Positions 1 through 64,000 of a DNA stretch of 64,000 nt are shown one piece after another. The translations under genes were made by a program, and so were the position numbers. The notes below the pieces were generated by a model. That model did not search any database, was not told where the DNA came from, and was given only the letters and a program-made list of their open reading frames with translations. The stretch's first letter is position 1; the number at the start of each line of letters is the position of its first letter. The DNA lies in assembly GCA_044892505.1 (NCBI GenBank), contig CM097883.1, positions 266,104,001 through 266,168,000 of the forward strand, written 5' to 3'. This stretch comes from Schmidtea nova (Eukaryota).

Positions 1-1278
1 TCCAATGCTCGATGAAGAAGGATTGCTCAGGAGTAACAGTCGAATTATAAATGCACAGTTCATGACATTAGAAGCAAGGTACCCGATAATATTAAGTGCA
101 AAACGATGGGTGACTAGACTGATAATAAGAAAATATCATCAAGACAGAGATCACTGTGCCGGAACAAATCATTTATTAAGCGATCTGCAGGAAAGGTTTT
201 GGATAACGCAACCTAAATGAGAAATCAAGAAGGTGGAATTTGAATGCCTAATCTGTAAAAAGAGACGAGCTTCTGGACGGTCCCAGAAGATGGCTCCACT
301 ACCTTCATTTCGATTGACGGAACCATTTAGACCATTTGGAAAAGTGGGGGTTGATTTTGCGGGCCCATTCTTAACAATCCAGGGCCGAGGAAAAGCGAGG
401 CTAAAGAGATATGTGTGTTTGTTTACATGTTTACAAACTAGAGCAGTGCATCTGGAATTAGTGTACGAACTAACAACGGATTCATTCATACAAGCTTTAA
501 TAAGATTCATTGGGCGACGAGGAAAACCAGGGTTGATGTTATCAGACAACGGTACTAATTTCGTGGGAACAACGGGGAATTGAAAGATGTGATACTCGAT
601 GGTTATAAGATAACGAAGGAGTTGACAGCTCGGGAGATAAGATGGGTGTTTAATCCGCCAGCCGGGCCCCATTTCGGAGGGGTTTATGAAGCGTTAATAA
701 AATCGATGAAAAGAGCTATGTCAGCAATAGTGGGTAATGCAGATATTACAGATGAAGAGATGCTGACAGTAGTAGCATGGATTGAAGGATTTTTAAATGC
801 CAGACCGTTGACGACAAAAGGGGATGATGAAAAAGGACTTGAAGTACTGACACCTAACCATTTTTTAATGCCCAGATGGTCAGAAATCGAGGCTAATGAA
901 ATAGAAACTAATAAGAAAATTAATATTCAGCGACGATGGAAAAGGACGGTAGAGTTAACCAATCAAGTATGGAATAGATGGAAAAGAGAACTTGTGCCGA
1001 TATGGATAAGCAGAGCCAAGTGGAGATCAGATCAAGAAGAGTTAACAGCAGGTCAGTTAGTGTGGACTTTAGATAAAGAAAGCGAAAGTGTTGGAGAATG
1101 GCCATTGGGGAAGATCACAGAGTTAATGATGAGAAGCGATGGACGGACACGGGTAGTAAAGATGTGGAGTAAAGGGAAAGAGGTGATCCGCCCAATATCT
1201 CAGCTTTGCCCCTTGGAAGTAGAAGCAGAGAAGCAAGAAAATTTTAAAGAAAAAAGGGGGTTGGCGGAAAAGGAGTAA
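1..1278 (+). mobile_element. BEL/Pao LTR retrotransposon, 3' part of pol (integrase), disrupted by a stop and a frameshift
   Basis: ORFs 5-220, 233-583 and 580-1278 give H..H/CxxC zinc motif, VGVDFAGP, LSDNGTNF, FNPPAGPHFGGVYE and VIRPISQLCPLE, typical of BEL/Pao integrase. Confidence 0.92.
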
Positions 1279-1301
1279 ACAAGGAGAGTTGACGAGGAGT
1301 C

Positions 1302-1313
1302 AAAAGGGGGGAA
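1302..1313 (+). other. Polypurine tract of first BEL element
   Basis: AAAAGGGGGGAA directly after pol and directly before TGTT. Confidence 0.8.
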
Positions 1314-1541
1314 TGTTCGTCTGTGTGCGCAGTAGTTTAATTTTGGAGGAGATGTATATTTTGTAGTCTGTGTGCGCAATTGTGTTTTTGGTAATATTAA
1401 CAATTTGTATCGCGTATGTGTGCATTCGAGGTGGTGAGGGAATTTTATTGATTCAGTTTGGTAATTTTGATTTATCTTTTTATTTAGATTTTGATTTTTA
1501 TTGATTCAGTTTGTCTGTTTGTTTGTTGTTTAAATATTCTA

Positions 1542-1663
1542 AATTTTGGAAGTTTCGATTTAGAATTTGGATTAATTTTGGAAGTTTCGATTTAGAATTT
1601 GGATTAATTTTGGAAGTTTCGATTTAGAATTTGGATTAATTTCGGAAGTTTCGATTTAGAATT
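1542..1663. repeat. 32-bp tandem repeat, ~3.8 copies
   Basis: AATTTTGGAAGTTTCGATTTAGAATTTGGATT starting at 1542, 1574, 1606 and 1638. Confidence 0.95.
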
Positions 1664-1664
1664 T

Positions 1665-2261
1665 ATGGATCAAATTATGTCAATGGATAGGCCGACAAGA
1701 AAAGCTAAAGATGATGCAAATTCTAAAATAATAATCACTGACAACACAAATAATTATCAGCATTCAATACAGAATAATAATGTTAATAACGCTACGCATA
1801 TGCAAGGAAGTTCAGAGAATCATTACAACAATTATTTCAATGACAGCAATAGTGATGTTATGTCGATGAATATTGATGCTAATTATGCTAATTTCAATAT
1901 GCCAATGAATATGAATGCAGATTACAGGCCAGATGGATTCGCTAAAGCCTTGTTAGTTACTCCCAAGCAGGTGGCTGTCAATGCTGCCTTGGATTCTACT
2001 GAAATGGTTTCTAAATTGCGTGCTTTGCATCAGTCTAGCCAACAATTTCCGGATCTAGCACATTTCAAATGGTATGGATTAGATTTGACTAACTTCAATG
2101 TATCAGACAACAAAGAAGCTGGAATTTTCGAACCTTCGATGTCGAGAATTAAATCATGGAAATTTGCCACTGAGGCTGCCATCACAATTCTAAGAATCGA
2201 TGACATTGCAAAATTAGATAACTTTAATTGTGACCGTTCTATTCTCGAAACTTTATTATGA
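1665..2261 (+). CDS. Hypothetical Asn-rich 198-aa ORF in or after the LTR
   Basis: ATG-initiated open frame; no recognisable domain. Confidence 0.3.
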   Translation: MDQIMSMDRPTRKAKDDANSKIIITDNTNNYQHSIQNNNVNNATHMQGSSENHYNNYFNDSNSDVMSMNIDANYANFNMPMNMNADYRPDGFAKALLVTPKQVAVNAALDSTEMVSKLRALHQSSQQFPDLAHFKWYGLDLTNFNVSDNKEAGIFEPSMSRIKSWKFATEAAITILRIDDIAKLDNFNCDRSILETLL

Positions 2262-2660
2262 CGATGAGCCTTCAGTTCCGGCGACACACAATGCTGTTCA
2301 TTTTGTTATAGAGACGAATAAAGATTCTTACTTGGCNNNNNNNNNNNNNNNNNNNNNNNNNNNNNNNNNNNNNNNNNNNNNNNNNNNNNNNNNNNNNNNN
2401 NNNNNNNNNNNNNNNNNNNNNNNNNNNNNNNNNNNNNNNNNNNNNNNNNNNNNNNNNNNNNNNNNNNNNNNNNNNNNNNNNNNNNNNNNNNNNNNNNNNN
2501 NNNNNNNNNNNNNNNNNNNNNNNNNNNNNNNNNNNNNNNNNNNNNNNNNNNNNNNNNNNNNNNNNNNNNNNNNNNNNNNNNNNNNNNNNNNNNNNNNNNN
2601 NNNNGCAGCATTAAGTATTAAATTAATTAATAAATACGTAACAAAATAAGCCTTTGCTGC

Positions 2661-2719
2661 AAAAATAATTTTATTAAGTGAGAAAATTTTCGATTATCAA
2701 ATAATCCTCGTCAATCTCT
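2661..2719 (-). ncRNA. Inverted copy of the candidate hammerhead ribozyme
   Basis: Reverse complement of 5194-5252. Confidence 0.55.
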
Positions 2720-3157
2720 AATTCGGCAAATAACTGGTATCTTCATTCATTCTGTTGTTTCTTTTTTCGTGATTTCTCTTCCTTTTCATTGGATGTTAAT
2801 CTGATTAATAAATTTTTTAAATTCTTAATTGTTTTTTAAATGTTTATTTTGTTAAAAATTTTAAAATATAAAATAAAAACTCCAAACTTTTTAAAATTTT
2901 TTTCTAAATTTCTTTTCGAATAAATAGATTTATCTTTTTTTAAATTTTAAATTTTTTAAATTTTTATTGCCTGCATTCTACATTTTTAATTTTCTAACCC
3001 TTAATATTTGATTTTATTTTTTTATAATTTTACAATTTAATTATATTATATCTCTTTGAAAAGCCCATAAATTCTTTGTACTATCACTTTTCTTTCTCCA
3101 TTTATTTATATCTTCCTTTTACTTTCATACTTTCTTATTTGTAGAACCAATGTTTTT

Positions 3158-3499
3158 TTAACAAGATAGTAAGTGGGCGATTTCGCTAATTTCCTCTTTA
3201 GAGTTAATTTTTGGGTGTTTTTCTCTAATGAGAATAGCTTCTTTAAGTCTGAGATTTTTTTCGTCTTTTTCGTTTGTCAATATTCTCACTGATATTAATT
3301 TTTCCTTATTTTCTGTCTGACATTGGTGGAGATGTCTATATACAGATGACTTTCCCCCAGGATCACGATGTTCTTTAATTCTCTGATGCAAAGTCCGAAT
3401 GGTGCTTCCGATGTAAATTTCTTTGCATTTATTACACATGATGCTATAGACAATGTTCTTACGAAAGCATAATTTCTTTGGTGTTTGGCAATTTTCCAT
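3158..3499 (-). pseudogene. Inverted duplicate of the Penelope GIY-YIG domain
   Basis: Near-identical to the C-terminus of the 3562-4752 ORF (two amino acid differences). Confidence 0.9.
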
Positions 3500-3561
3500 C
3501 TTACATGTATTTTCCTTTCTCGTGTTGTTAGCTAGAGCTTGCCTTAATGTCTTAGATCTAT

Positions 3562-4752
3562 GTGCCTAAAGATGCTATAAATTGTTTAGAAAGAAAGTTA
3601 CAAAAATGTAAACCTACAATAAATGAGATGCAGACAGAGGACATGATTGAACTTCTAACTGTAATTCTCGCAAACACCTACTTTACATTTGAACAGAGAG
3701 TGTACCGGCAAGTAAGAGGCCTGCCAATGGGCTCTAGTATTTCAGCCATACTAGCGATTATATTCATGGGCTATCTCGAACAGCAAACACTGATAACCAT
3801 AAATACCATTGGTATATACGCACGATATGTAGACGATATTTTTATCACGACAAATAGCAAAATGGAAGCTGAAGAAATATTTCGTATCTTCAACGCGGCA
3901 CACAATGACATAAAATTCGAGATTGAAAACCCGAAAGAAGACGGATCCCTCGAACTACTGAATCTGAGAATAAAAATCAACTCAGACACACCAGCATATG
4001 GGTTCTACAGAAAATCAGCCCGAAAAGAAATATTTATGCACCAAAGATCAGCACTTCCTCATCTGCAGAAGGTAAACGTCATTAGAAATGAGAGACAAAG
4101 GATAGCTAATCGATGCACAAAGGAAGAGGAAAATTCAGTACAACAAAGAATATTTACAGAAGTCCTGCATCGTAATGGATACCATAATATTAACGAGATC
4201 AACAAAGTAAAATTCAAACAGAGAAGGCAGAAAGACCTACAAAAAGAAAAGAAATTTTTCTACCTTCGAATTCCTTTCATCAGTGACCGAATAAATTTCA
4301 TGATCATCAAAGAACTTAATATCATTGACCTTCCGATTCGTTTGGCACATAGATCTAAGACATTAAGGCAAGCTCTAGCTAACAACACGAGAAAGGAAAA
4401 TACATGTAAGATGGAAAATTGCCAAACACCAAAGAAATTATGCTTTCGTAAGAACATTGTCTATAGCATCATGTGTAATAAATGCAAAGAAATTTACATC
4501 GGAAGCACCCTTCGGACTTTGCATCAGAGAATTAAAGAACATCTTGATCCTGGGGGAAAGTCATCTGTATATAGACATCTCCACCAATGTCAGACAGAAA
4601 ATAAGGAAAAATTAATATCAGTGAGAATATTGACAAACGAAAAAGACGAAAAAAATCTCAGACTTAAAGAAGCTATTCTCATTAGAGAAAAACACCCAAA
4701 AATTAACTCTAAAGAGGAAATTAGCGAAATCGCCCACTTACTATCTTGTTAA
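3562..4752 (+). CDS. Penelope RT (C-terminal part) + GIY-YIG endonuclease
   Basis: GLPMGSSISAILA and YARYVDDIF (RT); NIVYSIMCNKCKEIYIGST..R..EH (GIY-YIG with the PLE CxxC insert). Confidence 0.92.
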   Translation: MPKDAINCLERKLQKCKPTINEMQTEDMIELLTVILANTYFTFEQRVYRQVRGLPMGSSISAILAIIFMGYLEQQTLITINTIGIYARYVDDIFITTNSKMEAEEIFRIFNAAHNDIKFEIENPKEDGSLELLNLRIKINSDTPAYGFYRKSARKEIFMHQRSALPHLQKVNVIRNERQRIANRCTKEEENSVQQRIFTEVLHRNGYHNINEINKVKFKQRRQKDLQKEKKFFYLRIPFISDRINFMIIKELNIIDLPIRLAHRSKTLRQALANNTRKENTCKMENCQTPKKLCFRKNIVYSIMCNKCKEIYIGSTLRTLHQRIKEHLDPGGKSSVYRHLHQCQTENKEKLISVRILTNEKDEKNLRLKEAILIREKHPKINSKEEISEIAHLLSC

Positions 4753-5193
4753 AAAAACATGTGGTTCTACAAATAAGAAAGTATGAAAGTAAAAGGAAGA
4801 TATAAATAAATGGAGAAAGAAAAGTGATAGTACAAAGAATTTATGGGCTTTTCAAAGAGATATAATATAATTAAATTGTAAAATTATAAAAAAATAAAAT
4901 CAAATATTAAGGGTTAGAAAATTAAAAATGTAGAATGCAGGCAATAAAAATTTAAAAAATTTAAAATTTAAAAAAAAGGATAAATCTATTTATTCGAAAA
5001 GAAATTTAGAAAAAAATTTTAAAAAGTTTGGAGTTTTTATTTTATATTTTAAAATTTTTAACAAAATAAACATTTAAAAAACAATTAAGAATTTAAAAAA
5101 TTTATTAATCAGATTAACATCCAATGAAAAGGAAGAGAAATCACGAAAAAAGAAACAACAGAATGAATGAAGATACCAGTTATTTGCCGAATT

Positions 5194-5252
5194 AGAGATT
5201 GACGAGGATTATTTGATAATCGAAAATTTTCTCACTTAATAAAATTATTTTT
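5194..5252 (+). ncRNA. Candidate minimal type I hammerhead ribozyme (U3 core variant)
   Basis: AGAGA-TTGACGA-G-GATTAT/ATAATC-GAA-AATTTT/AAAATT-A-TTTTT; PLE 3' repeats are known to carry minimal hammerheads. Confidence 0.55.
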
Positions 5253-5497
5253 GCAGCAAAGGCTTATTNNNNNNNNNNNNNNNNNNNNNNNNNNNNNNNN
5301 NNNNNNNNNNNNNNNNNNNNNNNNNNNNNNNNNNNNNNNNNNNNNNNNNNNNNNNNNNNNNNNNNNNNNNNNNNNNNNNNNNNNNNNNNNNNNNNNNNNN
5401 NNNNNNNNNNNNNNNNNNNNNNNNNNNNNNNNNNNNNNNNNNNNNNNNNNNNNNNNNNNNNNNNNNNNNNNNNNNNNNNNNNNNNNNNNNNNNNNNN

Positions 5498-6247
5498 AAG
5501 TATGTTAGCTCAGAAAATGAACTTGCTTCTATCTGAGCCTATGCATGTGCGTTTTGGTTTGTAGATGTTTGTCGCGTCTGTGTGCGTGTGGTTTCTTTTC
5601 TTGTCGGATCCGCGTCTGTGTGCGCATTATCATGTTCATGGTTATCGCGTCTGTGTGCACGTTTTGTTGGGACTTTTATTTGAGGTTTGGAATAAATTGA
5701 TTGAGAAATAAAATCGTGGAGTTTAAAAATCTGGTTGTTTTATCGTGTGATTTGTTGGATAAAATTGAATTTCGGGGAGTTTTGAAATCTTTGCTGAGTA
5801 ATTCTTTGTGATTGATTTGAATTTTCTGAAATGACATCAAGCTTGATCTTATTACATTTTAATTATGTTGGCAACGTTCTCACACAAAAAGACTCTAATT
5901 CGATAGTTGACATTCAAACTGAAGACGATGCTTTGGAAACGAAAGAGTGTATTTCTTTAGATTGTGAAAATAATATTATTTCCTCAAGAGATATCAAACT
6001 TACTTATCAATTTAAAAAAGTTAATTGTGATTCAAGGTCAATTTTAAAATCGAGAATTCAAACAGCTGCCTTAAGTCAACAATCCAATGCTTCTTTTGAT
6101 GATTTCAAGTTAAATAGTGATATCATTGACAGTATATTTGCTGAGACAATAAAGAATTTATTGATGCTTCTTTTGATCGTTACAAAAATGACAGTATGTT
6201 GACTGATGAAATAAAAGGTTTATTAAAAATGGTCTTGGCTCGATTCA
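5498..6247 (+). repeat. 5' LTR of second BEL element (start lies in gap)
   Basis: Ends ...GGCTCGATTCA before the PBS; roughly 90% similar by eye to the joined 3' LTR halves. Confidence 0.9.
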
Positions 6248-6251
6248 AAAA

Positions 6252-6270
6252 TGGTAGCAGAGCGTGGTTT
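6252..6270 (+). other. Primer-binding site complementary to initiator tRNA-Met 3' end
   Basis: TGGTAGCAGAGCGTGGTTT is the reverse complement of ...AAACCACGCTCTGCTACCA. Confidence 0.8.
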
Positions 6271-6695
6271 CCATCGGTGAGCCACGCACATCTGGGGATC
6301 CGTATTACGTAGCTCTGGCTAGCCAGTCAGCGCAAGGTATGGATTTATATAATTGTAAATTTATTTTTTATAAAGAATGTTTGTTGTGTAAAGGTATAAA
6401 ATACTATTGTATGAATATGTATAAAATACTATTGTATGTTTTGCCCGAAACATTTCCCCTTAAATATCTCTAAACATTTACCTTTTTTGAGCAGAAAAGG
6501 TTAAGGGAGCTAGATGTGATTATCGCGGGTTTCTCGGATTTGACCTTTGAGGGTGATTTACATGACACGACTGAATTAAATTTTGATTTTTACCATGGTC
6601 GAGGGATTGAGGCTGTGGACGAAGGAAGTGTCCGGGTCATGCGTTGTGTTGGGAGGGAATGTGTATCCTGTGAGGTAGGGAAGGTAAAACGAAAA

Positions 6696-6913
6696 TCACA
6701 AATTTTCATAAAAACATTAGTAGGAAAGTTAAATACAATTGAAGTTAGCCTGTCAGATTTAAAAGAGAATGTGTCAAGTTTAAGGTACAAGAGAGAGAGG
6801 GAATTCCACCGAGTCACAAACGTTTACTCTTTGATGGGAAACAATTGCAAGATGGTTGTAAATTGTCTAACTATAATTTAACGTTACATTTAACGTTGGG
6901 GTTGAATGAAGGA
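6696..6913 (+). pseudogene. Ubiquitin-like domain at the N-terminus of BEL gag (frameshifted)
   Basis: [26 protein letters not shown] / [46 protein letters not shown] aligns to ubiquitin. Confidence 0.88.
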
Positions 6914-9900
6914 AGTCCTGTAACCGATGCCGAATTTGAAGCTGGATATAAAAAGCGAACAGGATTAAAAATAGCGTTAGGACGACTCCGTAATAAGGCG
7001 CTAGCTGATTCAGTTGATTCCACTGAAGAACAAAATTGAAGAAAAGCGTATGACGGTAAGTATGAAGAAGTGGTGACAGAATTAGAAAAGCTAAAGAAGC
7101 AAGCTCGGGAATTAAAAAGAGAGTGAGCTGAAGGAGATTCAGTAGGATCTAGACTATTTGGAGATGGAGTTTGATAGAATAGGGGAACTAGCTTTCACAA
7201 AGAAGGAAGAGAGCTTTTCAGTGGAAGCTATCAAAAGTCGGGAACAGTCTGTCCTAAACGAAAGTGCAAAGAAGAGGCCGAGTTTGTTAGGGGGATTGAA
7301 GCTCTTACAGCTTCCAGTATTTAATGGGAATGTAATAGAGTATTCTGGATGGCGAGCAATTGTGAGAGCTTGCATCGAGTACACAGATGAAACAAGTGAA
7401 AGGAAATACCTGTACTAAAGACAGTATTTGGAAAGGAAACCTCTGCAATTAATTGCTTATATCGGATATGGCTCTCAGGCTTTTGAAGCGGCAATAAAAC
7501 TATTGGATGAGAGACCAGAGCGATTATATTCAATGATGCGGGACGCGGTGAAGAAGTTCTTTCCAATAAGGCTTAATGTATTGGAAGACCTAGAACGGTT
7601 TGAAGAGCTACTGGGAAATATCATCTTGACGTTCAAGGACCAAAAGAGAGGAGAGTTAAACGATGGAATCCTGTATCACCAACTGTTGAAAAAGTTACCG
7701 GAAACCATGTTAATACAGTGGGCACTCAATTTTGAGTCAGGAAAGGAGGCATATGTACAGATTTTAGCGGAATTGGTCAAAAAAGAAGCTGACAGGCATC
7801 GCAAAGCATTGTACATACTGTTTGGAGAGCGAAATATAGGAAGTAGAAAATAAGTTGAAAATAGGATGAAGGTCACAAATTTTGTGGATAAATATCCAAA
7901 GGTAGAAGCTGGTGGAGAACGAATAACGACACTAAGAAATGCAAAAGAGAACATTATTTAAACCGATGTCCAGATTTTTGAAAGTATGATGCGAAAGAGA
8001 GTCATGAGTTTGCGACAAATAACGGGTTAAGTTTTAATTGTCTATCGGCAGGTCACATACTTAGAAACTGTGGAAGACCCAGTTTATGTAAAATTGAAAA
8101 CTGTAAGATAAAAGATCATTCTTTTTTACATAGCTCAGGGATAAAAATAAATGACAGTCAAAAGAAAGATGAGAATCAAAATATGTCAATGGTGACTTGT
8201 TACGCATATGTTACGTATGTATCATTGAGAACGATCCCAAATTAATTAATAAATGGAAGGAATTCCGAGTAAATGTATTACTTGACGATGCAAGTAATGT
8301 GAGTTACATTAGCAATTGGGTTGCACAGAAATTAGGGGTTGGGGAACAATGGGAAAATATTCTAGCTGGCGTGATTGGGGGAAAATCGGAAATTTAGGAA
8401 ATAAAGCCGATAGACGTGATGTTGGCAAGCAATAACAACAAAGTGAAAGTCAACTTTAAGGCCTTGGTTGTTAAAAGCGTCACGGGAGACTTAAAAGTAT
8501 GCAATTGGCAAAAGCTGACGTATAACTGGGAGCACCTAAAGGACATTCGATTCCAGATTTTTGGGAAAAGACTGCAAATAGATGTTTTAATTGGGGCAGA
8601 CTATCCACATCTGCACAGATTTATTCGAGAGGTAGGAAGGATGAGGGATGAGCCGGTTGTAAGACTGACGCATCTTCTATGGACATGTCTGGACAAGATA
8701 AACAGGAATTAAGCTCCATGACACTCCCATTGTGTCCAGAGTTATTTTTCAAAAACAGAGAGATTGGAAGATCAGATGCGGCAATTTTGGGAAATTGAGG
8801 AGACTCACATTGAAAAGAATCAGTTCAGCCAGAGTGAGGAAATATTATTGCAAAGGGTGATCGAAGGTGTGTCGTGCGAGGATGGAAGGTTCACGGTTAG
8901 ATTGTTAAGGAGGGAGAACAAGTATCAACTTCAAGATAATATAAAAATGGCTGAGAATTGTTTGAGGAGTCTGGACAACCGGTTGATAAAAGACACTGGG
9001 TTAAAAGAAAGATTCAAAGATGTGCTCAATGACTACGTGCGGAAAGGGTATATCAGGTTATTGGCAGAGAAGGAATTTTGTGAGACAAAGTGGTGGCTGC
9101 CACATTTTCCTGTGATAGAAATGGACAAGGAGACAACCAAAATTAGAATAGTCTTTGATGCTGCATCGAAAAATAATGATATTAATTTTAATGATGCTAT
9201 AGAGCAAGGGCCAAAGCTACAAAATGATTTATTTGAGATATTATTACGATTCAGAAAACATCCGGTGGCGATTGCTTGTAATATACAAAAAATGAATCTT
9301 CAGATAAATATGAATCCAGATGATAGAAAATATTTAAGATTTATATGGACTGACAATGGAAAAACTGAGGGATTTGAATTTGAGCGGCTAGTCTTCGGAC
9401 TAAATGTATCTCCGTTTCTGGCGCAGTTAGTCACCAGACGAAATGCTGAGAAATTTCGGGACAGGTTTCCGATGGCGGCACAAACAATAATAGAGTCTAC
9501 GTACATGGATGATACGATGGATTCTTTTCAATCGGTTGAGGAAGCGATCAGAATCAAGGATGAAATTATTAGTATTTGGAAAAATGCAGGAATGGTTACG
9601 AATAAATGGCTCACTAATAATGAAAAGGTATTAGAAACGATTCCTATGGAAAGGATATCAAAGCTCTTAAGTTTGAACGAGGAAAACAAAGTGGCAGTAA
9701 AAACCCTGGGACTGGTTTGGGTTGCGGCAGATGATAAATTTGGTTACGGTGTCAAAATACAAACTCAACAGTAGCTCTCGAAACGAGGATTTCTTAGTTG
9801 CTTAGCCAGAATCTTTGATCCTTTAGGATTAGCATGAAGTCTTCTAATTAGAGGTAAGTTGTTGATGCAAGTGATTTGGCTAGCTGGTACATAATGGGAT

Positions 9901-12100
9901 GATTTGGTGCCACCAGATCTTTTGAGAAAGGTTGAAAGTTGGTTGAAAGAATTTGCAATTTTGAATGAAATTAGATGCGAAAGATGTTTAATTGAAGACA
10001 AAAAGAATGAGTGGAAGATCCACATTTTCGTTGACGCTTCAAAATGCGCATACGGGGCCGTTGCTTACGTCAGACAGAGTCAAGTGAGAAGTGTGAGAAC
10101 TAACCTAATTGCAGCTAAATCCAGAGCAGTACCAATCAAGGTAGTGAGCATTCCACGACTGGAACTATTGGCAGCTGAATTGTGAGTGAAATTGTGACTA
10201 AAGGTATCACAATGTTTGAAGATAAATATGCAAGACATTACCTTCTGGAAGGATAGTGAAGACGTTTTGTATTGGATAACGCAATTAGGGCGTAATTGCA
10301 AGGTATTTGTTGCGAAGAGAATCGAGGAAATTCAACGATCAACGAGAAGATCACAGTGGAGGTATGTGCCAACGAAAGAAAACGTCGTAGTCTTGCTATC
10401 AAGAGGAATGAGCGCAGAAGAACGTAGAGATTACAAGGTGTGGTTTGAATGACCAAGGTTTCTGCGGGGGGAGGAGGATTGTTGGCCAAAATGGAAAAAT
10501 AAGGGAGCGCAAGAGACTAAGAATCAGAGCTGGATACAGAGTTTTTTCCTTACTGCGACAAGAGATGATGTAGAGCCAGTTTGGAAAACCAGTTGCTTAG
10601 ACCCAAAGACCTACTTCAAATGGAGAAGACTGGTTCGTACAAGAGCTTGGCTGAACAGGTTCATTGAAAATATTAAACAAGAAAAAACAAAACGGCAAAA
10701 TGGGACACTTACAAGTGAAGAAATTGAAGATGCGGAAGTCACATTGATTCACGAAGATCAAAACATTGAATTTTCTGAAGAATGGAAGGACATTCAGAGA
10801 GGTAAGTTTGTGTGATCGAGAAGCACACTAAAATCGTTTTGCCCCAAAATTTTGGATGACTGAATAATGCGGAGTGAGAGTCGTTTGGCAAATGCAACTT
10901 GGATGAATCCGGCGACGAAGTACCTGAGGATACTCTCAGGAAAAAGTTGGGTTGCTCGGTTAATAGTTTCAGAGATACACCAGTCATTGAAACACTACGG
11001 GAGAATGGAGTATTTGATGTCAAAAGTGAATGAAAGGTATTGGATTGTTGGTAGACAAAAATTGATTGAAAGGATAAGGAAAGAATGTGTGATTTGTCAA
11101 AAAGGGAGAGCAAATACAATGGAACAAATTATGGCGCCACTCCCTGGATTTGGAGTATATGAACCTCTGGAAGCATTTAAAAAGGTTGCGGTGGATTACA
11201 CAGGACCAATAACAACGGTCATAAGAGGCGTGGGAATCGAAGAGCGAAGCGGTATATTTGCTTATTTACCTGTCTCGTGACAAGAGCGGTGCATTAGGAG
11301 ATGTCGTACCATCAGGACACAGAGAGTTTTATCAGTGCATTCAAAAGATTCATTACACATCCTGGAACCCCCATTTTAATATTGTCTGACAACGGGAAGA
11401 ATTTTGTAGGAGCAGCAAGTGAAATTGAGAAAGTGAAGATCGATACACACTCAATCCAAAAAGGTCTCAAAAATGATATGATGAAATGGATTTTTAACCC
11501 TCCCAGCGCACCACACTTTGGAGAGTTTAACGAGATATTAGTTAAAGAAGCGAAAAAGGCCTTATAAGCTGTTGCTAGAGTTTCCGAGTTGACTGACGAG
11601 GAGCTGCAAACTGTCATTGCAGAGGCGGAAGATATGGTTAACAGTGGACCCCTGACAACTATGAGTGAGGATCCGGAAAAAGACTAAATACTGAAGCCGA
11701 ATCAATTAATCAAGCCCGGTTATAAAATATTTAGCGAGGAAGAAATATAACTTACATGAACGGGGACAAAAAAGCGATGGAAGATGATTCAGGATTTGAG
11801 CGAGAAGTTTTGGCGGCAATGGAGACAAGAAATTGTTCTTGGATGGAGGAATAGGAAGAAATGAGCAAAGGAAGGAAAAAGTTTAAAAACCGGAGATTTA
11901 GTCTGGTTATTGGAAGACGGATTATGTAAGAAATCATGGAAGCTTGGTCGAGTAGCGAAAGTCTGTCACGGAAAAGATGGACATGTGCAGGGGTTAAAGA
12001 TTCTTGGCAGGGGAACGGAGATATTGAGACCTATTTGCTAAGTTTGCCCTCTAGAGCTAAATTGGTCGGTTGATCCGCTAGAAGGGATCAAGGGAAGGGG
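6914..12100 (+). pseudogene. BEL gag-pol, many stops and frameshifts
   Basis: LPVFNGNVIEYSGW (BEL gag), CCHC knuckles near 8020-8130, LLDDAS (protease), YMDD (RT), IFVDASKCAYGAVAY (RNase H), VAVDYTGP and LSDNGKNF (integrase). Confidence 0.92.
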
Positions 12101-12102
12101 AA
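12081..12102 (+). other. Polypurine tract of second BEL element
   Basis: GAAGGGATCAAGGGAAGGGGAA followed by T-TGT. Confidence 0.8.
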
Positions 12103-12103
12103 T

Positions 12104-12650
12104 TGTTTCGCCCAAAGCAGAAGTATGTTAGCTCAGATAGAGAGCTTGCTTCTATCTGAACCTATGCGTGTGCGTTTTGGTTTGTAGATGTTTGTCGCGT
12201 CTGTGTGCGCGTACTTTATTTTTCTTACCATCGCGTCTGTGTGCGCATTATGATTTTCATGGTTATCGCGTCTGTGTGCGCGTTTTGTTGGGACTTTTAT
12301 TTGAGGTTTGGAATAAATTGATTGAGAAATAAAATCGTGGAGTTTAAAAATCTGGTTGTTTTATCGTGTGATTTGTTGGATAAAATTGAATTTCTGGGAG
12401 TTTTGAAATCTTTGCTGAGTAATTCTTTGTGATTGATTCGAATTTTCTGAAATGACATCAAGCTTGATCTTATTACATTTTAATCATGTTGGCAACGTTC
12501 TCATACAAGTAGACTCTAATTCGATAGTTGACATTCAAACTGAAGACGATGCTTTGGAAACGAAAGAGTGTATCTCTATAGATTGTGAAAATAATATTAT
12601 ATCCTCAAGAGATATCAATCCTACTTTTCAATTTAAGAAAGTTAATTGTG
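12104..12650 (+). repeat. 3' LTR of second BEL element, left half
   Basis: Colinear with the 5' LTR up to ...GTTAATTGTG (6029). Confidence 0.92.
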
Positions 12651-13093
12651 AGTAGGTAGTTAGTGGCTCCCCAACCCAGTGGCTCCCCAACCCACCCCCC
12701 CCCTAGAAAAAAAGTGGGTTGGGGAGCCACTATGTTTTTTCGTCGATCTTTTGTATAGGAAAATTTTCGTCGATCTTTTGTATAGGAAAATTTTCGTCGA
12801 TCTTTTGTATAGGAAAATTTTGTCGGTCTTTTGTACAGGTGGGTTGGGGAGCCACTATGTTTTTGGGTCGATCTTTTGTATAGGAAATTTTTATCAATCT
12901 TTTGAATAGGATTTTCTACTCGGAGATTTTTTTCTCGGGCAAAAAGGGACTCTGAAATTTTGTACAGTGATTTTTGATCTGGTATATTTGAATAGGATTT
13001 TTGTTATGGTTATTTTGAATAGAGAATTTTATGTCGGTCTTTTGTATAGAAAAATTTTTTTCAATCTTTTCTATAGGATTTTCTTTTGTCAGT
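12651..13093 (+). repeat. Left TIR (internal copies at 21275-21720, 30059-30502 and 36926-37340)
   Basis: Reverse complement of 54995-55440; contains AGTGGCTCCCCAACCCA repeats and 27-bp CGTCGATCTTTTGTATAGGAAAATTTT repeats. Confidence 0.93.
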
Positions 13094-14598
13094 CGAGGCA
13101 TATGGCTAGAGAAACTCATAGATAAAGTATAAAACGAGCTATTAACCTGGAGTTTTATTTTCCTTTTTAAGCACAGGCTCTTTGTAAGGTCAGTTTGTTT
13201 TGGAACCAACCTACGCAGATGCTTCTCTCGTTTTTCCCACCAAGGATTAGCAGGAGTTACTAACTCTTTATCGGAGTCTTTCCCCAAGAACCAATATACG
13301 TTTTACCGCTTTATTAGCAATTGGTTTGCCTGCACACTTTACTCAGAGTGTGCATTGGTAGCAATCCCTAGAGATTACTCAGTGCCTCATCACCTTTGGA
13401 CCATCTATCACCTTTACTTACACTTGGTAAACTTCCTCTCTTTGTACTCGAGTTAGTTTATTAGTGTCGAAGTGATAGATTAATGCCAGTCGAATCATAG
13501 TGGCAAGCCACAAAATCAACGACCAACATTCAACTTACATGATAGATCAACGGATTCTTTAGAGGACAAAAGATACTTGTGGTATCCGGCTCCCCCCTGC
13601 GCTGCCCCTACCACAGGTACGTTATTAAGGCAATCGTATTACCGGCCGCGTTGACGCATGTAAACCCACTTAGCAAGCCGAGTGGTGCAGTTTATCTTTT
13701 TATAACTGGTGGTCCTACTCCCACACTGTCTTTACAACTTAACACCAACCAGCTCCGAATATCTTGCTTTCGCTGTCATTTAAACGGTGAGACTGGCACT
13801 AAGCTGCGCTGCCATTGGTTATGATAAGTAGTCATAACTCGTGTAGTCCTATTCAGCAATCTGAATAGCGTAGTTTGTCTTTTTGTAGCTGGTGGTTCTA
13901 CTCCCACGCTGCCGGACAAGCATCGTACTCATCCTCATACAAACACTAATACTCTATTAAACTCGAGGCTTTGATGATGTCTTGCCTGACTCTTCAAGAG
14001 ATTTATATACATGTTTGCGTCCAGTTTTCCCGGTTCATTATTATTATAAAGATAAAATAAAATAAAATAAAGTTAAAAGGATACGATTGTTCTTGTAGAG
14101 AAGATCGAATAGGCCTAAAGAAAACTCAAAGTAATTGAACTTACCACAGGGTCTCCTCGAATGCACGACTTGGACCTAACTAGCGGGATTTATACTAAGG
14201 GAGTTCCACCCATTCTTGCACCCTCAGCCGATCGTGCACCCACCCCTTTAAGCGAAAGGAAGACCCTCTACGGACTGTCGGGAGAGTTCTTCGCAGCTTC
14301 TTCTGTTATCCCTACAATGGGTCTCGGAAGCGGCCCCAAATCCACGAGTGAAACCTACAAAGCAATCTTTTCTTCTAAATATTTTGTAATTAAATAGTTT
14401 AATTAGATCTGCCCCCTATTTTATAATCAAGCAAGCATACAGACAAACAATCAGACAACCAGAGACTAAATAAAAAGAAAATAAGTAAACAGTAAAATAA
14501 GAAGCGAAATGTGAGTTTAATATATAGAATATATGGTTATTTTAATAATAAAGATAAAGTTATAAACCAATACTGTTATTATATAAACATACAAACTA

Positions 14599-17500
14599 TT
14601 AGTGCCAATTCCTCCAAGCGCAATACATTCTCGCCGTCCAATTTAGTACTTTCAGAGATATGAGCATGGCGTCTGACTGCGTGACACCGAATTTCTGTAC
14701 GGTGTCCCATGAATCCTCGGCCCAGATACCCCGCCAGTTCAGCGTTAACGCACCGAACTCTACCGTATCTGCCCCCTGCTCAAGGACCCAGTCACGTATC
14801 TCAATCTCATCATATACCTTGGACTTTGTAGTATTCCGTTCTCTCAGATCTGACTTTTCACTAACAATTTGTACATCCACGACCATAGCACGGCGGTCCT
14901 TGATAATTACTAAATCCGGTTTCCGTATAGTCTCTTTATACGGTATAACCGGTTCCACAAGGGTCTTCCACCCCTTCTTCCTCGCGATGTCAGCTGTAAA
15001 AAGCATCACTTTATTGTGTCGTTCCACTCGCATCCCATGCGTAGCAGTGCACTTTTGTGATATGTGGCTAAGGCTGCAGGGTAACCCACAACCCGCCTTA
15101 CATATAGATGATGAAGTGGCGGAGCCGCCATTCATACGACTGAGTCGCGTCGGGGTACTAAAAAGGTTTCCACGAACTTTGACACTGTTGACGAAGGATC
15201 TACCTGTCATCAACTTAGTCCGGGCCTTAAGCCAGTTATGAACAAAAGGCACCTTGTCGCTTTCACACAGACCCTTCCCATCTAGCTTTTTATACAACAA
15301 GTCTCGCATCGACTCGTAATAGGTATGTTTTTCGTACGCCAGGGAGTCACCAGTTTTAATAGGCTTACTCCATTTGGCTAACAAGTTTCTGACGACATCC
15401 TGCTCCACTAATCCGCGAATCCTTCCATCACTGCTATCGGCAAGCCTCTTCAATCTAGTTATCTTCGCAAACTTCACCTCAGCCAAGAGAGTAGGTACCC
15501 CCATTCCTCCATCTTTAACTTTGGAGTGAATGTACGAAAAGCACGTATCTTTGGGTAGATGTAGCCATTTGCGAACAAGCTTCCGGGTTATCTTGTCCAG
15601 TTCACAAAGCTCCAAGTCATCGGTTTCGCCTAAAATTGCTTCGTGCAAAATGCCCGGTATAAGGAAGTTAGTTAAGACTTCCAGTTTTTGTTGTGGTTTA
15701 ATAGGGGAGATAGTAATATTATTAATGCGTTCTGTAAATATTTTAGTTAAGTTATTTTTCATTTTACCCAGCGGACCAAAATAAATGCCTAGATATTTAT
15801 AAAAATCATTTGATAACAAAATGGGAAATTCCTCTTCACCATCGGCCACTCGCTCCGGCGTTATTATCCAACTGTCATTCTTCCCGTCTCTTTTGGCTAC
15901 AATGGATGCACACTTTGCAGCATTCACTGAAAGACCATTTTCACCAAGTTCTCGAAGAACAGAAGAAAGAATGTCTTGGAGTCCTTCTTTGGTCTCAGCT
16001 AGAAGGATAATATCATCAGCGTAGGCCATAATGGGATAGGTATTTCCATTCATCTTGTATCCGAGTCGGGTTTTGTAGGCTTTCTCAATCGCCAACTCAA
16101 TAATGTTATTAAAAAGTGCGGGTGAAAGCGGATCCCCTTGCTTTACACCTCTTTTGAACGTAGCTGGCGTTCCATCTACAATAGTCTCGGCGTCAGTGTA
16201 GCTATTTTCTATATAGTTTAAAAGTAGTTTGGGGTAATGGGCTATTTTTGCCGCTCTCAAAATACTGTCATGATTGACAGAATCAAAAGCTTTCTTCATG
16301 TCAATGAAGGCGAGGGCAATATTCTTTTTATTTTTACGTGCATCTGAGAGGATAGAGTCTAGTAAAATGGTATTCTCTAGACATCCATCAATGGGCTTGA
16401 ACCCTTTTTGGGCTGAAAAACTTTTATCATAGTTTAGGGTTCGCTGAGCGAGAATTTTATTTAAAACTCTAGTTATAACTGAATTTATTGAAATAGGCCG
16501 ATAATCACTTGGACTTTTTGGATTATCGGTTTTTGGTATTAGCGTTGTTCTGGAGCTTTTTAGAACCGGAGGAAGATAACCTAGATAAATAACCAAATTA
16601 AATAACTTTACCAAAACAGACGTCGGGATCGTCCTTAGTGTTGCTGTAGTAATGCCATCAGGACCACAGGCAGTCTTCAGGTCTATTTCCTTAACCGAAT
16701 TCAGAACCTCTGAATCGGTTATAGGTAAGACCATATTACTCTCCTCAGTTACATTTTCTACAGCTCTTGTATCAGCATCTGATTCCCTTTCGAAAACCCC
16801 ACGCCAATACTCACCCAGACCCGTAACTGGTTCGATACCACTCACCAAAGAATCGACCTTCCCCCCGAGTATCACTTTGGCTGCCTCACTTCTGTCTTTT
16901 TTGAATAGTTCTTGGAGAGCTCCATATGTTTTTCTTCGGAACTCTTTCTTCAGATGCTTCTTCGCATCCTTGGACGGCTTGACTAGTGGGCTAACCTTAC
17001 TACGGGGTGGCTTTCCTTTGGGACGATGGCTAAAGGTTATATCATTACAATATATCTCTAGACATCTTCTTTTTTCATCAGACGCAGGAGGACCGTGGAT
17101 AATATAGTCAAGGTCGCGCTCTTGTCAATCATCAATACCTTCCTTCTTTGGTAGTGCGGAGAGGTACTTGATGATTGCTTCTTTGTCCGATTCATCGTGG
17201 GCGAACTGAACCTGCTGCTTGTTTTGCGGTATGCAAATATTGTCGTCAAGGTTTTCCCTTAACACTTGTAATATTTTACAATACCTAACCGTTTTCAAGT
17301 GTGCTCTAATGGACTCCTTGGAGCGATCAGCACTAACGGTCCCTAATTTGTACATCAAAACTCCCCTATTACATTCGAGTCTCTCACATGCCACATGCAC
17401 CTTAGCCATGCGGACTTCCTCCTCAACAGTCCAAATTGCGTTACGCGAGTTGATTTTATTTTTATTTATTTTATTTATCTTAGCGGCATCGTGTTTATCA

Positions 17501-17625
17501 CGATGTTTGTTACTGGTGTGTACCCCCTTCCCAATTTTAGTCGAAAAAACTGCTTCACAAAAATCACAAGCGAAAGTGTCGGCGGCTTCCTCTCCCTTCG
17601 TTTTTAATTTATCATTTGTTTTCAT
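14599..17625 (-). pseudogene. R2 ORF copy 1 with W-to-stop near 17125
   Basis: Track ORFs 17125-17625 and 14599-16875 are in one frame, split by TGA where other copies have TGG; QGDPLSP and YADD intact. Confidence 0.92.
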
Positions 17626-17899
17626 TTTTCATTTTTCAGTTTTTAAGGGAGTGTTTTACAGTAAGACACCCTCCCTTGGTAATGTCTCACCGTCCTAAAA
17701 TTAACCTACGTAGATACCTTACCTAGTTCTTTAGTGGTGGTGGTCGTATACAATCTTATTCTTAAACATTATTATTTTCCTAGCATGAAAGCCCACATAC
17801 AACCAGTAGTTTGTTGTATGTGGGCTTTCGTGTTAGCATGCTCCCTGATACCAGAGCATTACTTTAAAAGACATATACAACATACAATATAACTACATA

Positions 17900-18110
17900 T
17901 TTAAAAGTCTGTGCAAAATGCCCACATAGTACCCCTTGGGGCACTATGTGGGCAATTATACATTACAACTTTTGTACACAAATGAAAATACATTATACAC
18001 AATGTGACATGAGTACTATTAACTACATATTTAAAAGTCTGTGCAAAATGCCCACATAGTACCCCTTGGGGCACTATGTGGGCAATTATACATTACAACT
18101 TTTATACACA
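17900..18110. repeat. ~130-bp duplicated unit with a 17-bp-stem hairpin (also ~26510-26740, ~35290-35510, and 3 copies at ~49890-50170)
   Basis: TGCCCACATAGTACCCC-TT-GGGGCACTATGTGGGCA. Confidence 0.9.
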
Positions 18111-18219
18111 AAATCATAATTTACAAATACAGATTGGTGGGGAGGACATACTGGGCCAGTCCTCTCCTTATATAATACCATAGTTAATACTTAAATACCT
18201 GAGTACTAATTTATTTCAA

Positions 18220-18358
18220 GTACCTAAAATACCTGGAAGCCTTAAAATACCTGAAATACCTAAAATACCTAAAATACCTAGGATACCTAAAATACCTAAG
18301 ATACCTAAAATACCTAAAATACCTAAAAATACCTAAAAATACCTAAAATACCTGAAAA
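18220..18358. repeat. 9-bp minisatellite (AATACCTAA/AATACCTAC)n in the R2 5' region (also 26845-27060 and 35625-35842)
   Basis: Read directly; copy number differs between R2 copies. Confidence 0.92.
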
Positions 18359-18989
18359 TAGAATGACAATATGGTTAACAATTAATATATTTAATAATTT
18401 AAGGGTCAAGGAAAATTTTGGCGTGGCGGTGTTGGGTTAAGGGGGAGATCTCGATCTAGTTAGTACTTATAAACTAGTCAATTCTCGTACCAACATGTTT
18501 CCGGTTGAGTAGTGGCCTACTACTCCACCGAAAACTGTCAGTCTGATCTCCCTTATCCGCCCTTACCCTAGCGGCTGGTTTGAACTTATGTAGCAGTACT
18601 ACACAGACCCAATCACGTTTATAGTGAGAAAGGTATCACTCTGATCTGCCGGACGCACCCTACCAGTGTAGGATCTACTCTATAGGGACTATAGAGGGTC
18701 TATCCCGCCTTGTTATTGGAGAGATAGAACGATGTAAATTTGCAAACACTAACTATGCGTAAGCTATATATTACCTTTTTTAAGGACAGGTATAAAGTTG
18801 ACCACTACCCCAAGAACGCGACTGCTTTAGACGCTTTGTTCAAGGCGAACACATGGTACTCGATAGCCCTTAATGAGAGTAATGCGGCACCGAATTGTCG
18901 AAGCACCGAAGCACTCCAATTCTTCTACCGCAGACCTAAGATCAATTGGCAATCAGTGGTATTTTTCACCCACCAACTGACAAACACTT

Positions 18990-19830
18990 AGAATTTTACT
19001 ATATAGCTAGGCTATATAGAACAAAATCATTTTTATAGTGGGATTTGCCACCACCGAGTTTACTAAGCAACTAGGCCACTTAGAACAATTCCTTTGGCAA
19101 TGAGAATTGCAAAACACCTGTACACAGGACCGACAATAACGTGTCGACGACAAGACCTGATTAACCCGGGCCCTTATCAGTAATCAGCAGTATGTTTCAC
19201 CCACCAACTACCAAACGTCCCGTATTTTTACTATATAGCTAGGCTATATAGAACAAAATCATTTTTATAGTGGGAATTGCCACCACTTATGTAACCAACA
19301 TCGAGCCAACATCGAGTTTACTAAGCAACTAGGCCACTTAGAACAATTCCTTTGGCAATGAGAATTGCAAAACACCTGTACACAGGACCGACAATCACGT
19401 GTCGACGACAAGACCTGATTAACCCGGGCCCTTATCAGTAATCAGCAGTATGTTTCACCCACCAACTACCAAACGTCCCGTATTTTTACTATATAGCTAG
19501 GCTATATAGAACAAAGTCAATTTATAGTGAGATTTGCTACCACTGATATAACTAACATCGAGCCAACATCGAGTTTACTAAGCAACTAGGCCACTTAGAA
19601 CAATTCCTTTGGCAATGAGAATTGCAAAACACCTGTACACAGGACCGACAATCACGTGTCGACGACAAGACCTGATTAACCCGGGCCCTTATCAGTAATC
19701 AGCAGTATGTTTCACCCACCAACTACCAAACGTCCCGTATTTTTACTATAAAGCTAGGCTATATAGAACAAAGTCAATTTATAGTGAGATTTGCTACCAC
19801 TGATATAACCAACATCGAACCAACCACGAT
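18990..19830. repeat. ~258-bp tandem repeat x3+ in the R2 5' region (also ~27745-28620)
   Basis: Unit begins ACTATATAGCTAGGCTATATAG at ~18998, 19229, 19488 and 19745. Confidence 0.92.
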
Positions 19831-20256
19831 TATTACCCTCACTATATTTTACCCAACATCGACCAGATCGTTCAATCAGTTCCTCTAGTTTCAAAGGCGT
19901 CCCCACACTACACTCGCAGAATAAGTACTAATGTATATATTCGCTGGTAGATTTAAGATCCATTATAAGAATTAACACTGTTTTTAACAAAAGAGTGAGA
20001 GTAATTCTTAGTATAATCTCAGTACAGTCTTCCTAGTTCGGTTACTCCGGGCGTCCCACAGAGATTCTCACTAGAAGATCGGATCTTAAACTTCATGTTG
20101 CCATGAAGGTATATTTTCATATACTGTCACCTTAAAAAGGCACTTTCGGACAGATATATATTACCAAAAGTGAACCTTTCAAAACGCTACTATAGAACGT
20201 AACGATAATTAAAATCACCCCCTGAAGGAAGGACAATGAGATCAAACGACTATTAC

Positions 20257-20326
20257 CGAGTTTACGTTTTTGGTTCCATATTTTCATATGGTTAACAGGA
20301 AGACCCCGTGAAGGCTTGTAAACTCG
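20257..20326 (-). ncRNA. HDV-like ribozyme core, R2 copy 1
   Basis: Same motif as 47374-47443 with two substitutions in the P2/P3 junction region. Confidence 0.6.
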
Positions 20327-20591
20327 AACTTCTTTCTCACGCACATATGTACTAAACTGTACTATTGTACTAGAAAGTTGTAAATCGCAAACATCCAGCC
20401 AACAATTACGGTAGATGTTGTATTATATTCACCATGGCAGGTTCCAATTGTCCTTTCCTCGGTTATAGTCAGTAACCTAAGAAAATACTATGATAAATCA
20501 TAGTTTACTACAACTCCGGATATCTCATGACACCACTTTGTAAGTTATAGTTATTTAAGTTAGACAATTGGAGATCCTAGCAAATTAGACT

Positions 20592-20840
20592 TAGTCCGTG
20601 CCAGTTCTAAGTTGACCGTTTAGTGTACAACGACGATCGTCAATCCGAAGACCAACAACCAAAGCAAAATTCGCCCATCAACCAGTTAAAAAAGTACCAT
20701 CTCAACACCATTTCAAGTTGCCTCAAAACAGCATCAAAACAGCTCAATTCTATACCAACTGACTTCTTAACTAAGCCCATCATACCCGGTCCTTAGAGCC
20801 AATCCTTTTACCGAAGGTACGGATCTAATTTGCCGACTTC
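20592..20840 (-). rRNA. 28S: 28S rRNA gene fragment (~250 bp) at the 5' end of R2 copy 1
   Basis: GAAGTCGGCAAATTAGATCCGTACCTTCGGTAAAAGGATTGGCTCTAAGG ... CAACTTAGAACTGGCACGGAC match conserved LSU motifs flanking an expansion segment. Confidence 0.9.
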
Positions 20841-21274
20841 TTTTTTTCTTACCATCGCGTCTGTGTGCGCATTATGATTTTCATGGTTATCGCGTCTGTG
20901 TGCGCGTTTTGTTGGGACTTTTATTTGAGGTTTGGAATAAATTGATTGAGAAATAAAATCGTGGAGTTTAAAAATCTGGTTGTTTTATCGTGTGATTTGT
21001 TGGATAAAATTGAATTTCTGGGAGTTTTGAAATCTTTGCTGAGTAATTCTTTGTGATTGATTCGAATTTTCTGAAATGACATCAAGCTTGATCTTATTAC
21101 ATTTTAATCATGTTGGCAACGTTCTCATACAAGTAGACTCTAATTCGATAGTTGACATTCAAACTGAAGACGATGCTTTGGAAACGAAAGAGTGTATCTC
21201 TATAGATTGTGAAAATAATATTATATCCTCAAGAGATATCAATCCTACTTTTCAATTTAAGAAAGTTAATTGTG
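20841..21274 (+). repeat. Copy of BEL LTR flank attached to array unit 2 (also 29625-30058, 36505-36925 and partial 38590-38717)
   Basis: Matches ~12219-12650 and is preceded by a T-tract. Confidence 0.93.
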
Positions 21275-23223
21275 AGTAGGTAGTTAGTGGCTCCCCAACC
21301 CAGTGGCTCCCCAACCCACCCCCCCCTCCCTAGAAAAAAAGTGGGTTGGGGAGCCACTATGTTTTTTCGTCGATCTTTTGTATAGGAAAATTTTCGTCGA
21401 TCTTTTGTATAGGAAAATTTTCGTCGATCTTTTGTATAGGAAAATTTTGTCGGTCTTTTGTACAGGTGGGTTGGGGAGCCACTATGTTTTTGGGTCGATC
21501 TTTTGTATAGGAAATTTTTATCAATCTTTTGAATAGGATTTTCTACTCGGAGATTTTTTTCTCGGGCAAAAAGGGACTCTGAAATTTTGTACAGTGATTT
21601 TTGATCTGGTATTTTTGAATAGGATTTTTGTTATGGTTATTTTGAATAGAGAATTTTATGTCGGTCTTTTGTATAGAAAAATTTTTTTCAATCTTTTCTA
21701 TAGGATTTTTTTTTGTCAGTCGAGGCATATGGCTAGAGAAACTCATAGATAAAGTATAAAACGAGCTATTAACCTGGAGTTTTATTTTCCTTTTTAAGCA
21801 CAGGCTCTTTGTAAGGTCAGTTTGTTTTGGAACCAACCTACGCAGATGCTTCACTCGTTTTTCCCACCAAGGATTAGCAGGAGTAATAAACTCTTTATCG
21901 GAGTCTTTCCCCAAAAGCCAACATACGTTTTACCGCTTTATTAGCAATTGGTTTGCCTGCACACTTTACTCAGAGTGTACATAGGTAGCAATCCCTAGAG
22001 ATTACTCAGTGCCTCATCACCTTTGGACCATCTATCACCTTTACTTACACTTGGTAAACTTCCTCTCTTTGTACTCGAGTTAGTTTATTAGTGTCGAAGT
22101 GATAGATTAATGCCAGTCGAATCATAGTGGCAAGCCACAAAATCAACGACCAACATTCAACTTACATGATAGATCAACGGATTCTTTAGAGGACAAAAGA
22201 TACTTGTGGTATCCGGCTCCCCCCTGCGCTGCCCCCACCACAGGTACGTTATTAAGGCAATCGTATTACCGGCCGCGTTGACGCATGTAAACCCACTTAG
22301 CAAGCCAAGTGGTGCAGTTTATCTTTTTATAACTGGTGGTCCTACTCCCACACTGTCTTTACAACTTAACACCAACCAGCTCCGAATATCTTGCTTTCGC
22401 TGTCATTTAAACGGTGAGACTGGCACTAAGCTGCGCTGCCAATGGTTATGATAAGTAGTCATAACTCGTGTAGTCCTATTCAGCAATCTGAATAGCGTAG
22501 TTTGTCTTTTTGTAGCTGGTGGTTCTACTCCCACACTGCCGGACAAGCATCGTACTCATCCTCATACAAACACTAATACTCTATTAAACTCGAGGCTTTG
22601 ATAATGTCTTGCCTGACTCTTCAAGAGATTTATATACATGTTTGCGTCCAGTTTTCCCGGTTCATTATTATTATTAAGATAAAATAAAATAAAATAAAGT
22701 TAAAAGGATACGATTGTTCTTGTAGAGAAGATCGAATAGGCCTAAAGAAAACTCAAAGTAATTGAACTTACCACAGGGTCTCCTCGAATGCACGACTTGG
22801 ACCTAACTAGCGGGATTTATACTAAGGGAGTTCCACCCATTCTTGCACCCTCAGCCGATCGTGCACCCACCCTTTAAGCGAAAGGAAGACCCTCTACGGA
22901 CTGTCGGGAGAGTTCTTCGCAGCTTCTTCTGTTATCCCTACAATGGGTCTCGGAAGCGGCCCCAAATCCACGAGTGAAACCTACGAAGCAATCTTTCCTT
23001 CTAAATATTTTGTAAATAAGTAATTTAATTAAATCTGCCCCCTATTTTATAGTCAAGCAAACATACAGACAAACAACCAGACAACCAGAGACTAAATGAA
23101 AATAAGTAAACAATAAATAAAATAAGAAACGAAATGTGAGTTTAGTATATAGAATATATGGTTATTTTAATAATAAAGATAATGTTATAAACCAATACTG
23201 TTATTATATAAACATACAAACTA

Positions 23224-26200
23224 TTAGTGCCAATTCTTCCAAGCGCAATACATTCTCGCCGTCCAATTTAGTACTTTCAGAGATATGAGCATGGCGTCTG
23301 ACTGCGTGACACCGAATTTCTGTACGGTGTCCCATGAATCCTCGGCCCAGATACCCCGCCAGTTCAGCGTTAACGCACCGAACTCTACTGTATCTGCCCC
23401 CTGTCCAAGGACCCAGTCACGTATCTCAATCTCATCATATACTTTGGACTTTGTAGTATTCCGTTCTCTCAGATCTGACTTTTCACTAACAATTTGTACA
23501 TCCACGACCATAGCACGGCGGTCCTTGATAATTACTAAATCCGGTTTCCGTATAGTCTCTTTATACGGTATAACCGGTTCCACAAGGGTCTTCCACCCCT
23601 TCTTCCTCGCGATGTCAGCTGTAAAAAGCATCACTTTATTGTGTCGTTCCACTCGCATTCCATGCGTAGCAGTGCACTTTTGTGATATGTGGCTAAGACT
23701 GCAGGGTAACCCACAACCCGCCTTACATATAGATGATGAAGTGGCGGAGCCGCCATTCATACGACTGAGTCGCGTCGGGGTACTAAAAAGGTTTCCACGA
23801 ACTTTGACACTGTTGACGAAGGATCTACCTGTCATCAACTTAGTCCGGGCCTTAAGCCAGTTATGAACAAAAGGCACCTTGTCGCTTTCACACAGACCCT
23901 TCCCATCTAGCTTTTTATACAACAAGTCTCGCATCGACTCGTAATAGGTATGTTTTTCGTACGCCAGGGAGTCACCAGTTTTAATAGGCTTACTCCATTT
24001 GGCTAACAAGTTTCTGACGACATCCTGCTCCACTAATCCGCGAATCCTTCCATCACTGCTATCGGCAAGCCTCCTCAATCTAGTTATCTTCGCAAACTTC
24101 ACCTCAGCCAAGAGAGTAGGTACCCCCATTCCTCCATCTTTAACTTTGGAGTGAATGTACGAAAAGCACGTATCTTTGGGTAGATGTAGCCATTTGCGAA
24201 CAAGCTTCCGGGTTATCTTGTCCAGTTCACAAAGCTCCAAGTCATCGGTTTCGCCTAAAATTGCTTCGTGCAAAATGCCCGGTATAAGGAAGTTAGTTAA
24301 GACTTCCAGTTTTTGTTGTGGTTTAATAGGGGAGATAGTAATATTATTAATGCGTTCTGTAAATATTTTAGTTAAGTTATTTTTCATTTTACCCAGCGGA
24401 CCAAAATAAATGCCTAGATATTTATAAAAATCATTTGATAACAAAATGGGAAATTCCTCTTCACCATCGGCCACTCGCTCCGGCGTTATTATCCAACTGT
24501 CATTCTTCCCGTCTCTTTTGGCTACAATGGATGCACACTTTGCAGCATTCACTGAAAGACCATTTTCACCAAGTTCTCGAAGAACAGAAGAAAGAATGTC
24601 TTGGAGTCCTTCTTTGGTCTCAGCTAGAAGGATAATATCATCAGCGTAGGCCATAATGGGATAGGTATTTCCATTCATCTTGTATCCGAGTTGGGTTTTG
24701 TAGGCTTTCTCAATCGCCAACTCAATAATGTTATTAAAAAGTGCGGGTGAAAGCGGGTCCCTTTGCTTTACACCTCTTTTGAACGTAGCTGGCGTTCCAT
24801 CTACAATAGTCTCGGCGTCAGTGTAGCTATTTTCTATATAGTTTAAAAGTAGTTTGGGGTAATGGGCTATTTTTGCCGCTCTCAAAATACTGTCATGATT
24901 GACAGAATCAAAAGCTTTCTTCATGTCAATGAAGGCGAGGGCAATATTCTTTTTATTTTTACGTGCATCTGAGAGGATGGAGTCTAGTAAAATGGTATTC
25001 TCTAGACATCCATCAATGGGCTTGAACCCTTTTTGGGCTGAAAAACTTTTATCATAGTTTAGGGTTCGCTGAGCGAGAATTTTATTTAAAACTCTAGTTA
25101 TAACTGAATTTATTGAAATAGGCCGATAATCACTTGGACTTTTTGGATTATCGGTCTTTGGTATTAGCGTTGTTCTGGAGCTTTTTAGAACCGGAGGAAG
25201 ATAACCTAGAAAAATAACCAAATTAAATAACTTTACCAATACAGACGTTGGGATCGTCCTTAGTGTTGCTGTAGTAATGCCATCAGGACCACAGGCAGTC
25301 TTCAGGTCTATTTCCTTAACTGAATTCAGAACCTCTGAATCGGTTATAGGTAAAACCATATTACTCTCCTCAGTTACAGTCTCTACCGCTCTTGTATCAG
25401 CATCTGATTCCCTTTCGAAAACCCCACGCCAATACTCACCCAGACCCGTGACTGGTTCGATACCACTCACCAAAGAATCGACCTTCCCCCCGAGTATCAC
25501 TTTGGCTGCCTCACTTCTGTCTTTTTTGAATAATTCTTGGAGAGCTCCATATGTTTTTCTTCGGAACTCTTTCTTCAGATGCTTCTTCGCATCCTTGGGC
25601 GGCTTGACTAGTGGGCTAACCTTACTACGGGGTGGCTTTCCTTTGGGACGATGGCTAAAGGTTATATCATTACAATATATCTCTAGACATCTTCTTTTTT
25701 CATCAGACGCAGAAGGACCGTGGATAATATAGTCAAGGTCGCGCTCTTGCCAATCATCGATACCTTCCTTCTTTGGTAGTGCGGAGAGGTATTTAATGAT
25801 TGCTTCTTTGTCCGATTCATCGTGGGCGAACTGAACCTGCTGCTTGTTTTGCGGTATGTAAATATTGTCGTCAGGGTTTTCCCTTAACACTTGTAATATT
25901 TTACAATACCTAACCGTTTTCAAGTGTGCTCTAATGGACTCCTTGGAGCGATCAGCACTAACGGTCCCTAATTTGTACATTAAAACTCCTCTATTACATT
26001 CGAGTCTCTCACATGCCACATGCACCTTAGCCATGCGGACTTCCTCCTCAACAGTCCAAATTGCGTTACGCGAGTTGATTTTATTTTTATTTATTTTATT
26101 TATCTTAGCGGCATCGTGTTCATCACGATGTTTGTTACTGGTGTGTACCCCCTTCCCAATTTTAGTCGAAAAAACTGCTTCACAAAAATCACAAGCGAAA

Positions 26201-26250
26201 GTGTCGGCGGCTTCCTCTCCCTTCGTTTTTAATTTATCATTTGTTTTCAT
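23224..26250 (-). CDS. R2-type protein, 1008 aa (C2H2 ZF, Myb, RT, CCHC, REL endonuclease)
   Basis: CDFC..H...H; WTVEEE..RSKESIR (Myb); QRDPLSP and AYADD; CKAGC..SLSHISQKC; RHNKV; KPDLVI..VVDV. Confidence 0.95.
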   Translation of the reverse strand: MKTNDKLKTKGEEAADTFACDFCEAVFSTKIGKGVHTSNKHRDEHDAAKINKINKNKINSRNAIWTVEEEVRMAKVHVACERLECNRGVLMYKLGTVSADRSKESIRAHLKTVRYCKILQVLRENPDDNIYIPQNKQQVQFAHDESDKEAIIKYLSALPKKEGIDDWQERDLDYIIHGPSASDEKRRCLEIYCNDITFSHRPKGKPPRSKVSPLVKPPKDAKKHLKKEFRRKTYGALQELFKKDRSEAAKVILGGKVDSLVSGIEPVTGLGEYWRGVFERESDADTRAVETVTEESNMVLPITDSEVLNSVKEIDLKTACGPDGITTATLRTIPTSVLVKLFNLVIFLGYLPPVLKSSRTTLIPKTDNPKSPSDYRPISINSVITRVLNKILAQRTLNYDKSFSAQKGFKPIDGCLENTILLDSILSDARKNKKNIALAFIDMKKAFDSVNHDSILRAAKIAHYPKLLLNYIENSYTDAETIVDGTPATFKRGVKQRDPLSPALFNNIIELAIEKAYKTQLGYKMNGNTYPIMAYADDIILLAETKEGLQDILSSVLRELGENGLSVNAAKCASIVAKRDGKNDSWIITPERVADGEEEFPILLSNDFYKYLGIYFGPLGKMKNNLTKIFTERINNITISPIKPQQKLEVLTNFLIPGILHEAILGETDDLELCELDKITRKLVRKWLHLPKDTCFSYIHSKVKDGGMGVPTLLAEVKFAKITRLRRLADSSDGRIRGLVEQDVVRNLLAKWSKPIKTGDSLAYEKHTYYESMRDLLYKKLDGKGLCESDKVPFVHNWLKARTKLMTGRSFVNSVKVRGNLFSTPTRLSRMNGGSATSSSICKAGCGLPCSLSHISQKCTATHGMRVERHNKVMLFTADIARKKGWKTLVEPVIPYKETIRKPDLVIIKDRRAMVVDVQIVSEKSDLRERNTTKSKVYDEIEIRDWVLGQGADTVEFGALTLNWRGIWAEDSWDTVQKFGVTQSDAMLISLKVLNWTARMYCAWKNWH

Positions 26251-29040
26251 TTTTCATTTTTCAGTTTTTAAGGGAGTGTTTTACAGTAATACACACTCCC
26301 TTGGTAATGTCTCACCGTCCTAAAATTAACCTACGTAGATACCTTACCTAGTTCTTTAGTGGTGGTGGTCGTATACAATCTTATTCTTAAGCATTATTAT
26401 TTTCCTAGCATGAAAGCCCACATACAACCAGTAGTTTGTTGTATGTGGGCTTTCATGTTAGCATGCTCCCTGATACCGGAGCATTACTTTAAAAGACAAT
26501 ATAACTACAATATAACTACATATTTAAAAGTCTGTGCAAAATGCCCACATAGTACCCCTTGGGGCACTATGTGGGCAATTATACATTACAACTTTTGTAC
26601 ACAAATGAAAATACATTATACACAATATGACATCAGTACTATTAACTACATATTTAAAAGTCTGTGCAAAATGCCCACATAGTACCCCTTGGGGCACTAT
26701 GTGGGCAATTATACATTACAACTTTTATACACAAAATCAGAATTTACAAATACAGATTGGTGGGGAGGACATACTGGGCCAGTCCTCTCCTTATATAATA
26801 CCATAGTTAATACTTAAATACCTGAGTACTAATTTATTTCAAGTACCTAAAATACCTGGAAGCCTTAAAATACCTGAAATACCTAAAATACCTACAATAC
26901 CTAAAATACCTACAATACCTATAATACCTACAATACCTAAAATACCTACAATACCTAAAATACCTACAATACCTACAATACCTAAAATACCTACAATACC
27001 TAAAATAACTAAAATACCTAAAGATACCTAAAATAACTAAAATACCTAAAATACCTGAAAATAGAATGACAATATGGTTAATAATTAATATATTTAATAA
27101 TTTAAGGGTCAAGGAAAATTTTGGCGTGGCGGTGCTTGGGTTAAGGGGGAGATCTCGATCTAGTTAATACTTATGAACTAGTCAATTCTCGTACCAACAT
27201 GTTTTCGGTTGAGTAGTGGCCTACTACTCCACCGAAAACTGTCAGTCTGATCTCCCTTATCCGCCCTTACCCTAGCGGCTGGTTTGAACTTATGTAGCAG
27301 TACTACACAGACCCATTCACGTTTATAGTGAGAAGGGTATCACTCTGATCTGCCGGACGTACCCTACCCTCGCCTGATCATAACGTTGATAGGTCCGTTA
27401 TGATTTTTCCTGTGGTAAGATCTGCTCTATAGAGACTATATACTATAGAGGGTCTATCCCGCCTTGTTATTGGCAAGATAAAACTATGTAAAAATGCAAA
27501 CACTAACTATGCGTAAGCAATATATTACCTTTTTTAAGGACAGGTATAAAGTTGACCACTACCCCAAGAACGCGACTGCTTTAGACGCTTTGTTCAAGGC
27601 GAACACATGGTACTCGATAGCCCTTAATGAGAGTAATGCGGCACCGAATTGTCGAAGCACCGAAGCACTCCAATTCTTCTACCGCAGACCTAAGATCAAT
27701 TGGCAATCAGTGGTATTTTTCACCCACCAACTGACAAACACTTAGAATTTTACTATATAGCTAGGCTATATAGAACAAAATCATTTTTATAGTGGGAATT
27801 GCCACCACTTATGTAACCAACATCGAGCCAACATCGAGTTTACTAAGCAACTAGGCCACTTAGAACAATTCCTTTGGCAATGAGAATTGCAAAACACCTG
27901 TACACAGGACCGACAATCACGTGTCGACGACAAGACCTGATTAACCCGGGCCCTTTATCAGTAATCAGCAGTATGTTTCACCCACCAACTACCAAACGTC
28001 CCGTATTTTTACTATATAGCTAGGCTATATAGAACAAAATCATTTTTATAGTGGGAATTGCCACCACTTATGTAACCAGCATCGAGCCAACATCGAGTTT
28101 ACTAAGCAACTAGGCCACTTAGAACAATTCCTTTGGCAATGAGAATTGCAAAACACCTGTACACAGGACCGACAATCACGTGTCGACGACAAGACCTGAT
28201 TAACCCGGGCCCTTATCAGTAATCAGCAGTATGTTTCACCCACCAACTACCAAACGTCCCGTATTTTTACTATATAGCTAGGCTATATAGAACAAAATCA
28301 TTTTTATAGTGGGAATTGCCACCACTTATGTAACCAACATCGAGCCAACATCGAGTTTACTAAGCAACTAGGCCACTTAGAACAATTCCTTTGGCAATGA
28401 GAATTGCAAAACACCTGTACACAGGACCGACAATCACGTGTCGACGACAAGACCTGATTAACCCGGGCCCTTATCAGTAATCAGCAGTATGTTTCACCCA
28501 CCAACTACTAAACGTCCCGTATTTTTACTATAAAGCTAGGCTATATAGAACAAAGTCAATTTATAGTGAGATTTGCTACCACTGATATGACCAACATCGA
28601 ACCAACCGCGATTATTACCATCACTATATTTTATCCAACATCGACCAGATCGTTCAATCAGTTCCTCTAGTTTCAAAGGCGTCCCCGCACTACACTCGCA
28701 GAATAAGTACTAATGTATATATTCGCTGGTAGATTTAAGATCCATTATAAGAATTAACACTGTTTTTAAAAAAAGAGTGAGAGTAATTCTTAGTATAATC
28801 TCAGTACAGTCTTCCTAGTTCGGTTACTCCGGGCGTCCCACAGAGATTCTCACTAGAAGATCGGATCTTAAACTTCATGTTGCCATAAAGGTATATTTTC
28901 ATATACTATCACCTTAAAGAGGCACTTCTGGACATATATATATATTACCAAAAGTGAACCTCTCAAAACGCTACTATAGAACGTAACGATAATTAAAATC
29001 ACCTCCCGAAGGAAGGATAATGAGATCAAATGACTATTAC

Positions 29041-29110
29041 CGAGTTTACGTTTTTGGTTCCATATTTCCATATGGTTAACAGGAAGACCCCGTGAAGGCC
29101 CGTAAACTCG
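29041..29110 (-). ncRNA. HDV-like ribozyme core, R2 copy 2
   Basis: P2 CGAGTTTACG/CGTAAACTCG, L3 TTCACG, P4 CCATAT-GGAA-ATATGG. Confidence 0.7.
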
Positions 29111-29375
29111 AGCTTCTTTCTCACGCACATATGTACTAAACTGTACTATTGTACTAGAAAGTTGTAAATCGCAAACACCCAGCCAACAATTACGGCAGAT
29201 GTTATATTATATTCACCATGGCAGGTTCCAATTGTCCTTTCCTCGGTTATAGTCAGTAACCTAAGAAAATACTATGATAAATCATAGTTTACTACAACTC
29301 CGGGTATCTCACGACACCACTTTGTTAGTTATAGTTATTTAAGTTAGACAATCGGAGATCCTAGCAAACTAGACT

Positions 29376-29624
29376 TAGTCCGTGCCAGTTCTAAGTTGAC
29401 CGTTTAGTGTACAACGACGATCGTCAATCCGAAGACCAACAACCAAAGCAAAATTCGCCCATCAACCAGTTAAAAAAGTACCATCTCAACACCATTTCAA
29501 GTTGCCTCAAAACAGCATCAAAACAGCTCAATTCTATACCAACTGACTTCTTAACTAAGCCCATCATACCCGGTCCTTAGAGCCAATCCTTTTACCGAAG
29601 GTACGGATCTAATTTGCCGACTTC
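29376..29624 (-). rRNA. 28S: 28S rRNA gene fragment at the 5' end of R2 copy 2
   Basis: Same sequence and ends as 20592-20840. Confidence 0.9.
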
Positions 29625-30502
29625 TTTTTTTCTTACCATCGCGTCTGTGTGCGCATTATGATTTTCATGGTTATCGCGTCTGTGTGCGCGTTTTGTTGGG
29701 ACTTTTATTTGAGGTTTGGAATAAATTGATTGAGAAATAAAATCGTGGAGTTTAAAAATCTGGTTGTTTTATCGTGTGATTTGTTGGATAAAATTGAATT
29801 TCTGGGAGTTTTGAAATCTTTGCTGAGTAATTCTTTGTGATTGATTCGAATTTTCTGAAATGACATCAAGCTTGATCTTATTACATTTTAATCATGTTGG
29901 CAACGTTCTCATACAAGTAGACTCTAATTCGATAGTTGACATTCAAACTGAAGACGATGCTTTGGAAACGAAAGAGTGTATCTCTATAGATTGTGAAAAT
30001 AATATTATATCCTCAAGAGATATCAATCCTACTTTTCAATTTAAGAAAGTTAATTGTGAGTAGGTAGTTAGTGGCTCCCCAACCCAGTGGCTCCCCAACC
30101 CACCCCCCCCCCTAGAAAAAAAGTGGGTTGGGGAGCCACTATGTTTTTTCGTCGATCTTTTGTATAGGAAAATTTTCGTCGATCTTTTGTATAGGAAAAT
30201 TTTCGTCGATCTTTTGTATAGGAAAATTTTGTCGGTCTTTTGTACAGGTGGGTTGGGGAGCCACTATGTTTTTGGGTCGATCTTTTGTATAGGAAATTTT
30301 TATCAATCTTTTGAATAGGATTTTCTACTCGGAGATTTTTTTCTCGGGCAAAAAGGGACTCTGAAATTTTGTACAGTGATTTTTGATCTGGTATTTTTGA
30401 ATAGGATTTTTGTTATGGTTATTTTGAATAGAGAATTTTATGTCGGTCTTTTGTATAGAAAAATTTTTTTCAATCTTTTCTATAGGATTTTTTTTTGTCA
30501 GT

Positions 30503-33500
30503 CGAGGCATATGGCTAGAGAAACTCATAGATAAAGTATAAAACGAGCTATTAACCTGGAGTTTTATTTTCCTTTTTAAGCACAGGCTCTTTGTAAGGTC
30601 AGTTTGTTTTGGAACCAACCTACGCAGATGCTTCACTCGTTTTTCCCACCAAGGATTAGCAGGAGTAATAAACTCTTTATCGGAGTCTTTCCCCAAAAGC
30701 CAACATACGTTTTACCGCTTTATTAGCAATTGGTTTGCCTGCACACTTTACTCAGAGTGTACATAGGTAGCAATCCCTAGAGATTACTCAGTGCCTCATC
30801 ACCTTTGGACCATCTATCACCTTTACTTACACTTGGTAAACTTCCTCTCTTTGTACTCGTGTTAGTTTATTAGTGTCGAAGTGATAGATTAATGCCAGTC
30901 GAATCATAGTGGCAAGCCACAAAATCAACGACCAACATTCAACTTACATGATAGATCAACGGATTCTTTAGAGGACAAAAGATACTTGTGGTATCCGGCT
31001 CCCCCTGCGCTGCCCCCACCACAGGTACGTTATTAAGGCAATCGTATTACCGGCCGCGTTGACGCATGTAAACCCACTTAGCAAGCCAAGTGGTGCAGTT
31101 TATCTTTTTATAACTGGTGGTCCTACTCCCACACTGTCTTTACAACTTAACACCAACCAGCTCCGAATATCTTGCTTTCGCTGTCATTTAAACGGTGAGA
31201 CTGGCACTAAGCTGCGCTGCCAATGGTTATGATAAGTAGTCATAACTCGTGTAGTCCTATTCAGCAATCTGAATAGCGTAGTTTGTCTTTTTGTAGCTGG
31301 TGGTTCTACTCCCACACTGCCGGACAAGCATCGTACTCATCCTCATACAAACACTAATACTCTATTAAACTCGAGGCTTTGATAATGTCTTGCCTGACTC
31401 TTCAAGAGATTTATATACATGTTTGCGTCCAGTTTTCCCGGTTCATTATTATTATTAAGATAAAATAAAATAAAATAAAGTTAAAAGGATACGATTGTTC
31501 TTGTAGAGAAGATCGAATAGGCCTAAAGAAAACTCAAAGTAATTGAACTTACCACAGGGTCTCCTCGAATGCACGACTTGGACCTAACTAGCGGGATTTA
31601 TACTAAGGGAGTTCCACCCATTCTTGCACCCTCAGCCGATCGTGCACCCACCCTTTAAGCGAAAGGAAGACCCTCTACGGACTGTCGGGAGAGTTCTTCG
31701 CAGCTTCTTCTGTTATCCCTACAATGGGTCTCGGAAGCGGCCCCAAATCCACGAGTGAAACCTACGAAGCAATCTTTCCTTCTAAATATTTTGTAAATAA
31801 GTAATTTAATTAAATCTGCCCCCTATTTTATAGTCAAGCAAACATACAGACAAACAACCAGACAACCAGAGACTAAATGAAAATAAGTAAACAATAAATA
31901 AAATAAGAAACGAAATGTGAGTTTAGTATATAGAATATATGGTTATTTTAATAATAAAGATAATGTTATAAACCAATACTGTTATTATATAAACATACAA
32001 ACTATAAGTGCCAATTCTTCCAAGCGCAATACATTCTCGCCGTCCAATTTAGTACTTTCAGAGATATGAGCATGGCGTCTGACTGCGTGACACCGAATTT
32101 CTGTACGGTGTCCCATGAATCCTCGGCCCAGATACCCCGCCAGTTCAGCGTTAACGCACCGAACTCTACTGTATCTGCCCCCTGTCCAAGGACCCAGTCA
32201 CGTATCTCAATCTCATCATATACTTTGGACTTTGTAGTATTCCGTTCTCTCAGATCTGACTTTTCACTAACAATTTGTACATCCACGACCATAGCACGGC
32301 GGTCCTTGATAATTACTAAATCCGGTTTCCGTATAGTCTCTTTATACGGTATAACCGGTTCCACAAGGGTCTTCCTCCCCTTCTTCCTCGCGATGTCAGC
32401 TGTAAAAAGCATCACTTTATTGTGTCGTTCCACTCGCATTCCATGCGTAGCAGTGCACTTTTGTGATATGTGGCTAAGACTGCAGGGTAACCCACAACCC
32501 GCCTTACATATAGATGATGAAGTGGCGGAGCCGCCATTCATACGACTGAGTCGCGTCGGGGTACTAAAAAGGTTTCCACGAACTTTGACACTGTTGACGA
32601 AGGATCTACCTGTCATCAACTTAGTCCGGGCCTTAAGCCAGTTATGAACAAAAGGCACCTTGTCGCTTTCACACAGACCCTTCCCATCTAGCTTTTTATA
32701 CAACAAGTCTCGCATCGACTCGTAATAGGTATGTTTTTCGTACGCCAGGGAGTCACCAGTTTTAATAGGCTTACTCCATTTGGCTAACAAGTTTCTGACG
32801 ACATCCTGCTCCACTAATCCGCGAATCCTTCCATCACTGCTATCGGCAAGCCTCCTCAATCTAGTTATCTTCGCAAACTTCACCTCAGCCAAGAGAGTAG
32901 GTACCCCCATTCCTCCATCTTTAACTTTGGAGTGAATGTACGAAAAGCACGTATCTTTGGGTAGATGTAGCCATTTGCGAACAAGCTTCCGGGTTATCTT
33001 GTCCAGTTCACAAAGCTCCAAGTCATCGGTTTCGCCTAAAATTGCTTCGTGCAAAATGCCCGGTATAAGGAAGTTAGTTAAGACTTCCAGTTTTTGTTGT
33101 GGTTTAATAGGGGAGATAGTAATATTATTAATGCGTTCTGTAAATATTTTAGTTAAGTTATTTTTCATTTTACCCAGCGGACCAAAATAAATGCCTAGAT
33201 ATTTATAAAAATCATTTGATAACAAAATGGGAAATTCCTCTTCACCATCGGCCACTCGCTCCGGCGTTATTATCCAACTGTCATTCTTCCCGTCTCTTTT
33301 GGCTACAATGGATGCACACTTTGCAGCATTCACTGAAAGACCATTTTCACCAAGTTCTCGAAGAACAGAAGAAAGAATGTCTTGGAGTCCTTCTTTGGTC
33401 TCAGCTAGAAGGATAATATCATCAGCGTAGGCCATAATGGGATAGGTATTTCCATTCATCTTGTATCCGAGTTGGGTTTTGTAGGCTTTCTCAATCGCCA

Positions 33501-36500
33501 ACTCAATAATGTTATTAAAAAGTGCGGGTGAAAGCGGGTCCCTTTGCTTTACACCTCTTTTGAACGTAGCTGGCGTTCCATCTACAATAGTCTCGGCGTC
33601 AGTGTAGCTATTTTCTATATAGTTTAAAAGTAGTTTGGGGTAATGGGCTATTTTTGCCGCTCTCAAAATACTGTCATGATTGACAGAATCAAAAGCTTTC
33701 TTCATGTCAATGAAGGCGAGGGCAATATTCTTTTTATTTTTACGTGCATCTGAGAGGATGGAGTCTAGTAAAATGGTATTCTCTAGACATCCATCAATGG
33801 GCTTGAACCCTTTTTGGGCTGAAAAACTTTTATCATAGTTTAGGGTTCGCTGAGCGAGAATTTTATTTAAAACTCTAGTTATAACTGAATTTATTGAAAT
33901 AGGCCGATAATCACTTGGACTTTTTGGATTATCGGTCTTTGGTATTAGCGTTGTTCTGGAGCTTTTTAGAACCGGAGGAAGATAACCTAGAAAAATAACC
34001 AAATTAAATAACTTTACCAATACAGACGTTGGGATCGTCCTTAGTGTTGCTGTAGTAATGCCATCAGGACCACAGGCAGTCTTCAGGTCTATTTCCTTAA
34101 CTGAATTCAGAACCTCTGAATCGGTTATAGGTAAAACCATATTACTCTCCTCAGTTACAGTCTCTACCGCTCTTGTATCAGCATCTGATTCCCTTTCGAA
34201 AACCCCACGCCAATACTCACCCAGACCCGTGACTGGTTCGATACCACTCACCAAAGAATCGACCTTCCCCCCGAGTATCACTTTGGCTGCCTCACTTCTG
34301 TCTTTTTTGAATAATTCTTGGAGAGCTCCATATGTTTTTCTTCGGAACTCTTTCTTCAGATGCTTCTTCGCATCCTTGGGCGGCTTGACTAGTGGGCTAA
34401 CCTTACTACGGGGTGGCTTTCCTTTGGGACGATGGCTAAAGGTTATATCATTACAATATATCTCTAGACATCTTCTTTTTTCATCAGACGCAGAAGGACC
34501 GTGGATAATATAGTCAAGGTCGCGCTCTTGCCAATCATCGATACCTTCCTTCTTTGGTAGTGCGGAGAGGTATTTAATGATTGCTTCTTTGTCCGATTCA
34601 TCGTGGGCGAACTGAACCTGCTGCTTGTTTTGCGGTATGTAAATATTGTCGTCAGGGTTTTCCCTTAACACTTGTAATATTTTACAATACCTAACCGTTT
34701 TCAAGTGTGCTCTAATGGACTCCTTGGAGCGATCAGCACTAACGGTCCCTAATTTGTACATTAAAACTCCTCTATTACATTCGAGTCTCTCACATGCCAC
34801 ATGCACCTTAGCCATGCGGACTTCCTCCTCAACAGTCCAAATTGCGTTACGCGAGTTGATTTTATTTTTATTTATTTTATTTATCTTAGCGGCATCGTGT
34901 TCATCACGATGTTTGTTACTGGTGTGTACCCCCTTCCCAATTTTAGTCGAAAAAACTGCTTCACAAAAATCACAAGCGAAAGTGTCGGCGGCTTCCTCTC
35001 CCTTCGTTTTTAATTTATCATTTGTTTTCATTTTTCATTTTTCAGTTTTTAAGGGAGTGTTTTACAGTAAGACACACTCCCTTGGTAATGTCTCACCGTC
35101 CTAAAATTAACCTACGTAGATACCTTACCTAGTTCTTTAGTGGTGGTGGTCGTATACAATCTTATTCTTAAGCATTATTATTTTCCTAGCATGAAAGCCC
35201 ACATACAACCAGTAGTTTGTTGTATGTGGGCTTTCATGTTAGCATGCTCCCTGATACCGGAGCATTACTTTAAAAGACAATATAACTACAATATAACTAC
35301 ATATTTAAAAGTCTGTGCAAAATGCCCACATAGTACCCCTTGGGGCACTATGTGGGCAATTATACATTACAACTTTTGTACACAAATGAAAATACATTAT
35401 ACACAATATGACATCAGTACTATTAACTACATATTTAAAAGTCTGTGCAAAATGCCCACATAGTACCCCTTGGGGCACTATGTGGGCAATTATACATTAC
35501 AACTTTTATACACAAAATCAGAATTTACAAATACAGATTGGTGGGGAGGACATACTGGGCCAGTCCTCTCCTTATATAATACCATAGTTAATACTTAAAT
35601 ACCTGAGTACTAATTTATTTCAAGTACCTAAAATACCTGGAAGCCTTAAAATACCTGAAATACCTAAAATACCTACAATACCTAAAATACCTACAATACC
35701 TACAATACCTACAATACCTAAAATACCTACAATACCTAAAATACCTACAATACCTACAATACCTAAAATACCTACAATACCTAAAATAACTAAAATACCT
35801 AAAGATACCTAAAATAACTAAAATACCTAAAATACCTGAAAATAGAATGACAATATGGTTAATAATTAATATATTTAATAATTTAAGGGTCAAGGAAAAT
35901 TTTGGCGTGGCGGTGCTTGGGTTAAGGGGGAGATCTCGATCTAGTTAATACTTATGAACTAGTCAATTCTCGTACCAACATGTTTTCGGTTGAGTAGTGG
36001 CCTACTACTCCACCGAAAACTGTCAGTCTGATCTCCCTTATCCGCCCTTACCCTAGCGGCTGGTTTGAACTTATGTAGCAGTACTACACAGACCCATTCA
36101 CGTTTATAGTGAGAAGGGTATCACTCTGATCTGCCGGACGTACCCTACCCTCGCCTGATCATAACGTTGATAGGTCCGTTATGATTTTTCCTGTGGTAGG
36201 ATCTGCTCTATAGAGACTATATACTATAGAGGGTCTATCCCGCCTTGTTATTGGCAAGATAAAACTATGTAAAAATGCAAACACTAACTATGCGTAAGCA
36301 ATATATTACCTTTTTTAAGGACAGGTATAAAGTTGACCACTACCCCAAGAACGCGACTGCTTTAGACGCTTTGTTCAAGGCGAACACATGGTACTCGATA
36401 GCCCTTAATGAGAGTAATGCGGCACCGAATTGTCGAAGCACCGAAGCACTCCAATTCTTCTACCGCAGACCTAAGATCAATTGGCAATCAGTGGTATTTT

Positions 36501-36504
36501 TCAC
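30503..36504 (-). mobile_element. R2-clade element, copy 3 (5'-truncated in UTR, ORF complete)
   Basis: Near-identical to copy 2; stops at 36504 against a T16 tract. Confidence 0.92.
32002..35031 (-). CDS. R2-type protein, 1009 aa
   Basis: Same domains as copy 2; W-to-R in KKGWK and stop shifted by one codon. Confidence 0.95.
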   Translation of the reverse strand: MKTNDKLKTKGEEAADTFACDFCEAVFSTKIGKGVHTSNKHRDEHDAAKINKINKNKINSRNAIWTVEEEVRMAKVHVACERLECNRGVLMYKLGTVSADRSKESIRAHLKTVRYCKILQVLRENPDDNIYIPQNKQQVQFAHDESDKEAIIKYLSALPKKEGIDDWQERDLDYIIHGPSASDEKRRCLEIYCNDITFSHRPKGKPPRSKVSPLVKPPKDAKKHLKKEFRRKTYGALQELFKKDRSEAAKVILGGKVDSLVSGIEPVTGLGEYWRGVFERESDADTRAVETVTEESNMVLPITDSEVLNSVKEIDLKTACGPDGITTATLRTIPTSVLVKLFNLVIFLGYLPPVLKSSRTTLIPKTDNPKSPSDYRPISINSVITRVLNKILAQRTLNYDKSFSAQKGFKPIDGCLENTILLDSILSDARKNKKNIALAFIDMKKAFDSVNHDSILRAAKIAHYPKLLLNYIENSYTDAETIVDGTPATFKRGVKQRDPLSPALFNNIIELAIEKAYKTQLGYKMNGNTYPIMAYADDIILLAETKEGLQDILSSVLRELGENGLSVNAAKCASIVAKRDGKNDSWIITPERVADGEEEFPILLSNDFYKYLGIYFGPLGKMKNNLTKIFTERINNITISPIKPQQKLEVLTNFLIPGILHEAILGETDDLELCELDKITRKLVRKWLHLPKDTCFSYIHSKVKDGGMGVPTLLAEVKFAKITRLRRLADSSDGRIRGLVEQDVVRNLLAKWSKPIKTGDSLAYEKHTYYESMRDLLYKKLDGKGLCESDKVPFVHNWLKARTKLMTGRSFVNSVKVRGNLFSTPTRLSRMNGGSATSSSICKAGCGLPCSLSHISQKCTATHGMRVERHNKVMLFTADIARKKGRKTLVEPVIPYKETIRKPDLVIIKDRRAMVVDVQIVSEKSDLRERNTTKSKVYDEIEIRDWVLGQGADTVEFGALTLNWRGIWAEDSWDTVQKFGVTQSDAMLISLKVLNWTARMYCAWKNWHL

Positions 36505-37858
36505 TTTTTTTTTTTTTTTTATTTTTCATTTTCATGGTTATCGCGTCTGTGTGCGCGTTTTGTTGGGACTTTTATTTGAGGTTTGGAATAAATTGATTGA
36601 GAAATAAAATCGTGGAGTTTAAAAATCTGGTTGTTTTATCGTGTGATTTGTTGGATAAAATTGAATTTCTGGGAGTTTTGAAATCTTTGCTGAGTAATTC
36701 TTTGTGATTGATTCGAATTTTCTGAAATGACATCAAGCTTGATCTTATTACATTTTAATCATGTTGGCAACGTTCTCATACAAGTAGACTCTAATTCGAT
36801 AGTTGACATTCAAACTGAAGACGATGCTTTGGAAACGAAAGAGTGTATCTCTATAGATTGTGAAAATAATATTATATCCTCAAGAGATATCAATCCTACT
36901 TTTCAATTTAAGAAAGTTAATTGTGAGTAGGTAGTTAGTGGCTCCCCAACCCAGTGGCTCCCCAACCCACCCCCCCCTAGAAAAAAAGTGGGTTGGGGAG
37001 CCACTATGTTTTTTCGTCGATCTTTTGTATAGGAAAATTTTCGTCGATCTTTTGTATAGGAAAATTTTGTCGGTCTTTTGTACAGGTGGGTTGGGGAGCC
37101 ACTATGTTTTTGGGTCGATCTTTTGTATAGGAAATTTTTATCAATCTTTTGAATAGGATTTTCTACTCGGAGATTTTTTTCTCGGGCAAAAAGGGACTCT
37201 GAAATTTTGTACAGTGATTTTTGATCTGGTATTTTTGAATAGGATTTTTGTTATGGTTATTTTGAATAGAGAATTTTATGTCGGTCTTTTGTATAGAAAA
37301 ATTTTTTTCAATCTTTTCTATAGGATTTTTTTTTGTCAGTCGAGGCATATGGCTAGAGCTAGAGAAACTCATGTGATAAAGTAAAACGGGCTATTAACCT
37401 GGAGTTTTATTTTCCTGATTAAAGCACAGGCTCCGTTTCAGATCGTCCTTATAGGTACGAAGTTGAATTGGATGCTTCACCCGCTTTTCCCACCCAGGAT
37501 TGGCAGGGATCCTCCCTTATCAGAGTTTAACCCAAATGTACACCCGGTTTTTCTCCGTACTATGTACACTCAGTTCAGCCTTGCACACTTTTACTCATAG
37601 TGATACACATAAAAGGGCAGCCCCGAAGGACCACCAGGTGTCTCACATCCGAAAAGTTGGAAGAAGCCAACCCACCCCCTGCGGTACCATCTAGGAGCCT
37701 AGGAATGGTTACGACCTCTCCCCGTGCATGGATACTATCAACAAGACTGTCGATATCCATCTCGGTGAGCACGTTGACCCACCTGAAATGCATTAATTCA
37801 AATTGTCCAATCTTGTAATGTTTCCATTTAGACCTTTCAACCTAAACTAATACACCAC

Positions 37859-37926
37859 CGCATACGTCTTCTGTCCCATTTACATTATGGTTACCAGGAA
37901 GCACCCCGTGGAGGCCCGTAATTGCG
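37859..37926 (-). ncRNA. HDV-like ribozyme core of the SIDE-like element
   Basis: Sense CGCAATTACG-G-GCC-TCCACGG-GGT-GCTTCCT-GG-TAA-CCAT..ATGG-GACAGAAGA-CGTATGCG. Confidence 0.7.
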
Positions 37927-38340
37927 ATTTCTCTTCGTGCACTAACAGTACTATACCGTACTTAAATGTGCCAAGAGCGGTATCACTGCAAATACCCGGC
38001 CAACATGACGTCGGCAGATGTCGGATACATTAGTAGACACATTTTGGCAAAAATCTGATTGCTGTTCTCAAGCTAATTCCCGTAGCCAAAGAACATACTA
38101 TAATATCCGGAGTCCCATGAGAAGATAGCCTCCGAGGAGACGCATAAGACATTAAAAGGGATATTATAGCTCTAACCACTCAGGCTCACAAGGTCCTTTG
38201 CAGTTTTACTATACAATCAAATTAACTAATCCGAACCACTTCTAGATTGACGCCTAGGGTCCTTACAGATCCGTTAAACCTGTAGATTCACATCGCCGCG
38301 TCTCTAGAGCCAATAATTTTATTTGAGGTCCAGATCGAAT

Positions 38341-38589
38341 TAGTCCGTGCCAGTTCTAAGTTGACCGTTTAGTGTACAACGACGATCATCAATCCGAAGA
38401 CCAACAACCAAAGCAAAATTCGCCCATCAACCAGTTAAAAAAGTACCATCTCAACACCATTTCAAGTTGCCTCAAAACAGCATCAAAACAGCTCAATTCT
38501 ATACCAACTGACTTCTTAACTAAGCCCATCATACCCGGTCCTTAGAGCCAATCCTTTTACCGAAGGTACGGATCTAATTTGCCGACTTC
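38341..38589 (-). rRNA. 28S: 28S rRNA gene fragment at the 5' end of the SIDE-like element
   Basis: Same fragment and same inner junction GGCACGGACTA. Confidence 0.9.
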
Positions 38590-38717
38590 TTTTTTTCTTA
38601 CCATCGCGTCTGTGTGCGCATTATGATTTTCATGGTTATCGCGTCTGTGTGCGCGTTTTGTTGGGACTTTTATTTGAGGTTTGGAATAAATTGATTGAGA
38701 AATAAAATCGTGGAGTT

Positions 38718-40400
38718 TATGTCGATCATTTGTATAGGAAATTTTTTTTCATTCATTTGTATAGGATTTTCTATTCCGAGATTTTTCTCGGCCAAAAAGG
38801 GACTCTGGTATTTTTGTACATGGAATTTTGGTATTTTTGTATAGGATTTTGGTCTGGTTATTTTGAACAGGGATTTTTGGTCTGGTATTTTTGTATAGGA
38901 TTTTTAGTCAAGTATTTTGTATAGGATTTTGGTCTGGATTTTTTGAATATAATTTTCTACTCGCAGATTTTTTTTAGGGTAAAAAAAGGGAATCTGGCAA
39001 TTTTGAACTAAAAATTAAATGGTAAATAAAAAACACGTGTAAATTTTTTAAACTAGTAAAATACATTGAAATTATTTTGAATAGGATTTTCAATTCCCAG
39101 ATTTTTCTTCAGGCAAATATAGACTCTGGTAATTTTGAACTAAATTTTTTATGGTAAATAAAAACACGTGTAAAATTTTTAAACTAGTAAAATAGATTGA
39201 AATTATTTTGAATTGTATTTTCTACTCCCAGATTTTTTCTAGGGCAAAAAGGGACTCTGGTAATTTTGAATAGAAATTTTAAATAAAGATTTAAGAAAAG
39301 GGTATTAAACACGTGATTTAATTAAATATGCAATAAAACATGGAGAAATTTACAAAAACAAAAGAATGACATAATTTTTAAAACTTAATGAAAAAGGGTA
39401 AAATTAAGGCAAAGTCAGAGTTAAAATGACATAATATTTAAAATTAAATAAAAAGGGTTAAATTAAGGCAAAGTCAGAGTTGAATGATGCAATATTTAAA
39501 ATTTAATGAAAAAAGGGTAAATTTTTTTGGGCAATCTCGGAGTTGGTAAATTAAAAGTAAAATTTTTTAAAGTAAATTTTTTCAAAGAAAAATTTTTTAG
39601 AATAAAATTTTTTATACAATTTTTATAAAATCTTAAACTAAATTCAATAAACTTTTTTATACTGAAATTTTTAAGAGATTTTATGATAAATAAAAACACA
39701 TCTTAATTTAGAAAAATGATAAATAGATTTAAATGGTTAAATTAAATAGGCAATAAAACTTGGAGAATTTTTACAAAGACAAAAAAAAATGACATAATAT
39801 TTAAAATTTTATAAAAAAGGGTAAAATTAAAGCAAAGTCAGAGTTGAATGATGCAATATTTAAAATTTAATAAAAAGGGTAAAATTAAGGCAAAGTCAGA
39901 ATTGAAATGACATAATATGAAAAATTTTAAAAAATAAGTACGAAATTTTTTGGGAAATCTCGGAGTTGGTAATTTAAAAGTAAAATTTTTAAAGTAAAAT
40001 TTTTAAAGTAAATTTTTCAAAGTAAAATGTTTGAGAATAAAATTTTTTATACAATTTTTATAAAATCTTAAACTAAATTCAATAAACTTTTTTATACTTA
40101 AATTTTTATGATAAATAAAAAACACGTATAAATTTAGAAAAATGATAAATAGATTTAAATGGTTAAATTAAATATGCAATAAAACATAGAGAATTTTACA
40201 AAGACAAAAGAATGACATAATATTTAAAATTTTATAAAAAGGGTAAAATAAGGGCAAAGTCAGAGTTCAAATGACATAATATTTAAAATTTAATAAAAAA
40301 AAGGGTAAAATTAAGGCAAACTGAGAGTTGAAATGACATAATATGAAAAATTTTATAAAATAAGTACGAAACTTTTTGGCAAACTCCGAGTTGGTAAATT
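38718..40400. repeat. Diverged TIR-like repeats grading into AT-rich ~57-bp and ~430-bp duplications
   Basis: TTTGTATAGGATTTT and CAAAAAGGGACTCTGG motifs shared with the TIR; repeated AAAAGGGTAAAATTAAGGCAAAGTCAGAGTTGAAATGACATAAT. Confidence 0.8.
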
Positions 40401-41699
40401 TTTAAATATAAAATTAAAATTCTTTCACAAAATGAAATTTTCAAACTAATAAAAGTCTTAACTAAAAATTTTTACCAAATAAAAATTAATCAACAAATAA
40501 AATTTTTTACCAAATAAAAATTAAACAATACAAATCAAATTTCAAATACTAATTTTTTTTCAAGAAAGGTTTTGTTGTAATATATTCTTCTTAATTCAGT
40601 CAAAAGAAAAGTGTTTGGTCTGGGAATTTCCAAAAATTAAAAAGTTGTCAGAATTCAATAATTTTTATACCAATCTACTGAGAATTGAAAGGCGAACAAT
40701 AAAGGTCAAAAAATTAAAATCATGAAAAAATCAAAATTTTATACAGGAAATGCCAGTCTCAGTAAAAAAGGGTAAAGTACATAAAAAACGTGGAAATATT
40801 TAAAAAATTTTTAAACTAAATAATTAATTCTAAATAAATTTATGATAATTAAATAAAAAAAGTAAATAATTTCTATATGAATTTCCAAACTCAGTAAATA
40901 ATTCACTCAATATTTTTGTAATGAATTTATTAAATAAAATGGTACATTAAATAAAAAGCATGGAAATAATAAGTAAATTAAAGTTTGAATTTTAAAATAA
41001 TTTTTTCTGGATTTATGAAAAATGGTAAAGTAAATAAATTAAAGATAGAATTTTTAAAATAAATTAAGAATTTAAAGATAAATAGAATTATAAGCAAATA
41101 GTATTTTTTTTAAATAAGTAAATTAAGAAAGACGTGAGTTTTAATATCATAATTTTAAAATGAATCGGCTTTAAATGAACTTTTTAATCTAATATTTGAA
41201 AAATGTGAGAATAATTAAATATTTTTGAAATTCTTTAAAGTAAATTTTTTAACAATAAAGTCAATGTAGAAAATTTTAACTATAAAATCAATGTATTTTT
41301 TTTAAAATCATCAACCAACAAGTAAAATTTTTTTTAATTAATAAATACAAAGTAAATATTTTTCACAAGTAAAATTTTTAACTAATAAATACAAATCTAA
41401 ATGTTTTTCAATATGATCTTTTTTAAAGAAATAATCAAATAACAACAAATAAATGTAGTAAATAAAACACTTGTAAATATTAAATTTATTTAGAATAAAA
41501 GTAGTTATTAAACAAGAGTTGTTACAATTTTGTATACTAAGTTAAAAAATATTGATTAATGACATAAATTTTTAAAAATAAACGTAATAATTGAAAATAT
41601 GGGAACAAGTAAAATAATAATATTAATAATAATAATAACAATAATAAGTAACACTTATCAATCAATCTAAGTACCAACAATAAACCGATCAACTAACTA

Positions 41700-43990
41700 A
41701 TAATCTCATTACATACACACACAAATCAACAACCGAATAGTTAATGATCAGATACCAACTGACTCTATCCACAAATAAAAAACCAACTAGTTACTTACCA
41801 GTTACCAACTGACTCTATATTAACCAACTAGGAAAATTGTTCCATATGTCAATCAATTATCTCTTCTTATTAACTAGATATCAATTAATCCAATCCCCTT
41901 AGTTAACAAACAGACCAATTCCTTACTTACTTACTACTTCTACACGTTAACCAACTAGTTCTATACACCAACCAATTGGTTCTATTCATTAATCATATAC
42001 CAACCAACCAACTACCCACTCTATACATACTAACCAGCAACTAATCTCTTACATACCAACTAGTTCTCTACATTAACCAACTAACTCTTCTCACAAACCA
42101 ACTAACTCTTCTCATTAACCAACTACTTCTATTCACAAATCCCCAACCAACTACACTAATCAACTAACTAACTATACATACTAACCAACAACTAATATCT
42201 TACTTACCAACTAACTCTTCTCATTAACCAACTAACTCTATTCACAAATCCCCAACCAACTACACTAATCAACTAATTAACTAACTAACTAACTATGCAT
42301 TCTAACCAACAACTAATCTCTTACTTACCAACTAACTCTTCTCATCAACCAACTAGTTCTATACATCAACCAACTAACTCTTCTCATTAACCAACAAACT
42401 CTTCTCATTAACCAACTAACTCTTCTCATTAACCAACTAACTCTTCTCATCAACCAACTAACTCTTCTCATTAACCAACTAACTCTATTCACAAATCCCC
42501 AACCAACTACACTAATCAACTAACTAACTAACTATGCATACTAACCAACAACTAATCTCTTACTTACCAACTAGTTCTTTATATCAACCAACTAATTCTT
42601 CTCATCAACCAACTAACTCTATTCACAAATCACCAACCAACTACACTAATCAACTAACTAACTATACACACTAACCAACAACTAATTCCTTGCTTGCTAA
42701 CTACATCAATACATCAACCAACTAACTCTTCACATCAACAAATTAACTGTTCTCATCAATCAACTAACTCTTCTCATTTACCAAGCAACTCTATTCACAA
42801 ATCCCCAACCAACTACACTAATCAACTAACTAACTATACATACTAACCAACAACTAATATCTTACTTACCAACTAACTCTTCTCATTAACCAACTAACTC
42901 TATTCACAAATCCCCAACCAACTACACTAATCAACTAACTAACTAACTAACTAACTATGCATTCTAACCAACAACTAATCTCTTACTTACCAACTAACTC
43001 TTCTCATCAACCAACTAGTTCTATACATCAACCAACTAACTCTTCTCATTAACCAACAAACTCTTCTCATTAACCAACTAACTCTTCTCATTAACCAACT
43101 AACTCTTCTCATCAACCAACTAACTCTTCTCATTAACCAACTAACTCTATTCACAAATCCCCAACCAACTACACTAATCAACTAACTAACTAACTATGCA
43201 TACTAACCAACAACTAATCTCTTACTTACCAACTAGTTCTTTATATCAACCAACTAATTCTTCTCATCAACCAACTAACTCTATTCACAAATCACCAACC
43301 AACTACACTAATCAACTAACTAACTATACACACTAACCAACAACTAATTCCTTGCTTGCTAACTACATCAATACATCAACCAACTAACTCTTCACATCAA
43401 CAAATTAACTGTTCTCATCAATCAACTAACTCTTCTCATTTACCAAGCAACTCTATTCACAAATCATCAACCAACTACACTAATCAACTAACTAACTACA
43501 CACTAACCAACAACTAATTCCTTGCTTACCAACTACATCAATACATCAACAAACTAACTCTTCACATTAACCAACAAATATTATTCATTAATCTTATACC
43601 AACCATACCAATTATATTAACCAACTAACTAACTAAACACTCTAACTATCAACCAATACCTTACTTTCCAACTACTTCTTCTCATTAACCAACTAAATCT
43701 ATTCACAAATCACCAATACTTACCTACCAAGTAGTTTTACACATTAACCAACTACTTCTACATGTTTACCAACTAGTTCTTTACATTAACCAACTAGTTC
43801 TATACATTAACCAACTAACTCTATTCATAAATCAACAACAGACTAGTTACTTATTAAATATCAATTAATTCTATTTACAATCAACTAGTTAAATCAACTA
43901 ATTGAATACCAACTGACTCTCTATATTAAACAAATAATTCTTCACTCTAAGGAAATTGTTCCACGTATCAATTAACTCTTCGCATTAACT
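41700..43990. repeat. Strand-asymmetric AACCAACT/AACT satellite with ~110-bp monomers and a 662-bp higher-order duplication
   Basis: G nearly absent on the + strand; identical track ORFs at 42325 and 42987 give a period of 662. Confidence 0.92.
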
Positions 43991-44429
43991 AGATATGATA
44001 TTTAAAACTAACTTAGAATAATTGAATTAATCTTTAGTTGATTATCAGTTTTTAAAAAAGGTATACAAATAACCGCGTTGTTAAAATGAAATGTTTTTTT
44101 TATTAAATAAAGTTCTTAAAATTTAGAATATATTTAAAATACAATGACTTTTAATCCAAAGCTCTATTGAAATCATTGTTCATCTAATTCTTCACTTGAT
44201 AACTAACATGTATAATTAATTTAAAAATGTATAATTAATAAAAAACTCTGTTAACTAGGTAAACATATTAAAATGATAAGTAAGCAACTAATGAAATATT
44301 TTTTGATACTTCTTATTACATGTTCAATTTAATTCGTCACTCCGTTAATTTAAAGGATTAAATAAATAAATATTCAATTAATTCTAAAAATAATAAAAAT
44401 TAATTCAAAAATTTCAATACAAATATTTA

Positions 44430-44630
44430 TTTATTAAACATTTTTATTAACCATGCTAAACAGTGCTACCAAGTGTTTTTTGTCATTGGATTCTAGTATC
44501 AGATTCTGTTATATTCAATTCACATCAACATTGACGATATGTTTTTTATCAATAGCGGCGGATAATAAAATCCCATTGGATCAAACATGTGTATTTTATC
44601 GGGTTTCACATAAACTGCAATCATGAAAAT
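44430..44630 (-). pseudogene. Adenain-like (Maverick/Polinton PRO) cysteine protease relic
   Basis: H(W)IAVYVKPDKIHMFDPMGFYYPP...IEYNRI*Y*NP...TW*HCLAWL resembles HW.A....FDPFG...YN...Q....CG.HCL; stops are consistent with C-to-T decay. Confidence 0.7.
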
Positions 44631-44649
44631 AAAATTTGAATCTTTTGCA

Positions 44650-45145
44650 AGTAAAAACCATTACAAAAGAGGTTCTGCTACCAAAGGTTCTGTTAGAAAG
44701 GTTCTGTTAGAAAGGTTCTGTTAGAAAGGTTCTGCTACTTGATAAATTTAATGAAAATCTATCAATAATGGTATATAAGTGAATATACAATATGAATCTT
44801 TTACAGGTAAAAACCATAACAAAAGAGGTTCTGCTACCAAAGGTTCTGTTAGAAAGGTTCTGCTACGTTATAAATTTAATGAAAATTTATCAATAATAGA
44901 ATATAAGTGAATATACAATATGAATCTTTTACAGGTAAAAACCATCACAAAAGAGGTTCTGCTACCAAAGGTTCTGCTAGAAAGGTTCTGCTACGTGATA
45001 AATTTAATGAAAATGTATCGATAATGGTATATAAGTGAATTTACAATATGAATCTTTTTCATGCAAAAACCAACACAAAAGAAGTTCTTCTACTAAGGTT
45101 TTGTTACCAAGGTGCTGTTACTAAGGTTATATTAGAAAAGTTCTG
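44650..45145. repeat. ~125-bp tandem repeat containing AAAGGTTCTG(C/T)TA subrepeats
   Basis: Read directly, about 4 units. Confidence 0.88.
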
Positions 45146-45715
45146 ATACTGAATATAATTTTTAATAATGAATTTTACCAAAATATTTATTGATTTTTCA
45201 TTTTAAATATTTTCAGTGAATTATTAATATTAAAATTTTTAATACTTTTATTATTATTATTAACACGTAATAATTTTTGTAACATTAAATCTGTTTCGAA
45301 TATTCTTTATGAAATTTATAAAAGTTGATATAATAAGAAAAACTAATCAATTTATTCACAAAGGGCAAATTATGTATGTGATGCAGTTACCTGTTTGGGT
45401 ATAGTAACTTTTCATTGAATTGTGACAGTTTTTATCATAATTCGATGCATTACAATATTTTTTTTTGATATAATCTGTCTATTAAAAGATTATGCATAAA
45501 TAATTAATTATCATATTAAAATAAAGTGTGTATCTGCACACAAAAATATCGATAAATAAAAATTAATAAAAATGTTAAACGAAATCTGATTGGTTAATTT
45601 TAAATTATGAAAACATATATAAATTGATTAAAAATTACAGATTTCATTAAAAATGTATCAACTTAAAAGTAAGTGTAATTAATTTTAAATGATTATTTTT
45701 AATATTTTATTCTAG

Positions 45716-46194
45716 AATCTTCGAACAAAAAGATGTTGAAACAAGAAGTAATGAAAATTATTCTTGAAGAAAATTCTATTTCGGCATCAAATTTGGTTAT
45801 GAATCCTGCAGTTCAATTTCTACAATACTCGATGGAATATTTAAAATTTCCAATCATTTATTCATTTAAAGTATATATTTATTTAATTAAAATAAATTTC
45901 TAATATTTTTTTTTATAGGAACCTGTTACATTGAAACAATGCATGTATAATCTTCAAGTGGGGAAAATTGGAGATATTGATAGACGAAATATTTCAGAAA
46001 TTTTGTTAGCAATCAACAAAGAAATACAATTTAATGAAGCTTTTACGTATATGAATTGCAATAAAGATTGTAATTTGAAAAATTTCGATGAAAATTCGAT
46101 ATATCAAATTAAGATAATGATTCAAGGCTTCAAAGAATCTAATGTTGTTGTCAAGCCTGTTTGGAAAATTATAGAAACAAATATATGCGAATAA
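45716..46194 (+). CDS. Hypothetical two-exon ORF remnant (intron ~45871-45918)
   Basis: GTATAT...TTTTTTATAG intron joins two open frames; no recognisable domain. Confidence 0.3.
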
Positions 46195-46862
46195 AATTTA
46201 TTTATCAAATCTTATCTTTTCATTTTAATTTTTTTTTGTTTTGGTTAATTTAAATTTTTAATAACAATTATTTAATGTGTTAAATTTATTACCATTTAAA
46301 ATCGATTAATTTTTTATTAAAAAAAAATAATTAATTTTATTATCATAATTATTCTAAATTGATTTTGTTTTAATAATTGATTATACGTTTAAAATTAAAA
46401 TTCAAATTAATTTTCTTTAATATTTCCCGGCAACAATAATTAATTCGGAATTTGATATATATTCGAATATAAATCAAATTCCGAATTAATTATTGTTGCC
46501 AAGAAATATTAAAGAAAATTAATTTGAATTTTAATTTTAAACGTATAATCAATTATTAAAACAAAATCAATTTAGAATAATTATGATAATAAAATTAATT
46601 ATTTTTTTTTAATAAAAAATTAATCGATTTTAAATGGTAATAAATTTAACACATTAAATAATTGTTATTAAAAATTTAAATTAACCAAAACAAAAAAAAA
46701 TTAAAATGAAAAGATAAGATTTGATAAATAAATTTTATTCGCATATATTTGTTTCTATAATTTTCCAAACAGGCTTGACAACAACATTAGATTCTTTGAA
46801 GCCTTGAATCATTATCTTAATTTGATATATCGAATTTTCATCGAAATTTTTCAAATTACAAT
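46067..46862. repeat. ~800-bp spacerless palindrome centred at 46464/46465
   Basis: Arms are reverse complements with a few mismatches; centre TATATTC|GAATATA. Confidence 0.95.
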
Positions 46863-46863
46863 T

Positions 46864-47108
46864 TCGGCAAATTAGATCCGTACCTTCGGTAAAAGGATTG
46901 GCTCTAAGGACCGGGTATGATGGGCTTAGTTAAGAAGTCAGTTGGTATAGAATTGAGCTGTTTTGATGCTGTTTTGAGGCAACTTGAAATGGTGTTGAGA
47001 TGGTACTTTTTTAACTGGTTGATGGGCGAATTTTGCTTTGGTTGTTAGTCTTCGGATTGATGATCGTCGTTGTACACTAAACGGTCAACTTAGAACTGGC
47101 ACGGACTA
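46864..47108 (+). rRNA. 28S: 28S rRNA gene fragment at the 5' end of the right-arm R2
   Basis: TCGGCAAATTAGATCCGTACCTTCGG...GGATTGGCTCTAAGG...CAACTTAGAACTGGCACGGACTA. Confidence 0.9.
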
Positions 47109-47373
47109 AGTCTAGTTTGCTAGGATCTCCGATTGTCTAACTTAAATAACTATAACTAACAAAGTGGTGTCGTGAGATACCCGGAGTTGTAGTAAACTAT
47201 GATTTATCATAGTATTTTCTTAGGTTACTGACTATAACCGAGGAAAGGACAATTGGAACCTGCCATGGTGAATATAATATAACATCTGCCGTAATTGTTG
47301 GCTGGGTGTTTCCGATTTACAACTTTCTAGTACAATAGTACAATTTAGTACATATGTGCGTGAGAAAGAAGTT

Positions 47374-47443
47374 CGAGTTTACGGGCCTTCACGGGGTCTT
47401 CCTGTTAACCATATGGAAATATGGAACCAAAAACGTAAACTCG
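47374..47443 (+). ncRNA. HDV-like ribozyme core, right-arm R2
   Basis: P2 CGAGTTTACG/CGTAAACTCG, P3 GCC/GGT, L3 TTCACGG, P1-3' TCTTCCT, P4 CCATAT/ATATGG, J4/2 AACCAAAAA. Confidence 0.7.
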
Positions 47444-47901
47444 GTAATAGTCATTTGATCTCATTATCCTTCCTTCGGGAGGTGATTTTAATTATCGTTA
47501 CGTTCTATAGTAGCGTTTTGAGAGGTTCACTTTTGGTAATATATATATGTCCAGAAGTGCCTCTTTAAGGTGATAGTATATGAAAATATACCTTTATGGC
47601 AACATGAAGTTTAAGATCCGATCTTCTAGTGAGAATCTCTGTGGGACGCCCGGAGTAACCGAACTAGGAAGACTGTACTGAGATTATACTAAGAATTACT
47701 CTCACTCTTTTGTTAAAAACAGTGTTAATTCTTATAATGGATCTTAAATCTACCAGCGAATATATACATTAGTACTTATTCTGCGAGTGTAGTGCGGGGA
47801 CGCCTTTGAAACTAGAGGAACTGATTGAACGATCTGGTCGATGTTGGATAAAATATAGTGATGGTAATAATCGTGTTTGGTTCGAGGTTGGTTATATCAG
47901 T

Positions 47902-49347
47902 GGTAGCAAATCTCACTATAAATTGACTTTGTTCTATATAGCCTAGCTATATAGTAAAAATACGGGACGTTTAGTAGTTGGTGGGTGAAACATACTGCTG
48001 ATTACTGATAAGGGCCCGGGTAAGCAGGTCTTGTCGTCGACACGAGATTGTCGGTCCTGTGTACAGGTGTTTTGCAATTCTCACTGCCAAAGGAATTGTT
48101 CTAAGTGGCCTAGTTGCTTAGTAAACTCGATGTTGGCTCGATGTTGGTTATATAAGTGGTGGCAATTCTCACTATAAAACTGATATTGTTCTATATAGCT
48201 TAGCTATATAGTCAAATTCTAAGTGTTTGCCAGTTGGTGGGTGAAAAATACCACTGATTGCCAATTGATCTTAGGTCTGCGGTAGAAGAATTGGAGTGCT
48301 TCGGTGCTTCGACAATTCGGTGCCGCATTACTCTCATTAAGGGCTATCGAGTACCATGTGTTCGCCTTGAACAACTACGTCTAACGCAGGCGGGTTCTTG
48401 GGGTAGTGGTCAACTTTATACCTGTCCTTAAAAAAGGTAATATATAGCTTACGCATAGTTAGTGTTTGCATTCTTACATAGTTTTATCTTGCCAATAACA
48501 AGGCGGGATAGACCCTCTATAGTATATAGTCTCTATAGAGCAGATCCTACCACAGGAAAAATCATAATGGACCCATCAACGTTATGATCAGGCGAGGGTA
48601 GGGTACGTCCGGCAGATCAGAGTGGTGGCAATTCCCACTATAAAAATGATTTTGTTCTATATAGCCTAGCTATATAGTAAAAATACGGGACGTTTAGTAG
48701 TTGGTGGGTGAAACATACTGCTGATTACTGATAAGGGCCCGGGTAAGCAGGTCTTGTCGTCGACACGAGATTGTCGGTCCTGTGTACAGGTGTTTTGCAA
48801 TTCTCACTGCCAAAGGAATTGTTCTAAGTGGCCTAGTTGCTTAGTAAACTCGATGTTGGCTCGATGTTGGTTATATAAGTGGTGGCAATTCTCACTATAA
48901 AACTGATATTGTTCTATATAGCTTAGCTATATAGTCAAATTCTAAGTGTTTGCCAGTTGGTGGGTGAAAAATACCACTGATTGCCAATTGATCTTAGGTC
49001 TGCGGTAGAAGAATTGGAGTGCTTCGGTGCTTCGACAATTCGGTGCCGCATTACTCTCATTAAGGGCTATCGAGTACCATGTGTTCGCCTTGAACAACTA
49101 CGTCTAACGCAGGCGGGTTCTTGGGGTAGTGGTCAACTTTATACCTGTCCTTAAAAAAGGTAATATATAGCTTACGCATAGTTAGTGTTTGCATTCTTAC
49201 ATAGTTTTATCTTGCCAATAACAAGGCGGGATAGACCCTCTATAGTATATAGTCTCTATAGAGCAGATCCTACCACAGGAAAAATCATAACGGACCCATC
49301 AACGTTATGATCAGGCGAGGGTAGGGTACGTCCGGCAGATCAGAGTG
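47902..49347. repeat. ~723-bp tandem duplication in the right-arm R2 5' region
   Basis: GGCAGATCAGAGTG ends at 48624 and at 49347, with matching interiors. Confidence 0.9.
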
Positions 49348-50460
49348 ATACCCTTCTCACTATAAACGTGAATGGGTCTGTGTAGTACTGCTACATAAGT
49401 TCAAACCAGCCGCTAGGGTAAGGGCGGATAAGGGAGATCAGACTGACAGTTTTCGGTGGAGTAGTAGGCCACTACTCAACCGAAAACATGTTGGTACGAG
49501 AATTGACTAGTTTATAAGTATTAACTAGATCGAGATCTCCCCCTTAACCCAAGCACCGCCACGCCAAAATTTTCCTTGACTATTAATTCTTTTGATTTTA
49601 TTAATTTTATTAATTATTAATCATACTATCATTTTATTTTCAGATCCTAACTTAACTACATCTATATTATATTACACTTTATTTTATATCTCATTCTAGA
49701 TTCCCCATCATCTGGATTATTTATTCTAGGTTCATCACCACTTTTCTAGGTAATTATGTATTGGAGATATAAAGGAAAATAGGCATCTAATTATTATCAA
49801 TTTAGTATTATATAAGGAGAGGACTGGCCCAGTATGTCCTCCCCCCCATGGTTATTTATAAATTTAATTTTTGTATAAAGGTTATAGTGTATAATTGCCC
49901 ACATAGTGCCCTAAGGGGCACTATGTGGGCATTTTGCACAGACTTTTAATATGTATACTATATATAATGTATTCTTATCTATATATAAAGGTTGTAATGT
50001 ATAATTGCCCACATAGTGCCCCAAGGGGCACTATGTGGGCATTTTGCACAGACTTTTAATATGTATACTATATATAATGTATTCTTATCTATATATAGAG
50101 GTTGTAATGTATAATTGCACACATAGTGCCCTAAGGGGCACTATGTGGGCATTTTGCACAGACTTTTAATTATTATCATTATTATTATTATTATTATCAT
50201 TATTATTGGTACGATTATTAATGTTTAATTCTTTTTGATGTTCTGCTAGCACGAAAGCCCACATACAGCAAACTACTGGTTGTATGTGGGCTTTCATGCT
50301 AGGAAAATAATTATAATACTTAGGAATAAGACTGTACACGACCACCACCACTAAAGAACTAGGTAAGGTATCTATGTAGGTTAATTTTAGGACGGTGAGA
50401 CATTACCAAGGGAGGGTGTCTCATTGTAAAACACTCCCTTAAAAAACCAAACCATGAAAG

Positions 50461-53400
50461 ATGAAGCCTACAAAACAAACAATTACGAAGGGAGAGGAAG
50501 CCGCCGCCACTTTCGCTTGTGATTTTTGTGAAGCGATTTTTCCAACTAAAATTGGGAAGGGGGTACACACCAGTAACAAACATCGTGATAAACACGATGC
50601 CGCTAAGATAAATAAAATAAATAAAATCAACTCGCGTAACGCAATTTGGACTGTTGAGGAGGAAGTCCGCATGGCGAAGGTGCATGTGGCATGTGAGAGA
50701 CTCGAATGTAATAGGGGAGTTTTAATGTACAAATTAGGGACCGTTAGTGCTGATCGCTCCAAGGAGTCCATTAGAGCACACTTGAAAACGGTTAGGTATA
50801 GTAAGATATTACAGGTGTTGAGGGAAAACCCTGATGATAATATTTTCATACCACAAAACAAGCAGCAGGTTCAGTTCGCCCACGATGAATCGGACAAAGA
50901 AGCAATCATTAAATACCTCTCCGCACTACCAAAGAAGGAGGGTATTGATGATTGGCAAGAGCGCGACCTGGACTATATTATCCACGGTCCTTCTGCGTCT
51001 GATGAAAAAAGAAGATGTCTAGAGATATATTGTAATGATATAACCTTTAGCCATCGTCCCAAAGGAAAGCCACCCCGTAGTAAGGTTAGCCCACTAGTCA
51101 AGCCGTCCAAGGATGCGAAGAAGCATCTGAAGAAAGAGTTCCGAAGACAAACGTATGGAGCTCTCCAAGAATTATTCAAGAAAGACAGAAGTGCGGCAGC
51201 CAAAGTGATACTCGGGGGGAAGGTCGATTCTTTGGTGAGTGGTATCGAATCCGTTACGGGTCTAGGTGAGTATTGGCGCGGGGTTTTCGAAAGGGAATCG
51301 GAGGCTGATACAAGAGCTGTAGAGACTGTAACTGAGGAGAGTAATATGGTCTTACCTATAACCGGTTCAGAGGTTATGAATTCGGTTAAGGAAATAGACC
51401 TGAAGACTGCCTGTGGTCCTGATGGCGTTACTACTGCAACACTAAGGACGATCCCGACGTCTGTATTGGTAAAGTTATTTAATTTGGTTATTTATCTAGG
51501 TTATCTTCCTCCGGTTCTTAAAAGCTCCAGAACAACGCTAATTCCAAAAACCGATAATCCAAAAAGTCCAAGCGATTATCGGCCTATTTCTATAAATTCT
51601 GTGATAACTCGAGTTTTGAATAAAATTCTCGCTCAGCGAACCCTAAATTACGATAAAAGTTTTTCAGCCCAAAAAGGGTTTAAACCAATAGATGGATGTC
51701 TAGAGAACACTATTTTACTAGACTCCATCCTCTCTGACGCACGTAAAAATAAAAAGAATATTGCCCTCGCCTTCATTGACATGAAGAAAGCTTTTGATTC
51801 TGTCAATCACGACAGTATTCTGCGAGCGGCAAAAATAGCCCATTACCCCAAACTACTCTTAAATTATATAGAAAATAGCTACACTGACGCCGAGACTATT
51901 GTAGATGGAACGCCAGCTACGTTCAAAAGAGGTGTAAAGCAAGGGGGCCCGCTTTCACCCGCACTTTTTAATAATATTATTGAGTTGGCGATTGAGAAAG
52001 CCTACAAAACCCAACTCGGATACAAGATGAATGGAAATACCTATCCCATTATGGCCTACGCTGATGATATTATCCTTCTAGCTGAGACCAGAGATGGACT
52101 CCAAGACATTCTTTCTTCTGTTCTTCGAGAACTTGGTGAAAATGGTCTTGCAGTGAATGCTGCAAAGTGTGCGTCCATTGTAGCCAAAAGAGACGGGAAG
52201 AATGACAGTTGGATAATAACTCCGGAGCGAGTGGCCGATGGTGAAGAGGAATTTCCCATTTTGTTATCAAATGATTTTTATAAATATCTAGGCATTTATT
52301 TTGGTCCGCTGGGTAAAATGAAAAATAATCTAACTAAAATATATACAGAACGCATTAATAATATTACTATTTCCCCTATTAAACCACAACAAAAACTGGA
52401 AGTCTTAATTAACTTCCTTATACCGGGCATTTTGCACGAAGCAATTTTAGGCGAAACTGATGACTTGGAGCTTTGTGAACTGGATAAGATGACCCGGATG
52501 CTAGTTCGCAAATGGCTACATCTACCCAAAGATACGTGCTCTTCGTACATTCACTCCAAAGTTAATGATGGAGGAATGGGGGTACCTACTCTCTTGGCTG
52601 AGGTGAAGTTTGCGAAGATAACCAGATTGAAGAGGCTTGCCGATAGCAGTGACGGAAGGATTCGCGGATTAGTGGAGCAGGATGTTGTCAGAAACTTGTT
52701 AGCCAAATGGAGTAAGCCTATTAAAACTGGTGACTCCCTGGCGTACGAAAAACATACCTATTACGAGTCGATGCGAGACTTGCTGTATACAAAGCTAGAT
52801 GGGAAGGGTCTGTGTGAAAGCGACGAGGTGCCTTTTGTTCATAACTGGCTTAAGGCCCGGACTAAGTTGATGACAGGTAGATCCTTCGTTAACAGTGTCA
52901 AAGTTCGTGGAAACCTTTTTAGTACCCCGACGCGACTCAGTCGTATGAATGGCGGCTCCGCCACTTCATCATCTATATGTAAGGCGGGCTGTGGGGATCC
53001 CTGCAGTCTTAGCCACATATCACAAAAGTGCACTGCTACGCATGGGATGCGAGTAGAAAGACACAATAAAGTGATGCTTTTTACAGCTGATATCGCGAGG
53101 AAGAAGGGTTGGAAGACCCTTGTGGAGCCGGTTATACCGTATAAAGAGACTATACGAAAACCGGATTTAGTAATCATCAAGGACCGCCGTGCTATGGTCG
53201 TGGATGTACAAATTGTTAGTGACAAGTCAGATCTGAGAGAACGGAATGCTACAAAGTCCAAGGTATACGATGAGATAGAGATACGTGACTGGGTCCTTGA
53301 GCAGGGGGCAGATACGGTACAGTTTGGTGCGTTAACATTGAACTGGCGGGGTATCTGGGCTAAGGATTCATGGGACACCGTACAGAAATTCGGTGTCACA

Positions 53401-53481
53401 CAGTCAGATGCAATGCTCATATCTTTGAAGGTACTAAACTGGACGGCGAGAATGTATTGCGCTTGGAGGACTTGGCACTAG
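50461..53481 (+). CDS. R2-type protein, 1006 aa
   Basis: Same domain order as the other copies; QGGPLSP in place of QGDPLSP; different N-terminus. Confidence 0.95.
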   Translation: MKPTKQTITKGEEAAATFACDFCEAIFPTKIGKGVHTSNKHRDKHDAAKINKINKINSRNAIWTVEEEVRMAKVHVACERLECNRGVLMYKLGTVSADRSKESIRAHLKTVRYSKILQVLRENPDDNIFIPQNKQQVQFAHDESDKEAIIKYLSALPKKEGIDDWQERDLDYIIHGPSASDEKRRCLEIYCNDITFSHRPKGKPPRSKVSPLVKPSKDAKKHLKKEFRRQTYGALQELFKKDRSAAAKVILGGKVDSLVSGIESVTGLGEYWRGVFERESEADTRAVETVTEESNMVLPITGSEVMNSVKEIDLKTACGPDGVTTATLRTIPTSVLVKLFNLVIYLGYLPPVLKSSRTTLIPKTDNPKSPSDYRPISINSVITRVLNKILAQRTLNYDKSFSAQKGFKPIDGCLENTILLDSILSDARKNKKNIALAFIDMKKAFDSVNHDSILRAAKIAHYPKLLLNYIENSYTDAETIVDGTPATFKRGVKQGGPLSPALFNNIIELAIEKAYKTQLGYKMNGNTYPIMAYADDIILLAETRDGLQDILSSVLRELGENGLAVNAAKCASIVAKRDGKNDSWIITPERVADGEEEFPILLSNDFYKYLGIYFGPLGKMKNNLTKIYTERINNITISPIKPQQKLEVLINFLIPGILHEAILGETDDLELCELDKMTRMLVRKWLHLPKDTCSSYIHSKVNDGGMGVPTLLAEVKFAKITRLKRLADSSDGRIRGLVEQDVVRNLLAKWSKPIKTGDSLAYEKHTYYESMRDLLYTKLDGKGLCESDEVPFVHNWLKARTKLMTGRSFVNSVKVRGNLFSTPTRLSRMNGGSATSSSICKAGCGDPCSLSHISQKCTATHGMRVERHNKVMLFTADIARKKGWKTLVEPVIPYKETIRKPDLVIIKDRRAMVVDVQIVSDKSDLRERNATKSKVYDEIEIRDWVLEQGADTVQFGALTLNWRGIWAKDSWDTVQKFGVTQSDAMLISLKVLNWTARMYCAWRTWH

Positions 53482-54994
53482 CAGTTTGTATGTTTATATA
53501 ATAAAAGTATTCTTTTTAATATTATCTTTATTATTAAAATAAACATATACTTTATATACTAACGTTACGTTTAATTTTCTTATTGTTCTCATTGTTAATA
53601 TGCTTATATATATTTTTAGTCTCAGGTTGCATGATTGTTTGTCTGTATGTTTGCCTGTTTTATAAAATAAGGGGCAGATCTAATTAAAATAATCGTTAAA
53701 CTAAAAACATTTAGAAGGAAAAATTGCTTTGTAGGTTTCGCTCGTGGATTTGGGGGCTGCTTCCGAGACCCATTGTAGGGATAACAGAAGAAGCTGCGAA
53801 GAACTCTCCCGACAGTCCGTAGAGGATCTTCTTTAGCTCAGAGGGTGGGTGTACGATGAACTGAGGGTGCAAGAGTGGGTGAAATTCCCTTATAAATCCC
53901 GCTATTAGGTTCAAGTCCTACATTCGAGAAGATCCTGTGGTAAGATCATTACTTTGAGTTTTCTTTAGGCATATTCGATCTTCCCTACAAAAACAACCGT
54001 ATCCTCTTAAAGTTTATTCTATTTTATTTTATTTTATTTTATATATATAATAAACCGGGAAAACTGGACGCAAACATGTATATAAATCTCTTGAAGAATC
54101 AGGCAAGACATTATCAAAGCCTCGAATCTAATAGAGTATTAGTGTTTGTATGAGGATGAGTACGATGCTTGTCCGGCAGCGTGGGAGTAGAACCACCAGC
54201 TACAAAAAGACAAACTACGCTATTTAGATTGCTGAATAGGACTACACGAGTTATGACTACTTATCATAACCAATGGCAGCGCAGCTTAGTGCCAGTCTCA
54301 CCGTTTAAATGACAGCGAAAGCAAGATATTCGGAGCTGGTTGGTGTTAAGTTGTAAAGACAGTGTGGGAGTAGGACCACCAGTTATAAAAAGATAAACTG
54401 CACCACTCGGCTTGCTAAGTGGGTTTACATGCGTCAACGCGGCCGGTAATACGATTGCCTTAATAACGTACCTGTGGTGGGGGCAGCGCAGGGGGGAGCC
54501 GGATACCACAAGTATCTTTTGTCCTCTAAAGAATCCGTTGATCTATCATGTAAGTTGAATGTTGGTCGTTGATTTTGTGGCTTGCCACTATGATTCGACT
54601 GGCATTAATCTATCACTTCGACACTAATAAACTAACTCGAGTACAAAGAGAGGAAGTTTACCAAGTGTAAGTAAAGGTGATAGATGGTCCAAAGGTGATG
54701 AGGCACTGAGTAATCTCTAGGGATTGCTACCTATGCACACTTTGAGTAAAGTGTGCAGGCAAACCAATTGCTAATAAAGCGGTAAAACGTATGTTGGCTT
54801 TTGGGGAAAGACTCCGATAAAGAGTTTATTACTCCTGCTAATCCTTGGTGGGAAAAACGAGTGAAGCATCTGCGTAGGTTGGTTCCAAAACAAACTGACC
54901 TTACAAAGAGCCTGTGCTTAAAAAGGAAAATAAAACTCCAGGTTAATAGCTCGTTTTATACTTTATCTGTGAGTTTCTCTAGCCATATGCCTCG

Positions 54995-55440
54995 ACTGAC
55001 AAAAAAAAATCCTATAGAAAAGATTGAAAAAAATTTTTCTATACAAAAGACCGACATAAAATTCTCTATTCAAAATAACCATAACAAAAATCCTATTCAA
55101 AAATACCAGATCAAAAATCACTGTACAAAATTTCAGAGTCCCTTTTTGCCCGAGAAAGAAATCTCCGAGTAGAAAATCCTATTCAAAAGATTGATAAAAA
55201 TTTCCTATACAAAAGATCGACCCAAAAACATAGTGGCTCCCCAACCCACCTGTACAAAAGACCGACAAAATTTTCCTATACAAAAGATCGACGAAAATTT
55301 TCCTATACAAAAGATCGACGAAAATTTTCCTATACAAAAGATCGACGAAAAAACATAGTGGCTCCCCAACCCACTTTTTTTTCTAGGGGGGGGGGGTGGG
55401 TTGGGGAGCCACTGGGTTGGGGAGCCACTAACTACCTACT
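54995..55440 (-). repeat. Right TIR
   Basis: Reverse complement of 12651-13093; ends CCTACT followed by the TSD ATTGTG. Confidence 0.93.
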
Positions 55441-55664
55441 ATTGTGATTCAAAGTCAATTTTAAAATCAAGAATTCAAACATCTGACGTACCTCAACAAT
55501 CCAATGCTTCTTTTGATGATTTCAAGTTAAATAGTGATATCTCTGACAGTATATTTACTGAGACAATAAAGAATTTATTGATGCTTCTTTTGATCGTTAC
55601 AAAAATTACAGTATGTTGGCTGATGAAATTAAAGGTTTTGTAAAAATGGTCTTGGCTCCATTCA
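55441..55664 (+). repeat. 3' LTR of second BEL element, right half
   Basis: Colinear with 6024-6247; ends GGCTCCATTCA. Confidence 0.92.
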
Positions 55665-56286
55665 ATAATAATAATAATGGTTAGCCGCGTATAGCTCTGA
55701 TTGATTTCCTCATCAATTGAAAATTCTGTAATTTTACGAAGCTTCTTTTCCCAATAGCTTTTAGCTTCCAACTGTTTTCCACCAACCGCAACAGCTTGAT
55801 GACCAGCTACAAATCCACTTGGATCGGCATTTAATAACAGTGGCTCATCCATCTCCTTATCATATGTCAATGTGATCATTGAACAGCCTAATGGCCTCAT
55901 TTCAGCTGATTGAGTGTACAATTGATTAATATCGGCAATACATCGACAAATCATGTCACAAGACATTTCGTATCCAATTTTGCATTTAAATCGTGCATCT
56001 TCCATTTGTGCACGGCATACTTGCGATCTGGAATCAGGAATCATACCGGTCCTAACGCAACCGGTACTTTCAGTTATATTAAATAATCTTGTAGCTGAAC
56101 TCTTTTCAATCATTTTATCTGGGACTTTTCTTTGTGTAGCAACTTCGCCACAATCATTACCTCGAACACCAACAGAAAGTAATCCATCTAAAGCAATCGC
56201 TTTAAATGCATATTCGACCTGAAATAATCTGCCTTCGGGTGAAAAATAGTCATATAACGATCAAAAACACTCGAGCCCAATGAAAT
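55665..56286 (-). pseudogene. PSMA6: Proteasome subunit alpha type-6, intronless, frameshifted and truncated by the BEL LTR
   Basis: GSSVFDRYMTIF/PEGRLFQVEYAFKAI...VPDK...GMIPDSRSQV...YTQSAEMRPLGCSM...DPSG; ATT where ATG is expected; 1-nt loss in a T-run near 56245. Confidence 0.88.
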
Positions 56287-56562
56287 TTTTTAATTCATCA
56301 ATTTACAAAAACAAATATCAAAACCTCAACACAGCTAATTACAAAAATTAGTCCAGATTTAAATTCCCTAAAAAAATCACATTATTCATCAAATATTTTA
56401 AACTCCAAACCTAAAAATTCATTACAACTAGTTCAGCAAAACAAAATCTAAATCAGTCTAAAAAGTTTAATAAATTCGATAATTTGGATAAAATGTAATT
56501 TCTAGACAAAACTCGTTCAGTCGAAAACCACATTAACAAAGTCAGTTCCATTTAACTTAAAC

Positions 56563-56874
56563 TTATTCGAGCTCTTTTATTACCGCGATCTTATTGATTA
56601 TTTGTACAAGAATTTCTTGAATCTGCAAGACATTATCCGGTAGTTGATATATTTGCTTTATTGCTTCTAAATCAGTACTCGATTGTATGTTATTTCCACA
56701 GTCTATTAGCGAGTCAGTCTGTGCGATGCTTGTCTTGAAATCCTCTTCGGTAGATCCTATGGGAATCAAATATATCGCTATTATCAACTTTGTTGAAGGC
56801 TGAATGCCGATTTGCTTAAAACAGTTAGTTATTTTATTACTCATACTGAGGCAGTAAATGATTTCTGCTGCCAA
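56563..56874 (-). pseudogene. TPRKB: C-terminal half of KEOPS subunit CGI121/TPRKB
   Basis: AAEIIYCLSMSNKITNCFKQIGI, EAIKQIYQL and IINKIAVIKEL resemble [32 protein letters not shown] and IICRMSTKDV; 5' half cut off by (AAT)n and an LTR. Confidence 0.75.
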
Positions 56875-56917
56875 TATTATTATTATTATTATTATTATTA
56901 TTGTTGGGTTATTATTC

Positions 56918-57665
56918 TGTAAGATCGGTTTACTGACCTGACTCCTCGTGCTCTTTAATTATCGAAATCAATGAACCCAACACAGAACAATCTTTTTATT
57001 CACGATCAACACAAATTACAATTTTTGTTACACACACGTTTGATTAATTTACGCTTTATTTCGGATTCGGATTTGACTCTTTAATTCACAGGATGCTTTC
57101 TTACTTTGTCTGTTTAATCTCTTCAGGATCTTTCTCTATTCGTTTTCAAAGTCTTTGCAATAATCTCTTTTTAACTGTCCACTCGTCGGCCCCGTCCTCT
57201 GTTTTGCGCTGCCTTTTATAGTTCTCGCAAATAGCAATTAGGTTTATTCGATCTCTAAACGTTAATCAATTTCGGGTTTAATTGTTTTGCTGACAATTAA
57301 TTTTGATTACCCTCGAATTGATTTTCCCTAATTGCCCCGACTTTGATCTCTCGGGTCTCTTTGCGCTCGGGCTTTCCTCATCGCTCGGGTTTCCCATTGC
57401 CTCGGGCTTCCCATTGTCTCGGGTTTCCCATTGATCGATTAATTAATTTTAATTAGTTTGTTTTTATTAAATAACTTTCTCTGGGGGCCCCTTATTAAAT
57501 TTCTATTATTATTTTTGGGTTTGTCTTTTGATTTGGCATTCAACCATACCCATTTCCCCCGATGAATATTAATTTTAAATTTTAGATAAATTTTAATTAA
57601 TTTTTGCACTTTTATTTATTTTGATATTTCCTATTACCTTTTTGATTTTTATACTAACCCCAACA
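56918..57665 (-). repeat. LTR with upstream PPT, element otherwise truncated
   Basis: Minus strand AAAGGGGTGAGATA-TGTTG...CTTACA; TATAAAAG near 57215 and AATAAA near 57000-57060; internal CTCGGG(T/C)TTCCCATTG repeats; no TSD seen. Confidence 0.55.
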
Positions 57666-57749
57666 TATCTCACCCCTTTATTTAAGATTCGTCCTCGAAT
57701 CTATCTTTTCATTTATTAGACTGGTAGGGTCCACTCAATACCGTTAATA

Positions 57750-58410
57750 CATATGATAATAATAGTTTAAATTATAAATAAGATGGTAGAGTAATCTCAA
57801 TACCAACTTTAATATCCTACAATTTACTATACAAAAATTGCCCTGACAATACTCTAATGTTGATAATAATCATGATACTAATATTCATTGTAGTAGCCTA
57901 ATAATGATAATAGTGATAGAAATGACAAATCATTAATTTTACTTGTCAAATTTTATAACACTAGCAATAACAGCAACAACCATATTATAATAACAATTGA
58001 TGATATTAACAATATTGATCACTCATTCTAACAACAACATTAACACTTATACTTGTAATAATAGCAATAGTAATAATGATATTAATGGTAATATTTCTAA
58101 TAGTAATTTAACAATACAATACCTGTTACAATTATCACCAGCAATAATCATGATAATAATTTTAATATTATTAATAGTTTTAATTTTGACTAATAGTGAT
58201 TATTTTGATTTTCATTACTACTAATAATACCTCTATAATGATAATTATACTTATAATGTTGGTGTTAAGATAATAATATTAATAATACTAATATAACAAT
58301 AAAGTAACAATAAGAATTTTGATAATGTGAAAATAACCCTAATGTGATAATGTGATAATGTAATAATGTGATAATAACCATATTCACAATAATAATAATT
58401 ATTATAATTA
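57750..58410. repeat. Degenerate (AAT)n low-complexity tract (also 56876-56902 and 60240-60490)
   Basis: Read directly. Confidence 0.85.
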
Positions 58411-60441
58411 TCACATTACAGTTACAAAACAATCTTCTTTGTGGCGGGTAACTACTGGTTTAAATACCAATTATTTGGTCAACATAAAATTAAATCCTGC
58501 TATGTTAACAGCATTAGGTTAGTTTTTGTATAACTTATGCATTATTATTGAGTGAAAATACATTAATAACTTAGGACCTATTGAAAATTCCCTAAATCAA
58601 CGAATTATATATTGATTCTAATACATCTCAAATTGTTTTTGTCTTGTTAACGAGTTTAACGGTGCATTATATATTGTTACCGAACCAGAAGCACAATCCG
58701 AAAATATTATGACCTGCCGAGTGTAAAATAATCCCATTAGGATAAATTAGTTTGATGCCACTTTTCTTGTATGCATTACAATTTTTAGCGTTTTAAAGTA
58801 ATATACAAGAAACTAAATCTTAGACAAATCTAAGTATGAAAGAAATCCATACATAAAATGTATTATTGCATTTCAGTTAAATAATTTGTTCGATTTTTAT
58901 TATTTGATTGTCGGGTTATTTATGGAAATTATAAATAATTCAAATAATTATTAAGTTATAAAATCTCGCAAAATTCATCGAAACAGAATAATTTTCCAAA
59001 TTGGATTTCAGGATGTGAAACAACAATTATGATATGTATATCCTGATTATCTTGATAATTATAGTTTCAGAGCATTTAACTCTAATTGTTCTTTATTTAA
59101 TCGGCTTTGCCGATTGTCGGCATTGCCGATTGTTCCTTCCTCCGAAAAAGCCAACACTGACACTGTGACATTGACCTGATCACACACATCCATTCAATGC
59201 CTGCGTGTGCTATCTCCCTGCGTGTACACAACTCGAGATGCGATCGCAACCACTCCCAATGAGACACACATCCTACTCCAATACAAATTTTGAGTTCATT
59301 CGCGAAGTAAATTTATATTCTCTTGAATTTATTTTCGATTTGATTGGCTGGTTAACATTTAATTTTCAGGCAGTATGCGCATGCTCGGAAAAGTCTCACC
59401 TCTCGAAAGTCACAGCTCTATCATCCAATCAGAGAAACTTGTAAACATCGTTGCCGAATGTCGTGCTAGAAATTGCCCAATTATCTTTTGCTCATTTACA
59501 CATATTGGACAGCACCGAGAGAGATTTATCGGATAAAAAGGCAGTTTGATTTTTTTGTTATTGCTGCTGTGGTTATTTTCGAGTATACTAATATTCCTGT
59601 TGTTGTCTCTGATTGATTTTCATTACAAATCTTTCAATTTCTGATTTATTTAATATTTTTTGAAAGAAAACTTCGGAATTAATTTTCCTTTAAAGGGAAT
59701 TTCAAGGTATATATATATTTTTTTATTACAAGTTTTAATTTTTTTTTTTCTCTAGATAATATTTTTGGTAACTTTGACGAAAGTGATTTTATGGCAATCC
59801 ACATATTTCCTGTTGTTGTCTCTGATTGATTTTCATTACAAACCTTTCAATTTCTCTTTATGATTTTATAAAAAAAAACTTTGCAGCAGCAGAAGAAAAA
59901 AGGGAAAATAGCTGCTCTGAAATGGTTTTCTATTCACATTTGGTTTCAATTGTTGGACTTTTTTGGAATTGTGAAAAGGATCGATGGAAAATTGGTATGT
60001 AATCAATTTTTATTTCTGTTAATTTTAGATTTGCATAAATAATTTTGATTAATTTGATTAACTGTAATGAGAAGATCTATAAACATTTTTAATATTANNN
60101 NNNNNNNNNNNNNNNNNNNNNNNNNNNNNNNNNNNNNNNNNNNNNNNNNNNNNNNNNNNNNNNNNNNNNNNNNNNNNNNNNNNNNNNNNNNNNNNNNNNN
60201 NNNNNNNNNNNNNNNNNNNNNNNNNNNNNNNNNNNNNCAATAATAATACATTATAGTGCTAATTTTATACTGTCAGAAATAATTATTAATTACCATAATA
60301 CAATAATACTTATAATTAGAATAATAATAATAATAATAATACCAATAATGATAATAATAAATAATAATAATTTATAACAATGACCCTACTGCTATCAAGT
60401 AATAGTGATACTAGCATCATAATAATAATTCTAGCAATACC

Positions 60442-60481
<40 letters not shown>

Positions 60482-60707
60482 GTAATTTATTTTGCAATGT
60501 GGCTACTATCCCCTTTTTTCGTTGTGTTACCAAACACAATGATAATCATAACAATATTAACAATATCCCTATTGTTTCATTTGAATTTATTTACTTTTTT
60601 TTTTGCTATTGAGAATTATTTTATTTTTTGGGATGGGATGCCAAAACTCCAAAAAGACAATAAAAATATTTATTAATTAATTAAAATATATATACATATA
60701 TATATTG

Positions 60708-62174
60708 TTAGTCTAATTTTAATTCAATTTTTCCGATTTCACTTTTGTAGCGAATAAACGTTTTTTCGCGCCGATAAATAATCCCATTTACCGTTATGGT
60801 TTCATTGGCTTCTATTTGTGCATATTTTCTTTTTCTATTTTCGAGGTGGAGTATCGGTCCATTTTCATATGATATTGAAACTCTTGCGATAGACAAACCG
60901 GTTATTACCTCAGCGCTTTCTTCAATTGCCTCGAGATCATTTTCTGTTGCCAACTTCAATTTCGATTTCCCAATTTCCAAATCAACTTCCATATCCTCTG
61001 TCAAATCGATTTGCTCTGCCATTTTCTCAATTCCCACAGACAGGGCAATGGTTTTCGTAATTGCCGTGCTCGTCGTTGGCATTGTGTTTATGGTATGAAC
61101 TTTTCGATATTCCTCCAATGAATACTTCTTTGATGGGGTTGCTTTGGGAATTTGGATATCATCAATCCATGAATTTTCAATTTTTAGATATATTTTCCGA
61201 ATGTTTTTGACATCCTCTAGAGCTGAATGGATGCGCACTTGCATTTGTTCTCCAAGCATTTGTTCAACCACAGTTTTCAGTTTGAAAAATTCCCCTTTTC
61301 TCGATATTTCTTGCAATTGAAGTGCCTTTGCCGTGGACAAATCTCGAATGCCATATAATTGATTTGTCCAAATTTTCAAATACTGCAGTTCTGCATGCAA
61401 ATCATGGCCAACCAATATTTTCCCAACAGTTAAATTCTGAATTTGTTTCATCTCCGAATATTGGTCGCATTGGTTCCTACTCGCAATTTCTGTGATGCCA
61501 TGTATTCTCGATTGGAAATGTCTCATTTTTCCTCTCGGCGTGAGGTATATATTTTTAATTATTTTCCCAAAATAATTCATAATGGCGATTGACAATGGCA
61601 CCATTTGTCCATTTTCTGATGTGCCGTATTCTGCGTCGATAAACAATATCCTGCTTCTTATTTCTTCTTGGTTTAATTCTTTTCGAATGAAGGATAATCT
61701 TCTTTTCATCATATTTTCAGTTATTGGTAGTAACGTTGGATCTGATGGCAATCCTGACTCAGTTTGCGGAACTTCTTCTTTACTGTTTCTGAATCTTGTT
61801 TCCAGCGCGATTAGTGCGTCTTCATTTGCCGATCTAAGCTGCTTCTTTAATGCTTCCTCTCGCATTCTCCACGATGAGTCTTTGTGCATTTCCCACCATA
61901 TCCGCTGATTTTCGTCGATCATTTCCACTTTTCCTTTCAACACATGTAGTGTGAATTCTTCTTCATTCATTGCTTTGCTATTTTCCATCAACTTTACTCG
62001 TCCTTTTCTGCTTACTCTCACGATTCTTGTTTTCATTCTTCTGTCATCGCTTCTTAAATAATTCGGTATTTTTGTATTTTCATTGATTTGGAATGGGCCT
62101 TGTCCCATGTAGTTTCGATGCAATTTGAGGTAGGCATCATAGATATTTGGTATCCATTGAATTTGTTCCATCAC
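60708..62174 (-). CDS. DEDDh 3'-5' exonuclease (REX4/ISG20-like) with N- and C-terminal extensions
   Basis: ILFIDAEY (ExoI), IHGIT, KILVGHDLHAEL (ExoII), RDLS, HSALEDV (ExoIII); 488 aa, uninterrupted. Confidence 0.85.
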   Translation of the reverse strand: MMEQIQWIPNIYDAYLKLHRNYMGQGPFQINENTKIPNYLRSDDRRMKTRIVRVSRKGRVKLMENSKAMNEEEFTLHVLKGKVEMIDENQRIWWEMHKDSSWRMREEALKKQLRSANEDALIALETRFRNSKEEVPQTESGLPSDPTLLPITENMMKRRLSFIRKELNQEEIRSRILFIDAEYGTSENGQMVPLSIAIMNYFGKIIKNIYLTPRGKMRHFQSRIHGITEIASRNQCDQYSEMKQIQNLTVGKILVGHDLHAELQYLKIWTNQLYGIRDLSTAKALQLQEISRKGEFFKLKTVVEQMLGEQMQVRIHSALEDVKNIRKIYLKIENSWIDDIQIPKATPSKKYSLEEYRKVHTINTMPTTSTAITKTIALSVGIEKMAEQIDLTEDMEVDLEIGKSKLKLATENDLEAIEESAEVITGLSIARVSISYENGPILHLENRKRKYAQIEANETITVNGIIYRREKTFIRYKSEIGKIELKLD

Positions 62175-62505
62175 TGAAATATTTATAATTTAAAATTTTG
62201 TTTAATTTAAAAATTTGACGCTATCGCCAAGGTGGAATACCTTGAGTACCCCATCCTGGCTGATAACGGTATAAATTATAAATATTTAATAAAATTAATT
62301 ACCTATTTAATTTTCAGTTTTATTCTAATTTATTAATTTAGGGATTCCCTTATATTTTTAATTTTATCTCTCTTCAACCAATCAAATCCGTTTCCGATCG
62401 AAAGCGCAAATTTTACAATGAATCACATAAATATGGATAAAAGAAAGTTCATACTATTACCGTACCAATAAATTATTATAATTGCATGCAAAATTAAATG
62501 TCTCA

Positions 62506-63828
62506 CTATACAAACGTTTCCTCGTAGACAATCCACGGTCTTGGTGTCCTGGATTGACGTACTGCATGATTGTTCATTCTTTGAAAGCAAATCAGTAGTG
62601 AGAGAAGAATAACAATGAGAAATGGTGTTGCACTAATAACAATAGTTGATAAAATGATACATGTTTTTGCATTGTCGTTAGATGAAGATGATAAGTTTTT
62701 CAGAATTGTCACATCATAGATATGAGAAGGAATGATTGTCCTTTGAAATTTTTGTGTCATATTTTTATATACATAATTGTTTTTTGAATCATCGCTATCA
62801 GTAATGTTATATGAAACTCGAACAAGTTTGTTTTCGACAAGAGTGATCTGCCATTGTTTGGAATGAGAAGTAAATCGATAATATTTGATTTTCATCATAA
62901 CAAATTTTGAATTCGATATAGATCTTAATCTTTGAAAATTTAAAATTTGATGTGAAATGTTACTTGTTAATATTGCCTGAATTTTCCCACAATAATGAAT
63001 TTCGACTTTTTTATTAACTTCCGCTTGTCGGGATGCGTTTAATTTCTGATTTTTATATTCAAAGATGACTCGATTTGTTTCATTCACCAATGTCACGGAT
63101 TGTTGAGTAGAATAGATCTTGAACCATTGATTATCAATTTCAGTACCATTTTTCCGTAATGCTTTTTCGTAATAATGAATGACGAGATTATATGTTTTAT
63201 GCAATTCTAAATTAACGTAATATACATAAGGTTTCTTGAGATTTAACGTATCGATCGTGTACTTTTCGAAAATAATTTTCACTTGTTGGGATTCCTGGGG
63301 TTCCCAATATACATTGATACCTTTTATTATTGGTTCTATTGATACTTTGCTATTTAATTTTTTTGTCCAAATTTCAATTTCAAATTGATGTTGTATTTTT
63401 GTATTATTTTCTTGATATTGTTGTTGGGTTATTAACCAGGGATATTTGTAATTCATTGTTAAATCATGCGCAACGTACATATTGTTGTTAAAATTCAACT
63501 TTATTGGTGGATCAAAATAATTTAATAAATTATTTATTTTTATTTCGTCTCTTGGTTCACAATGATAGACCCATACCATTTGGGTACATGTTGCATATAT
63601 ATCAATTTTTTCTAAAAGTGGAACTCTTTTTATTGCATACATTGGAAAGATTTTAGTTGAATTTGTTCCCAAAACATTAATCATCATTACTGTTGCAATC
63701 AGTAATACTTTATTGATATATCCCAATGATGCGGAGTTTTTTGGACCCCACTGCTTGCTGATCGTTTCATTTTGCGACTTTTTCTTTTTTGATCTTAGCT
63801 GATATTTATTATCATCCATAACTGGCAC
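62506..63828 (-). CDS. Env-position type I membrane glycoprotein, possibly with FN3-like repeats
   Basis: Hydrophobic VLLIATVMMINVLG, at least 8 N-x-S/T sequons, C-terminal TM CIILSTIVISATPFLIVILLSLLICF; directly follows integrase. Confidence 0.7.
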   Translation of the reverse strand: MPVMDDNKYQLRSKKKKSQNETISKQWGPKNSASLGYINKVLLIATVMMINVLGTNSTKIFPMYAIKRVPLLEKIDIYATCTQMVWVYHCEPRDEIKINNLLNYFDPPIKLNFNNNMYVAHDLTMNYKYPWLITQQQYQENNTKIQHQFEIEIWTKKLNSKVSIEPIIKGINVYWEPQESQQVKIIFEKYTIDTLNLKKPYVYYVNLELHKTYNLVIHYYEKALRKNGTEIDNQWFKIYSTQQSVTLVNETNRVIFEYKNQKLNASRQAEVNKKVEIHYCGKIQAILTSNISHQILNFQRLRSISNSKFVMMKIKYYRFTSHSKQWQITLVENKLVRVSYNITDSDDSKNNYVYKNMTQKFQRTIIPSHIYDVTILKNLSSSSNDNAKTCIILSTIVISATPFLIVILLSLLICFQRMNNHAVRQSRTPRPWIVYEETFV

Positions 63829-64000
63829 TTTTTTGCATCTATTAGCATGAATAATAATTGTTCCGGCCTTTTATTATTTTGTGGCCGTAGTTTTAAATTA
63901 GTTTCAGTTGTATCGCATACAAGATATGGTCCTTTAAATGGTCTTTGTAGCTTTGGTGATAAACCCTTAGCTGGCTCTGGTTTGTTTACATAAACCAAAT
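63795..64000 (-). mobile_element. Ty3/Gypsy pol, integrase C-terminus
   Basis: KGLSPKLQRPFKGPYLV (GPY/F motif); continues beyond the window. Confidence 0.8.

What the first reader, a model, noticed from the sequence alone, without database searches (positions are those of the whole stretch)
12651..55440. A 43-kb Maverick/Polinton-like element whose two termini both carry R2 retrotransposons
Seen: AG...CT termini, ~440-bp TIRs, and an exact 6-bp TSD proven by the empty site in the 5' LTR (6024-6029). An R2 3' end joins the same TIR position in both arms (13094 and 54994), so the effective inverted repeat is ~8 kb. Known: AG/CT ends and 6-bp TSDs mark Polintons, and R2 normally targets 28S. Inference: an R2 lineage has colonised the termini of a virus-like transposon, by targeting the TIR or by TIR homogenisation, and may hitchhike on it between loci or species. 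I know of no description of this pairing but could not search. Nesting order: PSMA6 copy, then BEL, then Maverick, then array growth.
Basis: partly seen in the sequence, partly recalled or inferred. Interest (0 to 1): 0.9.

Follow-up and report, generated by a model that had tools for sequence, protein, structure and literature searches.

The report
R2 retrotransposons inside a transposon's inverted ends
A gene-less DNA transposon with Maverick-style ends carries, in each inverted end, a 17-base look-alike of the ribosomal RNA site that R2 retrotransposons normally target, and R2 copies sit exactly beside it in both ends; this is a new setting for a known behaviour, not a new kind of element.

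Summary
AGTAGG...CCTACT termini, ~441-bp inverted ends, an exact 6-bp duplication (ATTGTG) and an empty site at 6024-6029 are all present. A true R2 (one zinc finger plus Myb, RT, CCHC and endonuclease) lies in both arms, giving 8.2/8.6-kb inverted arms.

The interpretation needs three corrections.
- **No Maverick genes.** The 8.1-kb interior outside R2 is 24% GC satellite with no ORF over 87 aa. Only the ends are Maverick-like.
- **R2 did not change target.** Between each R2 body and the inverted end lies a 17-nt stretch matching 15/17 the 28S sequence just 3' of the canonical R2 site. A second, short R2 relative sits at the same point with a different junction.
- **The array is local.** About 26 kb of the 43 kb is an array whose units include ~440 bp of DNA from outside the element. 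Unit borders fall at the R2 5' end, one carries an A17 tail and two copies are 5'-truncated, so the copies came from read-through RNA.

R2 ORFs differ between arms with dN/dS 0.14, so they did not simply decay in place. Whether this transposon family is colonised genome-wide could not be tested here.

The parts
12645..12650 (.). Left copy of the 6-bp target-site duplication ATTGTG
   Evidence: present once in the empty site 6024-6029
12651..13091 (+). Left terminal inverted repeat (441 bp). It starts AGTAGG, has a 16-bp terminal hairpin (about 12664-12730), four 27-bp direct repeats and longer modules.
13092..13108 (-). 17-nt 28S-like stretch, 15/17 identical to the 28S flank just 3' of the canonical R2 site. 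Read as the downstream half of an R2 target.
13109..20836 (-). R2 copy U1, full length, 7,728 bp
14599..17625 (-). R2 gene of U1: broken by one in-frame stop, no frameshift
20837..21274 (+). Junction J1 plus a copy of the outside flank (BEL LTR, equivalent to about 12213-12650)
21275..21718 (+). Inverted-end copy 2 (unit U2)
21719..21735 (-). 28S-like 17-mer of U2
21736..29620 (-). R2 copy U2, full length, 7,885 bp; ORF 23224-26250 intact (1008 aa)
29621..30058 (+). Junction J1 plus outside-flank copy of U3
30059..30500 (+). Inverted-end copy 3 (unit U3)
30501..30517 (-). 28S-like 17-mer of U3
30518..36504 (-). R2 copy U3, lacking about 1.9 kb of its 5' end; ORF 32002-35031 intact (1009 aa)
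36505..36521 (-). A17 tail on the R2 sense strand (T17 on +), absent from the full-length R2 at this point: junction J2
36522..36925 (+). Outside-flank copy of unit U4
36926..37338 (+). Inverted-end copy 4, with one 27-bp repeat fewer
37339..37355 (-). 28S-like 17-mer of U4
37356..38585 (-). 1.23-kb non-coding R2 relative (SIDE-like). It has the R2 5' 249 bp at 99.5% and a diverged R2-like 3' end, with 6 extra nt (CTCTAG) at the boundary with the 17-mer.
38586..38719 (+). Junction J1 plus a 128-nt piece of outside flank (100% identical to 12219-12346). Read as a severely 5'-truncated copy (U5), joined to the next segment with 4 nt shared.
38720..39280 (+). The element's own subterminal modules, 75-87% like the inverted end. 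Present on the left side only.
39281..46066 (.). AT-rich non-coding interior: tandem repeats of 423 bp, 21/109 bp (C-rich strand) and 128 bp
46067..46862 (.). Perfect palindrome (two 398-bp arms, no spacer) abutting the 5' end of the right R2
46864..54979 (+). R2 copy of the right arm, full length, 8,116 bp; ORF 50461-53481 intact (1006 aa)
54980..54996 (+). 28S-like 17-mer of the right arm
54997..55440 (-). Right terminal inverted repeat (444 bp)
55441..55446 (.). Right copy of the target-site duplication ATTGTG
5498..6252 (+). 5' LTR of the host BEL/Pao element, holding the empty site at 6024-6029. Its left edge is hidden by an N run.

Best explanation
A roughly 9-kb non-autonomous DNA transposon inserted into the 3' LTR of a BEL/Pao retrotransposon and made a 6-bp duplication. 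Its ends are of the Maverick/Polinton type (AGTAGG...CCTACT, inverted ends of about 441 bp). Each inverted end carries, about 442 bp from the tip, a 17-nt copy (15/17) of the 28S rRNA sequence that lies just 3' of the canonical R2 insertion site. R2 elements of the single-zinc-finger (D-clade) type sit exactly at the canonical position beside this half-site in both arms. Their N-terminal zinc finger and Myb module is known in silkmoth and fruit fly to footprint positions -2 to +20 of that half-site. The bodies are not passive copies of one another. They are mosaics that differ mostly at synonymous sites, and a short non-coding R2 relative occupies the same point in one unit with its own junction. 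So the site has been used or refreshed more than once from a wider pool of selected R2 copies, probably in the rDNA. Afterwards the left arm grew into an array. R2 transcripts that began at the R2 5' end read through the 17-mer, the inverted end and about 440 nt of outside LTR, and were copied back next to the resident R2. Shown: anatomy, junctions, identities, dN/dS. Inferred: that the 17-mer recruits R2, and that the array is RNA-mediated.
For: - **Insertion:** ends, duplication and empty site.
- **Maverick hallmarks from the literature:** inverted ends of 46-1447 bp, 6-bp duplications, (AGT)2 or (AG)3 end motifs (PMC8097293). Other 6-bp-duplication superfamilies end TA..TA or TG..CA (PMC10045372).
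- **R2 identity:** Bombyx R2 structure E 1e-121 across RT, CCHC and endonuclease; one CCHH finger followed by a Myb-like stretch (read by eye, no domain hit).
- **17-mer:** five hits in 64 kb, all at R2 3' ends, against 0.10 expected. The comparator is the 28S flank printed in S1 Fig of PMC5035012.
- **17-mer is on the target side:** in unit U4 the flank, inverted end and 17-mer are 100% identical to U1-U3. Identity collapses exactly at the R2 body, and the 6 extra nt lie between body and 17-mer.
- **Not neutral decay:** U2 against the right arm gives dS 0.149, dN/dS 0.14, p 3e-27. U1 against U2 gives dN/dS 0.16, p 3e-7. The inverted ends differ by only 6 of 444 between arms, and the flank plus inverted end of U1 and U2 by 2 in about 840.
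- **Array:** three identical junctions lie exactly at the R2 5' end, the same nucleotide where the right arm ends. There is an A17 tail, two 5'-truncated copies, and 4-nt sharing at the last junction.
- **Precedents:** a 22-bp 28S R1 site in the spacer of D. ananassae attracting R1; R1 copies outside 28S carrying up to 14 nt of downstream 28S; R2 copies outside rDNA (PMC2718515). D-clade downstream footprint (PMC11204384). SIDE elements and R2 template jumps (PMC3414825).
Against: - Only one locus was seen, so no unoccupied copy of the inverted end shows that the 17-mer pre-exists R2.
- No upstream half of the 28S site is found beside any R2 5' end.
- The 17-mer could instead be a conserved tail of the R2 3' UTR, as reported for seven R2 families (PMC5035012).
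- The outer 0.9 kb and the inner ~1 kb of R2 are about 99% alike between arms while the middle is 5-12% diverged. Gene conversion after a single insertion could also produce this.
- The Maverick assignment rests on end features alone.
- No ribozyme or rRNA was detected by Rfam.
- Assembly of 8.7-kb near-identical units could not be checked.
Confidence: 0.5

Rival explanations
1. One reading: a 43-kb Maverick whose ends are the chosen home of an R2 lineage that has switched from 28S to the inverted end and travels with the element.
For: R2-family elements lie at the same point in five inverted-end copies, including both arms and a distinct short relative. Three of four ORFs are intact and show purifying selection. 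Flatworm R2 families that have left 28S are known (PMC5035012), and the host looks like a flatworm.
Against: There are no Maverick genes or remnants. The junction is the canonical R2/28S junction, which argues for retained rather than switched specificity. About 26 kb of the 43 kb is an array carrying outside flank, so it arose at this locus. No second copy of the element is available.
Confidence: 0.2
2. One accidental R2 insertion outside the rDNA carried 17 nt of co-transcribed 28S into one inverted end. It was then copied to the other arm by DNA-level inverted duplication or conversion. Later patches were overwritten by conversion from rDNA R2 copies.
For: Co-insertion of up to 14 nt of downstream 28S is documented for R1 (PMC2718515). 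All five 17-mers share the same two mismatches. The inverted end plus the outer 0.9 kb of R2 is about 99% alike between arms.
Against: The right arm ends exactly at the R2 5' end, and the DNA inside it is unrelated to the left side, so two-sided homology for conversion is missing. ORF divergence is 4.6% with dN/dS 0.14. U4 has a different body and a different junction at the same point.
Confidence: 0.15
3. There is no DNA transposon. The 441 bp is the R2 element's own 3' tail, and the structure is two R2 copies head to head, made by priming from both staggered nicks of one target, which mimics inverted ends and a duplication.
For: The terminal hairpin and short repeats would suit a 3' UTR. A Penelope-like palindrome in the same window shows that such inverted retro-copies occur here.
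Against: The canonical R2/28S junction lies between the R2 body and the 441 bp. In U4 the 441 bp is 100% identical to the other units while the adjacent body is 25-45% diverged from the first nucleotide. Related modules occur without any R2 at 38720-39280. The model does not explain 8.1 kb of unrelated interior.
Confidence: 0.05
4. An assembly artefact: the array or the link between the arms is a mis-join of near-identical repeats.
For: Units are 98-99% alike and 8.6-8.8 kb long, which is hard for assemblers.
Against: There are no N runs inside 12651-55440. Units differ in private ways: repeat counts, one stop, a truncation, an A-tail and a different body. The two flanks fit one empty site to the base.
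Confidence: 0.05

Closest known systems
R2 non-LTR retrotransposons, D clade (e.g. Bombyx mori R2)
   Same: Single ORF with one CCHH finger, Myb, RT, CCHC and restriction-like endonuclease. The 3' junction lies directly before a TAGCC... 28S-type sequence.
   Different: It is not in a 28S gene, and only 17 nt of 28S-like sequence is present. The element is 7.7-8.1 kb, with about 1.5 kb of 3' UTR and 3.2 kb of repeat-rich 5' UTR. No HDV-like ribozyme was detected by Rfam.
Target-site mimics and extra-rDNA copies of R1/R2 in Drosophila (PMC2718515)
   Same: A short 28S fragment outside the gene attracting R-element insertions; R-element copies outside 28S carrying a few nt of downstream 28S; tandem R-element arrays.
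   Different: Here the mimic lies in both inverted ends of a DNA transposon, and the array units carry about 880 bp of read-through flank.
R2NS families of flatworms (R2NS-1_SMed, R2NS-1_CSi; PMC5035012)
   Same: R2-clade elements of flatworms found outside 28S; R2NS-1_SMed is D clade.
   Different: Those insert without site preference. The 30 printed flanks per family show no common sequence and none resembles this junction. Identity with them could not be tested because no sequence is held.
Maverick/Polinton elements
   Same: 6-bp duplication, inverted ends within the reported 46-1447 bp range, and a terminus AGTAGG that is 5/6 of the (AGT)2 motif.
   Different: No pPolB, integrase, ATPase, protease or capsid genes. 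The interior is satellite DNA. Repeated subterminal modules are present.
R2 SIDEs (short internally deleted elements; PMC3414825)
   Same: U4's 1.23-kb element keeps the R2 5' end (249 bp, 99.5%) and an R2-like 3' end and has no ORF.
   Different: Its middle 830 bp has only one weak match to R2 (72% over 160 bp), so it is not a simple recent deletion of the neighbouring copies.
3' transduction by LINE-1
   Same: Retro-copies that include flank downstream of the element, an A-tail, 5' truncation and microhomology.
   Different: R2 is a stringent element that normally starts copying at its own 3' UTR. Here the copies landed beside the source, forming an array.

Membership tests
Maverick/Polinton | 6-bp target-site duplication | tested here: met
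   ATTGTG on both sides and once in the empty site. Definition from PMC8097293 and PMC10045372.
Maverick/Polinton | Terminal inverted repeats of tens to about 1,400 bp with AG...CT or (AGT)2-type ends | tested here: met
   441/444 bp with 6 mismatches. The terminus AGTAGG is 5/6 of AGTAGT.
Maverick/Polinton | Core genes: protein-primed PolB, integrase, packaging ATPase, protease, major and minor capsid | tested here: not met
   The non-R2 interior 38720-46863 has no ORF over 87 aa and no Pfam match at E up to 1. It is 23.7% GC satellite.
Maverick/Polinton | Other copies with the same ends that carry the core genes (to call this a non-autonomous derivative) | not tested
R2 (non-LTR, restriction-like endonuclease) | Single ORF with N-terminal zinc finger and Myb, RT, C-terminal CCHC and endonuclease | tested here: met
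   Alignment to Bombyx R2 residues 305-1088 plus the finger; Pfam RVT_1; N-terminus read.
R2 (non-LTR, restriction-like endonuclease) | Insertion at the conserved 28S site | tested here: inconclusive
   The junction is canonical relative to a 15/17 28S-like 17-mer. However, no rRNA gene is in the window and no upstream half-site is seen.
R2 (non-LTR, restriction-like endonuclease) | HDV-like self-cleaving ribozyme at the 5' end | tested here: inconclusive
   No Rfam match at E up to 5; fold z-score -2.1. The last 108 nt of the 5' end are identical between arms, and the 5' 249 nt are kept by the short relative.
R2 SIDE | Non-coding element joining an R2 5' end to an R2 3' end, at the R2 site, with its own junction | tested here: met
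IS3EU/GingerRoot (the other 6-bp-duplication superfamily) | TA..TA (or TG..CA) termini | tested here: not met
   Termini are AG..CT.

The most novel reading that the evidence does not exclude
A family of Maverick-ended transposons carries a 28S half-site in both inverted ends, giving a canonical R2 lineage a second, mobile home outside the rDNA. R2 copies there stay intact and under selection, can be moved with the transposon, and enlarge the locus by read-through retro-copying.
Probability: 0.2. Interest if true: 0.75.

Novelty: new variant of a known kind. Interest (0 to 1): 0.55.

Why it matters
R2 is the textbook site-specific retrotransposon and is being developed for safe-harbour gene insertion. 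A natural case where 17 nt of the downstream half-site, placed in unrelated DNA, coincides with repeated precise R2 occupancy speaks to how little sequence may be enough to direct it. It also shows how R2 copies can persist outside the rDNA. The array is unusual in a second way. It suggests that a stringent element can carry along about 880 nt of downstream flank and build a local tandem array from RNA. Finally, it warns that a giant 'Maverick' can be a small gene-less element inflated by retro-copies.

Tried and rejected
- **Rfam:** at curated thresholds on the whole window, and at E up to 5 on 12000-21400, there was no rRNA and no ribozyme, only hairpin look-alikes of microRNAs. No tRNAs were found.
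- **Pfam on interior ORFs:** every ORF of at least 60 aa in 37500-46900, plus two small ORFs in the R2 5' UTR, gave nothing.
- **Inverted similarity inside the R2 sites:** none, so the inverted repeat of the base element does not extend past R2.
- **Simple DNA-level tandem duplication of the left arm:** rejected. One junction has an A17 tail and two copies are 5'-truncated. U1 and U2 bodies differ by 34 nt with dN/dS 0.16, while their flank plus inverted end differ by 2 in about 840.
- **Arm-to-arm copying followed by neutral decay:** rejected by dN/dS 0.14.
- **Identity with R2NS-1_SMed:** the printed flanks do not resemble this junction, but no element sequence is held, so this is untested.
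- **Source organism:** the best R2 relatives in 5.8 billion proteins are only 32-35% identical, so no close copy is in that collection. The proteasome fragment points to flatworms.
Full report
**Observation**

It also occurs three more times on + at 21275, 30059 and 36926; shuffles give none. The bases outside the two outer termini are ATTGTG on both sides.

The window holds a second copy of the interrupted sequence. In self-BLAST, 5498-6030 matches 12121-12651 at 94% and 6024-6252 matches 55441-55669 at 93%. That copy is uninterrupted and holds ATTGTG once, at 6024-6029. The two copies are the long terminal repeats of a BEL/Pao element. The 5.9 kb between them gives DUF1759 (weak, below Pfam's cut-off), RVT_1, Pao peptidase A17 and integrase H2C2 matches on at least six separate ORF pieces. 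I did not resolve the breaks into stops and frameshifts. So an insertion of 42,790 bp with AG...CT ends and an exact 6-bp duplication is real.

**What fills it**

Self-comparison shows an 8.2-kb left arm (12651-20836) and an inverted right arm (46864-55440). It also shows that the left arm is repeated in tandem: U1 12206-20830, U2 20831-29614, U3 29615-36504, a short U4, and a last fragment.

Each unit begins with about 440 bp that lie outside the element, namely the BEL LTR just left of 12651. That piece has no mismatch to the true flank over 398 bp. About 26 kb of the 43 kb therefore arose at this locus after the insertion.

Between the arms lie 8,144 bp at 23.7% GC. These comprise diverged copies of the subterminal modules (38720-39280, left side only), three satellite arrays and a 796-bp perfect palindrome. 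This interior has no ORF above 87 aa and no Pfam match even at E = 1. No inverted similarity exists inside the R2 sites.

**The retrotransposon**

The ORFs of 1006-1009 aa match the solved Bombyx R2 protein at E 1e-121 from the RT through the CCHC and endonuclease regions, with a weaker match of the N-terminal finger. The N-terminus has one CCHH finger followed by a Myb-like stretch, which I read by eye without a domain hit; this is the D-clade layout. The nearest proteins in the large collection are 32-35% identical.

Three of the four ORFs are intact. U1 has one in-frame stop and no frameshift.

[quoted passage not shown] The right arm's homology, and all three tandem junctions, stop at the same nucleotide (20836 / 46864).

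**The junction with the inverted end**

S1 Fig of Kojima et al. 2016 prints the 28S flank just 3' of a canonical R2. Its first 17 nt match the window, with at most 3 mismatches, at only five places. All five lie at the 3' end of an R2-family body, each with 2 mismatches, against 0.10 hits expected by chance. The R2 body therefore ends at 13109 and 54979, and a 28S-like 17-mer separates it from the 441-bp inverted end.

Two observations place the 17-mer on the target side.
- In U4 the flank, the inverted end and the 17-mer are identical to U1-U3. Identity falls to 55-85% from the first base of the body onward.
- U4 has six extra bases (CTCTAG) between body and 17-mer, which is where junction variation of an independent insertion is expected.

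U4's body is 1.23 kb and has no ORF. It keeps the R2 5' 249 bp at 99.5% and an R2-like 3' end. That is the anatomy of the SIDE elements of Drosophila (PMC3414825).

These facts also dispose of the idea that the 441 bp is simply the tail of R2.

**How R2 got into both arms**

Between U2 and the right arm:
- the inverted ends differ at 6 of 444 sites;
- the 17-mer differs at none;
- the outer 882 nt of R2 differ at 10 sites;
- the next 608 nt differ at 75 sites plus 26 gap columns;
- the ORF differs at 139 of 3021 sites;
- the last ~1 kb of the 5' end hardly differs at all.

The ORF differences are mainly synonymous: dS 0.149, dN 0.021, dN/dS 0.14, p 3e-27 against neutrality. The same holds for U1 against U2 (dN/dS 0.16, p 3e-7), although their flank plus inverted end differ at 2 of about 840 sites.

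Copies that had merely been duplicated and left to decay would not look like this. The bodies came, wholly or in patches, from a pool of R2 copies under selection. I cannot tell separate insertions apart from later conversion.

In silkmoth and fruit fly the D-clade finger-Myb module protects -2 to +20 of the downstream half-site (PMC11204384). The 17-mer covers most of that region. A 22-bp 28S fragment in the spacer of D. ananassae attracts R1. R1 copies outside 28S can carry up to 14 nt of downstream 28S, and R2 copies outside the rDNA occur in several Drosophila species (PMC2718515).

I therefore read the 17-mer as a half-site that recruits an otherwise canonical R2. The weaker alternatives are that it came in with a first accidental insertion, or that it is a conserved tail of the 3' UTR, as reported for seven R2 families. 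No upstream half-site is visible next to any R2 5' end. Rfam finds no rRNA fragment and no ribozyme.

**How the array grew**

Three junctions (U1|U2, U2|U3, U4|U5) join the exact R2 5' end to the LTR at a position equivalent to about 12213.

A fourth junction joins U3, which lacks 1.9 kb of its 5' end, to U4's LTR piece. That piece ends within about 5 nt of the same LTR position and is followed, on the R2 sense strand, by 17 A that the full-length R2 lacks there.

The last piece is only 128 nt of LTR, 100% identical to 12219-12346. It joins the element's own modules with 4 shared bases.

A fixed 5' end at the start of the RNA, a common 3' end with an A-tail, 5' truncation and microhomology are the marks of retro-copies. 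The template would be a read-through transcript running R2, 17-mer, inverted end, then 440 nt of LTR. Each copy was set down directly upstream of the resident one. This step is inferred.

The differing bodies of U1 and U2 require template switching, which is known for R2 RT, or later conversion.

**Is it a Maverick?**

The literature gives Mavericks inverted ends of 46-1447 bp (mean 402), 6-bp duplications and (AGT)2 or (AG)3 end motifs (PMC8097293). The other superfamily with 6-bp duplications ends TA..TA or TG..CA (PMC10045372). The ends here fit Maverick best.

The defining genes are absent, however, so membership fails on a tested feature. I call it a gene-less element with Maverick-type ends. 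Planarian genomes are reported to hold Polintons (PMC8532177). The proteasome fragment next to the element is closest to flatworm proteins at 51-58% identity. Flatworms have R2 families that left 28S.

I did not scan the public collections with the terminus or the inverted end. A hit could be a Maverick-type provirus of an animal, and fetching one by pattern is barred. I could not tell whether the bar applied, so I left the step out. It would probably have been fruitless anyway, because no close relative of the intact R2 ORF is in the protein collection. N runs (2337-2604, 5269-5497, 60098-60237) were left alone.

One slip: early in my reasoning I recalled part of the 28S target from memory. 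The comparison rests only on the oyster flank printed. The human row of S3 Fig was not used.

**Verdict**

This is a new variant of known behaviours: R-element insertion at a target mimic, copies outside the rDNA, SIDEs and transduction, here set in the inverted ends of a DNA transposon. Interest 0.55.

Noticed in passing
window 2645-5268: Large palindrome (arms 2645-3570 and 4341-5268, 99%) holding an ORF with RVT_1 plus a GIY-YIG nuclease (3562-4752). This is a Penelope-like element in inverted-duplicate form, bounded by N runs on both sides.
   Followed up: partly
window 46067-46862: 796-bp perfect palindrome with no spacer whose right arm stops 1 nt from the 5' end of the right-arm R2. It may be a snap-back product of second-strand synthesis, a junction class described for R2 insertions in PMC11204384.
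   Followed up: partly
window 55493-56113 (-), 56563-56874 (-), 1665-2261 (+): Fragments of three unrelated host genes in a transposon-rich stretch: proteasome alpha-6, CGI-121/TPRKB and TCP-1 chaperonin. I did not establish whether they are exons or retro-copies, or whether the BEL element truly interrupted the proteasome copy.
   Followed up: partly
window 60708-62174 (-) and 62506-63828 (-): Two long ORFs (488 and 440 aa) on the same strand. The first has an ISG20-like DEDDh exonuclease domain (PDB 7yw5, E 1e-7). The second matches nothing in Pfam or PDB.
   Followed up: partly
window 580-1278 (+): ORF with DUF5641, the usual C-terminus of BEL/Pao Pol. This is the tail of a second BEL-type element at the left edge of the window.
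   Followed up: no
window 42055-43836: Strongly strand-biased satellite (GC skew -0.89) with a 21-bp unit in higher-order repeats of 109-369 bp, in the middle of the element.
   Followed up: no
window 18137-18428, 19006-19824 and equivalents in U2, U3 and the right arm (47864-49366, 49874-50170): The 3.2-kb R2 5' UTR holds a 9-bp array (15-24 copies), a 258-bp array (3-3.5 copies; a 723-bp duplication in the right arm) and 110-bp repeats that form long hairpins. Copy numbers differ between R2 copies.
   Followed up: partly
window 12664-12730 and 12841-12856 (and each inverted-end copy): The motif GTGGCTCCCCAACCCA occurs twice at the tip. Its complement occurs twice further in, giving a perfect 16-bp hairpin around a C-run and an A-run. 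These may be binding sites for the enzyme that moves the element.
   Followed up: no

Follow-up and report, generated by a model that had tools for sequence, protein, structure and literature searches.

R2 retrotransposons of the D clade, with R2Bm of Bombyx mori as the canonical example, contain a single ORF for one CCHH finger, a reverse transcriptase with a YADD motif, a CCHC motif and a restriction-like endonuclease. Canonical copies are surrounded by the 28S gene, with their 3' end at /TAGCC...GCCTCG (slashes mark junctions) and their 5' junction at, or a few nucleotides from, the canonical site, and 5'-truncated as well as non-autonomous derivatives exist. Further traits of R2 are an HDV-like self-cleaving ribozyme at the 5' end and transcription together with pre-rRNA. 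D-clade R2 proteins protect an upstream half-site of ~40 bp (PMC11204384). Some fish R2 families sit in real 28S genes and keep the canonical 3' junction, yet >100 bp of the 28S upstream are missing from them at a family-constant position, which the authors read as replacement on integration (Kojima et al., 2016; PMC5035012). For R1, an element of another clade with an APE endonuclease, insertions go into a 22-bp 28S R1 site that lies within the D. ananassae IGS, and tandem arrays of R1 and of R1/R2 outside the rDNA provide a precedent for array growth by amplification (Stage and Eickbush, 2009; PMC2718515). R2 SIDEs lack an ORF and share R2-like terminal segments and junctions with their partner (Eickbush and Eickbush, 2012; PMC3414825). 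In flatworms, the non-site-specific R2NS-1_SMed and R2NS-1_CSi occur outside rDNA (PMC5035012).

The 64-kb stretch of DNA analysed here (the window) contains five R2-family insertions, three of them full-length (E1, E2 and E4), one 5'-truncated (E3) and one non-autonomous. All lie within a 42.8-kb block, and this block splits a BEL/Pao-like LTR retrotransposon in its 3' LTR (Table 1).

Table 1. Features of the block, with T5 and T3 denoting the upstream and downstream 28S pieces.
Feature	Position	Strand	Remark
B, left part of BEL/Pao-like 3' LTR	12121-12651	+	94% identical to intact 5' LTR 5498-6030
'A' repeat unit 1 + ACTGAC + A-run beside 28S tag	12652-13093	-	
T3 tag of E1, 15 nt	13094-13108	-	
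R2 copy E1 body, 7482 bp	13109-20590	-	
E1 ORF	14599-17625	-	broken: 1 in-frame stop
T5 upstream of E1, 250 nt	20591-20840	-	LSU match 89 bits
B' LTR fragment, 435 bp	20841-21275	+	100% identical in array units
'A' repeat + A-run, unit 2	21276-21720	-	
T3 tag, unit 2	21721-21735	-	
R2 copy E2 body, 7639 bp	21736-29374	-	intact ORF 23224-26250, 1008 aa
T5, unit 2	29375-29624	-	
B' LTR fragment between E2 and unit 3	29625-30059	+	
'A' repeat + A-run, unit 3	30060-30502	-	
T3 tag, unit 3	30503-30517	-	
R2 copy E3, 5'-truncated, 5987 bp	30518-36504	-	intact ORF 32002-35031; no T5
A-rich filler, 23 nt, at E3 5' junction	36505-36527	-	absent from E2
B'' LTR fragment	36528-36926	+	36 bp shorter at element-proximal end
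'A' repeat + A-run, unit 4	36927-37340	-	minus one 27-bp subrepeat
T3 tag, unit 4	37341-37355	-	
Non-autonomous R2-type element (SIDE-like), 984 bp	37356-38339	-	
T5, unit 4	38340-38589	-	99.6% identical to other T5
B''' LTR fragment, 130 bp	38590-38719	+	then A-like satellite
Diverged A-family satellite	38720-39300	-	131-bp period
AT-rich palindrome, 793 bp, 17% GC	46070-46862	.	directly upstream of inverted copy E4
T5 of E4	46864-47109	+	starting 4 nt inside array edge
R2 copy E4 body, 7870 bp	47110-54979	+	intact ORF 50461-53481, 1006 aa
T3 tag of E4	54980-54994	+	
A-run + 'A' repeat of E4	54995-55439	+	end = exact inverted copy of block left end
Y, right part of split 3' LTR	55441-55669	+	opens with second ATTGTGA

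R2 copies and a SIDE-like element

A first-pass annotation of this DNA had recognised the elements as R2, and the predicted proteins bear this out. The ORF product matches the R2Bm structure (PDB 8gh6) with an E value of 1e-121 over residues 225-990, its N-terminal finger aligns to that of R2Bm, and Pfam RVT_1 is matched with an E value of 6e-33; pattern searches found one CCHH finger, a reverse transcriptase with YADD and a CCHC motif, and a restriction-like endonuclease block is present. Judged from these sequences, the elements are true R2 of D type, sharing with R2NS-1_SMed (PMC5035012) the D-type architecture, a flatworm host, here probably a planarian, and a location outside rDNA; no R2 in the databases exceeds 35% identity to their protein. 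Unlike canonical R2, they have bodies of 7.5-7.9 kb with a repeat-rich 5' UTR of 3.1 kb; in E1, whose copy (13094-20840) lies on the minus strand, a 5' UTR with tandem repeats is followed by the ORF and a 1.5-kb 3' UTR. The E1 ORF retains its start and terminal stop without frameshift and has one in-frame stop, and the ORFs of E2, E3 and E4 are intact.

Between E2 and E4, dS amounts to 0.149 and dN/dS to 0.14, and on the E1 and E2 branches 19 synonymous and 12 non-synonymous changes were counted where 22% synonymous changes are expected under neutrality (P = 3e-6). By these counts, the body differences bear the signature of purifying selection. The R2 bodies are mosaics of two to three recombining lineages. 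E3 is almost identical to E2, and its junction filler and the loss of upstream frame sequence are typical of 5'-truncated R2 insertions. No Rfam ribozyme matched the R2 5' end, even in short-stretch scans, and no P1 emerged when the surroundings of a CACGGGG block, which resembles the published CCUCCUCGUGG motif, were searched in a simple way; we know of no dedicated R2 ribozyme model in Rfam.

The non-autonomous copy (37341-38589) measures 1.25 kb with both 28S pieces. Its body, whose longest ORF is 72 aa, resembles a section of the R2 5' UTR (~72% similarity) and the terminal 150 nt of the R2 3' UTR (~79%), and it has the same GGACTAA/ and /TAGCC junctions as the autonomous copies. Like R2 SIDEs (PMC3414825), it combines the absence of an ORF with R2-like ends and the junctions of a partner. 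Unlike them, it shares only 72-79% similarity with the R2 of the same locus and thus did not arise from that R2 by a recent internal deletion.

28S pieces and junctions

It had been proposed that complete copies open with ~250 bp of 28S, a proposal that would have failed had this segment not aligned to LSU rRNA. The 250-nt piece (T5) does align to Rfam LSU_rRNA_eukarya (RF02543; model positions ~1908-2127, 89 bits, E = 7e-22), a match that appears in short-stretch scans only and is missed by whole-window scans, and it differs from two published Schmidtea mediterranea 28S probes at 3 of 40 and 2 of 25 positions. Every complete copy starts in this way, and the 5'-truncated copy at 30503-36504 lacks the piece, so that T5 lies upstream of four of the five insertions. 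The 5' start GAAGTCGGCAAATTAG... was found at 20840, 29624 and 38589 (all minus strand) and, shortened by 4 nt, at 46864 on the plus strand; beside the LTR piece and beside the AT-rich palindrome, the 28S piece thus has left edges that agree to within 4 nt. At the LTR/28S junction there is a microhomology, AAGT..CG.C.

All five insertions terminate in the 15-nt T3 tag TAGCCATATGCCTCG, present without mismatch at five window positions (Table 1), a count reached in 0 of 100 shuffles. As had been noted before, this near-canonical motif corresponds, but for one mismatch, to the 28S immediately downstream of the R2 site: the canonical bottom-strand nick junction /TAGCCAAATGCCTCG is matched as /TAGCCATATGCCTCG in all five copies. 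The site reads polyA/AGCCAAATGCCTCGTCATC in relative L002, one base off the window motif, and CTCTTCAGG/TAGCCAAATGCCTCGT in an S. mediterranea probe across the R2 site, and the same canonical downstream site is given by Kojima et al. (2016, S3 Fig; PMC5035012). In R2NS-1_SMed, by contrast, the listed 3' flanks are unrelated and without TAGCC (PMC5035012).

In the four copies with a 5' end, the junction follows directly after GGACTAA, ~150 nt upstream of the canonical site and not, as in canonical R2, at or within a few nucleotides of it. In real rDNA of relative L001, GGAC and the R2 junction are ~150 nt apart, and judged against this rDNA the intervening ~150 nt of 28S are absent from the copies, in line with the first-pass annotation. 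Neither the 5' ends nor the 3' UTRs of the window copies contain a significant remnant of this stretch, and its local alignment to the 3'-terminal 400 nt of E2, of E4 and of the 984-bp element gave z ≤0.8. The locus resembles the fish R2 in its canonical 3' junction and in missing upstream 28S at a constant position, but fish families have a 28S-like stretch in their 3' UTR (PMC5035012). The R2 5' end and the 28S just past GGAC show a weak 20-nt resemblance (z = 2.6), global similarity being absent.

The copies were also correctly placed outside rDNA. Within the window there is no rRNA match beyond the 250-nt and 15-nt pieces, although large scans may miss short fragments, and no intact R2 site with up to three mismatches allowed. 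Instead of a 28S gene, with which canonical R2 is surrounded, only 250 nt upstream and 15 nt downstream are present, set among an LTR fragment, a satellite and a palindrome.

Flanks and bodies have separate histories

The block is bracketed by a 7-bp duplication, ATTGTGA (12645-12651, and again from 55441). Its 'A' repeat is a satellite-like unit of 443 bp with 27-bp subrepeats and a hairpin. As the diverged A satellite also contains ACTGAC and an A-run, these are native to the satellite, and it is this satellite-native sequence that the T3 tag adjoins. The array LTR pieces are 100% identical to each other and 96.2% identical to the 5' LTR, so the array is younger than the LTR element. By such comparisons, both the LTR element and the body divergence predate the array.

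Between E1 and E2, the flanks show 2 mismatches in 1139 positions and the bodies 146 in 7481 (P = 6e-8). There are 0 mismatches along 440 bp of LTR fragment plus 28S piece, and right after GGACTAA the value is ~4% (2-4 per 50 nt); over their whole length these array bodies are ~2% different, with synonymous sites predominating. Similarly, the 984-bp element shares its flanks at 99.6-100% (one mismatch), whereas its body is unalignable to the R2 bodies. In these two independent comparisons, similarity flips exactly at GGACTAA/ and /TAGCC. The 28S pieces, the 'A' repeat and the 435-bp LTR fragment are 99.8-100% identical across array units, and the 28S pieces stay 99.6-100% identical across bodies that have diverged by 2% to more than 30%. 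Flanks that are near-identical while bodies diverge indicate that the 28S pieces share their history with the neighbouring host DNA and not with the bodies. Sequence comparison of the five insertions in this single 64-kb window thus shows that the R2 bodies have histories separate from their flanks, whose identity may alternatively stem from homogenisation by gene conversion.

This result gives no support to the earlier suggestion that former target DNA has become part of the element, for the 28S pieces evolve with the LTR and 'A' flanks. Independent outer flanks, as would be expected for 28S carried by the element, were found at the 5' side (two contexts) and not at the 3' side (a single context). 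The cluster is an unusual case of known R1 and R2 behaviours and not a target-absorbing element.

Origin of the 28S frames

The explanation that we favour, and to which we give about an even chance on the basis of these alignments, is that the 28S frames are target-side DNA that multiplied at the DNA level and that the bodies arrived by separate retrotransposition. A frame consists of the 250-nt piece ending in GGACTAA and the 15-nt TAGCCATATGCCTCG, beside the 'A' satellite and outside rDNA. The first frame was perhaps seeded by a 28S-tagged R2 co-transcript, and a founding insertion copied from such a transcript fits the matching left edge and the 15-nt 3' tag, a route on record for R1 outside rDNA (PMC2718515). 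Amplification of frame, 435-bp LTR and 'A' repeat generated a four-unit tandem array and one inverted unit, as the near-identity of everything outside the bodies shows. Each body is a member in its own right of a living population of R2 and joins its frame at the canonical /TAGCC 3' junction and a fixed 5' junction ~150 nt upstream. The bodies may have been inserted site-specifically, through target-primed reverse transcription, when the frames still had a usable site; integration would then have replaced the 150 nt, a mechanism put forward for some fish R2. R1 outside rDNA offers parallels in short 28S at both ends, repeated use of an ectopic mini-target and amplified arrays (PMC2718515), but there upstream tags measure 7-28 bp as compared with 250 nt plus a 150-nt skip, and in the window several lineages and a non-autonomous element occupy identical frames. 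That frames were valid targets is an inference, against which it speaks that no empty frame occurs among those of the window and that the present ones lack the ~40 bp upstream half-site. Also counting against the target-frame explanation, the one sign of a cause for the fixed 5' junction is the weak 20-nt resemblance, the 3' UTR lacks the 28S-like sequence of the fish families, and the coincident left edge and the 15-nt tag would be more natural for tags borne on RNA.

Such RNA-borne tags form an alternative that we consider rather unlikely, though worth weighing. R2 and its non-autonomous partner would have been co-transcribed with flanking 28S and inserted outside rDNA carrying 250 nt of upstream and ~15 nt of downstream 28S, the 150-nt gap being fixed in the sources; in later rounds the tags would serve as homology arms, so that a new cDNA pairs with a frame and swaps the resident body, leaving the flanks unchanged. 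If so, the 250 nt would remain part of R2 RNAs, which would begin at GAAGUCGGC. The left edge, equal within 4 nt in two contexts, the abutment of the 3' tag on ACTGAC and the A-run, and the microhomology at the LTR/28S junction all speak for such tags, as do full-length R1 copies outside rDNA with ≤14 nt of downstream 28S besides their upstream tags (PMC2718515) and ribozyme cleavage upstream in 28S, which leads to uniform junctions via annealing (PMC3774820); body turnover in frames without the upstream half-site would also be accounted for. However, 250 nt is ~10 times longer than any reported tag, and tags that stay 99.6-100% identical over such diverged bodies are not evolving with the element. 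Moreover, identical LTR and 'A' flanks around differing bodies are impossible by independent non-specific insertions, nothing in the window speaks directly for cDNA-templated repair as a means of replacing resident copies, and a search for a 5' processing signal at the element found none.

We regard it as improbable that the cluster has a purely DNA-level history, in which an rDNA orphon with one R2 moved out, was trimmed by deletion and was duplicated in inverted and tandem orientation, body differences reflecting later gene conversion with other R2 copies and local deletions, with no local retrotransposition. This would explain why the shared unit flanks include an LTR fragment that R2 RNA could not hold and why E2 and E3 are nearly identical, and Drosophila non-rDNA tandem arrays of R-element derivatives arose by amplifying one event (PMC2718515). 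However, converting in the 984-bp element would need just 15 nt of 3' homology plus a 79%-similar stretch of 150 nt, the switch points fall exactly on both element junctions in both comparisons, random breakpoints would neither repeat the left edge nor leave a 15-nt right remnant, and E3 has junction filler. An assembly artefact, in which reads from rDNA and reads from repeats were wrongly joined to give the array, is hardly credible to us. The region is very repetitive and the window holds three N runs, but none of these falls within 12121-55669; the five junction pairs agree internally, the graded divergences (0%, ~1% and ~4%) suit a biological history, and the block is enclosed by a clean 7-bp duplication inside a recognisable LTR.

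Organization and setting of the R2 array

Self-comparison of the window and reading of its junctions revealed four units arranged head-to-tail on the minus strand and an inverted fifth unit on the plus strand. In element orientation, the unit order is a 435-bp LTR fragment (B'), a 250-nt piece of upstream 28S sequence (T5, ending with GGACTAA), the element body, a 15-nt downstream 28S tag (T3), ACTGAC with an A-run, and a 443-bp satellite-like repeat (A). The motif TAGCCATATGCCTCG was found five times with no mismatch, compared to 0.07 occurrences expected from shuffled windows, and the T5 start GAAGTCGGCAAATTAG... was found three times and once more in a form shorter by 4 nt. Four of the bodies are R2 copies (E1 to E4), and the remaining one is a small element without an ORF.

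Features of the window and their positions
Feature	Position	Strand	Remarks
R2-type retrotransposon copy	13094-20840	minus	E1 with both 28S pieces
E1 body	13109-20590	minus
E2 body	21736-29374	minus
E3 body	30518-36504	minus	5'-truncated, without T5, with 23 nt of A-rich filler
Small element	37356-38339	minus	984 bp, ORF-less
T5 of inverted fifth unit	46864-47109	plus
E4 body	47110-54979	plus	inverted fifth unit
T3 of E4 unit	54980-54994	plus
A repeat of E4 unit	to 55439	plus
BEL/Pao-like LTR retrotransposon	5498-12651 and 55441-55669		RVT_1 and DUF5641 ORFs
Intact 5' LTR	5498-6252
RVT_1 ORF of BEL/Pao-like element	8764-9774
A-like 131-bp repeats	38941-39278
423-bp repeat	39320-40400
21-bp repeat	42055-43836		C-rich, strand-biased, GC skew -0.89
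128-bp repeat	44699-45121

The R2 ORFs encode 1006-1009 amino acids and match Bombyx R2 cryo-EM chains over residues 225-990 (E 1e-121), with which the N-terminal zinc finger aligns as well. Pfam identified RVT_1 in the ORF, and pattern checks revealed one CCHH finger, YADD and CCHC. As judged from these sequence matches, the ORFs encode bona fide R2 proteins of D-type architecture. The nearest database proteins in a word search are only 32-35% identical, and neither an exact match to the ORF in public assemblies nor a match to T5 patterns in two metagenome scans was obtained, all in collections other than the host genome. The E1 ORF carries one in-frame stop and no frameshift, and those of E2, E3 and E4 are open. 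At 7.5-7.9 kb, the body length is unusually large.

The block formed by these units (12652-55439) interrupts a BEL/Pao-like LTR retrotransposon within its 3' LTR and is bordered on both sides by ATTGTGA (12645-12651 and 55441-55447), a 7-bp duplication. The 42.8-kb block carries A at either terminus, in opposite orientation and matching exactly from the first base on; by its sequence, the block resembles an inverted duplication or else a giant insertion of the foldback or TIR type. The LTRs of the split element are 3.8-6% diverged. An order of events follows from the layers of divergence, which amount to 3.8% between LTRs, 1-1.4% between the inverted unit and the array (T5, A) and 0-0.2% among array flanks.

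Also, a PBS-like sequence (TGGTAGCAGAGC) follows the 5' LTR of the BEL/Pao-like element, and a DUF5641 ORF at 580-1278 suggests another BEL/Pao-like copy at the window start. A series of satellites (38720-45121) separates the array from the inverted copy. A near-perfect palindrome of 793 bp and 17% GC (46070-46862) ends exactly at the T5 start of the inverted R2 copy; comparison rejected the idea that it is an inverted copy of the right half of the LTR. A Penelope-like element fragment (2645-5268) contains an ORF with RVT_1 and GIY-YIG domains (3562-4752) between 929-bp inverted repeats (2645-3570 and 4341-5268; 99.4%). Host gene pieces at 55493-56113 (minus), 1665-2261 (plus) and 60708-62174 (minus) correspond to proteasome alpha-6, TCP-1 chaperonin and an RNase_T-like exonuclease, and the best matches of the proteasome alpha-6 exon are from Platyhelminthes (51-58% identity). 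The window is therefore ordinary chromosomal DNA of a flatworm.

28S pieces and the bodies they enclose

When T5 was scanned alone with Rfam, it aligned to eukaryotic LSU rRNA at about 1908-2127 (89 bits, E 7e-22), which corresponds to helix 63/expansion segment 27 with conserved borders, and it differs from two published Schmidtea mediterranea 28S probes by 3/40 and 2/25 mismatches, expansion-segment sequence included. The proposal of the first-pass annotation that complete copies begin in 28S is thus borne out. Together with the flatworm matches of the proteasome alpha-6 exon, the probe matches make a planarian or a near relative the most likely host. Canonical downstream 28S sequence was read from L002, a database relative residing in real rDNA (polyA/AGCCAAATGCCTCGTCATC), and from an S. 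mediterranea probe (CTCTTCAGG/TAGCCAAATGCCTCGT), and is also given in S3 Fig of Kojima et al. (PMC5035012). T3 differs from it by one base, in line with the proposed single mismatch at the end of every copy, and stops after 15 nt; the ACTGAC and A-run that follow resemble a motif of the A-family satellite itself.

In L001, another relative residing in real rDNA, about 150 nt separate GGAC from the R2 junction, and this stretch, already noted as missing, is absent from the window units, with no significant diverged remnant in element 5' ends or 3' UTRs except for one 20-nt patch (z 2.6). The L002 contig contains no upstream 28S junction. Neither other rDNA nor an intact R2 site was found in the window, as had been stated; however, whole-window Rfam scans detected no rRNA at all and only short-window scans revealed T5, so that the absence of other rDNA holds within the sensitivity of large scans, which may miss short fragments. 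Burke et al. reportedly described planarian R5 and divergent 28S genes in 2003, and the 28S pieces may derive from divergent 'type II' rDNA.

Comparison of E1 with E2 gave no mismatch across 440 bp of LTR fragment and T5, whereas 2-4 mismatches per 50 nt start directly after GGACTAA; overall, mismatches amount to 2/1139 for the flanks as opposed to 146/7481 for the bodies (P 6e-8). Similarly, the flanks of the small element differ from those of E2 by only one mismatch. Its body can be aligned to that of E2 solely in a block of the 5' UTR (72%) and in the last 150 nt (79%), and similarity switches exactly after GGACTAA and before TAGCC. For E2 versus E4, dS is 0.149 and dN/dS 0.14, and of 31 codon changes polarised to the branches of E1 and E2 (those of E1 counted on an alignment), 19 are synonymous, compared to 22% expected under neutrality (P 3e-6). 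The bodies are mosaics: the initial 770 nt of E2 resemble E4 (99.3%), its centre E1. By these codon data, the body differences arose under purifying selection, and the bodies thus diverged as functioning elements before residing in their present units. The LTR fragments within the array show 100% identity among themselves and 96.2% to the other LTR of their retrotransposon; the frames, consisting of T5 and T3, were therefore copied very recently, and at the DNA level, since R2 could not carry an LTR fragment as cargo. On these alignments, the 28S pieces behave as flanking DNA. The switch between flank and body speaks against the earlier view that former target DNA had become part of the element at both ends, a view which retains in its favour the constant left edge of T5 and the 15-nt T3.

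Possible origins of the 28S-flanked units

R2 is a textbook case of a strictly site-specific element and has become a model for targeted insertion; to our knowledge, few cases show R2 life outside rDNA. At this locus, identical, very short 28S remnants within ordinary repeat DNA are occupied by several R2 lineages that look active and by a non-autonomous partner, and the 5' junction common to all of them lies 150 nt from the canonical one. The best explanation, which we hold to be about as probable as all others together, is that the frames are ectopic 28S remnants duplicated as DNA and that they contain members, independent of one another, of an active R2 population plus its non-autonomous partner. 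Frames would have multiplied by DNA duplication outside rDNA. R2 members would have entered them through target-primed reverse transcription starting at the canonical nick, and their 5' ends would have been joined 150 nt upstream in a manner specific to this family. By analogy, each ingredient has a precedent: R1 has hit a 22-bp 28S site in the D. ananassae IGS, and arrays are known outside rDNA (PMC2718515); in fish R2, more than 100 bp of 28S are replaced on integration (PMC5035012); and 28S sequence left on the cDNA anneals to give uniform junctions (PMC3774820). Several observations fit this explanation poorly. D-clade R2 proteins bind an upstream half-site of about 40 bp (PMC11204384), which the present frames lack, no empty frame was seen in the window, T3 has only 15 nt, and the left edge of T5 is constant within 4 nt beside unrelated sequences, the LTR fragment and the 793-bp AT-rich palindrome. 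As genuine ectopic targets, the frames would set an upper bound on the 28S context needed by the window R2 and would show that integration can replace 150 nt of target.

The constant T5 edge and the 15-nt T3 would be expected if a founding copy had been reverse-transcribed from a 28S-tagged co-transcript, an origin documented for R1 outside rDNA (PMC2718515), and for this reason RNA-borne tags, as suggested by the first-pass annotation, are kept as the main rival. We consider it rather unlikely, and T5 tracks the flanks and not the bodies, as seen for E1 versus E2, for the small element and from selection on the bodies. If 28S does travel on RNA, co-transcript tags would be far longer than known for R1 and possibly allow homology-guided replacement. 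In a related and clearly improbable version, RNAs of R2 and partner would retain 250 nt of 28S from upstream, with a fixed skip of 150 nt, as well as a short tag from downstream, and both would serve as homology arms; the protein would re-nick an occupied frame at the downstream half-site still present there, and the new cDNA would pair with the 28S piece of the frame and replace the resident copy. Mini-targets outside rDNA that R2 had seeded itself could then allow it to persist and turn over. A purely DNA-level history of the units is slightly less probable still, and an assembly artefact very improbable. Repeated non-specific insertion at one LTR site with a 435-bp duplication each time was rejected, because DNA duplication accounts better for three identical junctions; also, the site is unlike the R2 target. 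Whether targets or RNA-borne tags are assumed, the locus preserves a natural record, compact and datable, of how R2 has turned over (LTR 3.8%, inverted unit about 1%, array flanks 0-0.2%).

Features of the R2 untranslated regions

The 5' UTR comprises 3.1 kb with tandem repeats of 258, 9 and 110 bp and lacks a sense ORF. The 110-bp repeat (17912-18092, 26517-26801 and 49874-50170) belongs to the element, because it is found in every full-length copy, and holds a perfect GC-rich hairpin (GCCCACATAGTGCCCC...GGGGCACTATGTGGGC) with sub-threshold matches to miRNA families. Rfam scans and a P1-pairing scan found no HDV-like ribozyme in the window R2. A conserved block, TTACGGGCCT(T/C)CACGGGGT..CTTCCTG.TAACCATA, is common to the R2 5' UTR and the otherwise diverged small element, for example at 20300-20345 and 37900-37950 on the minus strand, and is located at +530 nt from the T5 start in R2 copies and at +679 nt in the small element. 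This block may function as an RNA motif, and its sequence is similar to the core motif published for the R2 ribozyme. In L002, a JGI metagenome contig and the closest database relative (32% amino acid identity), a poly(A) tract about 57 nt long precedes the 28S site (4395-4455), whereas the window R2 copies lack an A tail at this junction.

Follow-up and report, generated by a model that had tools for sequence, protein, structure and literature searches.

In the literature found, R2 SIDEs (short internally deleted elements) proper come from a single fly species among 39 surveyed. The element of Drosophila willistoni, R2Dwi_SIDE, has a 5' end 64% and a 3' end 81% identical to those of the resident R2, separated by a central 197 bp without identity (Eickbush and Eickbush 2012; PMC3414825). 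The R2/R1 hybrid SIDEs of D. willistoni, D. falleni, D. innubila and D. immigrans are also non-autonomous and combine an R2 ribozyme head with a 3' end taken from a site-specific non-LTR element (PMC3414825). TbRIME and NARTc, which accompany L1Tc/ingi, are internally deleted, carry an HDV-like ribozyme at their head and depend on an autonomous partner (PMC3414825, PMC4035085). Finally, non-functional copies of the degenerate R2 of Bacillus rossius, R2Br-deg, are retained and gain in number when the surrounding repeat recombines unequally, not by retrotransposition (PMC4370867).

Architecture of the interval

The interval described here occupies positions 38589-37339 on the minus strand of a 64-kb window, by which the whole stretch of flatworm DNA that was analysed is meant. 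With a probability of about 0.55, it represents an ORF-less, non-autonomous element that derives from the R2 family and is built like a SIDE. Its parts, in 5' to 3' order, are:

38337 to 38589, minus strand: 28S rRNA fragment (Rfam LSU model ~1906-2126, including an expansion segment)
38086 to 38336, minus strand: decayed 28S-like leader, X, which diverges with the insert and not with the flank
37858 to 38081, minus strand: predicted HDV-like ribozyme
37648 to 37857, minus strand: central 210 nt, without detectable similarity to R2, the remainder of the window, Rfam families or tRNAs
37356 to 37647, minus strand: homologue of the last ~290 nt of the R2 3' UTR (blastn and nhmmer)
37339 to 37355, minus strand: 17-nt 28S remnant, TAGCCATATGCCTCGAC, from just downstream of the R2 insertion site

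The same window contains full-length R2 copies, two of which are used for comparison:

21736 to 29243, minus strand: R2 of unit U2, the candidate autonomous partner, recognised by its match to the R2Bm structure and by Pfam
47241 to 54979, plus strand: R2 of unit U5 in the inverted arm, a distinct variant with an ORF of 1006 aa (50461-53481)

The sequence-only reading had described a body of ~1 kb without an ORF. The lack of an ORF stands, as the longest sense ORF is 72 aa, but the element proper is only about 726 nt long (38081-37356), and the other ~500 nt of the interval (38589-38086) are 28S-derived and lie outside it. Comparison of the R2 protein with the element (tblastn) gave chance matches only (E > 4), so that it is without R2 coding sequence. 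Protein remnants were searched for in the central 210 nt, and a tRNA or SINE-like head was looked for as well; none were found. The R2 SIDE architecture, in which an unrelated centre lies between a ribozyme head and an R2 3' end and an ORF is lacking, is thus supported. The element is probably an R2 SIDE, and it may have been mobile.

The likeness to R2Dwi_SIDE extends to most of these parts: a 5' HDV-like ribozyme of the R2 type, predicted here, the end of an R2 3' UTR, an unrelated centre of ~200 nt, no ORF, and a full R2 in the same genome. Both elements have diverged from their resident R2 to a similar degree (64%/81% identity in the fly, 68%/65-75% here), and the differences are in loops or are compensatory (PMC3414825). 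The fly element, however, is 529 bp long and ends in poly(A), whereas the present one has ~726 nt and no poly(A). The fly element resides in functional 28S genes with about as many copies as R2, whereas the one copy here sits in a decayed 28S fragment outside rDNA of a flatworm. R2Dwi_SIDE is documented by ~70 reads that are <3% different, by variable 5' junctions and by cleavage in vitro (PMC3414825). The hybrid SIDEs differ more strongly, as they have an R1 3' end, occupy the R1 site and are flanked by 14-bp target duplications, in contrast to the R2-type 3' end and the R2-site remnant downstream of it found here (PMC3414825). TbRIME and NARTc belong to another clade, are not specific for a 28S site and are present in many dispersed copies (PMC3414825, PMC4035085).

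When the interval is compared with one full R2 unit by blastn and nhmmer, exactly three common blocks are found:

38640-38337, matching 29675-29372: spacer and 28S fragment, 99.3% identical
38105-37863, matching 29279-29047: 5' junction tag and ribozyme, 68% over 249 nt
37647/37607-37300, matching 22018/21981-21680: 3' UTR end, remnant and spacer, 75%

The stretches 38336-38106 and 37862-37648 have no similarity to the full R2 unit by either program. The identity to the full R2 is 68% in the 5' block and 65-75% in the 3' block, and the flanks are 99-100% identical. As the element is diverged by 25-35% in the common blocks and the R2 copies differ by only 0-7% among themselves, it is not a recent deletion of a resident R2, in agreement with what had been proposed.

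Another explanation appears less likely. A third, diverged R2 lineage might have been inserted at this pseudo-28S site, lost its interior locally and never propagated, so that a one-off dead copy survives through duplication of the surrounding block. There is a single copy of the element in the window, and the unit U3 shows that kilobase deletions happen in this array. Genomes with several R2 lineages, and amplification of dead R2 by unequal recombination instead of retrotransposition, are documented (PMC4370867). The unalignable centre could be the fast-evolving UTR of such a third lineage. A third ORF-bearing R2 lineage has nevertheless left no trace in the window. Moreover, random deletions of >6 kb that leave precisely the ribozyme and the final ~290 nt in place make up a small fraction of those possible, and retention of these two parts is the outcome that selection for mobilisation in trans produces. 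The ribozyme core is conserved at 31/34 positions against 34-64% in the less conserved stretches, which argues for constraint through most of the element's separate history.

A degenerate pattern of the ribozyme core and an invariant 3' motif had 0 matches in metagenome, genome and viral contigs. Exact look-ups of the R2 ORF, of two further R2 ORFs and of six small ORFs of the SIDE-like element were blank, as was that of a flanking proteasome exon. A word search with the R2 protein retrieved a best relative that is only 38% identical; the genome of the window is thus unrepresented in the collection. Real 28S had 0 matches in viral contigs and was supplied instead by an R2-bearing contig, L001.

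The two R2-type ends

As the sequence-only reading had held, the SIDE-like element has the same ends as R2, namely a predicted ribozyme head and ~290 nt from the end of an R2-type 3' UTR. Both lie on the minus strand. The ribozyme was laid out helix by helix against that of the full R2. The helices were listed explicitly because MAFFT leaves P1 and the bulged P2 out of register. In the SIDE-like element they are, all on the minus strand:

P1: 38081-38075, with P1' at 37902-37896
J1/2: ~147 nt, with a conserved block
P2: 37927-37923 and 37920-37917, paired with 37866-37858
P3: 37915-13/37905-03, with L3 at 37912-06
J1/4: 37895-91, followed by P4 at 37890-87/37879-76
J4/2: 37875-67, with the conserved C37873

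A layout with P2, P3, L3, P1', J1/4, P4 and J4/2 is possible in both the SIDE-like element and the full R2. P2 consists of 4+5 bp with a bulge, P3 of 3 bp, P4 of 4 bp and P1.1 of 2 bp. Independent MFE folds of the two sequences give the same nesting of P2, a P3-like hairpin and P4. The catalytic core is 31/34 identical to that of the full R2, and the upstream P1/J1/2 stretch 38-71%. Different bases have been used to rebuild the outer part of P2, which has 6 bp and a bulge of 2 nt (chance P = 0.019). Both sides of P1.1 have changed, as it is U.U + C-G in the full R2 and C-G + C-G in the SIDE-like element. P4 is still a hairpin, although its loop and stem have changed. A C occupies position 3 of J4/2 in both ribozymes (C37873 in the SIDE-like element, C29057 in the full R2); in the SIDE-like element it is 6 nt away from P2', compared with 3 nt in HDV.

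The proposed covariation of the HDV core is present in so far as the P2 and P1.1 changes keep their pairs, but these pairs come from just two lineages, and the compensatory changes might all belong to the R2 branch. P1 is weak in both the SIDE-like element and the full R2, with 5 bp followed by a mismatch; the literature permits a P1 of 4-7 bp whose uppermost part contains mismatches (PMC3774820). The fold of the SIDE-like core alone is no stabler than shuffled sequences (z = -0.27). The HDV-type families of Rfam have no match at E <= 10 in 36400-39000 or 28800-29700, which weighs little as it is expected for R2 ribozymes with a J1/2 of ~130-150 nt. The same core, CC / UCCACG / GGU / P1' / GGUAAC, is found in an outside R2 that resides in a genuine 28S gene (L001). 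There, P1' pairs with 28S position -28, in line with the literature (PMC3774820). A clean 28S/R2 5' junction is present in only one of the outside loci fetched.

The homology of the 3' block to the R2 3' UTR (nhmmer E 5e-38) extends over ~340 nt and ends at the junction. Two islands, 37508-37470 and the last ~73 nt, are each 85% conserved. The arm at 37469-37435 has its sequence replaced (34%) and its hairpin fold retained. When folded separately, the terminal domains of the SIDE-like element and of the full R2 take up the same three-way layout, and in the 9-bp closing helix the pairing is retained through one compensatory and one G-U change. This terminal domain is the only one common to both 3' UTR folds. 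Covariation across the whole 3' UTR was not borne out, as transfer of the complete MFE structure kept 21/49 pairs against 19.4 expected, an insignificant result without excess.

The 17-nt remnant TAGCCATATGCCTCGAC follows the 3' end. It occurs 5 times in the window (0.05 expected), each time after an R2 3' end or the SIDE-like element. It is identical at 15/17 positions to real 28S, which reads TAGCCAAATGCCTCGTC at the R2 3' junctions of the outside contigs L005 and L006. In CM coordinates these two contigs had pointed to a different 28S insertion site near model position 1891. This candidate was rejected, as their sequences show canonical R2 3' junctions and the coordinate of ~1891 is thus a local-alignment artefact. 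The remnant is shared with the full elements, as the earlier reading had it, whereas the identity of the junctions is incomplete. The SIDE-like element has an extra 6 nt at its 3' junction (a duplication of CTCTAG), which are absent from 4/4 full R2 copies, the leader has decayed, and there is no ribosomal gene.

The pattern of conservation also bears on the origin of the interval by DNA-level exchange. An old, decayed paralogue of an R2 unit might have had its outer parts overwritten by gene conversion, the conserved patches being conversion tracts. The flanks are 99-100% identical and the interior is not, and the near-identical ends and diverged middle of U2 and U5 suggest that conversion proceeds inwards from the flanks. 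Such a mosaic is distinctly improbable all the same. The patch of the ribozyme core is internal, with diverged sequence on either side; the last 73 nt differ at 11/72 aligned positions and the adjoining 348 nt at none; the helices are retained through base changes; and the differences between R2 interiors reflect purifying selection and not neutral decay.

An assembly artefact, in which repeat-rich reads were wrongly joined into a chimera, is highly improbable. The region is very repetitive, with tandem units, an inverted copy and satellites, and the 100% identity of U2 and U3 is an error-prone setting for assemblers. Nevertheless, no run of N lies <30 kb from the interval, both flanks run cleanly into known unit sequence, and the diverged blocks are colinear with the R2 ends and carry structure-preserving changes, unlike a chimera of unrelated sequence.

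A duplicated pseudo-28S locus

In Drosophila, the rDNA-specific type I or R1 insertions also form tandem arrays outside the nucleolus organiser, with short 28S fragments between them. The array described here, by comparison, is made of R2 copies with intact ORFs, has the SIDE-like unit at its inner end and is accompanied by an inverted copy 8 kb away. The DNA around the SIDE-like element consists of non-rDNA repeats without a ribosomal gene, and the locus is a tandem and inverted duplication of pseudo-28S units, not rDNA. On the 3' side of the interval lies the segment that had been taken for the terminal inverted repeat of a transposon:

36927 to 37338, plus strand: 3'-junction flank with short sub-repeats and 18-nt inverted motifs

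Its inverted motif has 20 occurrences, and 55324-54977, next to the inverted R2 copy, matches 37011-37358 with 100% identity. The arms, at 12.7-38.6 kb and 46.9-55.4 kb, belong to a large segmental duplication in inverted orientation. They represent 8.6-26 kb of duplicated R2 units, and the left one is in turn organised as a tandem array. The 8-kb centre between them is satellite DNA with no ORF >= 90 aa and no transposase, and a target-site duplication around the arms was not identified. The reading as a transposon TIR is thus not supported. Runs of N are found in the window at 2337-2604, 5269-5497 and 60098-60237.

The 28S fragment is recognised by the Rfam LSU model at 38306-38593 (cmscan E 3.3e-21). 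At gathering thresholds Rfam has no matches in the whole window, and at E <= 10 the SIDE-like element and the 5' end of a full R2 have only the LSU fragment and chance miRNA-like matches. The fragment is 99.3-99.5% identical to 29372-29624 and 20588-20840 and forms part of the homogeneous flank common to the full R2 units; between U1 and U2 it shows 0 differences. At 38337|38336 the identity falls from 99% to unalignable, and the same 5' boundary separates U1 from U2, at 29372|29369. On the 3' side it changes equally sharply at the R2 3' junction, from 100% over the 348-nt flank to diverged sequence. No partner for P1, which would have accounted for the 5' boundary, was found where the leader begins. 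Leader X ends in a 20-nt tag (38105-38086) resembling 28S just upstream of the R2 site. The leaders of the full R2 and of the SIDE-like element are weakly similar (4/300 shuffles reach the score), and that of the full R2 retains a 28S motif beside ACGGAC.

Three R2 ORFs in the window are intact (1008, 1009 and 1006 aa); they neighbour the SIDE-like element and might provide it with protein. The R2 of U2 has a predicted ribozyme at 29243-29041, a 5' UTR of ~2.8 kb with tandem repeats, an ORF of 1008 aa (26250-23224) and a 3' UTR of 1.5 kb. Its protein matches R2Bm (PDB 8gh6) with E 1e-121 and contains Pfam RVT_1. U2 and U3 are 100% identical, with a kilobase deletion in U3. U5 and U2 have near-identical ends and a more diverged middle, with pS 0.135, pN 0.020 and dN/dS 0.14. 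Since R2 copies with dN/dS of 0.13-0.14 lie in flanks that differ by 0-2%, the inserts are not mere duplicates of one another. Their divergence under purifying selection within identical flanks indicates that the units hold distinct inserts, as rDNA units do. The units behave as miniature rDNA units, with homogeneous flanks and different inserts, namely two R2 variants and the SIDE-like element.

Because the SIDE-like element has inherited its flanks in common with the duplicated units, its presence at this position is no proof of an insertion event; it may have arrived by an insertion of its own. For the duplication of the unit block, the best model by analogy would be the turnover of R2Br-deg. 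The latter is full length, has a dead ribozyme and resides in rDNA, whereas the SIDE-like element is internally deleted and has a well-formed core (PMC4370867).

Possible mobilisation and its significance

If the element is an R2 SIDE, its mobilisation can be envisaged as follows. The SIDE-like element would be transcribed within a longer transcript, and its 5' HDV-like ribozyme would trim the RNA, or may once have done so. The ~290 nt at the 3' end would fold like the end of the R2 3' UTR and be bound in trans by the R2 protein of the neighbouring elements. The R2 protein would then nick the R2 site and reverse-transcribe the SIDE-like RNA into it by target-primed reverse transcription. The present copy sits where the R2 site would be in a decayed 28S fragment, within a non-rDNA block of tandem and inverted duplications.

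In a more far-reaching version, R2 and the ORF-less element no longer live in the ribosomal genes of this animal and cycle via private pseudo-28S landing sites in the amplified repeat. Each lineage would carry its own decayed 28S leader of ~110-250 nt as part of the mobile unit, the weak P1 would leave the co-transcript uncut so that the cDNA carries the leader, and annealing within the conserved 28S fragment, at ~155 nt upstream of the R2 site, would join the 5' end. Such a cycle would explain why flank and insert meet at the same 28S position both between the SIDE-like element and R2 and between U1 and U2, and is nonetheless improbable.

If borne out, the SIDE would be the second case for R2 and the first outside fruit flies in the literature found. 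An independent case in so distant a phylum would mean that parasites made of no more than its two RNA ends arise from R2 repeatedly. The shared blocks provide candidate minimal cis elements for the R2 protein: the ribozyme core (37927-37858), a block of ~45 nt in J1/2 at about 38020-37985, and the two 3' UTR islands, which lie within its final 150 nt. Minimal cis elements bear on current efforts at R2-based site-specific gene insertion. The locus is also an example of R2 variants, intact and under selection, that reside outside rDNA in pseudo-28S units.

R2 units outside the rDNA

Most prominent in the window are minus-strand units of ~8.7 kb, each carrying an R2 element in a pseudo-28S flank. 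Three tandem units and one inverted unit (12219-36527 and 46860-55440) lie outside rDNA: an Rfam search found no rRNA gene in the window, and therefore the locus is not rDNA. R2 is already known from flatworms (PMC13188248).

R2 units, and the parts of a full unit on its own strand
12219-20840, minus: U1, R2 unit with a broken ORF (758 aa)
20841-29624, minus: U2, full R2 unit
29625-36527, minus: U3, 5' end deleted at about 36504
46860-55440, inverted relative to U1-U3: U5, R2 unit
Part 1: 28S rRNA fragment (Rfam LSU model ~1906-2126)
Part 2: leader, about 110 nt, barely recognisable as 28S-like, with a terminal tag resembling the sequence that immediately precedes the R2 site
Part 3: R2 element, 7.5 kb
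Part 4: 17-nt 28S remnant, TAGCCATATGCCTCGAC
Part 5: spacer, ~880 bp

The full R2 elements are unusually large (~7.5 kb), with a 5' UTR of ~2.8 kb containing 258-bp and 9-bp tandem repeats and a 3' UTR of 1.5 kb without poly(A). Three ORFs are intact (1008, 1009 and 1006 aa) and that of U1 is broken. The 1008-aa ORF matches Bombyx R2 structures (E 1e-121) and has one zinc finger, a Myb motif, the RT, and C-terminal CCHC and nuclease motifs. Each of the window's five 28S remnants adjoins an insert. Compared with U2, U3 has lost ~1.9 kb at 36504-36528, where about 23 bp of filler mark the join; the loss takes in the R2 5' end, the ribozyme, the leader, the 28S fragment and 36 bp of the spacer.

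Anatomy and identity of the SIDE-like element

The sequence-only reading described a ~1-kb, ORF-less and clearly diverged partner of R2 in 37341-38589. The observation is real, although the element proper spans only about 726 nt (38081-37356, minus strand) and about 500 nt of that interval is 28S-derived. Comparison of the interval with the full unit U2 gave three blocks, beyond which no similarity to the full unit was found.

Blocks shared with U2 (minus strand)
38640-38337 vs U2 29675-29372: flank and 28S fragment, 99.3% identity
38105-37863 vs U2 29279-29047: junction tag and ribozyme, 68% identity
37647-37300 vs U2 22018-21680: 3' UTR end and flank, 75% identity across the blastn alignment, 65% within the element proper

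The divergence from full R2 is thus confirmed in the ribozyme and 3' blocks. So is the missing ORF: the longest sense ORF has 72 aa, and the centre (37857-37648) contains no R2 protein remnant and no match in the window, Rfam or tRNAs.

Known R2 SIDEs (short internally deleted elements) come from Drosophila, and among them only the one in D. willistoni is purely R2 (PMC3414825). The latter is 529 bp long, with ends 64% and 81% identical to R2 and an unrelated centre of 197 bp, and its differences from R2 are compensatory or located in loops (PMC3414825). The present element likewise joins diverged R2 ends (68% and 65-75%) to an unrelated 210-nt centre. Judged by sequence, its architecture would be that of a SIDE in every feature open to testing. 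A full-text literature search for the term found no R2 SIDE outside Drosophila. For D. willistoni a family of copies is established, with copy number, junction variation and cleavage all demonstrated (PMC3414825), whereas the present element is a single copy in the window. The main rival explanation is that a third R2 lineage lost its interior in a single isolated event and that block duplication preserved the result; dead R2 copies in stick insects have been kept by duplication in the same way (PMC4370867). A putative SIDE is nevertheless the best explanation, with a probability slightly above one half. The SIDE would be of greater interest if copies occur in the rDNA of the animal, or if a leader-carrying life cycle outside rDNA proves true.

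Ribozyme and 3' end

The HDV order P2, P3, L3, P1', J1/4, P4 hairpin, J4/2, P2' is readable in both full R2 and the element, which share a GCC/GGU P3, a 7-nt L3, the J1/4 sequence G-N-UAA and a 9-nt J4/2 with a conserved C. The following observations support an HDV-like fold. When folded independently by MFE, the two cores nest in the same way. In P2 the inner 4 bp match exactly, but the outer helix is rebuilt from different bases (GAGUU/AACUC in R2; 6 bp around CGCA/UGCG, shifted by a 2-nt bulge, in the element); an equally long helix arises at that place in 1.9% of shuffles. P1.1 has changed on both sides, from U.U plus C-G in R2 to C-G plus C-G. The core is identical at 31 of 34 nt, compared with 38-71% in the upstream P1/J1/2 stretch. 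The same core layout occurs in an unrelated R2 on an outside contig, L001 (32-33% protein identity), which lies in a real 28S gene and whose P1' pairs with 28S position -28, a pairing described for most R2 ribozymes (PMC3774820).

The HDV-like fold also has weak points: the best P1, which in both elements has 5 bp and then a mismatch (4 nt after the junction tag in the element, 18 nt in R2), a J4/2 spacing longer than in HDV, the ordinary stability of the element's core alone (z = -0.27), and the lack of a match of either ribozyme to the Rfam HDV models. A J1/2 block, ACATCTGCCG ... TGTTGGC-GGGT-TTTGC, is conserved at about 70-80% between 38020-37985 and 29197-29165 (both minus). Because J1/2 otherwise normally varies freely, this block may be a candidate second functional site, e.g. 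a protein-binding site.

Similarity to the R2 3' end is patchy: it reaches 85% both in 37508-37470 and over the final ~73 nt but falls to 34% in 37469-37435. Separate folds of the last ~140 nt yield one common layout, comprising a 9-bp closing helix whose pairing survives one compensatory and one G-U change, an arm with a conserved base and a tip hairpin of unrelated sequence, and a small GGA...UCC hairpin. Covariation modelling, proposed in the sequence-only reading as a check, gave a divided answer: RNAalifold found 14 pairs changed on both sides, but in the fairer test, in which the structure predicted on one sequence is scored on the other, kept pairs showed no excess. As neither terminal fold stands out in stability either, the evidence for a conserved 3' structure is suggestive only. 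At the junction the element has ...CTCTAG-CTCTAG-CC, and all four R2 copies have ...CTCTAG-CC.

Flanks, inserts and surroundings

Over 348 nt the flank adjoining the element's 3' junction matches that of U5 exactly, and the element's 28S fragment shares 99% identity with the fragments of U1 and U2. Yet this identity is lost abruptly, precisely at the R2 3' end and at 38337|38336. Between the R2 ORFs of U2 and U5, 13.5% of synonymous but only 2% of non-synonymous sites differ (dN/dS 0.14; 0.13 for U1 and U2), while the flanks of the units differ by only 0-2%. It follows from this contrast that the inserts stem from different active R2 variants and are not duplicates of a single copy. The 252-nt 28S fragment is the same in U1 and U2; differences start at 29369, and this boundary (29372|29369) lies within 3 nt of that of the element. 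Together with the ORF-flank contrast, it shows that the boundary pattern is general in the locus and not limited to the element. With homogeneous flanks and different inserts, the units thus behave like rDNA units.

The decayed leader diverges along with the insert, and the variable compartment starts within 28S-like DNA, some 155 nt before the R2 site. One idea is that uncut co-transcripts are joined through annealing in the 28S fragment; another is that conversion tracts stop where homology stops. In an unrelated metagenome contig (L004, 1540-1640), 28S crosses the R2 site and then decays (TAGCCAGATTTCTCGTCAGC...) ahead of an R2 ORF, which may be a further case of R2 with degenerate 28S.

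The proposed location in a transposon TIR was rejected: the arms are duplicated units, the left one a tandem array, and satellite DNA, in which no ORF reaches 90 aa, fills the 8-kb centre. A satellite at 42055-43870 is built on a 21-bp unit, with higher-order periods of 109-369 bp and extreme strand asymmetry (GC skew -0.89). The right arm's inner end adjoins a perfect 398-bp palindrome (46067-46862; arms 99% complementary, no spacer) directly beside the inverted unit's 28S fragment; it represents a foldback element or else a breakpoint of assembly or duplication. A fifth flank copy (38721-38930) is diverged and lacks the 28S remnant.

Each unit holds four copies of an 18-nt motif, GTGGGTTGGGGAGCCACT, two of them inverted and two direct. 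They lie where the units cease to be homologous to the copy at 5498-6030 and to U5. The motif could be the terminus of a mobile element, but none of that kind was identified.

Sites of GTGGGTTGGGGAGCCACT
12662-12856
21286-21483
30070-30265
36937-37103
55232-55429

The window is eukaryotic DNA, and also contains a BEL/Pao fragment, a Penelope-like RT/GIY-YIG ORF and a proteasome alpha-6 exon. The Penelope-like ORF (3562-4752) lies within nested inverted repeats (2645-5268; arms of 297, 225 and 423 nt, 98-100%) bounded by N runs, which look like a head-to-head pair of Penelope-like copies. The proteasome exon (55493-56113, minus), whose best relatives are all Platyhelminthes proteins (50-58% identity) and thus point to a probable flatworm host, lies 50 bp past the end of the inverted arm.

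What the first reader, a model, noticed from the sequence alone, without database searches (positions are those of the whole stretch)
46864..47443. HDV-like ribozyme whose P1 partner seems to lie ~400 nt upstream of the R2 site, at the element's 5' end
P2, P3, L3, P4 and a catalytic-C candidate are conserved with compensatory changes between the full element and the SIDE. The P1 3' strand ((G/T)CTTCCT) has no good nearby partner but pairs with conserved 28S GGGAAGU, starting with the typical G-U wobble. The elements begin at GAAGTCGG or TCGG, within 2-6 nt of the predicted cut. That implies a ~500-nt J1/2 containing rRNA sequence, much further upstream than the tens of nucleotides known for R2 ribozymes, and would explain the 28S cargo.
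Basis: partly seen in the sequence, partly recalled or inferred. Interest (0 to 1): 0.85.

Follow-up and report, generated by a model that had tools for sequence, protein, structure and literature searches.

The report
R2 ribozyme behind a 28S leader
A flatworm R2 retrotransposon and a short non-coding derivative each carry about 250 bases of 28S rRNA ahead of an HDV-like ribozyme core, and the core's cut-site strand matches the 28S bases just where the copies begin, which suggests but does not prove self-cleavage unusually far upstream in the rRNA.

Summary
The observation mostly holds. The stretch 46864-47443 is the 5' leader of an R2-clade element (46864-55440). It has three more copies and one short ORF-less derivative (SIDE) on the minus strand.

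- **Leader:** the first 249 nt are 28S-derived (Rfam LSU model about 1914-2130).
- **Ribozyme core:** an HDV-like core lies at 47375-47442. Its layout (P2, P3, 7-nt L3, P1', P1.1, P4, C-bearing J4/2) matches that of compact ribozymes in two R2 relatives. Its active site is 89% conserved between the full element and the SIDE, while the flanks are 32-48% identical.
- **P1:** no leader holds a complete in-register partner for P1'. The Rfam 28S consensus GGGAAGU (model 1908-1914) pairs with it perfectly, 2-6 nt upstream of the copy starts.
- **New here:** a decayed older 28S copy inside the SIDE also starts at about model 1915. Three 5' ends therefore cluster within 7 nt.

Caveats:
- No copy lies in rDNA.
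- The two G's that open P1 are absent from every copy.
- The 28S piece stops well short of the R2 site.
- J1/2 loops of 216 to over 700 nt are already published, so only the distance of the cut within 28S would be new.

Verdict: partly supported; a new variant of a known kind; moderate interest.

The parts
46864..55440 (+). Full-length R2-clade element, + copy
   Evidence: It is 93-94% identical to the minus-strand copies. The 5' end is TCGG, and the 3' end (...CTACCTAC) is shared with all copies.
46864..47112 (+). 28S-derived leader (LSU model about 1914-2130, including an expansion-segment hairpin)
   Evidence: Rfam LSU_rRNA_eukarya scores 80.9 bits, E 3e-19. The same piece in copy A scores 93.1 bits from model 1906. 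It is 99.2% identical to the SIDE leader.
47113..47374 (+). Rest of the proposed J1/2, containing a conserved hairpin block at 47281-47313
   Evidence: Identity between full element and SIDE is 36-48% here, except 74% in the block. The block folds as a hairpin in the leader's minimum-energy structure.
47375..47442 (+). HDV-like ribozyme core. P2 is 47375-83 with 47434-42. P3 is 47385-87 with 47395-97. L3 is 47388-94. P1' is 47398-403. The P1.1 strand is 47404-05. P4 is 47409-14 with 47419-24, closed by a GGAA loop. J4/2 is 47425-33, with C47427/47428 as the catalytic candidate.
   Evidence: Coordinates were checked by script. P2, the P3 hairpin and P4 appear in the fold of the core alone (z = -3.0) and in the fold of the whole 597-nt leader (z = -5.0). 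The layout is the same as in the R2 relatives L002 and L001.
50461..53481 (+). R2 ORF, 1006 aa, intact
   Evidence: The best PDB hit is Bombyx R2 (8gh6, E 3e-118, residues 223-988), followed by other R2 proteins. Pfam finds RVT_1. There are no internal stops.
36926..38589 (-). SIDE-like non-autonomous element (about 1.66 kb, no ORF over 72 aa)
   Evidence: Its last approximately 600 nt are 88% identical to the full element's 3' end. Its 28S leader is 99% identical to that of the full element.
38337..38589 (-). SIDE: GAAG plus the fresh 28S leader
38052..38345 (-). SIDE: older, decayed second copy of the 28S piece. It starts at about model 1915/1916 and is joined to ACGGAC of the fresh copy at a CGG microhomology.
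   Evidence: The best ungapped 40-mer matches 29 of 40, and none of 200 shuffles reach that. The gapped alignment spans nearly the whole piece; 6 of 500 shuffles reach its score.
37859..37926 (-). SIDE ribozyme core. P2 is 4+4 bp around a 2-nt bulge. P3 is GCC with GGU. L3 is UCCACGG. P1' is GCUUCCU. The P1.1 strand GG pairs with CC of L3. P4 is 4 bp. J4/2 is GACAGAAGA.
21275..29624 (-). Copy B, full length, ORF intact (23224-26250). Its core is at 29042-29109.
12651..20840 (-). Copy A, full length. Its core at 20258-20325 carries two substitutions at the P2/P3 junction.
14599..17625 (-). Copy A ORF, broken by one premature stop; no frameshifts
   Evidence: counts only.
30059..36504 (-). Copy C, 5'-truncated (no leader and no ribozyme), ORF intact (32002-35031)
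20843..21274 (-). Non-R2 spacer between copies B and A. The same sequence occurs at 12219-12650 and 29627-30058, and in shortened form at 36528-36925 and 38592-38719. Two extra A's separate it from GAAG.
   Evidence: All spacers are 100% identical. The native continuation is seen at 12219 downward.

Best explanation
The stretch is the 5' leader of an R2-clade (R2D-like) retrotransposon in a flatworm genome. A short non-autonomous derivative shares its design.

An HDV-like ribozyme core sits about 510 nt (full element) or 660 nt (SIDE) from the 5' end. Its P1' strand (CUUCCU or GCUUCCU) pairs with the 28S heptamer GGGAAGU (LSU model 1908-1914), so self-cleavage just 5' of that heptamer sets the RNA 5' end. 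The 28S sequence between the cut and the element's junction therefore travels with the RNA and is copied into every new insertion, including insertions outside rDNA such as those in this window.

The event happened at least twice: an older leader that began at the same 28S position has decayed inside the SIDE behind the fresh one.

Shown:
- R2 identity.
- The 28S origin and the bounds of the leader.
- The core's layout and conservation.
- Complementarity to the consensus heptamer.
- Clustering of the 5' ends.

Inferred:
- That the core cleaves.
- That source copies sit in 28S genes, or at least keep the full heptamer.
- That the 150 missing model positions before the R2 site are a junction deletion carried along in the RNA.
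For: - **R2 protein:**
- **Leader is 28S:**
- **Core layout:**. The same order (P3' GGU, a 7-nt P1', then GG) occurs in the relative L002, whose P1 GGUCGGC is the first base of the element. It also occurs in L001, whose P1' complements the 28S string GACUCUC at -13 (28S strings in PMC3774820; target AAGG|TAGC in PMC7650587, and PMC5035012 S1).
- **Active-site motif:** the SIDE's CCUCCACGGGG matches 9 of 11 positions of the R2Dm/R2Tg motif CCUCCUCGUGG quoted in PMC5035012.
- **Conservation between full element and SIDE:** active site 89%, flanks 32-48%.
- **P1:** no leader holds a complete in-register partner, whereas the consensus has one at model 1908. Chance is about 0.01-0.02.
- **5' ends:** they fall at model 1910 (array type), 1914 (+ copy) and about 1915 (old SIDE copy).
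- **Fresh leader:** it is 99% identical between lineages whose adjacent sequence is unalignable, as expected if it is re-sampled from host 28S.
- **Published model:** duplications of upstream 28S, and propagation of junction deletions through the RNA, are described in PMC3774820.
Against: - No copy here is in a 28S gene, and none has the two G's that open P1. As they stand they offer at best AAGAAGU, with an A-C mismatch at +2.
- In the full-length lineage P1 is only 6 bp and P1.1 has a U-U mismatch.
- J4/2 is 9 nt, and the catalytic C is only a candidate.
- The 28S piece ends at about model 2130, not at the R2 site.
- The A, B and SIDE 5' junctions share the same spacer, so they may not be independent events.
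- Rfam's HDV-like models give no hit. That is expected without a local P1, but it is no support.
- Only two diverged lineages are available, so covariation is limited to outer P2.
Confidence: 0.5

Rival explanations
1. The ribozyme and the P1 position are the same, but the family is independent of rDNA, like the published non-target-specific flatworm R2NS families. The 28S leader is then an inherited relic, not re-sampled. P1 is the element's own first seven bases (AAGAAGU in the array-type copies), and it trims read-through transcripts at the element's 5' end, as in the relative L002.
For: - All five copies here are outside rDNA, in at least two flank contexts, and one is 5'-truncated.
- Non-target-specific R2 of the R2D clade is known in the planarian Schmidtea (PMC5035012), and the host here is a flatworm.
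- Exactly two extra A's precede GAAG at the array junctions, filling the P1 register.
- L002 shows a non-rDNA R2 relative that starts at its P1.
Against: - AAGAAGU has an A-C mismatch at +2, and the + copy lacks the strand altogether.
- An inherited leader should have diverged like its surroundings, yet it is 99% identical between lineages and keeps the universally conserved 28S positions, while the older copy behind it has decayed.
- A fresh 28S piece placed upstream of an old one needs contact with real 28S.
Confidence: 0.2
2. The core is an active ribozyme but uses a different P1, so the match to the leader's edge is a coincidence. Candidates are a local 5-bp partner (AGGAA at 47241 in the full element, GGGAA in the SIDE), the internal AAGAAGU at 46932, or GGGAG about 25 nt upstream of the canonical R2 site.
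For: - Five-base-pair in-register partners exist in both lineages 150-175 nt upstream of the core.
- GGGAG in the published upstream 28S strings gives 5 pairs, two of them wobbles.
- Duplex energies do not separate the candidates.
- A 4-bp P1 is known in one wasp R2.
Against: - A 5-mer of that kind is expected about once per leader by chance.
- The SIDE candidate lies inside the decayed 28S copy and is not homologous to the full element's candidate.
- The canonical -28 to -22 strand GGCGGGA does not pair.
- None of these explains why three 5' ends cluster at model 1910-1916.
Confidence: 0.15
3. The core is a relic that no longer cleaves. The 28S leader came from a template switch or from recombination with 28S RNA or DNA, and its 5' bound reflects something other than a ribozyme, such as an RNA end or an obstacle to reverse transcription.
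For: - P1 is incomplete in all copies.
- The full lineage has a P1.1 mismatch, and copy A has two core substitutions.
- The join between the fresh and old 28S copies uses a CGG microhomology, typical of end-joining or template switching.
- R2 reverse transcriptase is known to jump between templates (my own knowledge).
Against: - The active site is 89% conserved between lineages with unalignable flanks, which argues for selection.
- The protostome hidden break lies in the D7a loop (PMC6925239). By my own knowledge of LSU numbering that is several hundred nt upstream of model 1908.
- No other known RNA end lies there.
- The same 5' bound was reached on separate occasions.
Confidence: 0.15

Closest known systems
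R2 HDV-like ribozymes that cleave upstream in 28S (Eickbush, Burke and Eickbush 2013, PMC3774820)
   Same: The ribozyme is a double-pseudoknot core in the R2 5' UTR whose P1 5' strand is supplied by 28S sequence. J1/2 is long (216-498 nt in silkmoths, over 700 nt in honeybee). P1' is conserved because 28S is constrained, and the 28S bases are retained on the RNA and copied into new 5' junctions.
   Different: Published cuts lie 9-36 nt upstream of the R2 site. Here the predicted cut is about 220 nt upstream of the element's own 28S junction, and by my reckoning roughly 370 model positions from the canonical site. J1/2 is largely 28S sequence. Cleavage has not been tested.
5' extension of R2 by duplicated upstream 28S (Figure 8 model in PMC3774820; 113-nt duplication in horseshoe crab)
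   Same: A fresh 28S copy sits upstream of an older, decaying 28S copy inside the element, and the cut stays at the upstream P1.
   Different: The duplicated piece is about 220-250 nt rather than 13-113 nt, and it is seen in copies outside rDNA.
Non-target-specific flatworm R2 (R2NS-1_SMed and R2NS-1_CSi, Kojima et al. 2016, PMC5035012)
   Same: An R2-clade element in a flatworm with insertions outside 28S genes, and a protein closest to the single-zinc-finger Bombyx type.
   Different: No sequence of those families was on hand, so identity is untested. That paper mentions no 28S-derived 5' leader. The elements here are 8.2-8.6 kb, against about 5.9 kb for the longest listed copy.
SIDEs, short internally deleted R2 elements (Eickbush and Eickbush 2012, PMC3414825)
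   Same: It is short and has no ORF. It keeps the 5' ribozyme region and a 3' end like that of the autonomous element (88% identity).
   Different: Its 5' part is not a simple deletion product of the full element in this window. It comes from a much-diverged lineage, yet carries the same fresh 28S leader.
Compact R2 ribozyme of relative L002
   Same: The order and spacing are the same: P2, P3, 7-nt L3, GGU, 7-nt P1', GG, P4, a C-bearing J4/2, then P2'. It is a non-rDNA insertion that starts at P1.
   Different: In L002, P1 lies 2 nt before P2, so J1/2 is minimal. The proteins are only about 30% identical.

Membership tests
HDV-like self-cleaving ribozyme (R2 type) | A 3-bp P3 enclosing a 7-nt L3 with the conserved U, C and G, followed directly by a 6-7-nt P1' and a 2-nt P1.1 strand | tested here: met
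   The SIDE reads GCC / UCCACGG / GGU / GCUUCCU / GG, with GG pairing CC of L3. The full element reads GCC / UUCACGG / GGU / CUUCCU / GU, with one P1.1 mismatch. It matches 9 of 11 positions of the motif quoted in PMC5035012.
HDV-like self-cleaving ribozyme (R2 type) | P2 helix of at least 5 bp closing the core | tested here: met
   P2 is 9 bp plus 2 more in the full element, and 4+4 bp plus 2 more with a 2-nt bulge in the SIDE. The outer half differs on both strands yet still pairs.
HDV-like self-cleaving ribozyme (R2 type) | P1 5' strand in the same RNA, pairing in register and usually opening with a G-U pair | tested here: not met
   No complete partner exists in any leader as it stands. 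The copies keep only GAAGU, or nothing of the strand. The feature is met only if the Rfam 28S consensus GGGAAGU is supplied upstream.
HDV-like self-cleaving ribozyme (R2 type) | Catalytic C in J4/2 | tested here: inconclusive
   A C is conserved in the context (A/G)AC after P4 in both lineages, 5-6 nt before P2'. L002 has similar spacing. Its role cannot be tested here.
HDV-like self-cleaving ribozyme (R2 type) | Match to curated covariance models | tested here: not met
   Rfam gives no HDV-like hit at E up to 10. Rfam returned no R2-type family either, and the models need a local P1, so this is weak evidence.
HDV-like self-cleaving ribozyme (R2 type) | Self-cleavage | not testable with these tools
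   No tool here can measure cleavage.
R2 retrotransposon | Single ORF with an N-terminal DNA-binding part, a reverse transcriptase and a C-terminal restriction-like endonuclease | tested here: met
   phmmer against PDB gives R2Bm 8gh6 at E 3e-118 over residues 223-988, plus a weak N-terminal zinc-finger stretch. Other R2 proteins follow. Pfam finds RVT_1.
R2 retrotransposon | Insertion at the 28S site AAGG|TAGC | tested here: not met
   The 3' flanks are non-rRNA sequence, and no rRNA is found elsewhere in the window.
SIDE (non-autonomous R2 derivative) | No ORF, but retains the 5' ribozyme region and a 3' end like the autonomous partner | tested here: met
R2NS (non-target-specific R2, PMC5035012) | Copies with unrelated, non-rDNA flanks | tested here: inconclusive
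   The flanks are non-rDNA, but both flank contexts belong to one dispersed repeat. No R2NS sequence was available for comparison.

The most novel reading that the evidence does not exclude
A flatworm R2 lineage has moved its ribozyme cut site from the usual few tens of nucleotides to a 28S heptamer more than 200 nt upstream of its junction. Every RNA therefore carries a fresh leader of about 220 nt of 28S. Because the leader holds the P1 strand, the element is self-sufficient for 5' processing, which may be what lets it and its SIDE settle outside rDNA.
Probability: 0.3. Interest if true: 0.65.

Novelty: new variant of a known kind. Interest (0 to 1): 0.5.

Why it matters
If the reading is right, it extends about tenfold the distance over which an R2 ribozyme recruits host rRNA as its substrate strand. 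It would also be a concrete example of the proposed stepwise 5' extension of R2 by captured 28S sequence, with both generations still visible in one element. And it would suggest how an rDNA-specific retrotransposon can take its cleavage site with it when it leaves rDNA, an event known to have occurred in flatworms but not explained. If it is wrong, the region remains an ordinary R2 5' UTR with a conserved ribozyme core and a captured rRNA fragment.

Tried and rejected
- **Rfam:** at gathering and at E up to 10 it found only the LSU fragment and no ribozyme family.
- **Exact-protein look-up of the ORF:** not on record.
- **Protein homologues:** the best are only 29-33% identical. Their contigs (L001-L003) carry no rRNA detectable by Rfam, so no rDNA-resident relative gave the R2 site in model coordinates.
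- **Metagenome scan for the core motif:** 9 hits, all chance matches in GC-rich bacterial contigs.
- **Duplex energies for candidate P1 strands:** all about -8 to -10 kcal/mol, so not discriminating. I used strict in-register pairing instead.
- **Helper helix between 28S CGGCA and the conserved UGCCG at 47287:** dropped, because UGCCG is part of a local conserved hairpin.
- **Canonical -28 strand GGCGGGA as P1:** it does not pair.
- **The 28S hidden break as the source of the 5' end:** it lies in D7a, not at this position.
- **Decayed 28S after the full element's leader:** an alignment to L003's 28S-like start was marginal (19 of 500 shuffles), and an alignment to its own leader was not significant. 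I left this open.
- **The count of structure pairs:** not run. The MAFFT columns put the SIDE's P2 bulge out of register, and with two lineages most pairs are invariant.
- **Joined P1-plus-core construct:** not made, because segments of this region may not be strung together.

Full report
**What is there**

The window holds one R2-clade element on the + strand (46864-55440). On the minus strand it holds a head-to-tail array: a short ORF-less element (SIDE, 38589-36926), a 5'-truncated copy C (36504-30059), and full copies B (29624-21275) and A (20840-12651). Each is followed by the same non-R2 spacer.

The 1006-aa ORF (50461-53481) matches the solved Bombyx R2 protein at E 3e-118, followed by other R2 proteins. 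Pfam finds the reverse transcriptase domain. The ORFs of the + copy, B and C are intact, and copy A has one premature stop.

A neighbouring proteasome alpha-6 gene is closest to flatworm proteins at 51-58% identity, so the host is probably a platyhelminth. The literature records both canonical and non-target-specific R2 families in the planarian Schmidtea (PMC5035012).

**The 28S leader**

The first 249 nt of every full copy and of the SIDE match the Rfam eukaryotic LSU model from position 1914 (1910 where GAAG is present) to about 2130, including an expansion-segment hairpin. The + copy begins at TCGG. Copies A and B and the SIDE begin at GAAG-TCGG, preceded by the spacer and two extra A's.

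It is not present in the window. No copy lies in a 28S gene, and the 28S piece stops at ACGGAC(UAA). By my own knowledge of LSU numbering, that is roughly 150 model positions before the R2 target AAGG|TAGC (target quoted from PMC7650587, and PMC5035012 S1).

**The ribozyme core**

| Part | Full element, + copy | SIDE |
|---|---|---|
| P2 | 47375-83 with 47434-42 (9 bp, plus 2 more) | 4+4 bp around a 2-nt bulge |
| P3 | GCC with GGU | GCC with GGU |
| L3 | UUCACGG | UCCACGG |
| P1' | CUUCCU | GCUUCCU |
| P1.1 strand | GU (one U-U mismatch) | GG, pairing CC of L3 |
| P4 | 6 bp with a GGAA loop | 4 bp |
| J4/2 | AACCAAAAA | GACAGAAGA |

The SIDE core lies at 37926-37859.

P2, the P3 hairpin and P4 appear in the fold of the core alone (z = -3.0) and persist in the fold of the whole 597-nt leader (z = -5.0).

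Two R2 relatives fetched here validate the reading.
- L002 has P3' GGU, a 7-nt P1' GCCGACU and then GG. Its P1 GGUCGGC is the first base of the element, after a GATA microsatellite.
- L001 has GGU, then GAGAGUC, then GG. That P1' complements the published 28S string GACUCUC at -13.

The SIDE motif CCUCCACGGGG matches 9 of 11 positions of the R2Dm/R2Tg motif quoted in PMC5035012.

Between the full element and the SIDE the active-site stretch is 89% identical. A hairpin block in J1/2 is 74% identical, the flanks are 32-48%, and the 28S leader is 99%. Compensation is seen only in outer P2. The rest of the evidence is conservation.

**P1**

With strict in-register pairing, no leader contains a complete partner for P1'. 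The best partners are 5 contiguous pairs, or have a mismatch at +2. The consensus heptamer at model 1908-1914 pairs 6 of 6 with the full element's P1' and 7 of 7 with the SIDE's, opening with a G-U pair.

A complete partner occurs at about 0.002 (full) or 0.001 (SIDE) per position, both analytically and across the window. One within about 10 nt of the element's edge therefore has p of about 0.01-0.02.

The canonical strand GGCGGGA (-28 to -22) does not pair. GGGAG nearby gives 5 pairs, two of them wobbles.

P1' is invariant between two lineages that have otherwise diverged. That is the behaviour described for silkmoth R2, where the partner is constrained 28S.

**New evidence on the 5' end**

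Directly behind the SIDE's fresh leader lies a decayed second copy of the same 28S piece. Its start aligns with GGCAAAUUAG of the leader (model about 1915/1916). It is joined to ACGGAC at a CGG microhomology: 29 of 40 ungapped matches, which none of 200 shuffles reach, and the gapped alignment spans most of the piece.

Three 5' ends (model 1910, 1914 and about 1915) therefore fall within 7 nt, on what look like separate occasions. This fits the published model in which upstream cleavage keeps duplicated 28S on the element and junction variants are propagated through the RNA. That model would also account for a uniform deletion between model 2130 and the R2 site.

The fresh leader keeps the universally conserved 28S positions while the old one has lost many. 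That argues the fresh one came recently from real 28S.

**What weakens the claim**

- The copies here are all outside rDNA and lack the two opening G's.
- A, B and the SIDE share one junction type and may not be independent.
- The full lineage has a 6-bp P1 and a flawed P1.1.
- J4/2 is long.
- Cleavage is untested.
Only the distance of the cut within 28S (known range 9-36 nt) would be new.

**Verdict**

The feature is a real R2 ribozyme core behind a captured 28S leader. The far-upstream P1 is the best available assignment (confidence about 0.5), with three rivals described in their own section. It would be a new variant of a known kind, of moderate interest.

The motifs cited come from the window, from tool output or from the papers named.

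Noticed in passing
12219-38719, minus strand: The SIDE and copies C, B and A form a head-to-tail array in which the intervening spacers are 100% identical, although A and B differ by 1.8% and B and C by 0.09%. This is not a plain tandem duplication. It could reflect repeated insertion with a very long target duplication, or conversion.
   Followed up: partly
5611-6252 and 55441-55669: An uninterrupted version of the spacer (reverse-complemented, 96% identical) runs straight into sequence that matches the + copy's 3' flank (92%). The + copy and the array therefore sit within about 7 bp of the same site of a dispersed repeat, but in opposite orientations.
   Followed up: partly
46067-46862: A perfect palindrome (two 398-nt arms, no spacer) of AT-rich host sequence ends one base before the + copy's 5' end. 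It could be a fold-back at the 5' junction or an assembly artefact.
   Followed up: partly
47445-50460: The 5' UTR is about 3.6 kb long and has no sense ORF of 80 aa or more. It contains a 723-nt duplication (47899-49366), roughly 258-nt repeats in the array copies, and 110-nt tandem units with strong hairpins (49874-50170) that drew weak miRNA-model hits.
   Followed up: no
47281-47313, and the SIDE equivalent: A conserved hairpin block lies inside J1/2 (74% identity against 36-48% around it). It recalls the 35-nt J1/2 region that Samia cynthia R2 needs for cleavage (PMC3774820).
   Followed up: partly
20258-20325, minus strand: Copy A's core has two substitutions at the P2/P3 junction and a GGAA-to-GAAA change in the P4 loop, which is still a GNRA loop. 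The same copy has the broken ORF.
   Followed up: partly
L002:1-142: An R2 relative (about 30% protein identity) inserted in a (GATA)n microsatellite has a compact HDV-like ribozyme that starts at the element's first base (P1 GGUCGGC). This is another R2-clade element outside rDNA.
   Followed up: partly
L003:1-93: The contig of a third R2 relative begins with 28S-like sequence (AAUCCGACUGU ... GGCGGGAGUAAG) that seems to lack about 100 nt of the real rRNA and runs almost directly into the ORF start.
   Followed up: no
2645-5268: A Penelope-like reverse transcriptase with a GIY-YIG domain (ORF 3562-4752) lies in a nested palindromic arrangement interrupted by N gaps. Further reverse transcriptase and BEL/Pao-type fragments lie at 580-1278 and 8764-9774.
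   Followed up: no
41900-43870: A C-rich satellite with a 21-nt sub-repeat and higher-order units of about 660 nt has a GC skew of about -0.9.
   Followed up: no
38721-38930, minus strand: An older, 80%-identical piece of the R2 3' UTR repeat region lies upstream of the SIDE's partial spacer, which suggests earlier rounds of insertion at this locus.
   Followed up: no

Follow-up and report, generated by a model that had tools for sequence, protein, structure and literature searches.

A multi-copy Ty3/Gypsy element of Schmidtea nova very probably carries a REX4/ISG20-type exonuclease with an AlkB/cupin-like domain

In a 64,000-nucleotide stretch of Schmidtea nova DNA (GCA_044892505.1, contig CM097883.1, positions 266,104,001 to 266,168,000; hereafter the window), an exonuclease gene on the minus strand, encoding a protein that we call P0001, is very probably accessory cargo of a multi-copy Ty3/Gypsy LTR element. 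Sequence and tree show that the lineage of this element captured, long ago, a REX4/ISG20-type 3'-5' exonuclease joined to an AlkB/cupin-like domain, and that the captured nuclease has diversified into DEDDh, DEEDh and catalytically dead forms. A first-pass annotation of this DNA had placed such a gene behind a Gypsy pol and a glycoprotein gene in env position, followed by a polypurine tract (PPT). The ORF, its nuclease type and its status as cargo withstood analysis; the separate env gene and the PPT that had been named did not. The gene and its parts, in window coordinates, are:

60708..62171, minus strand: exonuclease ORF (P0001), 487 aa, cupin-like domain plus DEDDh exonuclease
61785..62171, minus strand: double-stranded beta-helix domain of AlkB/cupin-like type at the N-terminus (residues 1-129), in whose sequence no HxD is seen
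61152..61658, minus strand: REX4/ISG20-type DEDDh domain, residues 172-340
60810..61073, minus strand: low-confidence linker, probably disordered, residues 367-454, pLDDT <50, followed by a small beta tail

The nuclease ORF is real and runs uninterrupted from 62171 to 60708. Its active site is formed by D179, E181, E261, H315 and D320 (DEEDh), all five residues being kept; the ExoI D-x-E (D179, E181) and ExoIII H-x4-D (H315, D320) motifs both match the DEDDh class, and the ExoII position is Glu261, not the Asp of canonical REX4/ISG20-like DEDDh enzymes. The predicted structure (pLDDT 82) gives the nuclease domain an ISG20-like fold. Among its closest solved structures are ISG20 and SDN1, which degrades small RNAs, and DNA-acting DnaQ enzymes are fold neighbours too. 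The N-terminal domain is modelled as the double-stranded beta-helix fold of AlkB and the 2OG-Fe(II) dioxygenases. It had no sequence matches in Atlas, Pfam or PDB; the HxD...H iron ligands are absent from this domain across the family, one His (H76) and one Glu (E124) being conserved there, and the domain is taken as non-catalytic. Nuclease activity of P0001 is plausible, since all five catalytic residues are present and DEEDh is catalytically active in coronavirus ExoN (PMC7654266); the same source remarks, with reference to Klenow, that conservative D/E changes can cripple other DEDD enzymes.

A search of 1.84 billion representative sequences returned 61 proteins at E values up to 1e-10, and the family members that were looked up came from unannotated metagenome and read assemblies. 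A profile of the N-terminal domain was run against 157 proteins and matched 55, which all fall on the same side of the tree, with none in the host-like clade. The large tree was a quick search only, using 148 of the 157 rows (those without a 120-residue domain match were left out). A careful tree of the nuclease domain, built from 40 rows picked after the quick tree had been seen, separated 19 family rows from 21 host-like rows with a split support of 100/99, the host-like side including named REXO4, ISG20L2 and AEN proteins from animals and fungi. P0001 falls in the separate family clade, and forcing it onto the host-like side was rejected by the AU test at p 0.031, for rows chosen after the quick tree.

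The Glu in place of Asp at ExoII, which had been pointed out earlier for the window protein, was confirmed at E261 and recurs across the family. Among 64 family rows, 21 are intact with Glu, 19 are intact with Asp, 15 are catalytically changed (15 of the 55 complete rows) and 9 are incomplete. Because Glu is shared by 21 of the 40 complete intact members and by none of the 82 host-like rows, 76 of which are DEDHD, we regard Glu261 as a lineage trait and not as decay. The other four catalytic residues are retained in all 21 complete Glu-type members, and the dead forms cluster in the quick tree (18 rows, SH-aLRT 95). The 64 rows stand at less than 50% identity or close to that value. The family is large, fast-changing and apparently undescribed; its alignments found no confirmed relatives in IMG/VR or among GTDB genomes.

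Two further frames lie upstream of the gene:

63795..63998, minus strand: Ty3/Gypsy integrase C-terminal tail (GPY motif), tblastn to the Pol of locus L002 37% over 59 aa, E 6e-7
62506..63870, minus strand: 454-aa membrane frame, beginning with the end of integrase-like residues, then hydrophobic at about 53-70, ectodomain 70-392, TM 402-432 and a short tail

Contigs from four runs of a single study (X1-X4, none recorded as RNA) were mapped over 56500-64000, the bin 60265-60515 being left out of the depth comparison as it overlaps a skipped repeat. In X1 and X3, single contigs covering the integrase tail, membrane frame and exonuclease had a depth of 546-814, against 51-87 on the flank at 57915-59990; the exonuclease gene stands at about 8-10 times the flank in these runs, contig depth not being a strict copy number. 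The corresponding values were 9.7-15 against a flank of 2 in X2, and 6.2-6.5 against 2-3.7 in X4. The exonuclease gene clearly rises and falls with the integrase tail, and contigs of X2 (62050-62591) and X4 (61973-63310) run from the membrane frame into the beginning of the exonuclease.

The window contains the GPY tail alone of pol, the remainder and the 5' LTR lying beyond its edge, and the complete PR-RT-RH-IN order is present in a relative. A JGI scan returned six loci (L001-L006), of which L006 was host-like in the quick tree and L003 is the same element as L002. In L002 a single 2368-aa frame (3-7106) encodes PR, RT, RNase H and integrase, to which another aspartic protease, ankyrin repeats and a TM-ectodomain-TM module are added. 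Behind this Pol come, in order, two family members, the first dead and the second intact, and then an ORF that weakly resembles ubiquitin. The co-occurrence seen in the window, where the gene is multi-copy together with the integrase tail, is matched by family genes behind a complete pol in L002, and depth, phylogeny and this independent Gypsy locus bear out the earlier suggestion that the gene is element cargo and not a host REXO4/ISG20 gene. The direct link between family and pol rests on these two independent loci (the window; L002, which is L003); L004 and L005 end too soon to show a pol, and the remaining members were seen without genomic context. The L002 pol had no confirmed relatives in IMG/VR.

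In L002 the catalytically dead paralogue (7268-8740) lies directly upstream of the intact nuclease gene, and L001:1-280 is the tail of a similar dead paralogue ahead of an intact gene (E 1.7e-9); tandem pairs of dead and intact genes are therefore found in two lineages. Between L004 and L005, dN/dS was 0.09 in the N-terminal domain, 0.11 in the nuclease and 0.39 in the tail (dS 0.7-2.0; L005 has an internal stop), and the N-terminal domain and nuclease are under purifying selection in this comparison, a constraint that we take to be family-wide; dS for L001/L002 was saturated. The DNA upstream of the same two genes (L004:1-228 and L005:1-224) is 97% identical, whereas the nuclease ORFs behind it are only 72% identical, which suggests cassette exchange between elements. 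As separate observations, the ubiquitin-like ORF of L002 (10924-11517), which is led by an acceptor and cut by the contig end, has a weak ubiquitin/SUMO-like match (E 0.04), and a short GC-rich motif with hairpin potential lies upstream of the intact nuclease ORF in L001 (401-418) and L002 (8819-8835 and 8908-8924), doubled within an 89-nt tandem in L002 and having no Rfam match.

The membrane frame had been read as a separate glycoprotein gene downstream of pol. Its first residues match the end of the L002 integrase, it overlaps the integrase frame near 63870, and the break between the two frames at that point in the window copy is missing from most contigs of the four runs. The identical layout, integrase then membrane module, occurs within the single L002 polyprotein. 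Because the frame starts as an integrase tail and most contigs do not share the break, a separate env gene is not supported; the 454-aa frame is most likely a Pol extension and not a fusogen gene. The ectodomain is beta-rich, with 9 NxS/T sites and FN3-like motifs, the FN3 likeness being a weak lead only; all Atlas leads for the frame were under 0.9. The frame had no Pfam hits, no homologues and no R-x-K/R-R (furin) site, and its single-sequence model (pLDDT 34) was unusable. A membrane ORF in the env position of a Gypsy element can therefore be a Pol extension without fusogen homology, and such ORFs call for caution.

On the other side of the gene, three features are relevant to the 3' end of the element:

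60508..60519, minus strand: PPT-like 12-mer named by the first-pass annotation, outside the multi-copy part and followed by an ATT microsatellite
57666..57808, minus strand: repeated segment from the 3' part of the element interior, closed by a purine tract (57679-57668) that is probably the true PPT
56902..57665, minus strand: LTR-like repeat of 764 bp, bounded by TG...CA and by terminal inverted repeats, with AATAAA and a TATA-like box

Depth had dropped to flank level by 60624 (82 and 106) and was 14-18 at 60547-60555, with no cover from X2 or X4. The 12-mer, read as 60519-60508, is ruled out as the PPT of the element by this flank-level depth and the ATT microsatellite behind it. At 57717, by comparison, depth was about 900 in X1 and 730 in X3, like the element interior, and it was higher still inside the LTR. 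A 17-mer across the PPT/LTR junction recurs, with one change, 524 nt behind the homologous ORF of L004 (E 0.016, noticed by eye). The PPT and 764-bp LTR at 57679-56902 are likely to be the 3' end of the same element family. From ORF to LTR the window has about 2.9 kb at flank depth, including an N gap, which no well-supported contig bridges; an X1/X3 contig joint from 57616 to 62068 was set aside, having only 23 letters on its short side. Nine IMG/VR matches to the junction 17-mer, none with family domains, were taken as chance. A second strong hairpin (59050-59149, minus strand, z -6.8) was seen in the DNA between exonuclease and LTR.

Two features immediately upstream of the gene may bear on its expression:

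62174..62180, minus strand: 3' splice-acceptor-like ATTTCAG, 2 nt before the ATG of P0001
62200..62269, minus strand: strong intergenic RNA hairpin, lying 20-90 nt before the ATTTCAG; its z of -8.5 is the strongest among 231 windows

A YAG stands 0-2 nt from the ATG in three of the five family ORFs with 5' context (window, L001 and L002). The distance is 3 nt in L005, 19 nt in L004 and 1 nt for the ubiquitin-like ORF of L002; within 40 nt of the ATG of the dead L002 gene there is none. Because the background frequency of YAG at that spacing was 3 in 57 ATGs, real acceptors, for cis-splicing or for leader trans-splicing, are favoured. The spliced message proposed earlier is thus partly supported, the acceptor signal recurring in relatives. 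The 91-nt stretch containing the intergenic hairpin has a z of -5.4. No hairpin of equal strength was found upstream of homologous ORFs in the related loci, so it is not conserved; Rfam gave no matches at gathering level and ARAGORN no tRNA, in the window or in the loci.

Elsewhere the window has four non-LTR RT ORFs that are related to one another and reach about 1010 aa (14599-17124, 23224-26253, 32002-35034 (-) and 50458-53481 (+)), three of them about 8.7 kb apart, and no rRNA, snRNA or tRNA target genes were found in the window. There are RT fragments at 3556-4752 and 8722-9774, one with a GIY-YIG domain (Penelope-like), and intronless proteasome alpha-subunit, TCP-1 chaperonin (possible retrocopies) and DUF5641 fragments at 55493-56260 (-), 1608-2261 (+) and 559-1278 (+), respectively. 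A 398-nt near-perfect palindrome, spacerless and 99% complementary, lies at 46067-46862 and is possibly an assembly artefact, and a complex satellite of 21-nt units with extreme GC skew and a 662-nt higher-order repeat occupies 41900-43900.

It is not settled how retrotransposons survive in the face of small-RNA silencing, and candidate counter-enzymes encoded by the elements themselves are rare and untested. We propose that P0001 would be translated separately from Pol, its mRNA having a junction at the acceptor before the ATG that arises either by cis-splicing from the LTR or by leader trans-splicing, and that it would act in counter-defence, by two-metal 3'-5' trimming of small RNAs or of the element RNAs that feed host silencing. 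The beta-helix domain would supply substrate or partner binding, and the dead tandem paralogues would retain a binding role as decoys or adaptors. Taken as a whole, cargo with a separate message and a counter-silencing RNase is our favoured but tentative explanation, which we rate as falling somewhat short of probable. Conflict genes typically show duplication, rapid divergence and retained dead twins, and the resemblance of this family to them in all three respects is one reason for preferring a counter-silencing role. Another is that the nearest folds, ISG20 and SDN1, act on non-self or small RNAs, non-self RNA being the reported target of ISG20 (PMC9157404). Counting against it, no clear link between the exonuclease ORF3 and copy number was reported in rotifers (Rodriguez et al., PMC5408684).

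The cargo could instead be a replication helper acting in the particle, either by proofreading or by trimming genomic RNA, primer or cDNA at the 3' end, which we consider unlikely but worth weighing. 3'-end processing was proposed for the rotifer DEDDy ORF3 (Rodriguez et al., PMC5408684), and both the DNA-acting DnaQ enzymes among the fold neighbours and the purifying selection would fit. However, the ORF is separate from Pol, and a search among long fused forms (1198-3420 aa) yielded only host REXO1, itself a weak point. Moreover, most Gypsy elements manage without such an enzyme, and a dead tandem paralogue is hard to reconcile with processing alone. There is still less to recommend a role against competitors, in which an ISG20-like RNase would degrade or translationally block the RNA of viruses or rival elements, so that its carrier is tolerated: the enzyme would have to spare the RNA of its own element, no feature for doing so was seen, and the family is far from ISG20 in the tree. 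It is very improbable that, as in Maelstrom or EXD1, the Glu-type and dead members have become pseudo-enzymes that bind RNA, and that the protein of the window works by binding alone; 15 of 55 complete rows have indeed lost catalytic residues yet persist as a clade, and the ExoII Glu departs from 76 of 82 host-like rows, but every complete Glu-type member (21 of 21) keeps the other four residues, and DEEDh enzymes are active (PMC7654266). Least probable, and largely refuted, is a host REXO4/ISG20L2 gene or retrocopy adjoining an LTR fragment or passively transduced by it, for although the PPT first named fails, the LTR lies 2.9 kb off across unrelated DNA and the AU rejection is only p 0.031, the high depth is common to ORF and integrase tail, the clade is separate, its N-terminal domain (55 of 157 proteins) occurs in no host-like one, and L002 independently links the family to a position behind pol.

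The favoured counter-silencing cargo also has a more far-reaching form, to which we give only limited credence: an unrecognised group of complex Gypsy elements resembling accessory-gene-rich viruses, in which Pol would run into an FN3-like surface domain and be followed by an acceptor-led array of genes combining an ISG20-type nuclease with an AlkB-like reader, the intact enzyme destroying marked (for instance methylated) silencing RNAs and the dead twin serving as decoy or adaptor. If true, transposons of an animal would encode an enzyme that suppresses small-RNA silencing, and elements would swap it as a cassette. The family is compact, well folded (pLDDT 82) and assayable, and its intact, Glu-type and dead variants are built-in controls.

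Several known systems share parts of this arrangement. Host REXO4, ISG20, ISG20L2 and AEN (PF00929; PDB 1wlj, 7yw5) fall outside the clade of P0001 (100/99), at about 22-25% identity; P0001 and its family differ from them in an ExoII that is often Glu, an extra N-terminal domain and a multi-copy, intronless occurrence within a repeat. The giant planarian Gypsy elements Burro/GYPSM1 have polyproteins with added ankyrin repeats and ubiquitin/SUMO-like domains (PMC6431247), and in L002, likewise, Pol includes ankyrins and one ORF is weakly ubiquitin-like; the section of that paper on these elements names no exonuclease for Burro, and the Burro env is fusogen-like and lies between gag and pol (PMC6431247), whereas in the window the membrane domain comes after integrase and matched no fusogen. 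Errantiviruses, the env-bearing Ty3/gypsy elements (PMC13524379), likewise have a Gypsy pol followed by a glycosylated membrane domain, but the domain in the window showed neither signs of an F- or gB-type env nor a furin site and is seemingly fused to Pol; the main text of the errantivirus paper gave no hit for exonuclease, ankyrin or fibronectin (PMC13524379). Captured DEDDh-type exonucleases in replicons with RNA genomes include nidovirus nsp14, with DEED chemistry (DEEDh), and arenavirus NP, which acts in immune suppression (PMC7654266; PMC7968707).

The closest parallel is found in bdelloid rotifers, whose Juno/Vesta LTR retrotransposons and Terminons carry a DEDDy exonuclease ORF3 (Rodriguez, Kenefick, Arkhipova 2017, PMC5408684). 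As in P0001, a DEDD-superfamily exonuclease is there a separate ORF downstream of a Gypsy-like pol, with a motif changed to DEED; the rotifer ORF3s are described as expressed from spliced messages, their function being untested (PMC5408684). However, the Juno/Vesta ORF3 is an RNase D/mut-7/WRN-like DEDDy enzyme, while P0001 is a REX4/ISG20-like DEDDh enzyme with His315 and Asp320 and no ExoIII Tyr, and the rotifer proteins lack the AlkB/cupin-like N-terminal domain, the dead and intact tandems and the Pol running into a membrane domain. The P0001 family would work like the rotifer ORF3 without being a member of its family. We found no REX4/ISG20-like or cupin-fused nuclease described for LTR elements in the literature covered, to which Repbase Reports, supplements and most subscription journals do not belong. 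LTR elements with exonuclease cargo are already known, and what the P0001 family adds is a new architecture and a nuclease taken independently from a different branch. DEDD exonucleases have thus been captured by LTR elements at least twice, with a DEDD-to-DEED shift that is paralleled in rotifers and coronaviruses.
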